Assembly: GCA_001599295.1 (NCBI GenBank)
Contig: BCGN01000002.1
Coordinates: forward strand, 1-64,000
Direction of reading: 5' to 3'
Length of the DNA: 64,000 nt
DNA from: Sporopachydermia quercuum
Lineage: Eukaryota
Positions 1 through 64,000 of the stretch are shown here, piece after piece (the stretch's first letter is position 1; every line of letters begins with the position of its first letter). The translations under genes and the position numbers were made by a program. The notes under the pieces are model-generated. The model saw nothing but the letters and a program-made list of their open reading frames with translations. It did not search any database and was not told the origin of the DNA.

Positions 1-95
1 CCTCCCAACTACCTCCCAACTACCTCCCAACTACCTCCCAACTACCTCCCAACTACCTCCCAACTACCTCCCAACTACCTCCCAACTACCTCCCA
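1..95. repeat. Probable telomeric repeat array, 11-bp unit CCTCCCAACTA (G-strand TAGTTGGGAGG)
   Basis: Eight perfect units plus CCTCCCA starting at base 1. The C-rich strand is on +, as expected at a left chromosome end. Confidence 0.85.
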
Positions 96-168
96 GATAT
101 GAGAATAAGGTAATAATTCCGGAAGTATAGATCCAATATAATTTCCGAAATACTGAAAACTCTTATTC

Positions 169-466
169 TGTTGGGGACAATCCAGAAAGCACTAAGATTG
201 TTTCTCTTCTAATCTTGTGATACAGTTGGGCAGGTGACTGCATGGTCTTTGTTCTCCTTGATGAAATATATATACTGGGATAACTCCCCTCTATTCTATT
301 CTCTATTTAATGGCATGTATCTATATAATATGACTATAGTAGGGTAGTAAGATGGTGGGGCAGTATAATCTACATACTAAAAAGAAATAATTAGAGCTTA
401 TGTAATCATTATGCTCATTTTACAGTTATTATTGTTTACATAATCGTAATTTATTATTCTTAAACA
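169..466. mobile_element. Possible solo-LTR-like insertion present only in the outer arm
   Basis: About 300 bp missing from the inner arm. Starts TGTT, ends AACA, and has a TATA-like CTATATAA at 321. No target-site duplication seen. Confidence 0.3.
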
Positions 467-745
467 TCAGAACAAATTTCTTTCGGAAGGTCACCTTCTC
501 TCTTTCATGATACTCAATTTTCATTCTTCGTGCTTCGTGTTATATGATGATAATGAATCACTAATCACAATCCACGACACCCAAATTGAACGTTGGACAT
601 TGGAGATAATTACCTTATCAGCTTGAAGGTTTCAAATCTGGTCAGATCTCCGGAGGAGAAACTCATACAAACGCTGATATAGTATTCTGAGACTTATCCA
701 GAGCAAATAAACTTAACATGCGAGGAAAAGCTGGAGTGTTGTACA

Positions 746-1719
746 ATGAGACTCACAACTGATGTTATGCAATATGCACCAACATATTTGAATGCAAACA
801 AAGAAAGGGAAATTCAACTTCGAGGCAAGTATTCGGGAACTCGGATGATGCTAACAAACGAATTAGGAAATCTAACCGAAAGCAACTGATTCTAACCTTA
901 ATTCGCTTTTTAGGACGAAAAATTCCCCAGGTTGAAAATTTGGGCGTTAGCCGAGTAAGTATCAACTATTACCTAATTCAACTCCATACTCCTCTGTTTA
1001 TTTCTGTTCTGGCTACTAACTTGGCTAATCAGGATATGAATGAGTCGATTGATTTGTCCGATAACGATATCCGAACTTTAGGCAACTTTCCTAAACTAGT
1101 AAAACTACGAACTCTGCTGCTATCTCGAAACCGAATTCAATCAATAGAAGAAAAGTCTTTCAATAGAAAATCACTACCTAATCTGACCATGCTAGTTTTG
1201 GCAAATAACGGAATAGAAAATCTATGGGATTTGAATCCGTTCCGAAGCTTCAGTAGTATTAATGCCGAAGTTCAACCGGACACCGATGAGCCGACAATCG
1301 ATTTGTCTGAAATATCAGAAGCTCTACCGGAAATGCGTACATCCGGATCGCTTGCTTTTCTATCTTTGGTGAACAATCCTGTAACATATAAAGAAAATTA
1401 TCGATTATGGGTTGTGTGGCTTATTCCATGTTTGCGAGTTTTGGATTTCGATCGGGTGACTGATTCGGAACGGAAACAAGCCTTTGAACTGTTTGGAACG
1501 ATATCAGAACTTACCCCGGCTGCAGCGGAACTATTAGGAGTGAAGTCTAGTAGGTTTAACGCCGGTAAATATGCCAAAATCTCGGGATCGGGACTAGATT
1601 CCGAAGTCTCGGCACGGAATCTTTCCGCAGAAGAGAAGGAACGATTATTGAAAGAGCTAGATGCAGCAACGACATTGGAAGAGGTTTCTCGGATCGAGGG
1701 GTTATTGCGGCGCCACTGA
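746..1719 (+). CDS. LEA1: U2 snRNP A' protein (LRR). Exons 746-824, 914-954, 1033-1719
   Basis: Spliced product reads MRLTTDVMQYAPTYLNANKEREIQLRG-RKIPQVENLG...IDLSDNDIRTLGNFPKLVKLRTLLLSRNRI...NPVTYKENYRLWVVWLIPCLRVLDF, typical of U2A'. Intron 1 is GCAAGT..TCTAAC..TAG and intron 2 is GTAAGT..TACTAAC..CAG. Confidence 0.9.
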
Positions 1720-1941
1720 GAGAACAGCTTTTGTTTATCTTTTGATAAGATATTAAAGTTATTTAAGTAGAAGACTTAGTGCTAATGTATTATAATATAC
1801 TTATTATGGTCCACAGGTACGATTATGCAAGAAGTATCAACCGGGGATGAAGTATTAAGTCCACGCTAGGTTGAAAGATTTAACTGCTTTATTTAGTATA
1901 TACAGTCCAGGAAAGTGAACGATGTGTGAATGCTCGAAGTT

Positions 1942-4900
1942 TCAGGACATTTCTTCCATCCTGTTATCCCCTTTCCCAGATTCATTACGGCTTTGATCAG
2001 CCAATCGAGTTGACTTCTCCGTTTGTGTTTCCAATTTAACTGCAATTTTCAGTAAAATTTCTTCCGAGGCTTTTTCCAAAATGGGTTCTTGTATATTGTC
2101 CGTTGTCAATTCCTCATTTCCTGCATTCAAGTTTCTTAACACCTTTTCCGCTATAATCTCTGGTTTTATCCCTAGCAGATCAATTTTCCCCCCAGTCATT
2201 TTCTCCTTTTTCAATCTGCGATTTCCGCTGTGGTTTCTGGAGGTCAGCTTCTCCGATTCCAAAACATTCCTTCTCAATCGTTGATAATCTTCATACCGTT
2301 TCATACATCCGGTTTTCTCCAGCTTTGCCATTTTATACTTTGAGCAGTACAAATCCAAGACGGTTTCTTCCGAACCGAAAACTTTATCCGCAATGGAGTA
2401 ATACGGAAGTTCGGAAACGTCGTGTCGAGGGCACACTATCACCGGTCTAGGTATTCCTTCTGTATTTGGCCCAATCTTTATTCCATTATTTCCACTATTC
2501 TCACCTGAATTTACTGATTCCGGAGACTTTATCTCAAACCCAAAGAAGAATCGTTTCCGAAATGCACATCCAACATGAATGGGGATGTCACAAAGACGGC
2601 ATCGCGTACAAGCTCCATTATTTGTCCGACAGATCGTGCAAGTGGTTTCCAAAGCCGAGATGGGAATCTCGGATATACCTTCAACTGGCTGCCGATAAAT
2701 AGCATCTCCGAATTTACACTTATCTAGAAATACAGAACACATCACGTGCGCCCAGTTATTGGCTGCAGTCCGTTTCAAAGCATCCGGCTCGGCCGAATCG
2801 AGTCCTGTGATTGCAGCGTCATGGTCCGTTTCTCTTACTGGACATAACACACATGCATAAATAGTGGAGACTTTTGGATTTGAGTCATTACTACAAACAT
2901 CACAAAGCCATTTGGCCGACTCAAGATTTGTTCCCAACTCCGGTATTCCGTAGCATGTCTTATGAACATTAAGTCCACATGAACAACATATAGCCATATT
3001 GTCCGAAGGAGTCAGACTATGGCAAACGGAACAAACACGTGCATTGGTACTGAACGGAGTTTTGAAAGGTATCCCGATGTCCTGATCGGAAGGATTTCTA
3101 GCAGATGCTCTTTCTAATTGCAAGACCCGAGAAGTGGAGATGTTTAAATGTTTTGGACGACTACCGGAAGCAGCAGCAGCAGCAGCGGCGGCGGCGGCAA
3201 TGGTCGCTGCTGGAGCCACAGCGGAAGCATCTAGAGACCGTTTTTTCCGCTTTCTTTGTTGTTTAGTCCCGGAGGTGGTTCTGATTTCCGGCCTGGGAGA
3301 TGCAATATCGGAAATAATATCGGATCCAGAATTAGGTTGAGTATTTTCCCTATATGGATGTTTTAACTTTTCCGTTTCGATGAGTTCTCGTGGTTTTAGT
3401 GTGACATTTAAGGTTTCCTCCGGCTGTGGTTCTTTTTGTTTTCGTTTTTTAGCTTCATCGAGTTTCACTGTAGTAGAAATCGTGGATTTATTCCGAAAGT
3501 TAGGCATCTTTTCTGATTTCGATGTGTTTGTGATCTTCTCCGGTATTCTACTTGCACTACTTTTAGATTTGGCAGATAGCTTCCGCTTTTTCCGTAATCT
3601 TTTCCGTTGAATTCGTTCGTTACCGAAACACTCCTCATAGCTATAATTAGCAATAGGGGAAGTAACTTCAACGCCATAGTTGCGCGCTTCCATTACCTTC
3701 TTCGCATCCGAAATCAACTCCTCTTCCATTCGACGTTTCCATCCTCCCCCTCCTCGTTGGCTCAACTTCCGAAGTACTTCCGGTGGCTCCTCCCAAGTTA
3801 CAGCATATAATCTCCATAGACGAGCGCATCGGAAGCAAAGTGCCGTTATTTCTTTCATTCCGGCTTCAGCCACAGCATGTCCAGGAGCTCGTTTCCATAA
3901 AATTGAGTTTGTGGTTCGACAGAATTTACATTTGAATGTTCTTTTCTGCATCCGAGCTTTCCGAACATCGTATCCCGAATCGTCTTCTGAAGATGCCACA
4001 TTGTCCGCATAGTTTCCGTCTTCAATCTCCGTGCCGATATGTTTTCCGACTGCGCTTCCGCTTCCCATTCCACTTCCGGCATCTTTTGGCTTCCACTTCT
4101 GTTTCCGGCCTTCGAAATTGTCCCAAATTGCGTGTCCAGAAGGTGTTTTCTTCCATAAATAGTAAAATCGGACAATCATAGCACTTGGCTGCGTTTTCAC
4201 ATGCTGATAAACCGGATGCAGTTCCGATCCATACAAACGAACTCCTTCTTCAAACCGAGCAATTTCGGCTTCCGAAAAAGTCGGCTCTTTCAAGGTTTTC
4301 CGGGTAAAAGTGGGTACAATTTTCAATGCTTTTGGCACACTATAGTTACAGTTCAATAAGGCTTGGAGACAAGCATCTGTAAAATTTGGTGTATCCGGAC
4401 GGAGAAGTAATTTCTCGGCATATATTCCGGCCTTCGTTAAGTATGCCGCAACCTCAATATCGGAAATAATCTCGGAACTTTCAGCTGGTTTCCATATCAA
4501 ACTCACAGTGTCTTCGCCGCCTCTTTCAACGTATCCGGGAGGCACTTCTTGATACCATGGAAGCGGCATTCCTCCTGGATCCCTTCCGATTTCTTCAGAG
4601 GAAATTACATGTCGGTATTCCGATATCTCCCGCTTCCATTCTGCTTCCGCCTCCAGTGCTTTCTTGCTCTTTCGATTTCTCTTATTCTTAACCTTATTCC
4701 CATTATCCTCTCCCTTAGGGACATAATAAATAACTGGCTTGTCATGCCAATTAGGAATAGCTGCTTCCGAAACTTGATGCCGAGATCCGAGCCGAGATGC
4801 CGCTCGAGCGTTCAACCGATCGTCAACGTCTAACAGGTCTTCTAATTTTGCATGTATTCCCATATAGCGAAAGGGCCACATTTTAAGATGGTGCCATTGA

Positions 4901-7351
4901 AGCGGGGTATAAGTTTTGTGGATTTTTTCTCGGAAGAGCCGTGAAAGTTCTACATACCGGGGTAAATTCTTTGGTGAGGTAATTTCAGGTGTGCTTTCTG
5001 GAGTCGTTTCTATGTTGAGGTATTGTTCCTTTACTGTTTCCTGTTTAACTTCAACTTCTGATTCCAACTGCAGATCAGTTTCTGGTATTTTTCCCGCTTC
5101 CGCTTTTGCTTCCGCCTCTGCTTCAGCAGCAACCTCCCATAACCTATTACTAGTGAGACCGCGATTGGCCCGAAGTTTCAACTCTAACTCTCGGCTGCAT
5201 CCCGCACATGACCATCCAAAACCCCGGGTGGGTTTGCGGTACAAAGGCGGATCCACACACCCCATATGGAAATCCTTTCGACAATGGGCACACTCAACGG
5301 AATCAAAAGGAGAACACCAATGCCCACACTCCGAGCAGTTTCGCGGCGGTTCACAATACTCTTTCCCTTTGCCAATTTCGAAAAATAAAAAGCGGAAACG
5401 GTCTTGAAGCAATTGAAAGTACTCAGGTGGAAGATTTATAATCTTTTCTGATGGGATCATGTCGTAAAACTTTATCATATAGCGGTCGAAAAGTTTATCG
5501 AACCAGAAATGATCCGGGTTTCTCCGGTACTCGGTCATATTCGGGATGTGATCTTTGTGGTTCACAAAACATCTGCCTCGGAAGGAAGTTATGGGACAAA
5601 TGTCAGAATGCATTGATGCAAAAATAAGTCGAGAATCGGCAGAATGACGGGAAATATCCCTTGGCCGGTAGTACCAGTTCATCCGAACCATGAACTTTTC
5701 AGCAGGGTGTTCAGGCCGAGATTTCAGGTACGACAAACTATCTGAGAGGTATGCGGGGTAAGCAGGATCGTCAGAAGTGGAAATATACTTGTGCTGGTTA
5801 TCTTTCGCTAAGGATTTTGGCACAAATTCCATAATTCTACCAATATAATAAGGCTCGCACGGAGGTTCCGAAACCATGTATATGTGATCTAAAACGAGTC
5901 TTTGTGTTAGAAATTTGAGGAAGAAAAGAGGGTAAAAGAAAGGGATTAAGTGGGAAGGACTTTGAAGGCGTGAAAAGTCAAGTTGTAGTAAAAATCACGC
6001 ATAGCTCTATACAAACATACACAAACCCCATACAAAGCATGCATTATATTGCCTGCACGAGCATAAAGGTGCGTGGAATCAAACTTACAAGATCTCATTT
6101 CACGCCCAAACATTGAAATAAGTGAAACAAGATTAATTTGGACACGAAGATTCCATTCCAAAACTTAACACAACTGCCCTAAATATCATAAACGCAATTA
6201 TTAGGGACAAACAAATTCTGTGATAACAGATGTATCAAGCGAGGAATAAAATCCAGAGAAATTCAGACAACTTCTGTAAAACCAATAAGATCCTATCAAT
6301 TAGCATTTGCTCGGGTGGAGATATATTTTTTGATTCACGCAGCTATTCATCCTGAAATTGTAAATAGCATATATCAAATAGCATATAGCACGTTGTAGAG
6401 ATCTTAGATAAGAGGTTATTCAAAGAAGGCTAGAATTAGCAATTGGATTGGATGATATTATTTGTACTATCAAAGTTCTGAAGGAAGAGCAGATGAGACC
6501 TTAAAACTATAGGCTTTCCAGTCTGTTCATAGTACATATCAGATGGTTCAGTTACTATGAGTTGAATGTGAATTGGCTGGCAATTTATGAGCAAAGATTA
6601 ACAGCTACTTCCATAATATAAATTTGCTGTGGCCTTTGATCTGGATATTCCACACCACCATCATTTTTTCTTCTTTTCTTCCTTCTTTCTTTCGCATCTT
6701 ATAACAATCACCATCCGTATCTCATTATTTGATCTCCATTCTAAATTTATCTCACCCCCGCAGTTAACTTCCTACAATAATCCCCAGAAATGTATACATA
6801 CCATTTGGTGCTAATGTCGAACCATCAGCTAGATATAAAATGCCATCTGAACGAACGACGGTATATTCCAAATCTAAGAGGAAGGAAAAAAAAGCCTCTT
6901 TACTTGGTTTCGGTTGCCAATTCCAAGGAACAAGTTCCTTTGAAGTGGTATTAGAAGTGGACACTGCAATTTGATCCGAAGAAGCCGAGAGAATGGGAGG
7001 GTCAGTAGAACCAGAACTATAGGCAGAACCGGTAATAGAAGTACACTGGTTCGATGCCGAATTTCCAGCTGACGAGATACCTGGGGAATTTTTCTTGGAG
7101 TCCAATTTCCTCCCTTGTTTTCTTTTACTTCCGTCGTTGGTGTTACTACCATTTGCAGAACTGTTCCGAGATCTACCACTCGATTCAGAACTAATCTCAA
7201 TTTCTATGGGCTTGACGGCTGAGTTAATATCATCAGAGTACTCAACCTTTTTACTAGTTGTCCTCCGAGGCCGTGTTGATGATGCTGTAATGCTCGCCAT
7301 TATGATATCGTTGACATTTATACCTTCAACAGCCAGTGCGCTTAACTTCAT
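1942..7351 (-). CDS. SNT2: Snt2-like chromatin protein / E3 ligase (BAH, PHD, ELM2-SANT, GATA-like zinc finger, PHD, extended PHD). Exons 7351-6802 and 5888-1942
   Basis: Motifs DHIYMVSEPPCEPYYIGRIMEF (BAH), CAHCRKDFHMGCVDPPL (PHD), FEEGVRLYGSELH..IVRFYYLWKKT (SANT) and WAHVMCSVF (extended PHD). The 913-nt intron GTATGT(6801)..TCTAAC..TAG(5889) joins the 6764-7351 and 1942-5877 ORFs in frame. The exact start codon is uncertain. Confidence 0.9.
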
Positions 7352-8771
7352 GAACGTCGAAAATGTTACTAAGACCTATCGAATATCAACAGAAAATATT
7401 GCCTCTATAAGAAAGAGAAAAGTAAAAGGATTCGTAGTAAGTAAAAGTAATATTCCTAGTAGAACTGATCTTCTCTTTCAATCCTCTATTCCTGCTGGGC
7501 CATAGGTAAAACTTGAGTTAGCCATAGGACAGGAACGAAGACGAATTGAGCATAGAAAATTTTAACAAACAAAAATAAGAAAGAACGTAAAAATTAATGA
7601 AATAGAAATGTTAAGGTTATGCTTTTCTATTGATGGTAAAAAAAAGGAAACTAGGAGAGTTCTGCGGAGAATGATGGAGAGGAGGAAGAATAAAACAAAG
7701 GCTGTGAAGAATGTTAGGTTGACAGAAGTTTCATGCAAGCTTGATGCAGAAGTATGTATGGTAGGTTTTTGTTAGGTATGATTTTTTTCTATGAGACGGC
7801 CATAGTAAGGGAAGGAGTTCGGAAGGTGGAAAGGAAAGGGAAAATCATCAGAAGAAAGAGAAGTAGGAGAAGGACCGAGCAAAGGGCTGGTGGTTGGTAA
7901 ATGAAGGTTGATTTTGAAAATGGTAAAACTAAGGTCGAAGGCCAAAGGCTTTCTAGTTAGATTTTTTCATTTTAACTACTTTACCTAATAATAAGCGACA
8001 ATTTTTAAATTGTTTGAAATCGGTTTACAGATGATAGGAGATATTTGAATTTTATTTTACGCAAGAAACTTGCATTTTCTTTACGCTATTGGGCCTCTCT
8101 ACAATGAAAGCTTAATTAGTGTATTTCCTCCATTTATTTGCTTTGATGTAATGCCAATTTTTAGTTACTTACTATTCTCTTGATGTATTTTCTTTACTTC
8201 TATCTAAGAAGATTATGAATTCTTTATTTTTTTTGTTACTATCATCGTAAACAATAGGACAGTGAAATGACAAATGATAAAAGCGAAATGCTCTTGTAGA
8301 ACAATTCTCAACATCAATAACTCATTGTAGGAAGTTATGTTACATATCATAATATTGAACTATTTAGATATTGTTTAAATTCTCTTATTTATCGCATTTT
8401 ATAGTTTTAAATTATCTTCCAATCAGTTATCTAATGTTTCTGAAGCTATAATACATGATATTGGACACATTTACTTCCAACTTTAGAAGAACTTGACATG
8501 TAACCATTGTTTGCGCGGAGGTGTTAGTGTGTTCTCTAATCACTTGTTATTTCTGTTCTTGCTCTACCGTGAAAAATAATCTTCGAGGTGCAACTCATAC
8601 ACATAATTGAAATGGCACCTTTATACTTTTTGGATTAATTGATATAAACCAACTTGACACTATAAATTACAGTTGACATCAAACTAAATTAAAAATCAGA
8701 AATTAACCGGATTTTGAACTCAATGCTACCTCAAAGATTGAACTGGAAGAGAAAAGCAAAATTGATATAAA

Positions 8772-9815
8772 ATGATTGTCGCCAGAACACCTTTTCGTCG
8801 TGGTATCGTTTTGACAGCAGTGTTACTTCTCTTTTTGCTGGGTCTAATGTTTACAGGACAACCTTCAATTCTGGTTACAAATAGTAGTGAAGATGTTGAA
8901 CCAGTAGAAATAGTTCCTGAGCCCTCCGAAGGTCCTCGAAAGTATGCATACGCGACATTTTTATCTCATTATACCAAACCTGGGAAAGAAAATGCCCCGG
9001 ATGACAATAACATGTATTATTTGGCAACACGTGTCTTGGGATGGCAGCTGCTTTATGATAAAGACGTGATGACTAAGAAGGGTTATGATTTTGTAGTGAT
9101 AGTCACGAAGGAAGTTCCCAAATCAATGACGGATCAAATGAAAAAGGAAGGTTTGGTTGTGATACCGGTAGAATATCTCACTGCTTCATGGGTTAAAGCA
9201 GGTGATGAGAGATGGAATGCTGTGCTAACCAAATTGAGACTATTTGAGTTGACGCAATATGAGAAAATCCTGTTTATTGATTCGGATTCGTTGATTTTGA
9301 AGAATATTGATGGTGTTTTTCAAGATCATGGAGCTCGGATCATAAAAACCAAGAGTAATCGAAAGGCAATCAAGAAAGACGAAGCACCTTTACCAAGAGA
9401 GTATGTTTTTGGTGGCATCTCTGATGCAGTGAGTAAGGATCATACTTTCCCTCCTACTCCTTTACATTACTTCAATGCTGGGTTCTTTGTCTTGAAGCCT
9501 TCCCAAGAAGCTTTCGACTATTACTATTCAGTTCTTCAAATCCAAGACCGTTTTGATTCCAATTTACCTGAACAAAACTTATTGAATTACGCTCATAGGA
9601 AAGACGGAAATATGCCTGCTCAAAGATTGAACCAAAAATGGAATGTTAATTTTCCCGTTATGCGAGATGTTGAGATGGGTGTCGCGACTATTCATGACAA
9701 GTTTTGGGAAGGTCAAAGGCAATGGGAACCTATTGAAGAACCTTTAGAACGGTTATGGTGGCAGAAGAGATGGCAAATGGATGGCTATTACAAGGCTTTA
9801 GGTATCATAGAATAA
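8772..9815 (+). CDS. Glycosyltransferase family 8, type II membrane protein
   Basis: N-terminal TM helix, then YAYATFL, TKLRLFELTQYEKILFIDSD (DxD), YFNAGFFVLKPS and EQNLLNY, which are glycogenin-fold GT8 motifs. Confidence 0.88.
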   Translation: MIVARTPFRRGIVLTAVLLLFLLGLMFTGQPSILVTNSSEDVEPVEIVPEPSEGPRKYAYATFLSHYTKPGKENAPDDNNMYYLATRVLGWQLLYDKDVMTKKGYDFVVIVTKEVPKSMTDQMKKEGLVVIPVEYLTASWVKAGDERWNAVLTKLRLFELTQYEKILFIDSDSLILKNIDGVFQDHGARIIKTKSNRKAIKKDEAPLPREYVFGGISDAVSKDHTFPPTPLHYFNAGFFVLKPSQEAFDYYYSVLQIQDRFDSNLPEQNLLNYAHRKDGNMPAQRLNQKWNVNFPVMRDVEMGVATIHDKFWEGQRQWEPIEEPLERLWWQKRWQMDGYYKALGIIE

Positions 9816-10351
9816 TTTTAGCTTCAAACCAGGTAAGTCTGCCATTATATCTTGTGTTGCTGAGAACAACTATCAGAAAACGAAATAGAACCTATTTTTT
9901 TTTATCAAAGTCTATGATCTGTAATCTGTGGTCACCCCTCAAAGAATAGTTTATCATCAGAATAATCAATTTTTTGTGGTGGTATATTATACACTATTCC
10001 CATTAGTTGAGGTCGAACTTTACTTTCCATTCTCCTTATTACCGCACCCTTAAATTTGTGAAGTCATGTTTACCGCAGTATTGTGATCTAGGCCTAGTGA
10101 TTTGCAAGCATGTTGTCATTTTCAAACTATCATTGTTACTGGTAATTGAAAAGACAAGGTAATCTACAACTTTTGAACAATTACCGAACCGAAAGTGGAT
10201 GATTATCTCGAACAGAAGACATCTTATATCATACATACATATGGTAATGAAAATCAAATATATGAAGGTTCTCTATTTCCTTATTTCAACAATATGCCCT
10301 ACTATACTATTGTCCGCCTGCAATGTTGTGAATTCAATATATTTACAGCTT

Positions 10352-11823
10352 TCACGCCAACTCATAGGCCTCTTCTTTTTCTTCGTCTGGACGAGTAACA
10401 AAATGAGCGAATTTTCTAGTCAATTCTGCACAGAAAGGGTCAACATAATTCATCCAGAGATTTGCCACCCCGTATGTAACAGGGAAGAAGACTAAAAGAC
10501 TCAAAAAAAAGTATTTGTGTCCTCTGTAAGCTAGTGTCCCTGGGACCGTTTCTCCTTTATCATTCAAGGTTGATGGAACGAAAATGCCAAAAATCATCCA
10601 AGTAAGAATAGTTTTCATAGTAATAGAATGTAATAAATACACAGCGAATGATTGTCTTCCCAGCCATAAAAAGAATTTGTTCGACAAAACATCTCTTGCT
10701 GAAGAGGACAAATGAATGCTTAAAGCCATGAGGCATAAGCAAAATGTGGTTGCATACCTGGACAGTTCACAGCCTCTAGGAGTTATTTTCATGAGGAGTG
10801 TACTCAAGTCATGAGACCAGGGAATGGAGTCAATTTTTGCATCAGGCAAAGATCCCACCCATAATGCTAAAATGAAGAGCAAAGGAGATAGGATTCTGCA
10901 TAGAACTTTGTGATGAGATATAAATTCTTCTGCCGGCGGATAATTTTGAACATTACAAAGGAAAACACCAAAAAAAGTTGGCATTTGTACTGCGGCTATG
11001 ACTCGATGTTAGATTTGAACTAGGTTTCACAAAGGAAAGTGGAAATAATAAAAATCCAAAAAAAAAAAAGATAGAAACAAAACTTACCTTCATAACTTGA
11101 CCAAAAGTAAATGAATGCCAAAAAAGCAAATATTGTACGATTTCTCGGAGAGAATTTCACTGTCATGAAGGCAAATATGAATACATGCATAGCACCTTTA
11201 CAAAGAGGGAACAACGTCCATTGAAAAAAATCGTAGTAGTTATACGATTTACTCCATGTATGAACCAAATTCTCAATAAGACTGTAAAAAGTCGAAAAGA
11301 CGTCGTTCTTGGCCAGTGGTACAAATCTTCTCAACCAATCGCTACTGACATGAGAGGCAGGATAGAACAACCCTATATTTGTAAAAAGCCACATAATGAT
11401 AGTGACAATGATAGTAGGAAGTACTAAACGAGGTATTCTCCTCAAAGCGGAATCGGCAATCACTCTATATGCTTGATCATACTCGCCCGCGTTGCTTAGT
11501 TTTGTTGGTTTTAGCACGCAAACATATCCCGTGACGAACCCAAAGATAGCTACACCTAATCTGCCTTGGAGGAACACTCTGATAAATGGATACTGTAATA
11601 TCCTTGGAGGGATGCCTTCTTCATCACTAGGAAAGAATATTTTTTCATCAGCAACATGTGTTATATGAGTAATAACCACGCTGATTGATGCCAATCCACG
11701 TAATCCCTGGGATATCAAACAGTTAATATTAATCAGTACATCTCTCATTCCCTTCTATTCCATCGCTCCCAATTCCTCAAAACTTACATCAATCCATTTT
11801 ACGTTTCTTTTCAGAACCGACAT
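10352..11823 (-). CDS. Acyltransferase-3 family membrane O-acyltransferase. Exons 11823-11788, 11706-11088, 10995-10352
   Basis: Spliced N-terminus WID-GLRGLASISVVITH, GVAIFGFVTGYV, RRIPRL and WLGRQSFAVYLLH. Two GTAAGT..AG introns restore one reading frame. Confidence 0.88.
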
Positions 11824-12147
11824 AGTAAACTACAAAACAACGATTAACTTATTCTGCGTTAGTTGTCCTTCATGAACTCTGGTCTCCTGAACACCCAATA
11901 TCGAATCTAAATCCTTTGAACAAAAATAAGTGAGGTATTATGCCCAACCCAAAATAGTGAAGTACTTTACTATGTGCTATTTAATGAGATTGTTGAGCAA
12001 TGATCGATTATTAGTTTATTTGAATAGGTTGTACATCAGCTCAACTAATGCAGGGAAAATAACACAAATCAGAAGAGTAAAAGAACGCGTGTCCAGAATT
12101 AAACAGTCATATCATTAATGTAATACATAATTCCAACTTTAATAAGA

Positions 12148-12624
12148 TGTAATACGGAAGAGGTATTGTCCCTAATAATTCTAAGTTTTTTAAGTAGTTA
12201 TGTATATAGATTATATCCTGTAAGCCTTACTTTTTATATTAGTCTTCTTAGCTATGTAAAATGTAGAAGGGTACTTTCTTACTTTCTTACCGTTCACAGC
12301 TACTTCTAGTTAAAAACTCCCTTATTTGTGTCATTAAGATTTATAGGATACTGTAGATCTTCCTCTCACCAAGAAACTATTTTCGTAGTATTATCTTCTT
12401 TTTTTCTAGTTTTGGAATAACAACCATATAATCTAGTACATTCGAGTATTTTTCTTATCATTTAGACTTTACAACTTCTTACGCACGTAGGTTAAACCTT
12501 AACCTAATATTGTACATAATAACTGATCACATAATCATAATTATATGCCACTTCATGCAACATCCTGTTCTCTTTACATAAATATGAACTTGAAATATTA
12601 TGAATAAAGTTCGCGATTGTTACA
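12148..12624 (+). mobile_element. Solo LTR, older and more diverged member of the family at 19937, 22527 and 36499
   Basis: Starts TGTAATACGG, ends GATTGTTACA, and is collinear with the other copies. No clean target-site duplication (TAAGA / ATAGG). Confidence 0.8.
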
Positions 12625-12831
12625 ATAGGTGCAAATACATGCATATTGAAAAAAATAAACTTACCTTTAACGAGTCTTAGAACTCCAGTTAGTATTCATA
12701 TATTGAGCCATTAGCGACATTGCATTACGGATGAATCAATATCATTGTTTACATTGGATTGCGAAATAGACCATGGTCAACACCAACCAAATATCATAAC
12801 TGGGAGTCTCAAGGTAATAGTCCAAAACGGG

Positions 12832-12887
12832 TATGAATCATGCAAGGCCCATGCAAGTTAACTTGCATGGGCCTTGCATGATTCATA
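12832..12887. repeat. Perfect 56-bp palindrome with no spacer
   Basis: TATGAATCATGCAAGGCCCATGCAAGTT followed directly by its exact reverse complement. Confidence 0.97.
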
Positions 12888-13554
12888 ACATTATGAAATC
12901 AGTGGAATTATTACTTGTAGTTACTGAGAAATTCTTCTTACATGCCACCTGCTCTGACTTAGAGGATAATCAACCGCGTTAGGCGAAGGGATTGATTGGT
13001 AGGTATCGAGGAAAAGTAATGGAGAATGATCATTACGCATAGTTATACTATAAAAGATATTTAGATTGTTTAGTTAATTCTTATGAGTCTTTTTTATGTA
13101 TGTATAACGTTTCTTGAAACGCTTCACCCAAATCGCGTAGGGGCTAACTTCAATTTCCTTGTGTGGATTGATATTCAGAATATGGAGTAGGAGAGAAGAA
13201 AGATTAATGTAGTTTGTTAGAAAGCAACAAATCTTATCTAACACAGTAGTTGCTATGTTATGAAGGGACACAGAATCATATATCTTACGTCTATGTAATC
13301 GTAAACTAGTGTAATCAAATTTTTTCCTACATCCCTAGTAACTATGTCATGCATGGACACATAAAATTCATATATCCACGTTTATGTAGTCAAGTGAACT
13401 AATATGTCAACTTTCCTCTTGCGTTCTCTTCCCAGTAAACCAGAAACGAGTCTTATTATACTTTTTTTTTTTGAAAGGAGTCCTGAAAATTAATCAGTAT
13501 TCCAACAAGGAAAAAACTTATTACTTTATTTCAAGGATTCGTACTGAGGAAAAG

Positions 13555-14760
13555 ATGTGGCCAATAAGAAATAGAACCTATGCATCTATTGCAACCTTGG
13601 GAGTATTCTCAGTAATTACTCTGATTATTCTGCTCCATAGTAGCTCACCAGTAGCACTGTCAATAAGCACAAAGGCACCCAGTCTCCTTTCTAAATCTGA
13701 TGAAGATCCTGATCGAGATATTACTTACTTTAACTCCATCAATAATGTAACATTGGGTACTACAAAAATTATCTTTCTGAATATGCCCAATGCCTACAAT
13801 AAACTAGACGTAATGACTATGCAAAGCGCAGTAACTGGGATTGAATTTGAGGTATGGGACGGGGTAGTAGGTGAAAGTTTGAATCCAAAGCATTTACCTC
13901 CAAATAGTAATAAAATAAGAAACAAGACTGATTTGAGCGACGGTGCGAAAGGTTGTTTTCGTGCTCATGTTAATATATGGCAAGAAATGGTTCAGAAAAA
14001 CTGGCAAAGTGTTCTAGTTGTGGAAGCAGATGCCACTTGGGAAGTTAGTTTGAAACAAGACATGCAAAGAGCAGCAAAAGCTCTTAATGAAGTTACCAAA
14101 TTATACCCAGGCTATGATGAGAAATCAGAACCAAGCGAAAGTGATCCTTACAATACGGCGCAATGGGATCTATTCTATCCTGGAACATGCTGGGATGATG
14201 CAAAGACTTTAAGGAAAGAACAATATGTGAAATATAAAAGTCCTCGAGGACCACTTGGCTACACTTATGATGGTCAAAAACTTGCCGATGAGCGCATCAT
14301 GCGCAGAAGCGGTATACCAACTTGCACTGCAGGTTATATAATCAGTCAACAAGGTGCCAGAAAATTACTCCTTCACACAAGTTTAGATATGAGCACTCCT
14401 ATTGATAACTTAATAGGGGATCTATCGTCAATGAATATCCTCATTTCCTATGCTGCCTATCCCCCTATTATTCAAGTGTGGGGGTACAAACCAAGTATCG
14501 GTGCTGATGATAAACAATCTGATATCAGAAAGGTCAAAGTTGCTGATCAATCCGTGAATGCATGGCGATCTGTCTTTGAAAGTATGTCAGCATGGGAGAC
14601 GAGGAGAGAGAATCTTTATAAGTTTCAGCGCCCCGTACTCAATTCGCTAAAGGAAAAGTTTTACGGGAAAAAGATTGTTGAAAATAGCAAATTGGATAAG
14701 AAATTCCTCTCAACTTCTGCGCTCAATGAGAAATCTTCTGCGAAGAAGCAAGATGAATGA
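13555..14760 (+). CDS. Fungal GT25-like glycosyltransferase, paralog 1
   Basis: TM helix, then NNVTLGTTKIIFLNMP, GCFRAHVNIWQEMV, VLVVEADATW, WDLFYPGTC and CTAGYIISQQGARKLL. ATG 13555 is preferred to the TTG at 13471. Confidence 0.8.
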   Translation: MWPIRNRTYASIATLGVFSVITLIILLHSSSPVALSISTKAPSLLSKSDEDPDRDITYFNSINNVTLGTTKIIFLNMPNAYNKLDVMTMQSAVTGIEFEVWDGVVGESLNPKHLPPNSNKIRNKTDLSDGAKGCFRAHVNIWQEMVQKNWQSVLVVEADATWEVSLKQDMQRAAKALNEVTKLYPGYDEKSEPSESDPYNTAQWDLFYPGTCWDDAKTLRKEQYVKYKSPRGPLGYTYDGQKLADERIMRRSGIPTCTAGYIISQQGARKLLLHTSLDMSTPIDNLIGDLSSMNILISYAAYPPIIQVWGYKPSIGADDKQSDIRKVKVADQSVNAWRSVFESMSAWETRRENLYKFQRPVLNSLKEKFYGKKIVENSKLDKKFLSTSALNEKSSAKKQDE

Positions 14761-14830
14761 TGAAGTGGTACATTTTATCCTACTATTAGCTTGAGCCGAA
14801 GGCGAAAGACCCAGACTACATGGTCGCTAC

Positions 14831-14910
14831 TGGGTCAGTTGTGGGTCAGTTGTGGGTCGCTGTTGGGTCAGTAGAGGGAGGTAGTTCCTGTCCGGTATAT
14901 TTACCGGACA
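14831..14910. repeat. G-rich ~11-bp tandem array (TGGGTCAGTTG), one exact telomere unit, and a 9-bp hairpin
   Basis: Four TGGGTC-based units at 14831-14872, GGGAGGTAGTT at 14876-14886, and TGTCCGGTA-TATT-TACCGGACA at 14889-14910. Confidence 0.75.
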
Positions 14911-15084
14911 TCCCATGTCAAGGGTAGTTCCTCTACATTCCTTTTGAGCCATGTGCTTCCGTGTCTACTTCCGCTTGTACTTCCATTTGGTTACGTCTAC
15001 TGTTTATTTCTATTTACTTAATCCTTCTTATTGATTTTACACACTTTTTAGCATTAAAAATAAAAACGTATATATATGTATCGA

Positions 15085-16765
15085 AATATATTGATGGAGG
15101 GCTATTGTTTTGTGGTTAAATGTAATTTGTTGTTTTTCTATATCTAGCCGGATTTTGTAGATCGACTTAACATCCTTCTTGATAAGGTACTTTAAAGGAC
15201 CACCAAAAATTCTGAGACGGAGCAGTGTTTTTCTGTGATTATGTAATCTCCGTTTAACGCTGGTTTGTATGTACAGGTTGCGTTACTTTTATTTGGACAT
15301 GTATTCACAATGCATTCACATACATTAGATTGAAAGCTTATTCCATTACTTCGGTATAATTGCGAATAAAGTTGATACAGTAAAGTGCAGCTTCATGTAT
15401 AGTTCAGCGAAGTCTACATGATGCTTTTTCTCAACATGTCTTGCTCATATGTCTTTTCTTAACCCCGACCTTACTTCACGTATCATCCTCTCCTTATGAA
15501 TGCGCTACCTCTCGCACTGCACCGACTTCGATCGGTTGTGTTAATATATGATATGTAGATTGAATATCTATAATCTATTTGTAATCACAATTTTTTTGTT
15601 ATAATAGCTTCCAAATCTGACTGCTGTAATGCACTTTTTGAGCTTCGTGCATGGGAGGTAGTCGAGATCACCTTCGCGAAACTACTCTCGTGCTCACTAT
15701 TCATGCTACAATGATCCAATCAAGCCAAAAATCATATTATAAAACTAAATTCATATATATTATAAGCACCATAAATTCGTAAACCATATCTCTAACCAGC
15801 CTTCCGTAGTTGATAGCGTATTGGTAGCGTATACAGATCATTAAGAAGAAGTAGTTAAAGTTATTACTAAAAGTATGATTATGGTTTAACTGATGATTAT
15901 TTAAGTTGGATATATATCTGGTTATTCCAGAAAACTCTGGAATAACTGGTAGTGGTTCACTGTATTGCTCGACTAGAACAAGTATTAGAGATAGCTTTTG
16001 TTAAGGGGAACGCACACAAGAGGTTCACTTAACTGATCAGTAAAGCTTTGTATTGCGATCGATCATTGTTAGTGTTCAATATATCTTACACACTTTCAGC
16101 AACTCTACAGGTCAGTAAGAGGCGCGTCTTAACAATGACTTGATTCAAAATATATAAAGAAACCAACTCTATTCTATACAGTCTGTTATTTTGAAAGTAG
16201 ATTTATTAGAAACCTGATTCTTATATTAAAAAATAGAAGTTATTTATTTATGTAGAGATGAATATATTCAGAAATATATATATAGTGGTAGATCATCAGA
16301 AAATCACGCGTTTAATGCACTGCACATTCCAGTTGGGAGGTAGCTGTCTTCATTCGTTTATTCGATGTTTATATCTTCCTATTGCGTAATAATGTTTGTT
16401 TATTATTAGTAAATTTTTGAATTACATATGTTCATGAAAGTGTTGCTTACCGGGGTCATATGTACTACAGATTCTCGTGAAAATGAAGTAGTACAATAAA
16501 CTTTCAATCTAATGTATGTGAACGCATTGTGAATACATGTCCAAATAAAAGTAACGCAACCTGTACATACAAACCAACGTCGAACCGAGATGACATAATC
16601 ACAGAAAATCACTGCTGCGTCTTACTTTCTTTGATGGTCTTTAAAGTACGTTATCAAGAAGGATGCTAAGTCCATCAACAGAATCTAGCTAGATACAGAA
16701 AAACTACAAAATACATTTAACTACACAACATAATAAATAGCCACCTATCAATATAAAAAATATAT
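15085..16765. repeat. Inverted repeat with ~270-bp arms (about 15085-15352 and 16484-16765) around a ~1.1 kb non-coding spacer
   Basis: Includes a 53-bp exact inverted match (15261-15313 with 16524-16576). The outer parts are more diverged. Confidence 0.88.
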
Positions 16766-18127
16766 TTATAATGCTACTATTCAGAAGATTATAATAAATA
16801 TTTGCTTATCTTTGGCTTGGTTAAAACTGTATAAATCGTCGCAAGGTAAGATGAGTGATACTTGAAGTTGGTCTGATCAATTGAGAATAACACCAACAAA
16901 TAACTCATAAAGGTAAATTATTTATTAATGTCCGTAAAAAAAGAAACGACATCATAAAGTAAACAAATAACTATTAGAGGTAAAATATTTATTATTGACG
17001 ATAGAAAGAAACACGTAAATAGAGTAACCAGGAACATGCCAATCACTGTGGCGATGATGTAAATATTGATGTACTACTTGAAAAATAGAGAAAAATGACA
17101 ATGCGATAGAAAAAGCCGAAAGGTGGAAACACTAGCCTAAAGCGGGCTGCACGTGACTGTCATGTGACTGAAAGTTACTGGAAAAAGACGGATCACTCTA
17201 CCGACTATCTACCTACCAACAGACTTGGTCAAGCCACAAATGTAAGTGTGATGCATGTTCAAAGTATATCGAGCAAAATCTGTTCCACAAATTGATGAAG
17301 GCCTTGTTACTGACACCCTTACTGTCCACCATAATTTAGACACATTTCTGCATTTTGAGTACTAATATTGGTATCAACTGCATCGCTCCTAGGCTTGAAA
17401 ATCAGCGAGGAACTTAAAATCGTTCTTGGCAATAGATAGTTACCTTACTTGGTGTTCAATGAGGGACTACCACTAATGGCTTCGAATAGAGGATTAAATC
17501 ACAATATAACCAAACTGTGAAAATGTATGATTTTTAGTATATTATATCAAACCTAAATTCTAACTCTGACTTCAGTAGTCTCGAAGTGTAACTTGAATTA
17601 ACTGTGTGAAGGTTCATATGCTGAAACTATCTTCAGGACGTATTTTGGGCCTAATCATTTTAAACCATCACCGAAAAGAGAAGGTGTTGTGTCGAAGTTC
17701 ATTTAATGATGAAATTAAAATCAGGACCTATTTTGGGTTTGATACCTTTTTAGTCATCCCGAAAGGACAAGACAGAACCTTACAAATGATACATTTCAGA
17801 AGAAAAAATAATTAATTAATTGTTAGTTTTTGACTTAGGCGTAGACGAGTGGGAAACCTTTAGAATGAGAAGCAACAAAATGACGGAAGACTATTATTTG
17901 TAGAACGTTTGTTGTCTCTCGATATTGCGAATTGTCAAAGAGGTCTAGACGACAAATTATTATTATAAATTTTTTTAAAGAAATCAATCTAAATAGATAT
18001 TATATTTAATATAATCAATCATTAAAATAATATTTCATCCACGTGTGATAAAAATAATACGTTGGAGAGCTTTTGCCCTGTGATGTATAAGGAGTGCTCA
18101 CCCTTTCTGATTTACGCTATCGTTAAT

Positions 18128-19612
18128 CTAATCTTTATCCCACCAACTAGGGGATTTGTAATCATTGCTACTGTAATCAGTTTCATTATTACGATATTCA
18201 AGTGGCACTCTTTTCCGTCTCATCCAATAAAACAACCAATCATTAATAATTTTCTGTCCCGGAAAGTGTACCACCCAATCATTATCAGCCCAACTGGCAT
18301 CGAGATCATTTACACTTGATTCATATGCATTCATCAAATTCTGACTAACCATGGCAATTTTCTTCTGAAAGAATCTGCTATTGACAAAATGTGACGATAA
18401 TACATCTTGATCAAACCAGCCGGTCGGGAAATCAACAAATAACTGGTTGTCCCAAAACTGCAAAAATAAGTTTGTCCATTCTGTGCGTCTAAATATAAGA
18501 ACACCAGCATTAACTCCGAATAGATCATTGGCTACAATGATATCCATATTATTTACATCTTCAGGTTTTATCACCCTTGGAGGCTCGATATCACTTAAGG
18601 AGAGCCCAACTGAAGAAACAAGTTTCCCGACGTTCATATCTGGCTCAACACCGTAAAGTTGGTTGATAAAATCAAACTGTGTTGTTGCTTGTGCTCGTAT
18701 AAGTGGTCTTCCATAGGATAATTTATGTGCTAATGCTTTAGGATGCAATAGATGTGATGCTAGGTCGATCTCAGAATTCATAATCAACGCGTCAGTGTCA
18801 ATCCATACAATCCATTCAGCTTCAGGAAAGTCGTCAAATGCATTCTTGAGTGCAATTTGTTTACTCCAATATCCTCTTCTGTCAGCAATATTTATATCTT
18901 TTGAATTCATATCGTAAAACTTGACATCATATCCATGGTAGCGGGCATATTCTTCTCGATTTTGTCTAACCATATCAATTAAGTTTTTAGCCTTCAAATT
19001 CTTACCATCGCTGGCGGTCACGAGAACAATCTTTTTACCGGCTGGTTGCAGTACTCCATCATCATCATAATCATCTTTCGCGAACTCTATTTGCGTTTGA
19101 CGTCTGACAAAATCCCTTAGCATTATTTCTTGTCCCAACAAAGTCAACTTAGCACTTTTGATCCTCTCAAATGTTTCATTAATATGCCCTGGAAATTTTA
19201 GTAAATCGATACGATGTGCTTTATTCAGACTCAGCTCACTAGAAATGTCGTTTAACTTCCGTTCATTCAAAACATCAAAGCCGATAAGTGTATCAAGATC
19301 ATTTGACCTTTCTTGTGCAAATTCTTTTATTGATTGGACGTTAATATTCTGAGGCTTATTGGATTCTGGAGAATACCTATCATTGTTGCTAGTTAGAGGA
19401 GTAAGCGGTTTGGTCCCAACATTTGAAGGATCTTCATGAGCACTTTCTCCTAGCTTGGTTCTGTGCAGTAATACATCATATTCTTTAGGAGGAGGTATTT
19501 GTGTTACTTTAAACCCATAAATACTAAATAATGCAAAAATGATAAAAGCTAATATTCTTCTTCGCCTTTTAACAGCTACACGAACAGGTAGAATTTCTGA
19601 GAGTTTGCTCAT
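18128..19612 (-). CDS. Glycosyltransferase family 34 (GMA12/MNN10-like)
   Basis: TM helix, then KIVLVTASDG, NREEYARYHGY, WSKQIALKNAFDDFPEAEWIVWIDTDALIMN (DxD), GVNAGVLIFRR, DQDVL and DWVVHFPG. Confidence 0.88.
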   Translation of the reverse strand: MSKLSEILPVRVAVKRRRRILAFIIFALFSIYGFKVTQIPPPKEYDVLLHRTKLGESAHEDPSNVGTKPLTPLTSNNDRYSPESNKPQNINVQSIKEFAQERSNDLDTLIGFDVLNERKLNDISSELSLNKAHRIDLLKFPGHINETFERIKSAKLTLLGQEIMLRDFVRRQTQIEFAKDDYDDDGVLQPAGKKIVLVTASDGKNLKAKNLIDMVRQNREEYARYHGYDVKFYDMNSKDINIADRRGYWSKQIALKNAFDDFPEAEWIVWIDTDALIMNSEIDLASHLLHPKALAHKLSYGRPLIRAQATTQFDFINQLYGVEPDMNVGKLVSSVGLSLSDIEPPRVIKPEDVNNMDIIVANDLFGVNAGVLIFRRTEWTNLFLQFWDNQLFVDFPTGWFDQDVLSSHFVNSRFFQKKIAMVSQNLMNAYESSVNDLDASWADNDWVVHFPGQKIINDWLFYWMRRKRVPLEYRNNETDYSSNDYKSPSWWDKD

Positions 19613-19936
19613 AACGAATATCAATACCAGAAATAAAAGAAACTACTAGCAGCCGTTCTCCACATGTACATAGTCTGAAATCGCAACTCGATAGAAGATT
19701 GAAAAAGAAAAAGAAAAAAAAATAAAGAAAGAAAGAATAGAAGAGAATATTTGTCCTTGTAAAGCTTTCGCTTAATACGAATCTTACAACTCGCAGGGTT
19801 TAAATAAAACTGCATGAGATACCAGTTGCCCTACAGAACGAAACTAATCCATTTGCCAATCGAAGATGAAGGGAAATAACGTCTATGTTTATATAGCTAA
19901 GTTGAAACCTTATTTAATTATAATCTGATGTTAGTC

Positions 19937-20372
19937 TGTAATACGGAGGAGGCGTTGTCCTTAATAATTCTAAGTTTATTAAGTAATTATGTATATAGGA
20001 TATATCATAAAAGCCTTATTTTCTATATTAGTCTTCTTAGCTATGTGAAATGTAGAGGAGTATTTTCGAGTTGCTTTACAGCTACTTCCTCATATTTAAA
20101 TATTCCCTTTTTTGTGTTATTATCTTCTTTCTTTCTTGTTATGTGAAAACAATCATATATTCATTCACATTCGAGTATCTTTCCTCTACCATTTAGACTT
20201 TACTACTTCTCATGCACGTAGGTTCAACCTTAACCTAATATTGTAGCCAGTAACTGATCACATAATCCTAAGTATATGCAACTTGATGCAACTCCCTGTT
20301 CTTCCTACATAGAGATGAACTTAAAATGATATCAATAAAGTTCGGGACAGTAACTTTATTGCAATTGTTAGA
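19937..20372 (+). mobile_element. Solo LTR
   Basis: TGTAATACGG...TTGTTAGA (terminal CA changed to GA). Nearly identical to the reverse complements of 22527-22953 and 36499-36935. Flanks are TAGTC / CCAGA. Confidence 0.88.
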
Positions 20373-20669
20373 CCAGAACCATGGCCATAAATAGGCTCAA
20401 TAGCAGCCATCTCTCTGGGTCCGGCTCATTCGACCACTGAAACTTCTCAATCAGGTAGAGGTTAGTGTTCCCAGTCATTTGACAGCTCCTGTGGTATATA
20501 TTGATTTGATTTACTCGCTCGAGTGTTCACTAAACAATATACTGTTTGTTGCACTTCAAATATTTATGCAACTCAATGACTGAAAGAGATTTTCCCTGTT
20601 ATTATATTTTGTTTTGATTCTTTTTTTATAATCTTCTCAAGATATAAAGGGCGTAAAGAATTCAAAAAA

Positions 20670-22187
20670 ATGGCTCCTCAAAAAAAGCTTCAATGGATTG
20701 AGGTATGTCTGTAATTGCTTAGACTTGAACGAATACAATCCTAAAACAACAGCTAATCATAGTACTCTTATATGTACTCTTATATCACTTTCTATTGAAT
20801 ACTATTGTTGCAATTATTAAGGAGTTGTCACGACTAACAATTTCTAGGGATTAAGAGGTGTAGCTTCCTTTTTAGTTGTAGTGACACACGTATGTCGCGC
20901 GTTCGCACCTCTCTTATTTCGTCCTTCTAATGGAGAAGGCATTGCACCAGGTTTCTTGCAACTCCCAATTATTCGTGTGTTCATTCAAGGTCGCATCGGT
21001 GTGGCATTATTTTCCTTAGTAACTGCCTACGTTTGTGCTCTGAAACCAATCCGGCTATGTAATTCGGGAGAGCAGACCGAGGCTCTAGCATCATTGAGCA
21101 AATCATACATACGTAGAATACCTCGTTTATTGATCCCTACTACTTTTTCAACTGTAATCATTTGGCTACTAGTGCAATTGGGAGCTCTAACCATTGCAAG
21201 AAGATCAGACAGTCAATGGTTAAGAGATACTGCAGCAGCAAAGAGTCCCAATCTTCTGTCGGCTATTTGGTTTCTTCTCAAAGATATTGTTAAAACATGG
21301 ACAAGAAACCAGTGTCACTACGAACCTAACCAATGGACACTATTACCTTTGCTTATGATTTCCATAAGAACTTTCATGTTTGTTCTTGCGACATCTAATA
21401 TTCAATCAAAATATCGAATGGGATTATGTTTGGGACTTTTGGGTTATTGGTGGATTTTTGGCGATCGTAAGTATAGGAAAAGTGAAATTGTCAACAACTC
21501 ATAAATGGATCGAATCTAACCAAGAAAACTGTAGCTACATTTGGACTTCCTGGTTATTTTGGTATATTCTTTTGTGAGTTTCAACTTAACGGATACTTTA
21601 AAATTTTTATCAGAAAGTATCCTCTGACTTGTCATTTCATAAGCACGACATTAATTATTGTTGGATTATATGCCGCGTCAGTTCCAGAGAAAGAAGAGAC
21701 TTGGACTCAGTGGTCTACTAACCTTCACAATTTTTTTGAATCAATTATTCCCAAAAATGCATCAGCTGATAGATTCGGAACATTTGTTGGAGTAGTTTTG
21801 TTAGTTTTTGGTTTGCATTTTTCTCCTGCAGCTTGTAATCTACTATCCAACAAGTATTTTTTATGGCTTGGAAAACAGTCGTTTGCTGTGTATTTACTTC
21901 ATGGAGTTATGATGAGAACAGTACTTACATGGATGCTGTACGGGGTTTCTCTACCAGCTGATATAAAAAATGATAAAGGGGATATGGTGAATGGACAATT
22001 AGTTTATCCCGGACATGTATACCTTTTGGGCTGTTTAATAATTTGGTTCCCAATGTTGTATGCCATTGCGAACCTTTGGATGCTCTATGTTGATCCCATT
22101 TCGGCCCGTTTAACTCAAGTCACTATCCAATTTTTGTCGAAATCTTCCGAGGAGAAAACTAATGAGACAATTCGACACATAAGCTAG
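20670..22187 (+). CDS. Acyltransferase-3 family membrane O-acyltransferase, paralog 2. Exons 20670-20702, 20848-21466, 21535-22187
   Basis: WIE-GLRGVASFLVVVTH, QGRIGVALFSLVTAYV, RRIPRL and WLGKQSFAVYLLH. Intron positions match those of paralog 1 and the spliced frame is open. Confidence 0.88.
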
Positions 22188-22526
22188 AGCACAGCAAACG
22201 TACTAATGGAGAACGTATCGAATAAAAGGTAAGAACAGAATAAAAACTCGAATCTCATAATTTTATCGTTAACTTTTTTTTCCCTTTCATTGTAAATAGA
22301 TTACGTTGATTCACCCCGCAGATCTAAGTAGATAATCTCAAACAGAACCACGGCCTTCAACCATAGAACAGTAACTGAAACAAACTGTTTGTTGGAAGAA
22401 ACCAAAAATTTGAGTAATGAAAACTACCAACTTGTTCGAGCAGGGATCTGTAATATCAGAACACCCATGAACCATCACTAGATTTAGAACATCGAAGTAC
22501 AATTAAAGTTTGAGAAGGCATGACTA

Positions 22527-22953
22527 TGTAACAATCACAATAAAGTTACTGTCCCGAACTTTATTGATATCATTTTAAGTTCATCTCTATGTAGGAAGAA
22601 CAGGGAGTTGCATCAAGTTGCATATACTTAGGATTATGTGATCAGTTACTGGCTACAATATTAGGTTAAGGTTGAACCTACGTGCATGAGAAGTAGTAAA
22701 GTCTAAATGGTAGAGGAAAGATACTCGAATGTGAATGAATATATGATTGTTTTCACATAACAAGAAAGAAAGAAGATAATAACACAAAGAAGGGAATATT
22801 TAAATATGAGGAAGTAGCTGTAAAGCAACTCGAAAATACTCCTCTACATTTCACATAGCTAAGAAGACTAATATAGAAAGCGAGGCTTTTATGATATACA
22901 TAATTACTTAATAAACTTAGAATTATTAAGGACAACGCCTCCTCCGTATTACA
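22527..22953 (-). mobile_element. Solo LTR, inverted relative to 19937-20372
   Basis: TGTAACAATC...CCGTATTACA on +. Flanks on + are GACTA / TCTGG. Confidence 0.9.
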
Positions 22954-24306
22954 TCTGGCCATGGTTATAGTTGTACCGATATTGTATTTATAGTTAAAGT
23001 ATTGTTAATTAAGGTTTACTTTTAAACACTAAAAAAATGAATAATTCAATTTGGAAGTAGAAACATTAGCCTTCGTTTAAGTTCAATATAAGGAGTTTAA
23101 ATTGATTTTACTGAGCCTCAAATAAAACTGAAAATAACCACAGACTCTTACTGGTAGAAACCCAAGATGAGAGTATGTCTCATTTGAATGCATTACATTA
23201 CATTCATACAACCTTTTTCAGTACATACGCAAAATTGATTTATTGACAAATAGTTCCATTTCTTTATGTCTTGAAACTCTAGCATAATAATGTCGTCATT
23301 TTTAATTTGTTGTCGACTTGAGGTCGTGGAGCGAAGTATATATAACACTTCTTTCTTCACAGAGGGATCGATTACAGTTAATTTTTTGAATCACAATAAG
23401 TAAGCGGGTATACAAAAAACAAGTGTAAATAAAGTTCTTTTAAATGAAATGCTAAAGTAGTATTAGCTTATATTAGCTTGAAGCTAGCCATCTGTATTAT
23501 TCCTCGATTGTTGATATTAGAACCCTCACGTAATTACTATGAAACAAGTTTGTTTGCGTCAAATTCCATGATATACCAGAGATTACAAAATACGGGCAAA
23601 CATTTTAGTGACAGTTAAGTACTTTATAAAGTTTATAGGTTCCGTATTATACGAATAATCTGATTTCAACAGGTCCTTCTGTAGAATCAATTACACCATA
23701 AGTTCAATCTAGTATTATCAAGTTTATCCTCCTGTATTATGATTATTCATTTCTTAAATCATTTGTTATTATCAACAAATTTTCACGTGTGCGAGTTACC
23801 GTTGAGATACAAGAAGATACAACGAGTTTCCTGGCTTTTCTTCGATTGCAACAAGCTTGAATTTTGGTTTGAATTTAGCTCGAATTTAACTTGAATTTGG
23901 GTTCTAGGAGGCTTTCCAAGGTTTGATTTATCTCAGAAAAGAGTATTATTAATTGTCCGTAGTTGATACGCATGAATGAATATACCTCCTCTTCGTTCTG
24001 GTAGTCAAGTACGTATAGTTATCTTTTTCAGTATGGTTTATTAATCTTAATTCTTTCTATCTTTGCTTTTCTGGGACACGTACGTTTTAAATTGATCGAC
24101 AATTTATATTATTAAATGTCATTAGGCCGAACACTTCTCCAGAGTGTTGAGTTACAGATGCAATTCTACTTGACTCTTGCTTTGCTTGAGTTTTTCTTTA
24201 TTGTTGGGAGGTCGTAGTGTGTTACTCAATCAACTGAATAGTATCGAATAAACTGATATCGTTAATGGTTTCCCTTTACGATATCTAATGTAACAGAATA
24301 ACCAAA

Positions 24307-25725
24307 ATGATTAATTATACATTCAAAGCTTTTTTTGTTCTTTTGGTTCTATGGACGTTATATTCTGGAGCTGAACCCACAGAAATTGAAGTAACTTCGA
24401 TGAGTCCGCAGAATGCTGAAAAGGTGTCTGAAAGACCATTACTTCATGAAAAGTGTTTTATTTCAGATAACTTCGTCAGAAACCAGGTGCTTTACAAGAG
24501 TGTGATTCAAGTAAAAACTTTGAATTATTTGATTGGAGGTTATCTCAATGCTATTTTGTTTCTTAGAGGCCATGAGAAGTATTTGGCAAACACACATAAA
24601 GATGTAAGACAGGCGATTCACGACCCTTTAAATCTCGGTGATACCCCTGACCTCACGAACTTACCCCTTCTACTGGATCTTTTAGACACATTCCCGTACT
24701 TGAATGAAGATGGCAAGCTTGCAGACCAAGATCAGCTAAAGCAGTTTTGGAATAACATGACTGTGAGTTTGGAAAAATACGGATATCCCAGAGAAGCTCC
24801 GTCACAAGATGAGGTACCCGAAACGCCATCCAAGATAAAGTCTATCTCCACTTTTATCAGTCCCATAATTCAACAGTTTGCGATCAATGAAAGTGCTAGA
24901 GTGCACCAATGGAAAACTTTACAGTCAAGAGAAGAATATAAAGCAAAAGCTATAGAAGATGCTAAAAGGAAGGAAGGTTTTGCTTTAGTTTACAAAAATA
25001 CAGGAAATGTAGAAGATAGAGTTGCCTACTGCAAATTTCAAGGTATCAAATGTTTTGCAATAAAATCAGCAGATTTTCTTGAGAGGGAACAAAAGTTTAT
25101 TAAGCAGCTAGGTATTCTAAAAGTTTTTGAAGAAAATCCAGATGTTGAATGGGTTTGGTGGCTGGATTCTCAATGTGAAATAAAAACGCCTAGTATTGAT
25201 ATCACACTCCTATCTCAACCTGAAGTACTTCCCACAATACTTTCAGAAGGTTGGCCATTTGTGTTACCAACAGGGGAATATGAGATTTTATCACCGAAAG
25301 AACATTCCTATGGTAATGTAGCTACTGTAAAAGAATTGAAAGTAAAACAATTTCAGGCTAAAGATTTAAGAAACCCCTCTAGTCCTTCAGTTATAGTAAC
25401 TCACAATTCTCATGGTTTGGAGACTTCCTCTATAGTAGTTAAAAGATCAGTCACCAGTGAGTTTTTACTTAGTGTATGGGGATCTAATTACACTACCAAA
25501 TATTTCGAAGGTGAATCGTGGGACGATAATACTTTAACTGCAATGGTTGCATTTGTTCCAAATTTCCGGAAAGAGGTAGCAGTGATACCTAAGAAGGTTT
25601 TGGCGGCCAATAAACATGCGAACAGTAACAGCTTCAGGTACTTTAGATCGGATAAGAAAAACGTAACAGAGAGTATTCTTTCGCAATTGCAAAAATGGGA
25701 CGAAGGAGACTTCGTAATAAGATAA
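24307..25725 (+). CDS. Divergent GT34-like secretory-pathway protein
   Basis: N-terminal signal or TM segment. FEENPDVEWVWWLDSQCEI and IVTHNSHGLETSSIVVKRS align with the GT34 blocks of 18128-19612. Confidence 0.65.
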   Translation: MINYTFKAFFVLLVLWTLYSGAEPTEIEVTSMSPQNAEKVSERPLLHEKCFISDNFVRNQVLYKSVIQVKTLNYLIGGYLNAILFLRGHEKYLANTHKDVRQAIHDPLNLGDTPDLTNLPLLLDLLDTFPYLNEDGKLADQDQLKQFWNNMTVSLEKYGYPREAPSQDEVPETPSKIKSISTFISPIIQQFAINESARVHQWKTLQSREEYKAKAIEDAKRKEGFALVYKNTGNVEDRVAYCKFQGIKCFAIKSADFLEREQKFIKQLGILKVFEENPDVEWVWWLDSQCEIKTPSIDITLLSQPEVLPTILSEGWPFVLPTGEYEILSPKEHSYGNVATVKELKVKQFQAKDLRNPSSPSVIVTHNSHGLETSSIVVKRSVTSEFLLSVWGSNYTTKYFEGESWDDNTLTAMVAFVPNFRKEVAVIPKKVLAANKHANSNSFRYFRSDKKNVTESILSQLQKWDEGDFVIR

Positions 25726-26054
25726 TGAGAATTAAATCAAGTAAACAAAGGAAACGAAAATCAATTTCATGACAATAGTTTTAGGTTCGTGAACCAAAAC
25801 ATGCAGCTTTGTTGACAACTCTTACTTGGGTTATGAAGGGTTTGCTACATAGTTGAGTATTTTGATGTAAGTTTCGATAGACTGTAACCTACTTACAACT
25901 TTGTAAATGTAACAACTTATCTTCTTGATTGTTCTTATTGTTTAAGTACAGCTATTTGATATTCAGAAGACATCAACTGTCTCGAATCAAGATAAAATGT
26001 TCTCTTAATCACTATTTACACCTATCTATGAGTGTTTTTTTCTTGTTTGTCAAT

Positions 26055-26290
26055 ATTGGGTTGTACAACCAGATGGATTCTCGGTTGCTCATTACCCAGA
26101 TCTTCACAAGTCTTGTCAACCTCAAGTCCTGCTTTCCATTTTACTTCTTTATTTTCTCAAGTAGGATCTGCAGTTAGATTAACTACATTACCTTTCTCCG
26201 TTTGATAAGTTCACAAAGCGATTACTGTTCCACTGCTTTACAGAAAGCTTCATGCGTCCAATACAGTCGTTTCATTGCTTGTACCATGAC
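26055..26290 (-). pseudogene. GAL10: 3' relic of a second UDP-glucose 4-epimerase gene
   Basis: Minus-strand translation across frameshifts gives GTSNETTVLD/HEAFCKAVEQ*..GNVVNLTADPT*..TCEDL..ENPSG, matching [43 protein letters not shown] of the intact gene. Confidence 0.8.
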
Positions 26291-27138
26291 TTCGCTCCAA
26301 TAGAGTTTTCTATCATGGATATTCAAATTTGCTTTAGATGTATTATGAACAATTGTATAGTCGTGATATCTGGCATATTCTTCTCTATTCTGGATGATCA
26401 TTTCAATCATATTCTCTGCTTTGTGATTTTTTCTACCTTATGCTGTCCCAAGGATTATTTTTTCTTTGGAAGGGTTCACTTTACCGCTGTCGTCATAATC
26501 TTCTTTCTGAAATTTGACAGGTTCTGCATTACCTAGGAAGTCCCGTAGCTGACTTTCTTGTAGCAAAAAGCGATGCTTCCTTTTTAAAATCTCATCATGA
26601 TTTTCATTGATGTATTGACGCTGTTTTCTTAGTTCTAAAGTCTGGCCTCTATTTAGCCTCAGCTTAGAAGCAAAGAATTCAACATTTTTATCGTCGAAAA
26701 AGTCCAGTCTATTCAAAAAATCATTGGATATACCGTTGAATTGAGGAAAGATTATAGCAGCATCAAGTAACCACTCCAGCTGGGAGTCGAAAGTGTTGAC
26801 CAAAACCTTGTTCTCTTTCATGAGCTCAAAAGATTTCTAATCCTGTACAGGTATTTGGATTTCGGTTGCCAAACTGTCCTCCACTTTGTTTTCATTGACA
26901 TGGTCATTACCAGCATCAGAAGCATTTTTACATCTATTTTGGTTAAGGGGCTGTATAGAGATTCACCGGATGGCTTTTCAAAAATATTATTTATGGTTAA
27001 GACCTGAGAAACGCCACCACCTGACATATGTAAATACCATATACAAATGACATACCAAAAGAAATAGAACCAGAGCTAAAATCCGTCTTCTACAAGTTGA
27101 CATGGATACCAAACCCATCTCAGAAGATAAATCAACAT
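26291..27138 (-). pseudogene. 5' half of a GT34 pseudogene
   Basis: RRRILALVLF, FQKEDYDDSGKVNPSKEKIILGTA* and QNREEYARYHDY..YWS match the gene at 18128-19612. It has stops and frameshifts, and ends before the DxD motif. Confidence 0.85.
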
Positions 27139-28328
27139 GATTGATTATCTTTCATTATACGAAGTGAGCTCGGTTTCGCATAAGATCTGGTAAGTTGGCC
27201 GATTGTTTATGTGTTGAGATCGATCTACTTATATTCGAAGACTTCTGATTTAAGTTCTTCAACTGAATCTTCTACGATAATTGTTTCTTGAAGAGGGTAC
27301 CAACATGAAAGAATATATATCACATTAATCTAACAGGTGTTCGCAAGACTTAGTTACTGAATGTTTGAAATGTATAAATTCTGATTGTTCTATATCAGCT
27401 ACCCAAGCACTAAATTTCGAATTATAGAATGTTGCAATTTTGGTTGTTCCTTCTTTTAAATCTGGCATGAAAATGAATGCTTGATTAATCATTTCCTGAT
27501 CCTATAAGGTTTGACCTCTATTATTATACCAATCATGTATTTATACATAAACAGGCCGAGATCTCCAATTAAAATAAGTTAAATTAGGTTCACAAACTTT
27601 ATTAATGAGAATTACTACTAGTATAGTATACTTGTGCTAAACATTTCAATATAAAACCATGAAATGCCTGGCCAGCAGGAAAAGCTAGCGATAACAGGAG
27701 CAGACTTAATTTTCATTCATATGAACGAGAGAATCCTGAGAAGTCCTGATTTTGCAGTTAATCGTTGAGCATTTATGGTTAAACGTCTGGTTGCAGCACT
27801 AACAATGAAATAAAATCGTTAAACTCATTAATGATAACCTGATTCGAGTTCATTCAGAATCGAGAAGATGCTTGTATAGGTAGACTATACATATATGCAT
27901 TAGTACTTGTTCCACCCACCAAATGGCTCAATAACTATGCAATGTTTCATTTTACTTCGCTACCTCAATAAATAAGTTAGTGGAGCTAATTTAAAAATTA
28001 ACTTTATATGGCTAAATTTTTGTATTGTATAATTTAGTATATCATTCGAAGATAAGTTATGGCTCAATCTCCCAAATTTGGACAGAAGGAGGGAATCGTA
28101 GAAATAGATTCCAGCTTCCAACGAAGAAGTTTTCCTGTTACTACCATTTGATATTTTGATTGCGTATTTCTTCCTCTGGTCGTCGCATAGCTACGTGCTA
28201 TATACTTGTAAGATTATACTTCTTTCAGGACTGCTCCCAAATACCTTTTTTTTGAAGCTTTTTGATATGGGCTCATTCTATAGGGTTGCCGAATTTTACT
28301 TGTTACTGCAATGTATAACTGTACTACG

Positions 28329-28890
28329 ATGTTCGTACTTCGTAGACCGGTGCTTCTTGGTGGGTGTGTATCAATCTTCCCTGTCTCGTTCTTCTTGCTC
28401 TTCTTAGTGTTCAGATTCGATACCACTGAAGTTCTTAGATCATCAGTAAAGAGCTGATTATTTCAATAGAACTAATGATTTTAAAGCGTTTGATTCAATT
28501 AACAATTCAACACTTTGGATTTCAAAAGTTGTTTATATACCAACCTTCCAGGACGTACTAATAAAGATGGTATTATGGCATTGCAAGCAGCTGCATGTGA
28601 TCTTGACATCGGCTACCGAGAAGGTGTTTTAGTCGATTCTATTCAAGAAAAATCACTTCCTCCTACCATCAGAGTGCTCAAAAGTGAGAATCCTTTGAAA
28701 CCAAGGGTCAACGCTTGTTGGAGAGCACACGCAAATGCTTGGCTAGAACTGATATGTAAAACCTGGAAAATTGGTCTTATTCTGGAAGCTGATGTCACTT
28801 TGGAGATTTCAGTCAAAGAAGATATGCAGCGTGCAGCGGTTGCTTTGAATGGAATTACTCAAAAGTTTCCTGGGTTTGAGAAAAGATCAC
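28329..28890 (+). pseudogene. Truncated GT25-like pseudogene, inverted duplicate of 29279-30418
   Basis: Close match to the first half of the neighbouring gene (NKDGIMALQAAA..KPRVNACWRAHAN..FPGFEK). Early stop near 28456 and the 3' half is missing. Confidence 0.88.
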
Positions 28891-29278
28891 TTTCTTTTTT
28901 AGGCTAGTTAGAGGAAGTCGGTTAATAACTATCAACTTCGCGCTGAACTTCTTGTTTGAACAGTCCTAAATAACTTAAACACTAACTATTGTAATTAATA
29001 ATGGAAGCTTATTCTCGCCTAAAGAACAGAACAAACAGTGTTCATACATTGAAGATTGTGTTCGTACTGTTCGTTCAAGTACACACTGCTGCCGAGTGGC
29101 GTGGCACATTAAAATATCAAATGAAGGGATCATAACGATAATACTATCGCAAAAATCTATCAAGCCTTGTATTTATATTGTCTATATCAAATGTTGTATT
29201 AAGAGGATTCACAGTTAAACTTATTCAGTTTAAAATATATTAACGATCAATAAATCATTTTACGAATTAGTCAACCAC

Positions 29279-30418
29279 TCACGATATCTTTTCAAATCCT
29301 TTGAACCAGTAGTATACCTCGTTTTCCAAAATTTTCTTACTAAAAAAGCACTTTTCCAAATGTGCTAAAATCGGGTTTTTAACTTCATAATTGGCTCGGA
29401 TTCTCCAAGCATTAAATGTTTTATAAACTTTCTCCCAAGCTTCTGCTTTAGGCTTACTACTACTCTTAATATCTCTGATATCAGAGGACATTGCCTCAGC
29501 ACCCAAGCCTTGAGCATAACCCCAAGAGTGAATAATTGGGGGAAAAGCACCATATGAGACCAGTTTATTTTCTTGCGAAAGATCGGTAATAAGTATGTCC
29601 ACAGGAGCCCTTAGATCCAGATTGGTATAGAAAAGTAACTTTCTAGCCCCACGCTGAGTCAACGCGTACCCAGTTGTGCAGATCACTCCACCATTTCGTC
29701 TCATAACTCTAGTGTTTACTAGTTCTCGATCATAATATTTGTAGCCCACTGGTCCATTGGGACTCTCATACTCAACTATTTGATCTTTTCTCAATTTGCT
29801 GTCTCCACATGCACCAGGGAAAAAGATGTCCCACTGTTGTGAATTATAGGGATCTTTTTCTGAAGGGTTTGATTTTTCCTCAAACCCAGGAAACCTTTGA
29901 GAAACTTCATTCAAAGCAACCGCTGCTCGCTGCATATCTTCTTTGATTGACACCTCCCAAGTGGCATCTGCCTCCAGAATAAGAACAGACTGCCAATTGT
30001 TACGAATCACTTCTAGCCAAACATTTGCGTGTGCTCTCCAACAAGCGTTGACCCTTGGTTTCAAAGGTTTACGTTCTTGCAACACTCTGACAGTAGGAGG
30101 AAGTGATTTTTCTTGAATAGAATCAACGGCAACACCCTCTTGGTAATCGATGTCAAGACCAGATGCAGCTGCCTGTAATGCCATAATATCATCTTTGTTA
30201 TAACGACCTGGAAGGTTGATATAAACAATTTTTTGAAATCCAAGTGTTGAATTGTTAATTGAATCAAATACTTTGAAGTCGTGACCTCCATTTGAATGAT
30301 TAGCTTTTACCGATGATCTAATAGCTTCAGTGGTATCGAATCTGAGCAGTAAGAAAAGCAGGGAAGTGAAGATTGATATCCCACCAAGAACTACCAGTCT
30401 ATGAAATTTCACAAACAT
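29279..30418 (-). CDS. Fungal GT25-like glycosyltransferase, paralog 2
   Basis: TM helix, then NNSTLGFQKIVYINLPGR, ACWRAHANVW, LILEADATW and CTTGYALTQRGARKLL. Confidence 0.82.
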   Translation of the reverse strand: MFVKFHRLVVLGGISIFTSLLFLLLRFDTTEAIRSSVKANHSNGGHDFKVFDSINNSTLGFQKIVYINLPGRYNKDDIMALQAAASGLDIDYQEGVAVDSIQEKSLPPTVRVLQERKPLKPRVNACWRAHANVWLEVIRNNWQSVLILEADATWEVSIKEDMQRAAVALNEVSQRFPGFEEKSNPSEKDPYNSQQWDIFFPGACGDSKLRKDQIVEYESPNGPVGYKYYDRELVNTRVMRRNGGVICTTGYALTQRGARKLLFYTNLDLRAPVDILITDLSQENKLVSYGAFPPIIHSWGYAQGLGAEAMSSDIRDIKSSSKPKAEAWEKVYKTFNAWRIRANYEVKNPILAHLEKCFFSKKILENEVYYWFKGFEKIS

Positions 30419-31349
30419 ATTAGGCTGTTATTCGTTGCAATGAAAAAGTAAAATTCAATGAACCAATGGAATAAACCCAACTCGAATAAACTAGAAAGAA
30501 AAAAAAGTTACCTTAGAATAATTCTGAAAGATTTATAAGCTTATAGGCATTTAGGATGAAGCAATGAGACGGCCAAAGGAAGGGATGAGGAATCAAAAAA
30601 TTAACTGGTAAAGAAAAGAAAACTTCTTTACATATTCTTAATTGAATGATTAAATTATACTAAACAAAATTTACCCATATAAAGTTAATGTTTAAGTTAG
30701 CTGTACCACTAACTTTTGGTGTTGAGGTAACGAAGTAAGATTAATCTCGCGTTGTTGACAAATCGTTTGAAGGGTAACATGTACTTACTTATGTGGTATA
30801 TCTACACTAGTTTTAGTACTTCTCAAGACGGAAATACTCCAATCAGGGTTATCATTAATTAGTTCGATAATTTTAGTTATTGGTATTATAGTCTGTTCTT
30901 TAACCATAAACACGATTAATTTCAAAAACAAGAGTTTCAGAATTCTATTAGTTCCACACGATGAAAAATGAATATGCTTCTGTTATCTTGACAAAGCTTT
31001 TCCCAATATTACCACTTTGCCAGAATGGTTTTCACAGTTGAGTTCCATATTGAAAATATTAATCAATCATGATGTGCTTATGCTTGATAGTATTATTATA
31101 GATACGGTTTGTAAACCTAGTATAACTCACCTGAAACAAATATCTGATAACTTTCAAATGTAGAGTAATAGAATTGAAATTTCCAGTTTGCTTATGTATA
31201 AATACGTGATCTGAATACAGTTCGAACCCTATAGGATCAGGAAAATTGATCATGCATTCATGTTCATATCAGATTCAAATTTGAACGAGAAAACAGCCAG
31301 ATGTATAACATTTCCAAAATGTGATGTTTGGGTGCTTGGGTGGCTGATA

Positions 31350-31960
31350 ATAAACAGGATTGTTAGTCTTAATAATTAACATAATATTAAGTATAGACAA
31401 ACAAATAGTACTATACGCCTGATATTATATTATATGATGTGTTGTTGTCGCTGATAAGCAATGACACTCAATTGATTCTAAAAAAATACAGTTTGATGAG
31501 AAGGAACTACCATCAAAAAAAGTAAACAAGGCAGCTGAAGCTTTAGTAGTTGAATTACGTTATAATGTATTAATATAATATTAGATCAGCAAATCGATCA
31601 AATGAATGAAAATATATAGAGGTTAACAGAAGGAAACTAAAAGGAAAAGCGGAATGAAATGATAGAAAAGAGTAGAAAAAGAAGGAGAATCAACTTGCAC
31701 TTTAAACGCCTACAATATAATATACCTTTAAATAAACCGGAGGTAATAGGAATAATGCTCACACAAACCCCATCTATTCTATGTTTTATATAATCTGGTA
31801 TAGCCAATAACAGGGATTGAGAATAACAATCATGATGCATATCAATTTGTTATGTCCGTTATAGCTATTACGGACTCTGAGTAATATGGCTTAAGGTTGC
31901 TTGTTCTTTTTGATGTTCAGATATAAGGGGAACATTAAGCTGATTACACGTCAGATAATA
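31350..31960. repeat. Diverged inverted duplicate of 55545-56170
   Basis: Shared blocks include AAAAAAAGTAAACAAGGCA, ATCAAATGAATGAAAA and GAACATTAAGCTG.TTACACGTCAG. Confidence 0.8.
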
Positions 31961-32369
31961 TCTAGTTTAAGGTTTATGCCCTAAGAATCGTAATGTCTGA
32001 CATGTCTTCTGAAACCCCCAAATACAGAAGTAGTCGAACGTGACAAGTTCGAATCTATGCAGGATTGTCACTTAAGGTATGCATTACTGTTATCCAACCT
32101 GTCAATTAACTTACTCGATTCCCCCCTATCTTATAGACGAAGATATGTTAATTAAGTTGTTCAGTTCGATTCGTTCTTTTTTATTAGCAAGTTGTTAATT
32201 TGATCACAGAAGTTAACGGAATACCGTCAGAAGCAGTAGAGTTATTAGTGCAAACTACACAGACGTACATATCCAGTGAGACTGATATAATAATAATAGA
32301 AAGCAATATAGCATAAAAACTAGGAATCTCAAATATAACAGTTAGTTGGAAAACAATTGGATATTCAAA

Positions 32370-33510
<1,141 letters not shown>

Positions 33511-35714
33511 ATGAGTAAAATAGAACTCAGAACATTAAATGCTTGATAGCCATGGTTTATGGGCGACTTCAAATGGTAGTAAGTATGGTATATATCAATT
33601 CTTGGCATCTGACTTGATGTTGCTTATTAGTAGACTTTTGACATGTTCTTTCATACTTTCCGATAATGATTTCTGACAATCTAGTTTTCGAGTGCTGTTC
33701 TAAACCATGAAGCAATTTGGCAATTCTCCCATCTGGAGTGCTAGTCAATGAGCCTGGAGATAACAAATTACCAAATATAATCTTTACAATTTGCTTTCAG
33801 ATAACCAATGATGTTTCATATCGATCAAGATGATTAGATGGTGCATGAATTAGATAACGGGAGGAGAATTAGTAGAAAGAGTAATTTTGAAAGATGTGTC
33901 ATAAGAAGGTAAAAGTTAGTTAGATACGGTGGGAATGTAATATCGAACTATAGATAAATGTGTACTATGAAATACTTGATACTGAATACTAGATATTAGA
34001 TATTAGATATTGGATAAGAATAAACAAATGATAACGTATTCTTCGTTCATCATAACAATATATCGCATCAACTTATCTCACAATTACACTAAGCAGATAA
34101 TAGCGTAATCTACTGTTCTCAATACTTTATTTATCTTAGATATACATTTTTATGCACCTGGAAATCTCCGAGATGCATGAACTAATGGATAGTTACATTT
34201 CAATGTATTATTAAATACTGTAAAGCTTTGTTCATGCCTCGTTTCCTATTAATCATTGATATTATTATTTCTATAATTGGTTTTACTCAGAAGATTGTTA
34301 TTTTAGTAGAGTGCTTGTTGATAAATAGCTATTCAAATAACAGGATGCTTCAGCAACTACTGATATAATAGATGGAGATACCTAATTTGGCTCACCATCA
34401 ATTGATAGAGATAAATCAAAATTTAGCTAGTTAGTTGAGTGCTCCCCTTAAATTAATGTCATGTATCAATTGGTTTTAGTGAAACGAATATCACATCAAA
34501 TACCAAAATCATCGAGCGAGAAAATGGGAGCAAATAAAGTTTCAAGGGGCAAGCTGTGCTTGGATTATCTAGTCTCAAACTCTATTAGACGATGATTATT
34601 TTATCATGGACTTATGAAGTATTGGCTAGTCTGATGTGTTGTTTTTGAGAATAAATCAAATATGATAACGATGGTTATTTTTACATGGAATAAAAAGAAA
34701 ATAAGAGTTTATAAGTTAATACTTATTAGTTGAAAAGAAGAGTTAAAATATGAAAGCGCGAGGCAAACTCATTCTGAAGACATGAATAATCCAGATACCA
34801 ACCAAGTCAAGCAGTGGACAGCCGCCTTCAAGAATAGAAGTGGGGGATCTTCTTGAAAGCTGAAATGAAACAATATCTCGAACTTCAGAATAGTTTCTGA
34901 TCTTATAAAGTTTAGCTTATAATAGTTATAGAGAGGTTTAGTGTGTCTGATCAAATTCGCGTCCTTATTTTGATTTTCATAACCAGGTAAACCATGTAAT
35001 TAACCTTGTAAAAACTGTTGTTAACATTACCTATTCCTTGCGGATTTTCCATGTAGTGTGGTGTTATTTGATAAGCTGCTTGCCATAATAACTATATATA
35101 AGATAATATTCAAATATGCTTTCTGTTTCACAGGTCATCATATATTATTTAGTTAACTCGCTATAGATAAAGTATAAATAGTAGCGCCAAGTTTTAACAT
35201 TTAACTTCCTAATCTATCAAACAATTCAAATGTCAACCTTAATAGGACCGCCCAAAAAGCTTTCCTAAGTATGCTTATATAATATATAGACCTTATGGTG
35301 ATTATAATTTAATGGTAAAATAGATGCTTGTGGTGTATTCTTGAAAAATGTCTTGGAAGTTTAAGGCTTTCATTCATCTGTCCGTATGTATTCAACACAT
35401 TCGCAATACAATTTTAGTTCAGCTACTCAGTATTTTTTGAACATACTAGTAAAGTTAAACCAATATTTAAGTTAAGGTTAGGAGAAGATTCCGCGAAACC
35501 ACAGCTGTAGAAGGGTAAAGTTCACTCACTCTATGATTAAGAACGTAACCTTAAATGATCTTAGCAAACCTAAAGCAAGGCTTTAGACCTTATTTCAGGT
35601 GAACTTGTAACAACTCTGTGTTATTCTAGATCTAACCTACCAGGTTTTCAGTTGATGTTAGAATGATTTTTCCGACAGATGAACGCAACTGAAGACAAAA
35701 TATTTGTACATAAT

Positions 35715-36430
35715 TATATATTAATGTGCTTGGGCCATAGTTGGACTTTTTCGACAAGTGCAACCAAAAATAAAATCGCTACCTGTAATCGCTACTCTGA
35801 AGACCTCGTCATCCACTTGATAGATAGAAGTAGATTATTTTGTTCGTTTCTTTTCCAGGAGACTTATCATTTCCTAAGCTCTATATAGTATTTTAGGGTA
35901 AGGCAGCTCAATTTCAATTAGAGGATATGAATTTAAAGTTTCAATTAGTCTTACCAGGCTAAACTGTAAATCATTATATCGATATCGGTGCACTAATGTA
36001 AAGTAAAGTAAATTGGTTCAACTTTTTTAGGATACTTGCTTATTCCATGAGTAGTTTAGCATTTTCGTTTTGAGATTCCACGGTTACGGCAACAAGAGAC
36101 AAAAGATGTGTTACTTTGATCAAAAGTCAGAATTAAACCGCGCTACATTCTTTGCAAGAACTGAGAATCAGATCTACGTTCATTGTCTTATTGTATATCA
36201 TTACGTGATTATGCTATTAACATCAAGTAATAATATATTCATCTATCTCATCGGTGCATTGTTCCTCAAAACTGCTGCCCAAATTCTCTATATACATTGG
36301 GCATTATTTGAGTGTGCGGGGCGAGGCTTATATCTTATATAGCATTAAATGTTGCTTTATAGCATTAAATATGTAAAGCAACATGAATCATAACAATGAA
36401 TCTTAACATCTCAACATTTCAAATCAGTTT
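35715..36430. repeat. Diverged direct duplicate of about 54180-54870
   Basis: Collinear blocks TTAATGTGC.TGGGC.ATAG, TAAAATCGC, CTAAACTGTAA, TGAGATTCCA, GCAACAAGA and AAAACTGCTGCC. Confidence 0.8.
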
Positions 36431-36498
36431 CAATGAAACTTTCTATGATGTAAATTAAATTCATGGTTGTGTACGACGAGCAGGAAGCTACATGAACT

Positions 36499-36935
36499 TG
36501 TAACAATCACAATAAAGTTACTGTCCCGAACTTTATTGATATCATTTTAAGTTCATCTCTATGTAGGAAGAACAGGGAGTTGCATCAGTTGCATATACTT
36601 AGGATTATGTGATCAGTTACTGGCTACAATATTAGGTTAAGGTTGAACCTACGTGCATGAGAAGTAGTAAAGTCTAAATGGTAGAGGAAAGATACTCGAA
36701 TGTGAATGAATATATGATTGTTTTCACATAACAAGAAAGAAAGAAGATAATAACACAAAAAAGGGAATATTTAAATATGAGGAAGTAGCTGTAAAACAAC
36801 AACTGGAAAGTACTCCTCTACATTTACATAGCTAAGAAGACTAATATAGAAAGCGAGGCTTTTATGATGTACCCTATATACATAATTACTTAATAAACTT
36901 AGAATTATTAAGGACAACGCCTCCTCCGTATTACA
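36499..36935 (-). mobile_element. Solo LTR
   Basis: Nearly identical to 22527-22953 with intact TG..CA ends. Flanks GAACT / CTTTA are not duplicated. Confidence 0.9.
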
Positions 36936-38581
36936 CTTTACCACAGACGTAATTTCATGGACTTAGCGACAGCATGAAATTTTCCCAATTGAATCCCCTT
37001 AAAAAAATTTAATTTGGGACGATCGGCGTTCAAGTTTAACTTTAAAATATGCATGCTTTTGTGTAATTATGCAAATATGTCTGAACTTTAAAATATTGAT
37101 TGAATAAAGACTCTTTGAAGTTTATGTAATACAAAGAACCAGAAACTTTGATTTATGACAGCATTATTCAGTGTCCATGTAATCGTGAATATTTTCTGCT
37201 TTTGATTTTTTAGATGATTTTGTTCGAAGTATTTCATAGAGGGTCTTGGGGATCCGTGGTCGTAAACTTGGGTGCTCTACGGTGCTCTAGCGATTTATTT
37301 TAATTTGCAGGCGATTTGCCTCTCAATAGCTCCGGGGGACAGTCGTAGCCGACGACTTCTGAATAGCAATGGCAGTTAATTTATAATATACGAAAACATT
37401 TTTAGAATCGTAGTATTGACGCGTAAACTGTGTAGTTTTTTTCCATTTGAGAAGTAATAGATAAGAAGGCTCATAACGGATGTGGGTGCATGTTTTTTTT
37501 TTTAAAAATAATGTAAGGTTCAAACAATAATCGGATAGACGGAATTTAAATAAATTCCATAGTTATGAAAATAAGTATTCTTATAATCTCAGTGAACATT
37601 TGCCTCGAAAAATCTATCGAAAGGAGAGGGATATATATGTGAAACTGCTTTGATTTCTCAGACTTTCCATATCTGAGTAGCATGTGTTCGTCAATCTATC
37701 ATATTCAACAAAAACATAATAATTATGGAGGTTAGGTATATCCGATATTATTGATTTTCTCGTTGTTACTGTTACCTAATACTTTGTTTTCAATATTATT
37801 TCATCTTTTTATTTCCTTTATTAGATGTAGATTGCAAAGAATTACGGATTTTATTAATTCTGACAATCTATTCAACAATTGATCATCAATTGAACTCTGA
37901 TGGGACCTTCTCAACAGTTCAATTAATGATATTGCATGAATAAAGCATAAACGTACGTATATGGTTGCATGTAATTTACTCAACTATGTAACGAAGTACA
38001 GTTTCGTGTCTTGTTCGGGAACCCATCAGTGTACCCAGAGATCTCCAGATTACCACCATCCATTGCTAGTGATGCACCAGATCAAGTGATCTAGACCAAG
38101 GCTTATAGTGCCAAATTCTAATTCAAGTCCAAAGATTATATCGATATCTGACCGAAGAAGGGAGAAGACTAAAAATAACGGTAGATGTAAGTAGAGTATA
38201 TCTCAAATTACTTATTCATTATTTGCTCATAGCATTATAATTACTGTCTATCTGCTTTGTGTCCAATTCATTACCAAGAATATAGTATAGTAGTCAACCA
38301 AATAGTAATGATTTCGCAACAGATGTTGTATTCAAAGGAGCTTATTTTTGAGAAAATATATGGCTGAAAACAACTAAAAATAGAGGCAATACTTAATCAT
38401 TTAGTAATTTGCTTCTTATTTGTAAACTTGAATCAATCTTTTATATTACCACATTTCCGACAAATTTCTGACAATTGCCATTCCATATTGTCATGTGACT
38501 CATCACACATGCCACGATATTAAAGGATATCATAAACAAATAGTACTTCTCCCTAAGCTCACATGACCATTACATTGTTTA

Positions 38582-38650
38582 ATCACATGATGTATCACAT
38601 GATGTATCACATGATGTATCACATGATGTATCACATGATGTATCATATGA
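38582..38650. repeat. 12-bp minisatellite (ATCACATGATGT), five units plus a degenerate partial unit, each with a TCACATGA E-box
   Basis: Read directly. It lies about 600 bp upstream of the GT25-like gene at 39260. Confidence 0.9.
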
Positions 38651-39259
38651 GTTGACATATGGATACATATTTTTATATTTTTGAATAATACCTATTCCAT
38701 ACATTTGAAATCACATGATATATCATATGACTAGCTTTTCTTTAAGATAAATTGATTACGTGAGAATAATCAAATATTTATTATTTTATTACGTATTCTA
38801 TAACTTTTTAATGTAAAGTAGTTTGCATATTTATGCATGAACATATACGTAATACCCATATAAGTACGAAAGATTTAACTTTTAGATTAAAACTGTTGAT
38901 CTCTTGTGACTCCCGAAATTAAACTTCCTTGTCAAAAATAGATCTCAGTGTCAGTCAAACTATAATTATGTGATTAGTTGTGTTGAATGGGCGCAAAAGA
39001 ACAGAACACTGAATCACCATCCTTCAACCTGTTACTTGAGCCTTGTCTGTTTTTATAACAAAACATCATCATATGGTTCGAACCGTAAAGTTTCGTTTCG
39101 TTTAATTTTTTTTCTTCTTCTCCCTCTTCTATACAAAAGTATATTCATTGATCATAATATGAAGATCAGCAGTGTTCTTTTTGGGAAGTTAGAGTAATAC
39201 GTTCTGATGCTGGAACAATTCTTCTTGCAAGTTGTGTAATTTTTTTAGCCAGGAGTTTG

Positions 39260-40519
39260 ATGTCTCAACAAATTAGTAGCTCGAAAATGTTCACTTTAAG
39301 TTTGTTAGCTTCATCTTGGAAGAAGGAAATAAGAATTAAACCTTTTAGAGCCTACACTTATGTTTTAGCTTTACTGTTGGTTATAATTCCTACTTTTACA
39401 ATACTACAAAGTGATCTGAGGCACGGATTCAAATTGGTTGATACAGGCAATTTCATAAAAAACGACCATTTCAACGAAGAAAGTCGAAATTCGGTAGTTG
39501 TTGAAGTAGAACAAGCGAAAACTCCGAAGACGTATTTTAACTCTATCAACAATGCAACGCTAGGAGTAGAGAAAATCATTTACATTCACTTACCTCAAAA
39601 TTTGAACAAGCTTGATATTATGACTATGCAATCGTCAGCTTCAGGTATTGAATTTGAGGTTAGAGAGGGTGTTACACCCGATAGTCTATCAGATAAAGGG
39701 TTACCTCCCAATTTAAACACTTGGAAAGGAGGAAATGACATGAAGCTAGAGGAAAAAGCCTGCTGGAGGGCACATGCTAATATTTGGAGAGAAATGGTGG
39801 AATATGGATGGAGTAGTGTTCTTGTTCTAGAGTCTGACGCCACTTGGGAAATAGGTTTGAAACAAGACATGCAAAGAGTTGCCAGAGCTCTGAACGATGT
39901 TACTATAGCATATCCTGGATACGAAAGAGACGTTGAACCACATGAACAAGATCCTTGGAATACCAGGAAGTGGGATATGTTTTATCCAGGATCTTGCGGA
40001 GATAATGAAAAGGAATTGAGAAAAGATCAATTTTTGAAATATGAAAGTCCCGAATCTCCAGAAAATTATGAATATTTTGCCGACAAACTTGTAAATGAAA
40101 GAGTTGTGAGGAGAAATGGTGCTCCACTATGCACTACAGGCTATATTATCTCTCTAGAGGGAGCAAAAAAGCTACTACTGCGGACCAATGTAGATATGAG
40201 CTATCCTGTTGATCTAATTATTGGTGATTTGTCTCGCGATAACAGATTGATTTCTTACAGTGTATATCCGCCTTTGATTCACTCGTGGGGCTATGTTCAA
40301 GGTATCGGTGCAGAGGATAAAGAGTCTGATATTCTCGACAGAATGCCAGGAGATCAACACGTCGAAGCGTGGAAACAGGCTTTTGATAGATTTGACGCTT
40401 GGAGAATTAGAACAGAATACAAGGTAAAGCACCCCATTCTAAGTTCCTTGAAACAAGACTATTTTAGGGAAGAGATAATTGAAAACGATATTATAAAGAT
40501 AGACTACGTGCCGGAATGA
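39260..40519 (+). CDS. Fungal GT25-like glycosyltransferase, paralog 3
   Basis: TM helix, then NNATLGVEKIIYIHLP, ACWRAHANIW, LVLESDATW and CTTGYIISLEGAKKLL. Confidence 0.82.
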   Translation: MSQQISSSKMFTLSLLASSWKKEIRIKPFRAYTYVLALLLVIIPTFTILQSDLRHGFKLVDTGNFIKNDHFNEESRNSVVVEVEQAKTPKTYFNSINNATLGVEKIIYIHLPQNLNKLDIMTMQSSASGIEFEVREGVTPDSLSDKGLPPNLNTWKGGNDMKLEEKACWRAHANIWREMVEYGWSSVLVLESDATWEIGLKQDMQRVARALNDVTIAYPGYERDVEPHEQDPWNTRKWDMFYPGSCGDNEKELRKDQFLKYESPESPENYEYFADKLVNERVVRRNGAPLCTTGYIISLEGAKKLLLRTNVDMSYPVDLIIGDLSRDNRLISYSVYPPLIHSWGYVQGIGAEDKESDILDRMPGDQHVEAWKQAFDRFDAWRIRTEYKVKHPILSSLKQDYFREEIIENDIIKIDYVPE

Positions 40520-41325
40520 TGGGAAAGCTAGTCTACAAATCATGGCATTGTATACATTTATTTCGTATATTATGGCGTCTGTTTTTTTGTCTCAAAGGAG
40601 TCATATCTATATTTTACTCCATATTCTTAAAATGACAAATAATTGCGTTGGTACAAAGAGCAAATTCTTAGGAGGTCTAAATTATGAGCGAAAAACATTA
40701 ATGCTAGATGAGAAGAAACATAGTCCAAGAAATCTCTCTAATTAACGTTCCAAGGAAGATACAGGACTAATCGACACAATATCCATAATGTCTCAAATGG
40801 CATAGGCTGTATTTTTTGGATATCAATTGCAGTCCAGTCAATGAGTCAATTCAACAGGTATATAATTTTTGATGACTCTACTCAAATCAATTGTATCCTG
40901 CCAGGCACAATTTGGATAAGAGCAAACTTTATTTGCCCTACTCCGTTTATTTTCAGATTTTGTTCTCTCCTACATGTAATGAGACACTATTCCTTTGCAC
41001 ATTCCATTGTAAATGAAATTGAATTGCTTATCGTGAAAACATTCATTTATTAGTTTTGGTTAGAAACCAATTTCATATTCAAAACAATCTATTTGACATG
41101 CAAATTACAAACGGTATGGTTTATAATTTGTTTTTAATCCGATAGTGTTTGCTAGATTCTTGCGTAATTATTGTATGATCTTATTTGTATTTAACACAGC
41201 ATGCCAGATAATAAAAGAACCTTGTTACTAGCTAGCTAGAAGTTGAACCTACAAACTGACATGGTATAATAATGATTCTCATCCAATACGCTTGATGGTC
41301 AACTATTCAATAGCAAATATACATC

Positions 41326-42503
41326 ATGACTGAAAGAGTCTCCAAAATGAACCAGAATATCTAGATTTGTTCGTGCTGCTTCTAATAATAGTAGCTCTGA
41401 TGGTAAGAAGCAACCTCCAACAAGTTTTCATACATACAGTCGAATAGTAATCGACAGTGAAAATATATGCATAGTATATAAGAGCCTTGGAGTAATCGCC
41501 GAAAAGCTAAATGTTAAAGACCCTTTTTTCTCGTTCAATAGCTGTACTCTTGGTGTGACCAAAATCATTTACATCAGCATGTCTCACAATCATAATGAAT
41601 TAGACATTATGGCAACGCAAACTTCAGTTTCGGGGATTGAGTTTGAGGTAAGGGAAGTGTAGACCAGAGTTTTTTGCCGGTAAGGGGCCTTTCAACTATT
41701 ATTAATTCTATTAGATATTTTCCTGATCTGAGAGGATGTGGAAAAGAGTGCTGGAGAACGCATGGAGAGAGATAATAAGCAACTGGGAAAGTGTCTTAAT
41801 GTTGGAATTAAATGCCACTTGAGAAGTTGGTTGAAAGAGGATATGCAAAGAGATTCGAGAACATCAACTGAAATCATGAGTTAATATATACCCTGGTTAT
41901 AATAGAAGCGTCTTACCATCGGTAGTTGATCCTTGGAATGGTGAATAACGGGAGTTATTTTATTCTGTTTGAAGTGGAGACAATACGGAAGAATTAAGAA
42001 GAGATCAGTTAATTCCATATGATGATGGTGAATCAGTAGAAAATTATTCTTTCATGGGTAGAAGTTAAAGAAGGAATGGGTAGTCCATTGAAACGGCGCA
42101 GCTTTATATTCAGCAGGGTATTCTATTTCCTTACAAGGATCTAAAAAGCTTATACCAACACTAAGAAGTAGTACGGAAATGAGCTATGCAGTTGATTTAT
42201 TCATTAAAGGTATATCCCATGCGAACAAACTAGTCACCAACAGGGTATATCCACCATTGATTCACTCTTGGGGTTAGGTGGAAGGGCTTGGGGCAGAAGA
42301 TAGTGATTCTGATACATGTAATTTTACATGGGAGGAACAACAATCAGGGACATCGAATTTGGCATTAGAAGCTTTCAGTGCCTGGAGAACTGGTACTGCT
42401 TATCAGTGAAACGCCCAATAATCATTCCTACTCTTTATAAGTAGCTTTTTCGCTGATGATTTCATCAATATTGAGTGTGAGGAGATACATTATTCACCAA
42501 AAT
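41326..42503 (+). pseudogene. Full-length decayed GT25-like pseudogene, tandem copy of paralog 3
   Basis: TLGVTKIIYI..ELDIMATQTSVSGIEFEVRE near 41545-41655 and VYPPLIHSWG*VEGLGAEDSDSD near 42245-42313, with many stops and frameshifts. Ends are approximate. Confidence 0.82.
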
Positions 42504-44046
42504 AATTTGATTTGTATCATTACAATTGGAGGAGTCATTTTTTTAGGGAATCAGTAATAAACTTATTGGAATAATCATATTACCGCCGCATCTAGTCAGT
42601 TATTTACTATCGGGAGTCAAGTTCAATAGCTACGTATGTTATGATGGAGTATTCAAGTAGTTAATTAATAGATGCCAAGTGCAATAAAAAGAGGAAGGTA
42701 TCATTTTGATATATGATGATGCTACTTGAATTTTAAGCTTTATTAATTCTATAAATCATTGCATATCTCAAATTACTATGTTTTGTTACAACAGAATGAA
42801 TGACATCGTTGAACAAGCGGACCAGAAATTTAAGACTTCAGAGAGCTAGTATTCAGACAGAGAAATGGAAAAGTTCGAGAAATCAGTTTTTCTCGGAGAG
42901 GTTTGGCGTGATGAAATATAAGCGTGATCTGTATATCAGTTTGATGTTGTACTGCAGACTCTTATACTTTGGTTCATGTGATATCCGAAATTATAAATAA
43001 CGGGTTCACCATAACTTTTTTCCAAACTTGGAAGTAGAGATCCTTCAATAATAAGTGCAATATGTCATATAAATGAATAGATTAATCAAAGAAAAGAATA
43101 CGATAAATAAGAAAATAACATTCAAAAAGTACAATATTAAGATATATGAAGTATGGCTTTATTCCTATGAAATGTTATTGATGGCAAGAATCGTTCTACG
43201 TGATCAATTTTCGTTTCATTGTTCTATTGTAGAGATTATGACAACAACAGAAAACGACCGCACTATCCTTCTAGTCAGAAATATAGTTACTGAAAAGTAC
43301 ATTAATTAGGTTCTATTTGTACAATGCCCAATTGCATTTAAAGTATATGCAAGTTTCCTGCATAAAGTATAATTCAAATACCTGAGCGTCTGAACCCTTT
43401 TCAAACAATTCAAAATTTGTAATTTGTTGTTAGGTAAAGCAGTTAAAAATAAAAGTTCATCTATCAAATCTTTACTTTTCAGCCTTCTAGTTATAAGTTT
43501 TGAGATAAATTGTCGTTTACCAACAGCTAACCCTTAAGTTGATCCTTCGTCCTCTTCGTTCACCTGATTCTCCCTTTCCCTCTCCCGCCTCCTCATAACC
43601 TCCCGACTAACTCCCAACCATCTTTGCTCACAAATTGCTACATCAACCTTGCATGAGATATCATCCCTACCTAACATTCTTCGATGTCTTTCTTTCTTCC
43701 TCTTTTCTTCCTATCATTTTCCACTCAGTTCTCCTAATTTCCTTTTTCTCAGCTGTCAATAGCGAACTATAACCTAACTCTTTTTTTTCCATCTCGTTCA
43801 TTTTCACCTCTTACTTATTTCTGCCTAACGATCTCTCCTTTTCTCAATACTTTTTTTTGATCCTGTTCCATGACTACCTCACTTATTCCTCGTCTATGAC
43901 CATACAAAAAGAGAAGATTGACAGAGAATATCAGTTCTAGAAGGAACACACTTTTTCTTATTCTACAAACCCTTTGATTTTCTTTTTCGTACAGGGGTTT
44001 ATTCTTTGTTGATATTCGACACAATCTCGGTAACATTTTCGCGTTC

Positions 44047-47000
44047 ATGAAGGTTAATCGCATTGACTGTTGCAAGTGTAAATGTAAACGATATCACAAT
44101 GACGACCGTTACGGCATCATCAACACGGCCTCGGAGGACGACTAGTTAAAAAATTGAGTACTCTGATGATATTATTAACTCAGCCGTCAAGCCCATAGAA
44201 GTTGAGATTACTTCTGAATCGAGTGGTAAATCTCGGAACATTTCTGCAAATGGCAGTAATACCAGCAACGGAAGTAAAAGAAAACAATGGAGGAAATCGG
44301 ACTCTAAGAGAAATTCCCCATGAATCTCGTCTTCTTTAAATTCAACATCGAGCCGGTCTATTACCGGTTCCGCCTATAGTTATGGTTCTACTAACCCTTC
44401 CATTCTCTCAGCTTCTTCGGACCAAACTGCAGTATCGACTTCTAATACCGCTACAAAGGAACTTGTTCCTTGGAATTGGCAACCGAAACCAAGCAAAGAG
44501 ACTTTTTTTCCTTCCTCTTAGATTTGGAATACGTTATCATTCGTTCAGATGGCATTTTATATTTGGCCGATGGTTCAACATTAGCACCGAATGGTATGTA
44601 TACATTTCTGGGGATTATAATGGGAGGACAACTACGAAGGAGGGGTGAGATAAATTTTAGAAGGGAGATCAAATCACGAGATACGGACGCTTATTTTGTT
44701 TGTTATAAGGTTGGAAAAGAAAGAAAGAAGAAACGAAGAAAAAGTGAACAGTGGAATAATCAGATTTATTCAAAAGCGATACCAAATTTTTTATCATGGA
44801 AGTAAATGTCATTTCCTGCTCATCAATTAGCGGCTCATTCATCTTCATCTTATAGTAGCTGAGCCATTTGATACTTATTATGAACAAACTGGAAAGGATT
44901 TAAATCTATGAAATCTCATCTGCTTTTCGTTCAGAACTTTGAAAGACAATATCAATCAACTGTTAATTTCTAGCCTTCTTTGAACAGTGTCTTATCCAAG
45001 ATCTCTACAGCATGCCATGCTATTTACTATGATTTAAAACTTTAGGATGAGTAGCTGCATGAATCAATACATTTATTTTCAAACGAGCAAATGCTATTAA
45101 TAGGATCTTATTGGTTTCACGAGAGTTGCCTGAATTTATGAGGATTTTTACTCCTCGCTTGATACATCTAACGGAATTTTGCATTTATTCTTGTCCAGTA
45201 TCTGCATTTGCTATATTTATGGCAGTTGTGTCAAGTTTTTGAATAGAACCTTTGAGACTAAATGATTCTTGTTTCACATATCTTAACGTTTGAGCATGAA
45301 ATGAAATCTTGAAAATCTGATTTGACGCATCGTTATCCTTGTGTATGCTTATGGTGCACGCTTTGTATAGAGTTAGTGTATGGTTGAGTAGAGCTATGCA
45401 TGATTTTTACTACAACTTGGCTTTTTACACCCTCAACTTCCTCTCCAATCAATCCCTTTCTCTTAGCTCTTTTTCCCTCAAATTTCTAACGCAGTGACTC
45501 ACTTTAGATCACATATACATGGTTTCGGAACCTCCGTGTGAACCTTATTATATTGGCAGAATCATGGAATATGTGCCAAAATCCTTAGCAAAAGATAACC
45601 AGCCCAAGCATATTTCTATTTCTGACGACGCCGCTTACCCCGCATATCTCTCAGATAGTTTGTCGTACCTGAAATCTCGGCCCGAACACCCTGCTGATAA
45701 GTTCATGGTTCGGATGAACTGGTACTACCGGCCAAGGGACATTTCCCGTCATTCTGCCGATTCTCGACTTATTTTCGCATCAATGCATTCTGACATTTGC
45801 CCTTTAACTTCCTTCCGTGGTAGATGTTCCGTAAACCACAAAGATCACATCCCGAATATGACTGAGTATCGGAGAAAACCGGATCATTTCTGGTTCGTTA
45901 AACTTTTCGACCGCTATATGATAAAGTTTTACGACATGATCCCATTAGAAAAGATTATAAATCTTCCACCTGAGTACTTTCAATTGCTTCAAGACCGTTT
46001 CCGCTTTTTATTTTTCGAAATTGGCAAAGGGAAAGAGTATTGTGAACCGCCGCGAAACTGCTCGGAGTGTGGGCATTGGTGTTCTCCTTTTGATTCCGTT
46101 GAGTGTGCCCATTGTCGAAAGGATTTCCATATGGGGTGTGTGAGTCCGCCTTTATACCGCAAACCCACCCGGGGTTTCGGATGGTCATGTGCGGGATGTA
46201 GCCGAGAGTTAGAGTTGAAACTTCGGGCCAATCGCGGTCTCACTAGTAATAGGTTATGGGAGGTTGCTGCCGAAGCGGAAGCGGGAAAGATACCGGAAAC
46301 TGATCTGAAACTAGAATCTGAAACCGAAGCTAAACCGGAAGCAGTAAAGGAACAACACCTCGACAAAGAAACAACTACTGAATGTACTCCTGAAATTACC
46401 CCACCAAAGAATTTACCCCGATATTTAGAGCTTTCACAGCTTTTCCGAGAAAAAATCCACAAAACCTATATTCCGCTTCAGTGGCACCATCTTAAAATGT
46501 GGCCCTTTCGCTGTATGGGCATACACGCAAAATTAGAAGACTTGTTGGACGTTGACGATAGGTTGAATGCCTGAGCAGCATCTCGTCTCGGATCTCGGCA
46601 TCAAGTTTCGGAAGCAGCTATTCCTAATTGGTACGGCAAGCCGGTTATTTATTATGTCCCCAAGGAAGAGGACAACGGGAATAAGGTTAAGAATAAAAGA
46701 AATCGAAAGAGCAAGAAAGCAATGGAGGCGGAAGCAGAACGGAAGCGGGAGATATCGGAATACCGGCATGTTCTTCCTCTGAAGAAATCAGAAGGGATCC
46801 CGAAGGGATTCCGCTTCCATGGTATCAAGAAGTGCCTCCCGGATACGTTGAAAGAGGCGGCGAAGACACTGTGAGTTTGATATGGAAACCAGCTGAAAGT
46901 TCCGAGATTATTTCCGATGTTGAGGTAGCAGCATACTTAACAAAGGCCGGGATATACGCTGAGAAGTTACTTCTCCGTCCGGATACCCCAAATTTTACGG

Positions 47001-49376
47001 ACGCTTGTCTCCAAACCTTACTGAGCTGCAACTATAGTGTGTCAAAAGCGTTGAAAATTGTTCCTACTTTTTCCCGGCAAACCTTGAAAGAGCCGACTTT
47101 TTACCGAAGTCGCCCGGTTTGAAGAAGGAGTTCGTATGTATGGATCGGAACTGCATCCGGTTTATCAGCATGTGAAAACGCAGCCAAGTGCTATGATTGT
47201 CCGGTTTTACTACTTATGGAAAAAAACACCTTCCGGACATGCAATTTGGGACAATTTGGAAGGCCGAAAACAGAAGTGGAAGCCAAAAGATGCCGGAAGT
47301 GGAATGGGAAGCGGAAGCGCAGTCGGAAAACATATCGGCACGGAGATTGAAGACGGAAATTATGTGGACACTGTGGCCTCTTCAGAAGATGATTCGGGAT
47401 ACGATGTCCGGAAAGCTCGGATGCAGAAAAGAACATTCAAATGTAAAGTTTGTTGAACCACCAACTCAATTGTATGGAAACGAGCTCCTGGACATGCTAT
47501 AGCTGAAGCTGAAACGGAAGAAATAACAGCACTTTGCTTCCGATGCGCTCGTCTATGGAGATTATATGCTGTAACTTGGGAGGAGCCACCGGAAGTACTT
47601 CGGAAGTTGAGCCAACGAGGAGGGGGAGGATGGAAACGTCGAATGGAAGAAGAGTTGATTCGAATGCGGAGAAGATAACGGAAGCTCGGAACTCTGGCGT
47701 TGAAGTTACTTTCCCTACTGCTAATTATAGCTATGAGGAGTGTTTCAGTAACGAACGAATTCAACGGAAAAGGTTACGAAAAAAGCGGAAGTTATCTGCT
47801 AAATCTAAGAATGGTATAAATAGAATTCCGGAGAAGATCACAAACACATCGAAACTGGAAAAGATGTCGAAATCTCGGAATAAATCCACAATTATTTCTA
47901 CAGTGAAACTCAATAAACCTGAAAAGCGAAGACAAAAAGAGCCACAACTAGAGAGAACCTTGAATGCGACACTAAAACCGCGAAAGCGCATCAAACCGGA
48001 AAAGTTAAAAATTCCCAATAACGATAATACTCAACCTAATTTTGGATCTTGTATTATTTCCGATATTACTTCTCCAAAATCGGAAATCATAGCCGAATCC
48101 AAGCACAAACAGCAAAAAAAGCAGAAAAAGCGATCTCTAGATGCTTCCGCAGTGGCTCCAACAACGACTATTGCGGCTGCTGTGGCTGCTTCCAGTGGTC
48201 GAACGAAACATTCAAACATCTCCTCTTCTCGGATCTTGCAATTAGAACAAGCTTCCGATACCATCCCTTCCGGTTAGGACGTCGGGATACCTTTCAAAAC
48301 TCCGTTCAGTACTAGTGCCCGTGTTTGTTGCGTTTGCCATAGTCTGGCACCTTCGCACAATATGGCTATATGTTGTTCATGTGGACTTAATGTGCATAAG
48401 ACATGCTACGGAATACCAGAGCTGGGAACAAATCTCGGGTCGGCCAAATGGCTTTGTGACGTTTGTAGTAATGACTCAAATCCAAAAGTCTCTACTATTT
48501 ATGCTTGTGTATTATGTCCAGTAAGAGAAACGGATCATGATGCTGCCAATCACAGGACTCGATTCTGCTGAGCCGGTCGCTTTGAAACGGACTGCTTCAA
48601 ATAACTGGGCACACGTGATGTGTGCTGTTTTTATGGATAATTGTAAATTCGGAGACGTTGTTCATCGACAGCCAGTTGAAGGGATATCCGAGATTCCCAT
48701 CTTGGCACTAGAAACCACTTGTACGATCTGTCGAACAAATAACGGAGCTTGTACGCGGTGTCGCCTATGTGACATCCCCATTCATGTTGGTTGTGCTTTT
48801 CGGAAACGATTCTTTTTTGGGTTTGAGATACAGTCTCCGGAATCAGCAAATTCAGCTGAGAATAATGGAAATAATGAAATAATAAAGTTTGGGCCAAATA
48901 CAGAAGGAATACCTAGACCGGTGATTGTGTGCCCTCGACACGACGTTTCAGAATTTCCATTTTACTCCATAGCAGATAAAGTCATCGATTCGGAAGGAAC
49001 CGTGTTGGATTTGTATTGCTCGAAGTATAAAATGGCAAAACCGGCGAACACAGGATGTATGAAACGCTATGAAGAATATCAACGGCTAAGAAGGAACATT
49101 TTGGAATCGGAGAAACTGAATTCCGGAAATCATAGCGGAAGTCGCGGAAATCGCGGATTGAAAAAGGAGAAAATGGCTGGGGGGAAAATTGATCTGTTGG
49201 GGATAAAACCGGAGATTATAGCGGAAAAGGTGTTAAGATACATGGAAGCAGGAAATGAGGAAATGGCAAAGGAGAGTATACCGGACCCCATTTTGGAAAA
49301 GGCTTCGGAAGAAAATTTACTGGAAATTGTAGTTAAAATGGAACCACAAACGGAGAAATCAATGCAGATTGGCTAA
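44047..49376 (+). pseudogene. SNT2: SNT2 pseudogene
   Basis: Collinear with the intact copy but has stops at 44147 (TAA), 46572 (CGA>TGA), 47454 (CGA>TGA) and 48275 (CAG>TAG), and frameshifts near 44053, 44510, 46770, 47100, 47660 and 48550. Confidence 0.92.
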
Positions 49377-49690
49377 CCAGAACGGCAATGAACATGGGAA
49401 ACGGAATAGCATGACGAACCAATACTCTGAAAACTTCGTTTATCCCTTAAATTCAAGAAATGGGAGCATCTACACATCGTAAACTCTCCTGTTCTGCATA
49501 TAGATGTATCAAATAATTAGTTAAAACTTCCTACCTAGAGTGGGGACTTTATACTTTACCCCCGTTTGATACTTCTTGCATAATCGTACCTGTGGACCGT
49601 AATAAGTACATTATAATATATTAGAACGGCGTCTTCTGTAAATCTGTAAATACCCTTAATATCTTGTTAAACACAAAGAGTACTATTCCC

Positions 49691-50640
49691 TCAATGGCCT
49701 CGCAATAACCTCTCGATCCTAGAAATCTCTTCCAATGTTGTTGCTGCACCTAACACTTTCAACAATCGTTCCTTCTCCTTTTCGGAGAGATTCCGTGCCG
49801 AGACTTCGGATCCTGGTCCCGGTCCCAAGATTGTGGTGTATTCACCAACGTCAAACCTACTAGACTTCACTCCCAACAATTCTGCGGCAGCCGGGGTAGG
49901 TTCCGATGTCGTTCCAAACAGTTCAAGAGCTTGCTTCCGTTCTGAATCAGTCACCCGATCGAAATCCAAAACCCTCAAACACGGTATAAGCCGCACGACC
50001 CATAATCGGTAATTTTCTTTATATGTTACCGGATTGTTTATCAAAGATAGAAACACAAGCGATCCGGATGTATGCATTTTCGGAGAAGCTTCTGATATTT
50101 CAGACAAATCGATTGTCGGCTCATCGGTGTTCGGTTGAGCTTCGGTATTAATACTGCTGAAGCTCCGGAGCGGATTCAAATCCCATAGATTTTCTATTCC
50201 GTTATTTGCCAAAACTAGCATGGTCAGATTAGGCAATGATTTTCTATTGAAGGATTTTTCTTCTATTGATTGTATCCGGTTTCGAGATTGTAGCAGAGTT
50301 CGTAGTTTTACCAGTTTAGGGAAGTTGCCTAGAATTCGGATATTGTTATCGGATAAATCAATGGATTCATTTATATCCTAATTAGCTAAGCTGGTGGTCA
50401 GAACAGAAATAAAGAGGAGTATAGAGATGAATGGTTTATACCTACTCGGCTAACGCCCAGATTTTCAAAATGGGGAATTTTTCGTCCTAGTGAGAGAGTT
50501 AAGGTTAGATCAGATTTCCTAAATCCGATTGTTAACATCATCCGAGTTCCATCATACTCACCTCGAAGGTCAATTTCTCGTTCTTTATTTGCATTCAAAT
50601 ATGTTGGAGCATATTGTATAACATCAGCTGTGAGTCTCAT
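49691..50640 (-). CDS. LEA1: Second U2 snRNP A' copy. Exon frames are open but function is uncertain
   Basis: Same three-exon layout as the outer copy. The intron-2 branch point TACTAAC reads CACCAGC here, and an LRR leucine is changed (TLLLS>TLLQS). Confidence 0.65.
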
Positions 50641-51681
50641 TGTATAACACTTCGGCTTTTCCTCGGTTGTCAAGTTTACTTCTTTAGATAAGTTTCTAAG
50701 TTAATGAGTAAATAAATCAGAAACTGTATTAGTTTCTAGTCAGAGGATCAGTCGAAATTTGAAAGCTTCCAATGGTGACCAACGTCCAATGTCTAATATC
50801 CAATGTGGTTCATGGATTGTGTTTTTCTGTTTTACAGTCATCATACAACATAAAGACTGAATATAAAGTATCCTGAAAGGGAGGAGGTTACCTCCCAAAG
50901 GAAATTAGAAGTTTCATTATTTCGGAAATTGTAGTCATTCTATAGTTTCCGGAATTGTAACTTTATTCTCATACCTCCTGCTTACCGAGCTTCAACATTC
51001 ACTTCATTGACATTTTTATTGTTGAGTTGGAATGCCGAAGGAAAACTACCATACTAATTTCAGCTCATTTAATTAAAACAGAATGATTCTATTTATAATC
51101 TGCTAAATTAGCGAATACATGTTGACAAACATAATTGAAATACCGAAATTCGTACATATGGAAAGGTCTTGACCAACCTAGATACTTTGCTCAAACTCAA
51201 AGTCTATCTGGTACGGACTTTAACTTGAAACATCGGGCTAGCAATATAATTATGTACCAATGGTAGACATTTAGGTTAGGTTCTCGTTTAATCTAAACAA
51301 ACTGCAAAGTTTATTCTATTGATTACGAAAGGCTATTGTGTTAGTAGGTTAATATTGAATGTATGGTGATGGCACTTATATCTCGTAGACGTGAAAATAA
51401 CTGATTGATTGTTGGTATCCTTGTATTTTGTTGATATATAATATGACAAATATGTGATATTAACATGAGATAACCTGCGGATAAACACCTTGATTAAGTG
51501 ATAGTAATAGCGATTTTGGAATAATTAAGAGTAAGATTAACGGATTAGCATTTGACTGCTTAGACCATACTACATTTACTATTAAAATAGATCTTGGAAA
51601 TTACACTTATTCGAATTGGATTAACGAGAAGATTAATTTGGGAAGTAGCCATGTGAAGAGAGGAATAAAAGGATTACGAGC

Positions 51682-51935
51682 AAAAATATCCTGTAGAACA
51701 AAAGGGTAAGAGTCCCCCTGATTGTGATGATATTCAGTATGAATACAAACCATGAAATTGTGGCCTATCGATCCTTTAGTCCCTCGGAATTTGAGGCTAG
51801 AGGTGCCAGAAAAGTTACCACATGTATAACTGGCTTATGGCAGTCAAGTATTCATAACGACATTGCTCATTGGTCATTCGATGTCGGGCTCTTCCTGTCA
51901 TACCGAAGCAGAATTCGGTAAGCGTTGGATTGTTC
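51682..51935 (+). pseudogene. Isolated, mutated fragment of 25S (LSU) rRNA domain V
   Basis: GTAGAACAAAAGGGTAA..GTGGCCTATCGATCCTTTAGTCCCTCGGAATTTGAGGCTAGAGGTGCCAGAAAAGTTACCAC..GCAGAATTCGGTAAGCGTTGGATTGTTC. The conserved ACAGGGATAAC reads ACATGTATAAC, and no flanking rDNA is present. Confidence 0.92.
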
Positions 51936-52495
51936 CGTCACTAAGCTATCCCATATCTACACTACGCATCTATTTCTCAATAGATATACGCCTTGATAGC
52001 ATGCCAACTTGTACTTCTGCCAAGGATACCTACCTGATGATAATATGAACTAATAATATTATTTACAGCTGTAAAGTATAGTATTATTTACCTTTGCTTT
52101 TGCAATTTCCGTTATTGGGTGCTACAATACTGAAAACGTGCGCTATTTTCAGTGAGTTAGTATTATGAATTGTTTAGTTCTGATCACTTGAAATAACATT
52201 CCTATTCGTAGGTAGTAGATTACTTTTTTTGTTCCGCTATTTCAGCTATTGAGTTCCAATCGCGACCGCAGTAATGTGAGGAGCTTTCATTCGAACATGA
52301 GATTTTAGACTTTCATTCCATTAAAATATAAAAGTTCTTTTTTTCTCAATAATTCTTGTTTCTAAGGTGAATATTCAAAAACTTAGACTATTGATTGTTA
52401 GAAGCTTCTTGGATTTCTAGTTTTCATTCAACCTCTATATTTTTCTTACATCTAGTATTTTGAGCACTTTTTCTGTAATTTCGAATCTGAATAGA

Positions 52496-53632
52496 ATGAT
52501 TTTGAAGTCAAAGTTTACTCACATCCTTATTGCTGCGTGTGTCACACTGGTCATCATAATTTTGGAAGAAACTACTTTACAGCTTATCACAAGTAAAGCA
52601 GCTGAGCATAAATCATTTTCTTACTTCGATAATACTGGAGCAAACAGTAAGGACTATGCGAATAATGAATGTATTCCCAATGACCTTCATATGGTTTATG
52701 TTCTAATCAAGGATCCTACAGAAGATCTTGTACTACATTTTAAACACTTTCTATCTGTTTATTCTGCGTACTATTTTTGGAAACCTCGTACTATTTACTT
52801 CCACACTAATATGCCAGATGAAAATCTCGAAAGGGCACTCAATGGTGAAATGGGAAAGTGGACTGAAAGTATATTGAAACTTCCAGGTGTGAAAGTAAAC
52901 TACGTCGAAGCAGTTAAAACAACAAATACAGGGGCTAAAATTTGGGGACCAGAGCATGTTTCGGACTTTATCAGAGTGGCTGTGGTTAAAGAATTGGGAG
53001 GTATTTACATAGATTTGGACGCATTTGCTCTTAGAGATATCAGAGATTATAGGTGTAGTGGTTTCAAAACAGTGTGTGGCAGACAACCTGGAGGATCCAT
53101 TAATAGTGGTGTCTTCTTTTCTGTCAAAAATTCTGAGGCTTTGACCCTTTGGAAAGAAGAAATGCACAGAGTATACAATGGGAAATGGATTACTCACAGC
53201 AATCAGGCTTTGAAAAGAGTAGTTGAAAGATTGTCAAGGGAACAGAATGAAGTTTTAATAATGCAGGAGATAACTTTTGCACCTGTCAGTTGGAAACATG
53301 ATTCACAAGTAAGATTATTCGAAGTTCATGAGGATGCTATTAATAATCTAGAGCTTATTGATATTGAAGGGAAAGACCTTCCTGAATATATAGAAGAGTT
53401 TGATGGTAGTTGGAATAACTCCAATGACGTTCCCTCGTGGGACGTTGACTTTTCACAGGTTGCAATATTACATTCTTTCGAATCAGGACCAAAGGGAATT
53501 CCGGGGTTTAAGGAAATATCCCCTTCATATATATTGGCAAGACAGAGTGTCTTTGCAAGAGCCCTATACCCTGTCGTCCGGGATATGGTTATAAATGATT
53601 GGATATCAACTACAGATATAGAGGAACCATAA
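52496..53632 (+). CDS. Glycosyltransferase family 32-like (DxD sugar-binding) type II membrane protein
   Basis: TM helix, then CIPNDLHMVY, FLSVYSAYYFWKPRTIYFHT, EHVSDFIRVAVVKELGGIYIDLD and INSGVF. Confidence 0.82.
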   Translation: MILKSKFTHILIAACVTLVIIILEETTLQLITSKAAEHKSFSYFDNTGANSKDYANNECIPNDLHMVYVLIKDPTEDLVLHFKHFLSVYSAYYFWKPRTIYFHTNMPDENLERALNGEMGKWTESILKLPGVKVNYVEAVKTTNTGAKIWGPEHVSDFIRVAVVKELGGIYIDLDAFALRDIRDYRCSGFKTVCGRQPGGSINSGVFFSVKNSEALTLWKEEMHRVYNGKWITHSNQALKRVVERLSREQNEVLIMQEITFAPVSWKHDSQVRLFEVHEDAINNLELIDIEGKDLPEYIEEFDGSWNNSNDVPSWDVDFSQVAILHSFESGPKGIPGFKEISPSYILARQSVFARALYPVVRDMVINDWISTTDIEEP

Positions 53633-56391
53633 AAGTAAGCGGGAAGCGGAAGACACTTGAAGATAGAGAATTATATGGGAGATATTGTGAAAGAAGAATT
53701 TATAAGGAGTTCCAAGACAGAGATAAGTTCTCAGGAATTATTTTGATATTCATAAGTACCAGATTGATTGGTTATCTTTCTTTTTTCTCTTATCTATCAG
53801 CCAGATGATCTGAATAAATAACCATTGAATGGATTAAGTAAGCAATTTTATACAAAATCATAATTTTACCATGGTATTATGTAAACAAAAGGATTGAAAA
53901 CTATTTGGTTAAGCATCAATTAACTTTTAATCATTTCGTTGATGATGATTTCTTTTGACTGGAAAAAGACTAACAATTGTGATAGCCGGATTCATTTCAA
54001 AGCTTTGTAGAAGCAACTGCTTTCTACAGAATAAAGTTTATTCTCATTTTTCAGTTGCTTTTTCTCTCTGCCAAGGCCAGTAAGTCATACTTCACATTTG
54101 GGAATACGACTTTCTGTTTTTTATGTTTATCTGTGGTACATTACAATTATGAAAATGTATATAGCATGTGTGCAAAATGATAAATTAATGTGCATGGGCT
54201 ATAGGTAGAACTTTTCCGACAAATGTAGCTGAAGGTAAAATCGCCACCCGCGATCAGTAGTCTGAAGACAGCATTTTCAATTGATAGATAGAAGTTAGAG
54301 CAGTATTTTTTTCTCTTTACGGGGAGACTTGTCATTCACCAAGCTCTATATAATATTTCAGAATAAGCCAGCTTAAATTCAATTAATTAAAGAGATTCAT
54401 TTAAAGTTTCGCTTAATCTCATCAGACTAAACTGTAATTTAGTGTATAGGTATCGGGAAACTATTGTAATGTAAAATCTGGTTCAATTTGAGGATTGGTT
54501 GCTCATGCTATGAGCAGTACTCAGTCCGCATTTTCGATATGAGATTCCATGCTTATTGCAACAAGAAACAAAAGGGGTATTGTATTACTTTTCATCAGAT
54601 GTCAGAGCGAAAGCACGATACGTTTTGTGCTATAACTGACAATTGGATTTATATCGATGGTCTTATTGTTTGACTTTATGCTTTTGACATCAAGCAATAA
54701 CATACGTATCTCATCGCCATGTTGATCAAAACTGCTGCCTAAATCCTCTATAAACCTGGGGGCCTTAGGTACATATTTTACTAATGGAGGGGGTTATAAA
54801 TCTTATATGAAAATTAAATATGGAAAGCATCAACAAATGATAAAGATGAATCTCGACAATTTAAATCAACTGTCAGTTAAATTGATACTCCTCTCAACCA
54901 TTATAGTTATTATTCAAATTCTTGTGAACTAAAGAAATATCGATAGCTTAGTGGTACGGGACCCTTTAGTGAATGTTTAAACTTTCATATGTATACGGAA
55001 TGAGACTTCCAAACTTTATGTACCCTTGGCCATTAATGTTAAATCATTATTAAGGTTATTACAAATTACGTTCATGTAACTTTCTGTCCTGTCATTCTAA
55101 CATCAACTGTACACCTGATTAGTTCAGATCTAGAATTTGCTTAGGCTGTGCTAAGAGCATTTAAGATTCCGTTTGGCTATACTTAGGAAACTGCAGGAAT
55201 GAGCTAAAAGAAAGCGATTATGTGATCAATACTATATACATTGTTTGAGGTAAAGTTGTAAAGGATTGGATTTATATACTGCTATACTTATAAGAGAATA
55301 AAGCGTATGAAGGATCACATTCAGACTAAAGAGAACTAAAGAGGAAGATTTCGTACGTGAGGAGAGTGTACGAGAGAGGGGTGATTGGTGTGGCAGTGCA
55401 GTGGAAAGCACTGGGAAGGGGGAATGTGATAAAGAAATTGGTTGGGAGGAAGAGGTATATGAAGAAGGATAATCCATGATATGTTTTCCTGTAGCTGAAA
55501 TAATGCAGGGATACGTCAATCTTACATAAATTCGAAAATTGTATTGGACTGACGTGTAACCAGCTTAATGTTCTCCTCAAATCTGAACAACATCAAATAA
55601 GAATAAAAATAAATCTCAAGCCATGTTATCCAGGGTGCATAATGGCTATTACCTACATAACAAATTGATTTATATCATGATCAATATTCTTAATACCTAT
55701 TGACTATGTAGTTCAGAGTAAAACTGAGATTGAATTTGTTTTTGCATAAGTTTTGTTCCATTTTCTCCGATTTATTTAAAGGCATATTTTACTCATTTAA
55801 AATGTAAATTGATTCTCCCTTCTTCGATCCCTTTTTTCTATCACTCCACTTCGCTTTTCCTTTTAGTTTCCTTTTGTTCACTTGATTTCTGTATCTTTTC
55901 ATTCATTTGATTGATTTGTTGGATCTAATATTAGCAATTAATGCACTGTAACGTACTTAGCTACTGAAGCTTCAATTGCCTTGTTTACTTTTTTTTTTGA
56001 TAGATCCCACCCATGAACTGTATCTGTCCAGAATCAATTGAGAGGCATTGCTTATCAACTTCATCGTCATCATAATATAATATGAAATAGTATCAGGCAG
56101 ATATTACCGTTTTATCTGTTATATTATTACTATACTTAATATTATAGCTATTAACCCTACCAATCTATCGATATCACCTGACTTCCGATATTCATTCTCA
56201 ACATTGGATTATCTCTATTCCTTGTTGATCCTCTCTTAACTACTACTGCTATATTTACCTACTATCTACTGGTAAACCTTATCACCAGAAGTAGAATCTT
56301 TCCAATAATATTTTATTGCTTTTTGGAGGTTTTCTCAATTTCTTTTTTATCTCTTAGCGTCCTAGCATCGTCAGAACTCTCATCTTCCATC

Positions 56392-57371
56392 ATGAAATAT
56401 TCTCCTGACTATCGGTTATACCTGGTGACAGACTCATCAATGGTACCTGTAAATTCTACCTTTCTCAACCAAATATCTCTTGCATTAGAATCGGGGGTGA
56501 CTATTGTACAATTGAGAGAGAAGAATGCAGAGACTGGTGATTTCATCAAACTTGCTCGTGATGTGCATGAATTGACTCTTAAACATAAAGTACCACTATT
56601 GATCAATGATAGAGTAGATGTAGCATTAGCAGTTGATGCTGAAGGTGTTCATGTTGGTCAAGATGATATTGGTAAGTATTATTTATAGGTTATGTTGTGG
56701 ATTACTTGTTCGATGGTTTATAGGTTATTGGAATGGAAAAGTTAGATCAAAGGAATGTGGGTTATGGTAGTAATGGTGTGGTACAGGAATATGAATAGCA
56801 AGCATCAATCGAAGATAGTTGGTCAAAAGCAATCAAACGGAATAAAAAAGTGGAACAATAGTCAAAACAGTTAAATCAATAAGCCCAGTAGAACCGCTGA
56901 AAACCGTAAAACAAGAAATTGTCATCATCATTAATTTTTATTTTCATGTTCTCGGCTTATTCAAATGTCATGGCTCCTTAACTCTTATTCAGGGAAAGCA
57001 AGTTTTATGGATCACATTGTACCGTCTCATACTCAATCTCATCCGAGAAGTAAGCCTTTCTAGTGTTTTTGCTGCAACTTGCCGGAAAAGTGTGGTTTAA
57101 TCTATTGTTTTTCTCAGCATGGATCAATGAATAAGCAAAAGAGTTGGTGACCAAGCAGTTCAAAAGCGAAAAGGTTATCTATGAAATATGAGAACTGTGA
57201 ATCCCAATTTCCCGAGAAATTATGTTTCAAAAGAAAAAACAAAGGGATGGTCAAAGTTAGTTGGTTGTTTGTGGTTCAGTTCTTCTGTTATTTGAATGGC
57301 TCACGAAAGTCCATACTTGGTTCAGATTTATTTTATTACAAAGGCCTCGGTTCCCAATTCCTATTAACTAT

Positions 57372-57451
<80 letters not shown>

Positions 57452-57805
57452 TTACTACTACTAACACCCATTGAATAGATGTAGTGACATTGAGAGAAAT
57501 TTTAGGACCAGATAGAATAATTGGCTTGAGTGTCAGTGACCACTATGAAGCTTTAGTTGGCATTAAAACTGGGTAAGTATTAACTGTGATGGTTTGTGGG
57601 TAGTTTATTAGCTTATTACTAGGAAAATGGGATAAGCGTCTTCTGAATGCAATATGCAATTTCAGTAGCAGATATTGATATTGGTGTTCACATTCTAGTA
57701 GTAATAGCATACCAGTGATGCAGATTATTGCGGTGTGCTAGTATAATATTAGCCTTACAAGGGGCAAAAACAACAATACTATTAGTGATACTACAACAAT
57801 ATAGC

Positions 57806-57839
<34 letters not shown>

Positions 57840-59596
57840 GAACCTTACAGTCAAATTGGATCAAATTGGATCAATAAAGTTTGAAATTATATTCGCACGA
57901 TTAAATAACATATTTTTTTATATGTTTCTGAATGGGAATAAGTTTTGTGGTTAGCATTTCCATCTTTATTATTAGTATGAGGATTATTATAGTAACTGTT
58001 ATCGTTATTATTACGAAAGAGAGGGCTAATTCTAGAGTTTCCCTATAGGTATTGGTATCACTAGGGCTATCATTATTGCTTGCTGCTGCGAAGTTTAGTG
58101 TTAAATTTATCACTACCAGGTCGCATGGTCAATCAAACTATTGCTATGGTTAACATGAGTATAATACCGTAGTTTATACTATAGTTAATACTATGGTCAC
58201 TACAGGTATTATTGATAATATCATGGTCCCTTGTTAACGTCCTTACTATTAGAACGAATACCATTATCACAGCTGCTACTGTTATTCTTCTCGGACATCC
58301 TGTTAAACTACCGTCATCAGTTATTTTCTTACTAACCTTGTCGCTAGTGTCGTTGATTACCTTGGTATAGGCCCTGTATTCAATACTGCTACCAAGAAGC
58401 TAACAAAAGCTCCGTTCGGCTTCAGCGGAATCCGTACCGTGTTGGAAACCGTAGCAGCACATGATCCCAATAACCAAATAGCCACTGTTGCTATTGGTGG
58501 TATCAAGCCTTCAAATGTAAGCAATGTTCTTCATTTAGGTTCCACTGTGGGAAGATCTCTTGACGGAGTCGCCGTTGTATCGGCTATTATGGCTAGTGAA
58601 GACGTCCCAACTGCAGTGAAAGAGTTAAAAAGCTTCGTTCATTACTCACTGGATATGGGTTTCCCTGAACTACGACCTCTCGGCTCATCCGAGGTTGAGA
58701 AGTTTTTCGGTATTTTACCAGGTTTGGCGTCCGAAATATTCCAAGCTCGGCCGTTTGTCCATCATATCACCAATGATGTGGTTAAAAACTTTTCTGCTAA
58801 TGTTACTATTGCTATCGGAGGTTCGCCCGCTATGAGTGAATGTTCGGAAGAGTATGATGATTTCAGCAGAATTCCTCGCGGCGGGGTTTTAATTAATATG
58901 GGAACTCCGACAATTGAAGGATTGCAACGGTATGAAACGGCTGTCAATGCTTATAACAAGCAACGAAAGGTCTGCGTTTTTGATCCGGTTGGAGCTGGAG
59001 CTTCTACCCTGAGAAAAGATGCCGTAAAGGCGATTTTAAACTTCGGAAGGTTCAACTGCATTAAAGGAAACGAGGGGGAAATTCTGGTAGCTTCCGGAAA
59101 CGGATCGGACATTAAAATGAGGGGTGTGGACTCGGAGAATAGCTCTAATTTGGATCAACGAGTTAAAGCGGTTAAGAAATTGGCAATTGATTGTAGAACG
59201 GTAGCAGTTATGACTGGAGAGACAGATATAATCTCAGAAGGAGTCATTTCGGATGGTGCAAATGGTTTGCAGAGTCCCGATTCGGCAGATTATCTACGGA
59301 CTTTTACAGTTGGCAATGGACATACCTTTATGGGAGAAATTACTGGTTCTGGATGCTCGTTAGGATCTGTGGTAACTACTTTTCTAGCGGGAAACAGCAC
59401 TCATGATCCTATTTATGCTGTTTTATTCGCTGTTTTGGTTTATTCATTAGCAGGAGAATATGCAGGGTTGCAATCTGGTGTTACTGGTCCTGGAACGTTT
59501 GTTCCAGCATTTATTGATCAATTGTATCAGACTCGAGTAGAATGTCAACGCGGAGATTATACAAGGTTTCAGAAAGCAAAAGTGCTTTCGCTTTAA
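56392..59596 (+). CDS. THI6: Bifunctional thiamine-phosphate synthase / hydroxyethylthiazole kinase. Exons 56392-56671, 57479-57572, 58348-59596
   Basis: DYRLYLVTDS, GVTIVQLREK, LINDRVDVALAVDAEGVHVGQDD, DYLGIGPV, HHITNDVVKNFSAN and ITGSGCSLG. Two GTAAGT..TACTAAC..TAG introns keep the frame. Confidence 0.93.
57362..57462. repeat. (TAC)n microsatellite in THI6 intron 1
   Basis: About 100 bp of near-perfect TAC repeats running into TACTAAC at 57459-57465. Confidence 0.95.
57806..57838. repeat. (AAT)n microsatellite in THI6 intron 2
   Basis: Read directly. Confidence 0.9.
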
Positions 59597-59882
59597 GTGT
59601 GAGGATTGTTGATTTTATTGTTGATTTCTTGCTTTATTGTTGTATAATGAATAATGATAGTTGAAATTTTTCGGAAATGATGTTAGAAAATCCATTATTA
59701 ATGATAACGTATTCATAAGAAGAGTATTCTGGAACTACGAAACTTTAATTCCAAACTAAGAAAAGTGGTAATAGCGGAAACTATACAAGAAAACAAAAAA
59801 TGAAATTCCGGAAACTATTACCAGCAGATTGTGCCAGCCCTTACTCTCTCAAGACCATTCCAAATAGCATAATGTATAACCC

Positions 59883-60794
59883 TTAAATTTCGTAAGATAA
59901 ACTGCTTCTTTCAGCAAAAGGAAGCTCTTTGTTTGGCTTAAAGTTGACCTTGGCTTCAGCCCGTAATTCTTCCATTTGCTCTTCTGTCAGTGGCTCAACA
60001 GCTTGCCATGGTGGTAGAAACTGAAACTTGCCTAGGGCAAAGTCTCGATCGGATATCAAAGATAATCCATAAATCTGCGTTCGAACATACTTCACCATAA
60101 TTTCCAAATTCTTGAAATCAACATTAACGTCTCCGTTAAACAAATTTCTCCACAATGCAGTTGCTAAAGCTGTGTCAGTTGTAACTAAGGCTTCATCGTA
60201 GGCCATAGAGGCACCGCGCATTTGGTTACTGAAATCTTTAGCATATGCGTCCACAAGTCTATTAGAATGAATTTTGAATTCTTTTTTCAGTCTGTAATCA
60301 ATATCAACAAAAGTACGATCTACTAGCTTTTGGCGATAGTGTTTGCTATATTTGGCTGGTAAAGCTCTCATACGAACAAACAACATCCATTCATGCAATA
60401 AACAAATTTGGTACCATTGTTCAAATGTCATGGGCAATCCCAGCGTCTTATAGTAGAATTTTGCAGTTTCTGATAATGGTTCTTCAGGTTTAACCAAGCC
60501 TTGAGCTCTGCACATTTCATAGTATACTGAACCTGCAATAGGACCTGCACGCAGTCTATCTGGATCAAGTCTAAATAACGTGACGAATATCGCAGTGAGT
60601 TTTTGTTGCCACGTTGAAATCTTGTAACCCTTTTGTTCGTATTTCATAGTACCAACAACGCCTGTAGTATTGGGTTCATCAGACTTCTTGGCCTTCGCAG
60701 CAAGAATACTTGATGAATGAACGTATCTGGCTGAAGGTCGCAAGTTGGCTCTGAAAGCCCCCTGGCGGATAATTTGGCGTCTTATTGCCCACAT
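59883..60794 (-). CDS. CBP3: Mitochondrial cytochrome bc1 assembly chaperone
   Basis: Arg-rich presequence, then LGLPMTFEQWYQICLLHEWMLFVRMRA, MRGASMAYDEAL and LATALWRNLF. Confidence 0.9.
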   Translation of the reverse strand: MWAIRRQIIRQGAFRANLRPSARYVHSSSILAAKAKKSDEPNTTGVVGTMKYEQKGYKISTWQQKLTAIFVTLFRLDPDRLRAGPIAGSVYYEMCRAQGLVKPEEPLSETAKFYYKTLGLPMTFEQWYQICLLHEWMLFVRMRALPAKYSKHYRQKLVDRTFVDIDYRLKKEFKIHSNRLVDAYAKDFSNQMRGASMAYDEALVTTDTALATALWRNLFNGDVNVDFKNLEIMVKYVRTQIYGLSLISDRDFALGKFQFLPPWQAVEPLTEEQMEELRAEAKVNFKPNKELPFAERSSLSYEI

Positions 60795-61597
60795 TTCGCT
60801 ATTGGGAATACTGTTTATGCTGCAGAAGAAGGGTGGAAAGAGTTGAGGGCTCTGAAAGCTTCACTATGAATCAATGGGACATCCGAATTGAATTACAGCA
60901 GTATCGGAACGGAAAAGCCAGCATTTTTTTTCACTTGGAAGAACCATGAAGAGAGTACACCCAAAAGCCTGAAACCTTACAGGAGACTTGATGTTAAACT
61001 AAGGTAATGAAATGAGACACGATGTTGGGAGGACGAGAACGTATTTGATTAAGATTTGTCGAAAAGGATGACGATGATTTTGAGTGTAACTTGGTAGCTA
61101 GTTTAAAGGTTATGCAATTGGAAATGTGGTTTTGGTTTTGGTTTTGTATTATTTTTGCCTTTGGAATGATACTTGTCTCGATGCTAGCCAAATCCTTCTC
61201 TACTAAACGGCTTATCTCTAGAGTTTCCCTCCCTACTCATATAGCGCAAGTAGTAGAAGTCACATGACTTTATTTAGTCGTTTGACCATTGACAGACCGA
61301 AGAAGGATTATTCAGCAGAGCTCCAAACGATTCAAAGGAATTTCTTAACCCTATCTCTTTTTATTTTTATCCGTACTCGTAAGGACAGTCTGTCTGTTGA
61401 GTTTCCTGATTGAATATAAGCATCATATGTTACGAACTAACCACACAGGACTTGATGATCTGTAGTCAAAAGATACACGATGGGACCCTACAACATCAAT
61501 ATCCAATAATATACCTATTTATACAAACACATTAACTACAAAAACTCATACTATACAACATCATAATAGCAGACCTCATCTCATCCCATCTACTATA

Positions 61598-64000
61598 CTA
61601 TTTTCTACCTCGTTTATTCTTATACTGATATAACATCATGCCGTACTTCTCGATAGCAGCAGAATTGATCCATTGCATTGCCCGGATGTATTTTTTGGAC
61701 TTCGTCTTCGGCTCTTCTTCTGGTTGAACACTTGATTGCTCACTAACAGGACTTCGAGCCCGTCGAAGTTTTCTTCTTTGTCCAATACTAAGCTCACTTG
61801 CACTTTCGTCTCCCGAATTCTGTTGTTCTGTATATCTACCCTTTTCTGGTCCTTCTTCTATTTTTTGTTCGTCATCCAATCCTGATTCATTCTCTCTATC
61901 GTCGTCACTGTCAGTTTCTTCAGCGTCAGTTTCTTCATCTAGTTTTGTTTCCAGCTCTTGTAACCTTGCTTTCATACTCAGACAAATACGGTCTCTAACT
62001 TGGGTGATTTCCTTCAAAAACAAGCTTTCTCTTGACCCATAAGGATTGAGCCATTTGATAAGTTCATCTACCTGGTCTGGACTATCATAATAATACCAAT
62101 CTTCACTTCTTAGGGATACTCTTGGTAGTTCTTCTAATGCTTTCCGTTGTCTTGGTTCTAACAAATCATTCGTTAAAGCTTTAGGTAAGCCACCATAGTT
62201 ATCATTAGTAGTAAAATCATATTTAACTAATAGTTCATCAGTAGACGTCTCATTGTCTTTCAAAAGCTTGTTCAACCCACAAATATTATCAATGTTGTCT
62301 TTATTAATAGCATATACAGTCTCAACATCTTCGTCTGGAATCTCCAAAAATACCTTCCGTTCTTCATCTGTAGGACCCTGAACCCATAACCTTCCCATAA
62401 GATAAGCATCATCGTAAGCAATTTCGACTTCTTCACCATCACTTTCAATTCCATTCACGTCTCCTTCTATATCAGAGTCGCCGTTTTCAATGGGTATATG
62501 TCGTCTTTTTCGTTTTCTCTTAGAATACTCCAAATCTAGTTCCTCATCATCAGATTCATGTTTGCGCGAATTCTCATCATATCCGGCGTTAATTGAGTTA
62601 AATGTAGTGTCACCATTTCCGCTATTTCCAGTACTGGTTTCATTATCACTTCCATTATCATCGTCAATATCAATAGCACCAGCAGTTGTTTTCAACCCAT
62701 TAGATTCGAACCACCAGTAACGGTTATAAAACCTGTCTTTTCCAAGAAGTTTCAACCGTTGGCAATCTAACTCTTTAAGCCTTCTGTCAAAATCTTTGCC
62801 GATGCTTGCTAGCTCATTACATCTAGTTTGACGTGTCTTAATTTCAGCATGGATTTCTTGCAAGCGCGTATGATTGGGAAGAAGCACAGCTTCAAGCTCT
62901 CGAAGTATTTGCCTCCGGCCTTTCGGTGCTTCTTTTGCACCTTCAGACGTAACTGGAGTCCCGGTTGTCTTCTCTTCCTCTGTTGTTTTGGATTCTTCTT
63001 TCTGAAGTTCGGCATTTAGGATGCTGCGTCGTTCGCTCTGAAAACCTTTTATAGAATCAATGACTTGTTTATACAGCTTTCCGTTTTCCAGTTTTTCCTT
63101 TCTGACAATAGTTCCTTCATCCATACATTCTTCTAAGTATGTCTTAACAATGGGTGAGTTATATAGCAGTTCACATAGAATCTGTATAGCTCTAACACGT
63201 AATTCAATTGACAACTCAACAAGGAAACGTTGTCTGATAAGAGAAGGTGTCACCGGGTGCTCGACAGGAACCAGAACTTCGAATATTCTCCCGATATCTT
63301 GTGTCCAATCATCTACATATTGAATTTCATGAAGAACACCACATAAAATGATTTGCCATCCCCCATCTTTGAATAGCTTTCGATTTAATCTTTCTGACCA
63401 ATGTAAATTCTTGTAATTAAGAATAGTGTTGATTTTGCTTTTATCTTCTTCTGTATTATCGCGGTCCATTTCCGTTTGTCCATTCTCTTGCTCTTCCTCT
63501 TCTTGTTCATCTTCTCGCTCATCTTCATCTTCCCCATTTTGTTCATTTTGTTTCTCTTTCCTCTCCTTATCAGTTCCTGAGGTAGCTGCAGCATCATTAT
63601 CTACAGTAACGTTGGATTCCGGCTTCTCCACATCTTTTCCATTTTCATAACTGTGAAGCTTACTGGCTGCGTTTCCCTTTTCCTCTTCTTGATCTTCATC
63701 GTCCAGTTTTTCATCGTCAAACTCATTTCCTAAAACTTTACTAGAACGCTTTTCAAACAACTCACGAGGTATAAAATATGAAAAAACATTCAGCGTTTCA
63801 TGTTCTCCACTAACACAGTTGAGTAATGCACAAAATATCTCATCTAGCAATACACAGTCTTGGTCGAGTTCTCTGAACTTCAATGCTTCTAAATAGTCGT
63901 CAAAAGAGAAGTTATCAATCACCAAAGGGGTTTTGTACACGTTGATAAATTCCCAAGTTTGCAGTAAAACTGAAAGCATAGGATATCCTGCTTTGTTTTG
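61598..64000 (-). CDS. ITC1: ISWI-complex accessory subunit with DDT and WHIM/WSD regions. The 5' end lies beyond the window
   Basis: LLQTWEFINVY..FSFDDYLEAL (DDT), LGKDRFYNRYWWFE, MGRLWVQGP and WYYYDSPDQVDELIKWLNPYGSRE. Confidence 0.85.
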   Translation of the reverse strand, partial: QNKAGYPMLSVLLQTWEFINVYKTPLVIDNFSFDDYLEALKFRELDQDCVLLDEIFCALLNCVSGEHETLNVFSYFIPRELFEKRSSKVLGNEFDDEKLDDEDQEEEKGNAASKLHSYENGKDVEKPESNVTVDNDAAATSGTDKERKEKQNEQNGEDEDEREDEQEEEEQENGQTEMDRDNTEEDKSKINTILNYKNLHWSERLNRKLFKDGGWQIILCGVLHEIQYVDDWTQDIGRIFEVLVPVEHPVTPSLIRQRFLVELSIELRVRAIQILCELLYNSPIVKTYLEECMDEGTIVRKEKLENGKLYKQVIDSIKGFQSERRSILNAELQKEESKTTEEEKTTGTPVTSEGAKEAPKGRRQILRELEAVLLPNHTRLQEIHAEIKTRQTRCNELASIGKDFDRRLKELDCQRLKLLGKDRFYNRYWWFESNGLKTTAGAIDIDDDNGSDNETSTGNSGNGDTTFNSINAGYDENSRKHESDDEELDLEYSKRKRKRRHIPIENGDSDIEGDVNGIESDGEEVEIAYDDAYLMGRLWVQGPTDEERKVFLEIPDEDVETVYAINKDNIDNICGLNKLLKDNETSTDELLVKYDFTTNDNYGGLPKALTNDLLEPRQRKALEELPRVSLRSEDWYYYDSPDQVDELIKWLNPYGSRESLFLKEITQVRDRICLSMKARLQELETKLDEETDAEETDSDDDRENESGLDDEQKIEEGPEKGRYTEQQNSGDESASELSIGQRRKLRRARSPVSEQSSVQPEEEPKTKSKKYIRAMQWINSAAIEKYGMMLYQYKNKRGRK

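Follow-up and report, generated by a model that had tools for sequence, protein, structure and literature searches.

The window analyzed here is a stretch of 64,000 nucleotides from Sporopachydermia quercuum (contig BCGN01000002.1, positions 1 to 64,000, assembly GCA_001599295.1). It opens with telomere repeats, and the gene island that it carries is therefore truly subtelomeric, as an earlier note on this DNA had proposed. The features, by position in the window, are as follows.

1..96, no strand: telomere repeat, about nine copies of an 11-nt unit (8 overlapping matches versus 0 expected)
475..8126, no strand: left (telomere-side) arm of an inverted segmental duplication (blastn, Pfam)
8772..9815, plus: GT8-like type II transferase, 347 aa (Pfam)
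10352..11823, minus: acyltransferase-3 gene AT3-1, three exons (11823-11788, 11706-11088, 10995-10352), 432 aa (Pfam)
12129..12623, plus: solo LTR, the most diverged of four, with an extra insert
13555..14760, plus: GT25-like transferase a, 401 aa, type II anchor (Pfam)
18128..19612, minus: GT34 transferase a (GT34a), 494 aa, canonical DTD motif (Pfam)
19937..20370, plus: solo LTR with TGT...ACA ends
20670..22187, plus: acyltransferase-3 gene AT3-2, three exons (20670-20702, 20848-21466, 21535-22187), 434 aa (Pfam)
22519..22953, minus: solo LTR, 98% identical to the 20 kb copy and inverted relative to it
24307..25725, plus: GT34 transferase b (GT34b), 472 aa, divergent, DXD motif reading DSQ (Pfam)
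26022..27110, minus: chimeric relic, frameshifted GT34 N-terminal half plus epimerase C-terminal fragment (tblastn)
28329..28889, plus: GT25 pseudogene, 5' half only (tblastn; repeat pair I10)
29279..30418, minus: GT25-like transferase b, 379 aa (Pfam)
32370..33510, plus: UDP-glucose 4-epimerase, two exons (32370-32435, 32518-33510), 352 aa (NAD epimerase profile)
36491..36954, minus: solo LTR within a gene-free stretch of 5.6 kb
39260..40519, plus: GT25-like transferase c, 419 aa (Pfam)
41492..42502, plus: GT25 pseudogene, pieces in differing frames (tblastn)
43295..50976, no strand: right (inner) arm of the inverted duplication
52496..53632, plus: GT32 transferase, 378 aa, DLD motif (Pfam, 36.4 bits)

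The word depth of the telomere repeat was ∼70 times that of its flanks, and Logan contigs (3 runs from 2 studies, possibly those of the source assembly) crossed the telomere junction (68-1020) as well as that of arm and island (6913-12861) with 0 differences. The island begins 8 kb from the telomere and is flanked on both sides by a 7.7 kb inverted duplication, the intact copy of which lies on the telomere side and the decayed copy on the inner side. By blastn, the left arm matched positions 50906-43295 with 82.9% identity over 7775 columns, and an extra block (95-167 versus 50976-50903) extended the duplication to the telomere junction. The left arm encodes an intact LEA1-like protein, an SNT2-like BAH/PHD protein (1942-5877, minus strand), and orf195 (Pfam); in the right arm the copy of orf195 is frameshifted, that of the SNT2-like gene is split into at least four ORFs, and the main exon of the LEA1-like copy remains an open frame.

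Two sets of frames were scanned with Pfam profiles, one comprising all ATG-initiated ORFs of at least 150 aa plus selected shorter ORFs and the other drawn from the stop-to-stop frames that measure 70 aa or more in the 6-58.6 kb interval (58 proteins scanned out of 91 frames). Across 8.1-43.3 kb (35.2 kb) only glycan-related families were detected, in agreement with the claim of the earlier note that every recognisable gene from 8.7 to 42.5 kb is glycan-related, and its GT8, GT25, GT34, and acyltransferase-3 assignments all held with scores above cut-off. The nine intact genes encode one GT8 protein, two acyltransferase-3 (AT3) proteins, three GT25-like proteins, two GT34 proteins, and one UDP-glucose 4-epimerase. 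When the intact proteins were compared with the window by tblastn, the previously claimed pseudogenes of these families were also seen: two GT25 pseudogenes and the chimeric relic, in which a GT34 fragment (26291-26722) and an epimerase fragment (26091-26285) share one strand. Read-through scans of the gaps at 14.8-18.1 kb (six frames) and 33.5-35.7 kb (plus strand) revealed nothing. All nine genes retain open frames (347-494 codons) and catalytic motifs, save the DXD of GT34b, and splice signals are intact in five introns. A single N-terminal hydrophobic segment was present in six of seven transferases (Kyte-Doolittle scan, 19-residue window, mean of at least 1.6); the membrane anchors attributed to the transferases were seen in these six, and GT34b fell below the threshold. 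The GT32 gene exists where it had been placed, at 52.5 kb, but 1.5 kb separate it from the outer limit of the right duplication arm and ∼10 kb from the final gene relic of the island. Decayed copies of three unrelated genes intervene, which places it outside the island as a doubtful member.

Much of the tally of genes reflects local duplication, since the island paralogs are 40-56% identical to one another (tblastn): GT25 is represented by three intact and two broken copies, GT34 by two and one, AT3 by two, and the epimerase by one and one. The three GT25-like proteins (PF01755; cut-off 24) scored 75, 43.8, and 59.6 bits. A profile of these paralogs matched human procollagen galactosyltransferase 1 (E = 4e-10) with the catalytic domain aligned, so that their LEADATWE segment lay opposite FEDDLRFE and all three carried E-[A/S]-D at the position of the human E-D-D. 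Their mutual identity is just 45-56%, but 113 columns of the alignment are invariant, a sign of long-term constraint. The pseudogene at 28329-28889 is a partial inverted copy of GT25-like gene b, with 63% identity to residues 1-183. The GT8 assignment (PF01501) was marginal at 27.2 bits versus a cut-off of 24.3; its DXD motif is DSD (residues 170-172), glycogenin matched the protein with E = 1e-07, and its nearest Atlas clusters were Ascomycota GT8 clusters (0.97-0.98).

The GT34 proteins (PF05637, GMA12/MNN10; cut-off 23) scored 143.5 bits for GT34a and 78.1 bits for GT34b. The second Asp of the DXD motif, which is Asp in 111 of 124 aligned rows, has been lost from GT34b, the one row of the 124 with Gln. 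A FastTree phylogeny of 124 rows, prepared after dropping 28 sequences under 280 aa from the 150 matches listed, placed neither window protein inside a starred clade (Gma12/Gmh versus Mnn10/Mnn11). The closest relatives of GT34a are from early-branching yeasts, and GT34b has a branch length of 2.43 with a Neolecta protein automatically named gmh1-like as its nearest neighbor. The arrangement of the chimeric relic on one strand indicates that a second adjoining GT34-epimerase pair may once have existed, and hints that such a pair was formerly duplicated as a unit.

The gene that the earlier note called GAL10 aligned over its full length with residues 28-357 of Saccharomyces cerevisiae Gal10 (PDB 1z45; E = 1.2e-149) and retains the NAD-binding and YxxxK regions. 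The name is apt for the epimerase domain only: Gal10 is bifunctional and includes a mutarotase, whereas a stop codon ends the two-exon window gene at the point where the epimerase domain closes (residue 357 of the 699 in Gal10), and three frames read through 33511-35702 contained no mutarotase (aldose 1-epimerase) domain or remnant. In some early-branching yeasts the epimerase and mutarotase are encoded by separate genes.

The two AT3 proteins matched PF01757 with 53.2 and 64.5 bits versus a cut-off of 31. Both models contain GLRG...TH (R-X10-H) and RRIPR (RXXR), corresponding to the R/K-X10-H motif of the first helix and the RXXR motif of the first cytoplasmic loop that a review reports as essential (PMC9558356). 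Their introns carry host-type GTAAGT...CTAAC...AG signals, and AT3-2 is flanked by two inverted LTR copies.

Taken together, these findings suggest a fast-evolving toolkit for cell-surface decoration. Our favored reading, to which we assign a little less than an even chance, is that genes for Golgi glycan decoration form a lineage-specific island at a chromosome end, grown by repeated local duplication and decay, and that their products probably share a surface-glycan pool. As part of this reading, and with the same reserve, the enzymes would decorate existing glycans rather than build or export a separate polymer. The cytosolic epimerase would interconvert UDP-glucose and UDP-galactose, and the donor, presumably UDP-galactose, would enter the Golgi by way of a nucleotide-sugar transporter encoded elsewhere. 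The lack of a UDP-galactose transporter in the island counts against this reading, as does the lost DXD Asp of GT34b. Type II membrane transferases would then add hexoses to mannoprotein or glycosphingolipid glycans, with family mechanism predicting alpha linkages for GT34a and the GT8 protein and beta linkages for the three GT25-like enzymes. Finally, the two stand-alone AT3 membrane proteins would acylate (probably acetylate) the glycan on the lumenal side, drawing on acyl-CoA in the cytosol. The earlier proposal of one island for donor, linkages, and O-acetylation is sustained in its families and in its functional coherence, which joins a nucleotide-sugar supply enzyme to retaining and inverting transferases of Golgi type and to membrane acyltransferases, but duplication inflates the gene count, the GT32 gene falls outside, and the likeness to a capsule locus is loose.

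Five distinct glycan families follow one another within 35.2 kb, and no unrelated gene was detected among them, which makes a chance origin unlikely; if ∼2% of genes are taken to be glycan enzymes, a rough estimate gives ∼0.001 such runs of five independent families per genome. It is quite conceivable, if somewhat less probable than a shared glycan pool, that the locus is a subtelomeric nursery of paralogs. Non-essential surface-modifying genes would then gather and duplicate at a chromosome end, under frequent rearrangement and relaxed selection, and each enzyme would serve its own pathway, so that co-location has no functional meaning. The telomere at 8 kb, the 7.7 kb inverted duplication, the low coding density (∼32%, by arithmetic from the gene models), and the four solo LTRs and four gene relics would also fit such relaxed selection, as would a gene count owed mostly to duplication. 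Moreover, no k-mer was shared among 10 upstream regions beyond the shuffle level, and a second island family was present in none of the 19 metagenome loci (128 kb) that hold a remote relative of GT25. Conserved linkage did not appear in this weak test, the relatives being distant (23-30% identity) and their flanks short. What argues against a nursery is that the five families include a nucleotide-sugar supply enzyme with no unrelated gene among them, that the nine open frames keep their catalytic motifs apart from the GT34b DXD, and that the GT34-epimerase relic hints at joint duplication of such a pair. The adjoining telomere, the many pseudogenes and solo LTRs, the 5.6 kb gene-free stretch, and the broken DXD of GT34b might instead indicate a mostly silent, decaying remnant whose frames remain open only through the recency of decay; we consider this improbable in view of the length of the nine frames, the intact splice signals, the 113 invariant columns of the GT25 paralogs, and the full-length match of the epimerase to Gal10.

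A further possibility concerns origin, namely that part of the island, with the AT3 genes at least, was acquired horizontally from a filamentous ascomycete (Sordariomycetes) and then duplicated locally. The named relatives of AT3-2 exon 2 are all from Pezizomycotina (47 matches in a word-based search, mostly 432-448 aa, the top at ∼50% identity), and AT3-1 is only 40% identical to AT3-2. In a maximum-likelihood tree of 48 rows, with one fusion protein left out, both window proteins grouped with a Ceratocystis protein (SH-aLRT 96), and this group nested in a 27-row clade (SH-aLRT 100) that holds all named Sordariomycetes rows, with the Eurotiomycetes and Leotiomycetes rows outside it. However, a tree uniting the 45 other ingroup rows as one clade was not rejected by the AU test (log-likelihood difference 3.86, p = 0.292), long branches (1.0 and 1.2) lead to the window proteins, and the word-based search may miss yeast homologues. 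The host-type introns, a GC content of the island like that of its surroundings, and the early-branching yeast relatives of GT34a also speak against transfer, and we regard it as a slim prospect. Returning to the shared-pool reading, its boldest extension, which we hold to be possible but unlikely, is a self-contained, co-regulated module giving a lineage-specific, O-acetylated, alpha/beta-galactosylated surface coat, with chromosome-end duplication, decay, and telomere-linked silencing allowing quick change, and with AT3 genes perhaps derived from wood- or insect-associated filamentous fungi. Such a module would mirror in a eukaryote the variable O-antigen loci of bacteria, and a glycan target would for the first time be known for fungal AT3 proteins.

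The island resembles bacterial O-antigen and capsule loci (with the AT3 proteins OafA/OafB and OacA) in uniting sugar-nucleotide supply, several transferases, and AT3 in one locus, and its AT3 proteins have the R-X10-H and RXXR motifs in common with bacterial O-acetyltransferases as these are described in PMC9558356. The window genes differ in being eukaryotic, with introns and type II anchors, and in the lack of an SGNH domain in the AT3 proteins; since no initiating transferase, polymerase or processive synthase, Wzx/Wzy-type flippase, or ABC exporter was found among the Pfam matches of the scanned frames, the capsule-type locus invoked by the earlier note is a loose comparison. By analogy, the closest precedents appear to be two fungal loci. 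The Aspergillus galactosaminogalactan cluster has five genes, including the epimerase uge3 (PMC8224951, PMC7229062), and by description it likewise sets a UDP-glucose 4-epimerase-type gene beside glycan-making and glycan-modifying enzymes, but its product is a secreted polymer and it includes a deacetylase and hydrolases, whereas the transferases of the window are type II decorating enzymes that stand beside acyltransferases, and neither synthase nor deacetylase was found in the scanned frames. In Schizosaccharomyces pombe, gmh1 (GT34), otg1 (GT8), and gmh2 (GT34) bear the consecutive systematic names SPAC5H10.11,.12c, and.13c; the gmh genes are named as alpha-1,2-galactosyltransferases, and otg1 is tied to cited work on alpha-1,3-galactosyltransferases (PMC3664816). 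As described there, that set comprises three genes of two families, without GT25, acyltransferase-3, or epimerase genes, but like the island it brings GT34 and GT8 Golgi transferases together near a chromosome end, in a dispensable region of the left terminal part of chromosome I (PMC3664816).

Two sets of sequences were scanned with Pfam, the first comprising every ATG ORF of at least 150 aa plus chosen shorter ORFs and the second comprising 58 proteins selected from the 91 stop-to-stop frames that lie between 6 and 58.6 kb and reach at least 70 aa. In both sets, the only families found in the 8.1-43.3 kb region (the island) were glycan-related, which bears out and extends the earlier note's claim of glycan-only gene content, and read-through scans of two gene-poor gaps of the island yielded no further families. 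The intact genes provide a coding fraction of ∼32% (our own arithmetic). The window is fungal in character: its GC content is ∼35%, and its introns are short, with GTAAGT...CTAAC...AG signals.

Glycan-related genes and relics (intact island genes assigned by Pfam; relics located by tblastn)
8772-9815, GT8 gene
10352-11823, minus strand, acyltransferase-3 gene (AT3-1)
13555-14760, plus strand, GT25-like gene (GT25a)
18128-19612, minus strand, GT34 gene (GT34a)
20670-22187, plus strand, acyltransferase-3 gene (AT3-2)
24307-25725, plus strand, GT34 gene (GT34b)
26022-27110, minus strand, GT34/epimerase relic, a frameshifted GT34 N-terminal half directly joined to a C-terminal epimerase fragment
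28329-28889, GT25 relic, 5' half, an inverted partial copy of GT25b
29279-30418, minus strand, GT25-like gene (GT25b)
32370-33510, NAD-dependent epimerase gene
39260-40519, plus strand, GT25-like gene (GT25c)
41492-42502, frameshifted GT25 relic
52496-53632, GT32 gene, beyond the inner arm of the duplication and a short segment containing two large-subunit rRNA fragments

The epimerase gene has two exons, the first of 66 nt with the GGAGYIGSH nucleotide-binding motif and the second of 993 nt, separated by an intron of 82 nt, and its 352-aa product matches residues 28-357 of the 699-aa Gal10 of S. cerevisiae (E 1.2e-149). Because the product stops at the end of the epimerase domain and a read-through scan found no mutarotase remnant 3' of it, we conclude that this is an epimerase-only gene and not the fused form of GAL10, the name that it had been given from the sequence alone. 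AT3-1 and AT3-2 have three exons each with corresponding intron positions, encode products of 432 and 434 aa, and retain the R-X10-H and RXXR motifs, which a review (PMC9558356) describes as essential in the acyltransferase-3 family. The three GT25-like paralogs show pairwise identities of 45-56% and have 113 invariant alignment columns in common; their profile matches the catalytic domain of human procollagen galactosyltransferase 1 (E 4e-10), with E-[A/S]-D aligned to the E-D-D of the human enzyme. DXD-type motifs were present as DSD in GT8, DLD in GT32, and DTD in GT34a. The same site is DSQ in GT34b, where the second Asp, a D in 111 of the 124 aligned family members, is uniquely replaced by Q; the expected motifs are kept in the other eight of the nine island genes. 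A single N-terminal hydrophobic segment exceeded the Kyte-Doolittle threshold in six of the seven transferases, consistent with the proposed N-terminal anchors, but not in GT34b, which has only a shorter hydrophobic start.

When the intact proteins were compared with the window by tblastn, four relics of island families were detected, in agreement with the pseudogenes proposed earlier. The GT34/epimerase junction is best explained by a deletion between once-tandem GT34 and epimerase genes, in which case these two genes were formerly present as a second pair. The island also contains four solo LTRs (∼430 nt, TGT...ACA ends), and AT3-2 is flanked by two of them that are inverted and 98% identical; no tRNA gene was found near the island LTRs. 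A separate pair of 161-nt inverted repeats (15192-15352 and 16485-16645, 88% identical) surrounds 1.1 kb within a gene-free gap, and no protein family was found there.

Approximately nine copies of an 11-nt repeat occupy positions 1-96, at a word depth in the sequencing runs ∼70 times that of the flanks, and this tract is a telomere; the printed strand of its 11-nt unit is C-rich. An inverted duplication was identified by blastn between 475-8126 and 50906-43295 (82.9% identity, 7775 columns), and an additional homology block (95-167 versus 50976-50903) extends it to the telomere junction. Because the duplication arms bound it, the island proper spans 8127-43294 (35.2 kb). The telomere-side arm carries an intact LEA1-like gene, an SNT2-like BAH/PHD gene (1311 aa), and orf195, whereas in the inner arm the SNT2-like copy is fragmented into four or more ORFs, the orf195 copy is frameshifted, and the main exon of the LEA1-like copy is still open. 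Across this 7.7-kb duplication, the copies that directly adjoin the telomere are intact, and those in the inner arm are in decay. The putative product of orf195 (6764-7351, minus strand; copy at 44051-44625, plus strand) is Ser-rich, 195 aa long, and 75-90% identical between the arms, and it matched no Pfam family. No telomere repeats were found at the right end of the homology, where the DNA is unique. In one simple but tentative history, the island would have been left with a broken distal end, which copied the inner arm outward and then acquired a new telomere; either arm may be the ancestral one. A telomere-like match at 43599 was dismissed as chance, having three mismatches and no conservation in the other arm. 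We also considered whether the arms could belong to a Starship-like element or a composite transposon and rejected this, because they are copies of host housekeeping genes and Pfam revealed no transposase or recombinase domain. In Logan contigs (two studies, three runs), both the telomere junction and the junction of arm and island are spanned without a single difference and at even depth; since the assembly may derive from these very runs, the contigs are not independent support.

GT32 had been included in the cluster by the earlier note, but is not counted as an island member here because the inner arm, with its decayed copies of three unrelated genes, lies between. The two eukaryotic large-subunit rRNA fragments (51633-51952, plus strand; model positions 2621-2984 of 3401; 52.6 and 63.4 bits) may be what remains of an earlier chromosome end or rDNA array. 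A THI6-like gene (56392-59596, plus strand) is interrupted: its match to the TMP-TENI profile stops at 56688 after positions 1-83 and restarts near 58343 with positions 113-180, in the reading frame of the thiazole kinase portion. The gap of ∼1.6 kb is repeat-rich with a long Thr-codon run near 57.3 kb, and the interruption reflects a very long intron or else a disruption.

A working cluster is favored by the uninterrupted grouping, free of unrelated genes, of five distinct families whose activities fit one route; such a route would lead from donor supply through alpha and beta transfer to acylation. Open frames are kept in all nine island genes. We tentatively prefer a jointly acting glycan-decoration island, a reading about which we remain of divided mind. 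It is also possible, if rather doubtful, that the region is a nursery in which functionally unlinked genes are co-located, an explanation that the side-by-side families and the nine open frames argue against. Against a working cluster, local duplication accounts for most of the gene count, the region bears the marks of a chromosome-end nursery, and the island has no transporter. The upstream regions likewise have no common word beyond chance: a k-mer search of 10 upstream regions found no common motif exceeding shuffles, the top 8-mer being present in 6 of 10 regions and counts of at least 6 being reached in 71 of 100 shuffles. Linkage to another island family was absent from all 19 metagenome loci (128 kb in total) that carry distant GT25 relatives, and conserved linkage elsewhere, as expected of the proposed cluster, was thus not recovered in this set. 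The functional interpretation of the earlier note is supported in part. A largely silent, decaying remnant appears improbable.

The relatives of the island proteins bear on its origin. GT25a and GT8 are similar to uncharacterised Ascomycota Atlas clusters (0.97-0.98). A word-indexed protein search with GT34a gave no matches at E 1e-5; an exhaustive search gave 775 at E 0.001, the best at 38% identity (E 2e-53), with Geotrichum, Lipomyces, Limtongia, Dipodascopsis, and Sugiyamaella as the named top matches. In a GT34 tree of 124 rows, from which 28 listed matches shorter than 280 aa were dropped, neither GT34a nor GT34b fell in a supported clade; the names assigned automatically to 20 representatives vary between 'MNN10', 'MNN11', and 'gmh' and do not discriminate. 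The word-indexed GT25 alignment search returned six matches of at most 33% identity (those named being Sordariomycetes), too few for a tree. Exon 2 of AT3-2 has 47 relatives, the named ones all from Pezizomycotina and the top ones ∼50% identical and mostly 432-448 aa. A maximum-likelihood analysis of 48 rows, from which a single fusion protein was excluded, placed AT3-1 and AT3-2 with a Ceratocystis protein (SH-aLRT 96) inside a 27-row clade that includes the named Sordariomycetes (SH-aLRT 100). This grouping hints at a partial horizontal origin of the island, but a tree uniting the other 45 ingroup rows was not rejected by the AU test (log-likelihood difference 3.86, p 0.292), and we consider such an origin unlikely, a lead and not a finding. 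It could be compatible with a jointly acting island or with an unlinked nursery.

Fungal glycan genes are scattered as a rule, and to our knowledge clusters of them are known for few polymers only. The island unites, in one deletable target, a supply of sugar nucleotides with transferases of three families and a pair of acyltransferase-3 genes, and its layout, with intact housekeeping genes at the telomere and decayed twins flanking it on the inner side, is a clear record of chromosome-end rebuilding. It addresses two questions, the diversification of surface glycans and the role of fungal GT25-like and AT3 proteins; in open-access papers and preprints we encountered no fungal GT25 protein with an assigned function, and a 2022 review (PMC9558356) gives the targets of eukaryotic AT3 proteins as unknown. 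No description of a yeast glycosyltransferase island of this kind was found in open-access papers and preprints. The suggested parallel with bacterial capsule or O-antigen loci extends to the joint presence of supply, transfer, and acylation genes but is limited because the island has no synthase-, polymerase-, or exporter-like gene. In S. pombe, gmh1 (GT34), otg1 (GT8), and gmh2 (GT34) have consecutive systematic names and occupy a deletable region at a chromosome end (PMC3664816), and the galactosaminogalactan cluster of Aspergillus and Metarhizium is described as comprising five genes, including the epimerase gene uge3. Compared with both of these systems, the island is larger and has GT25-like and AT3 genes in addition.
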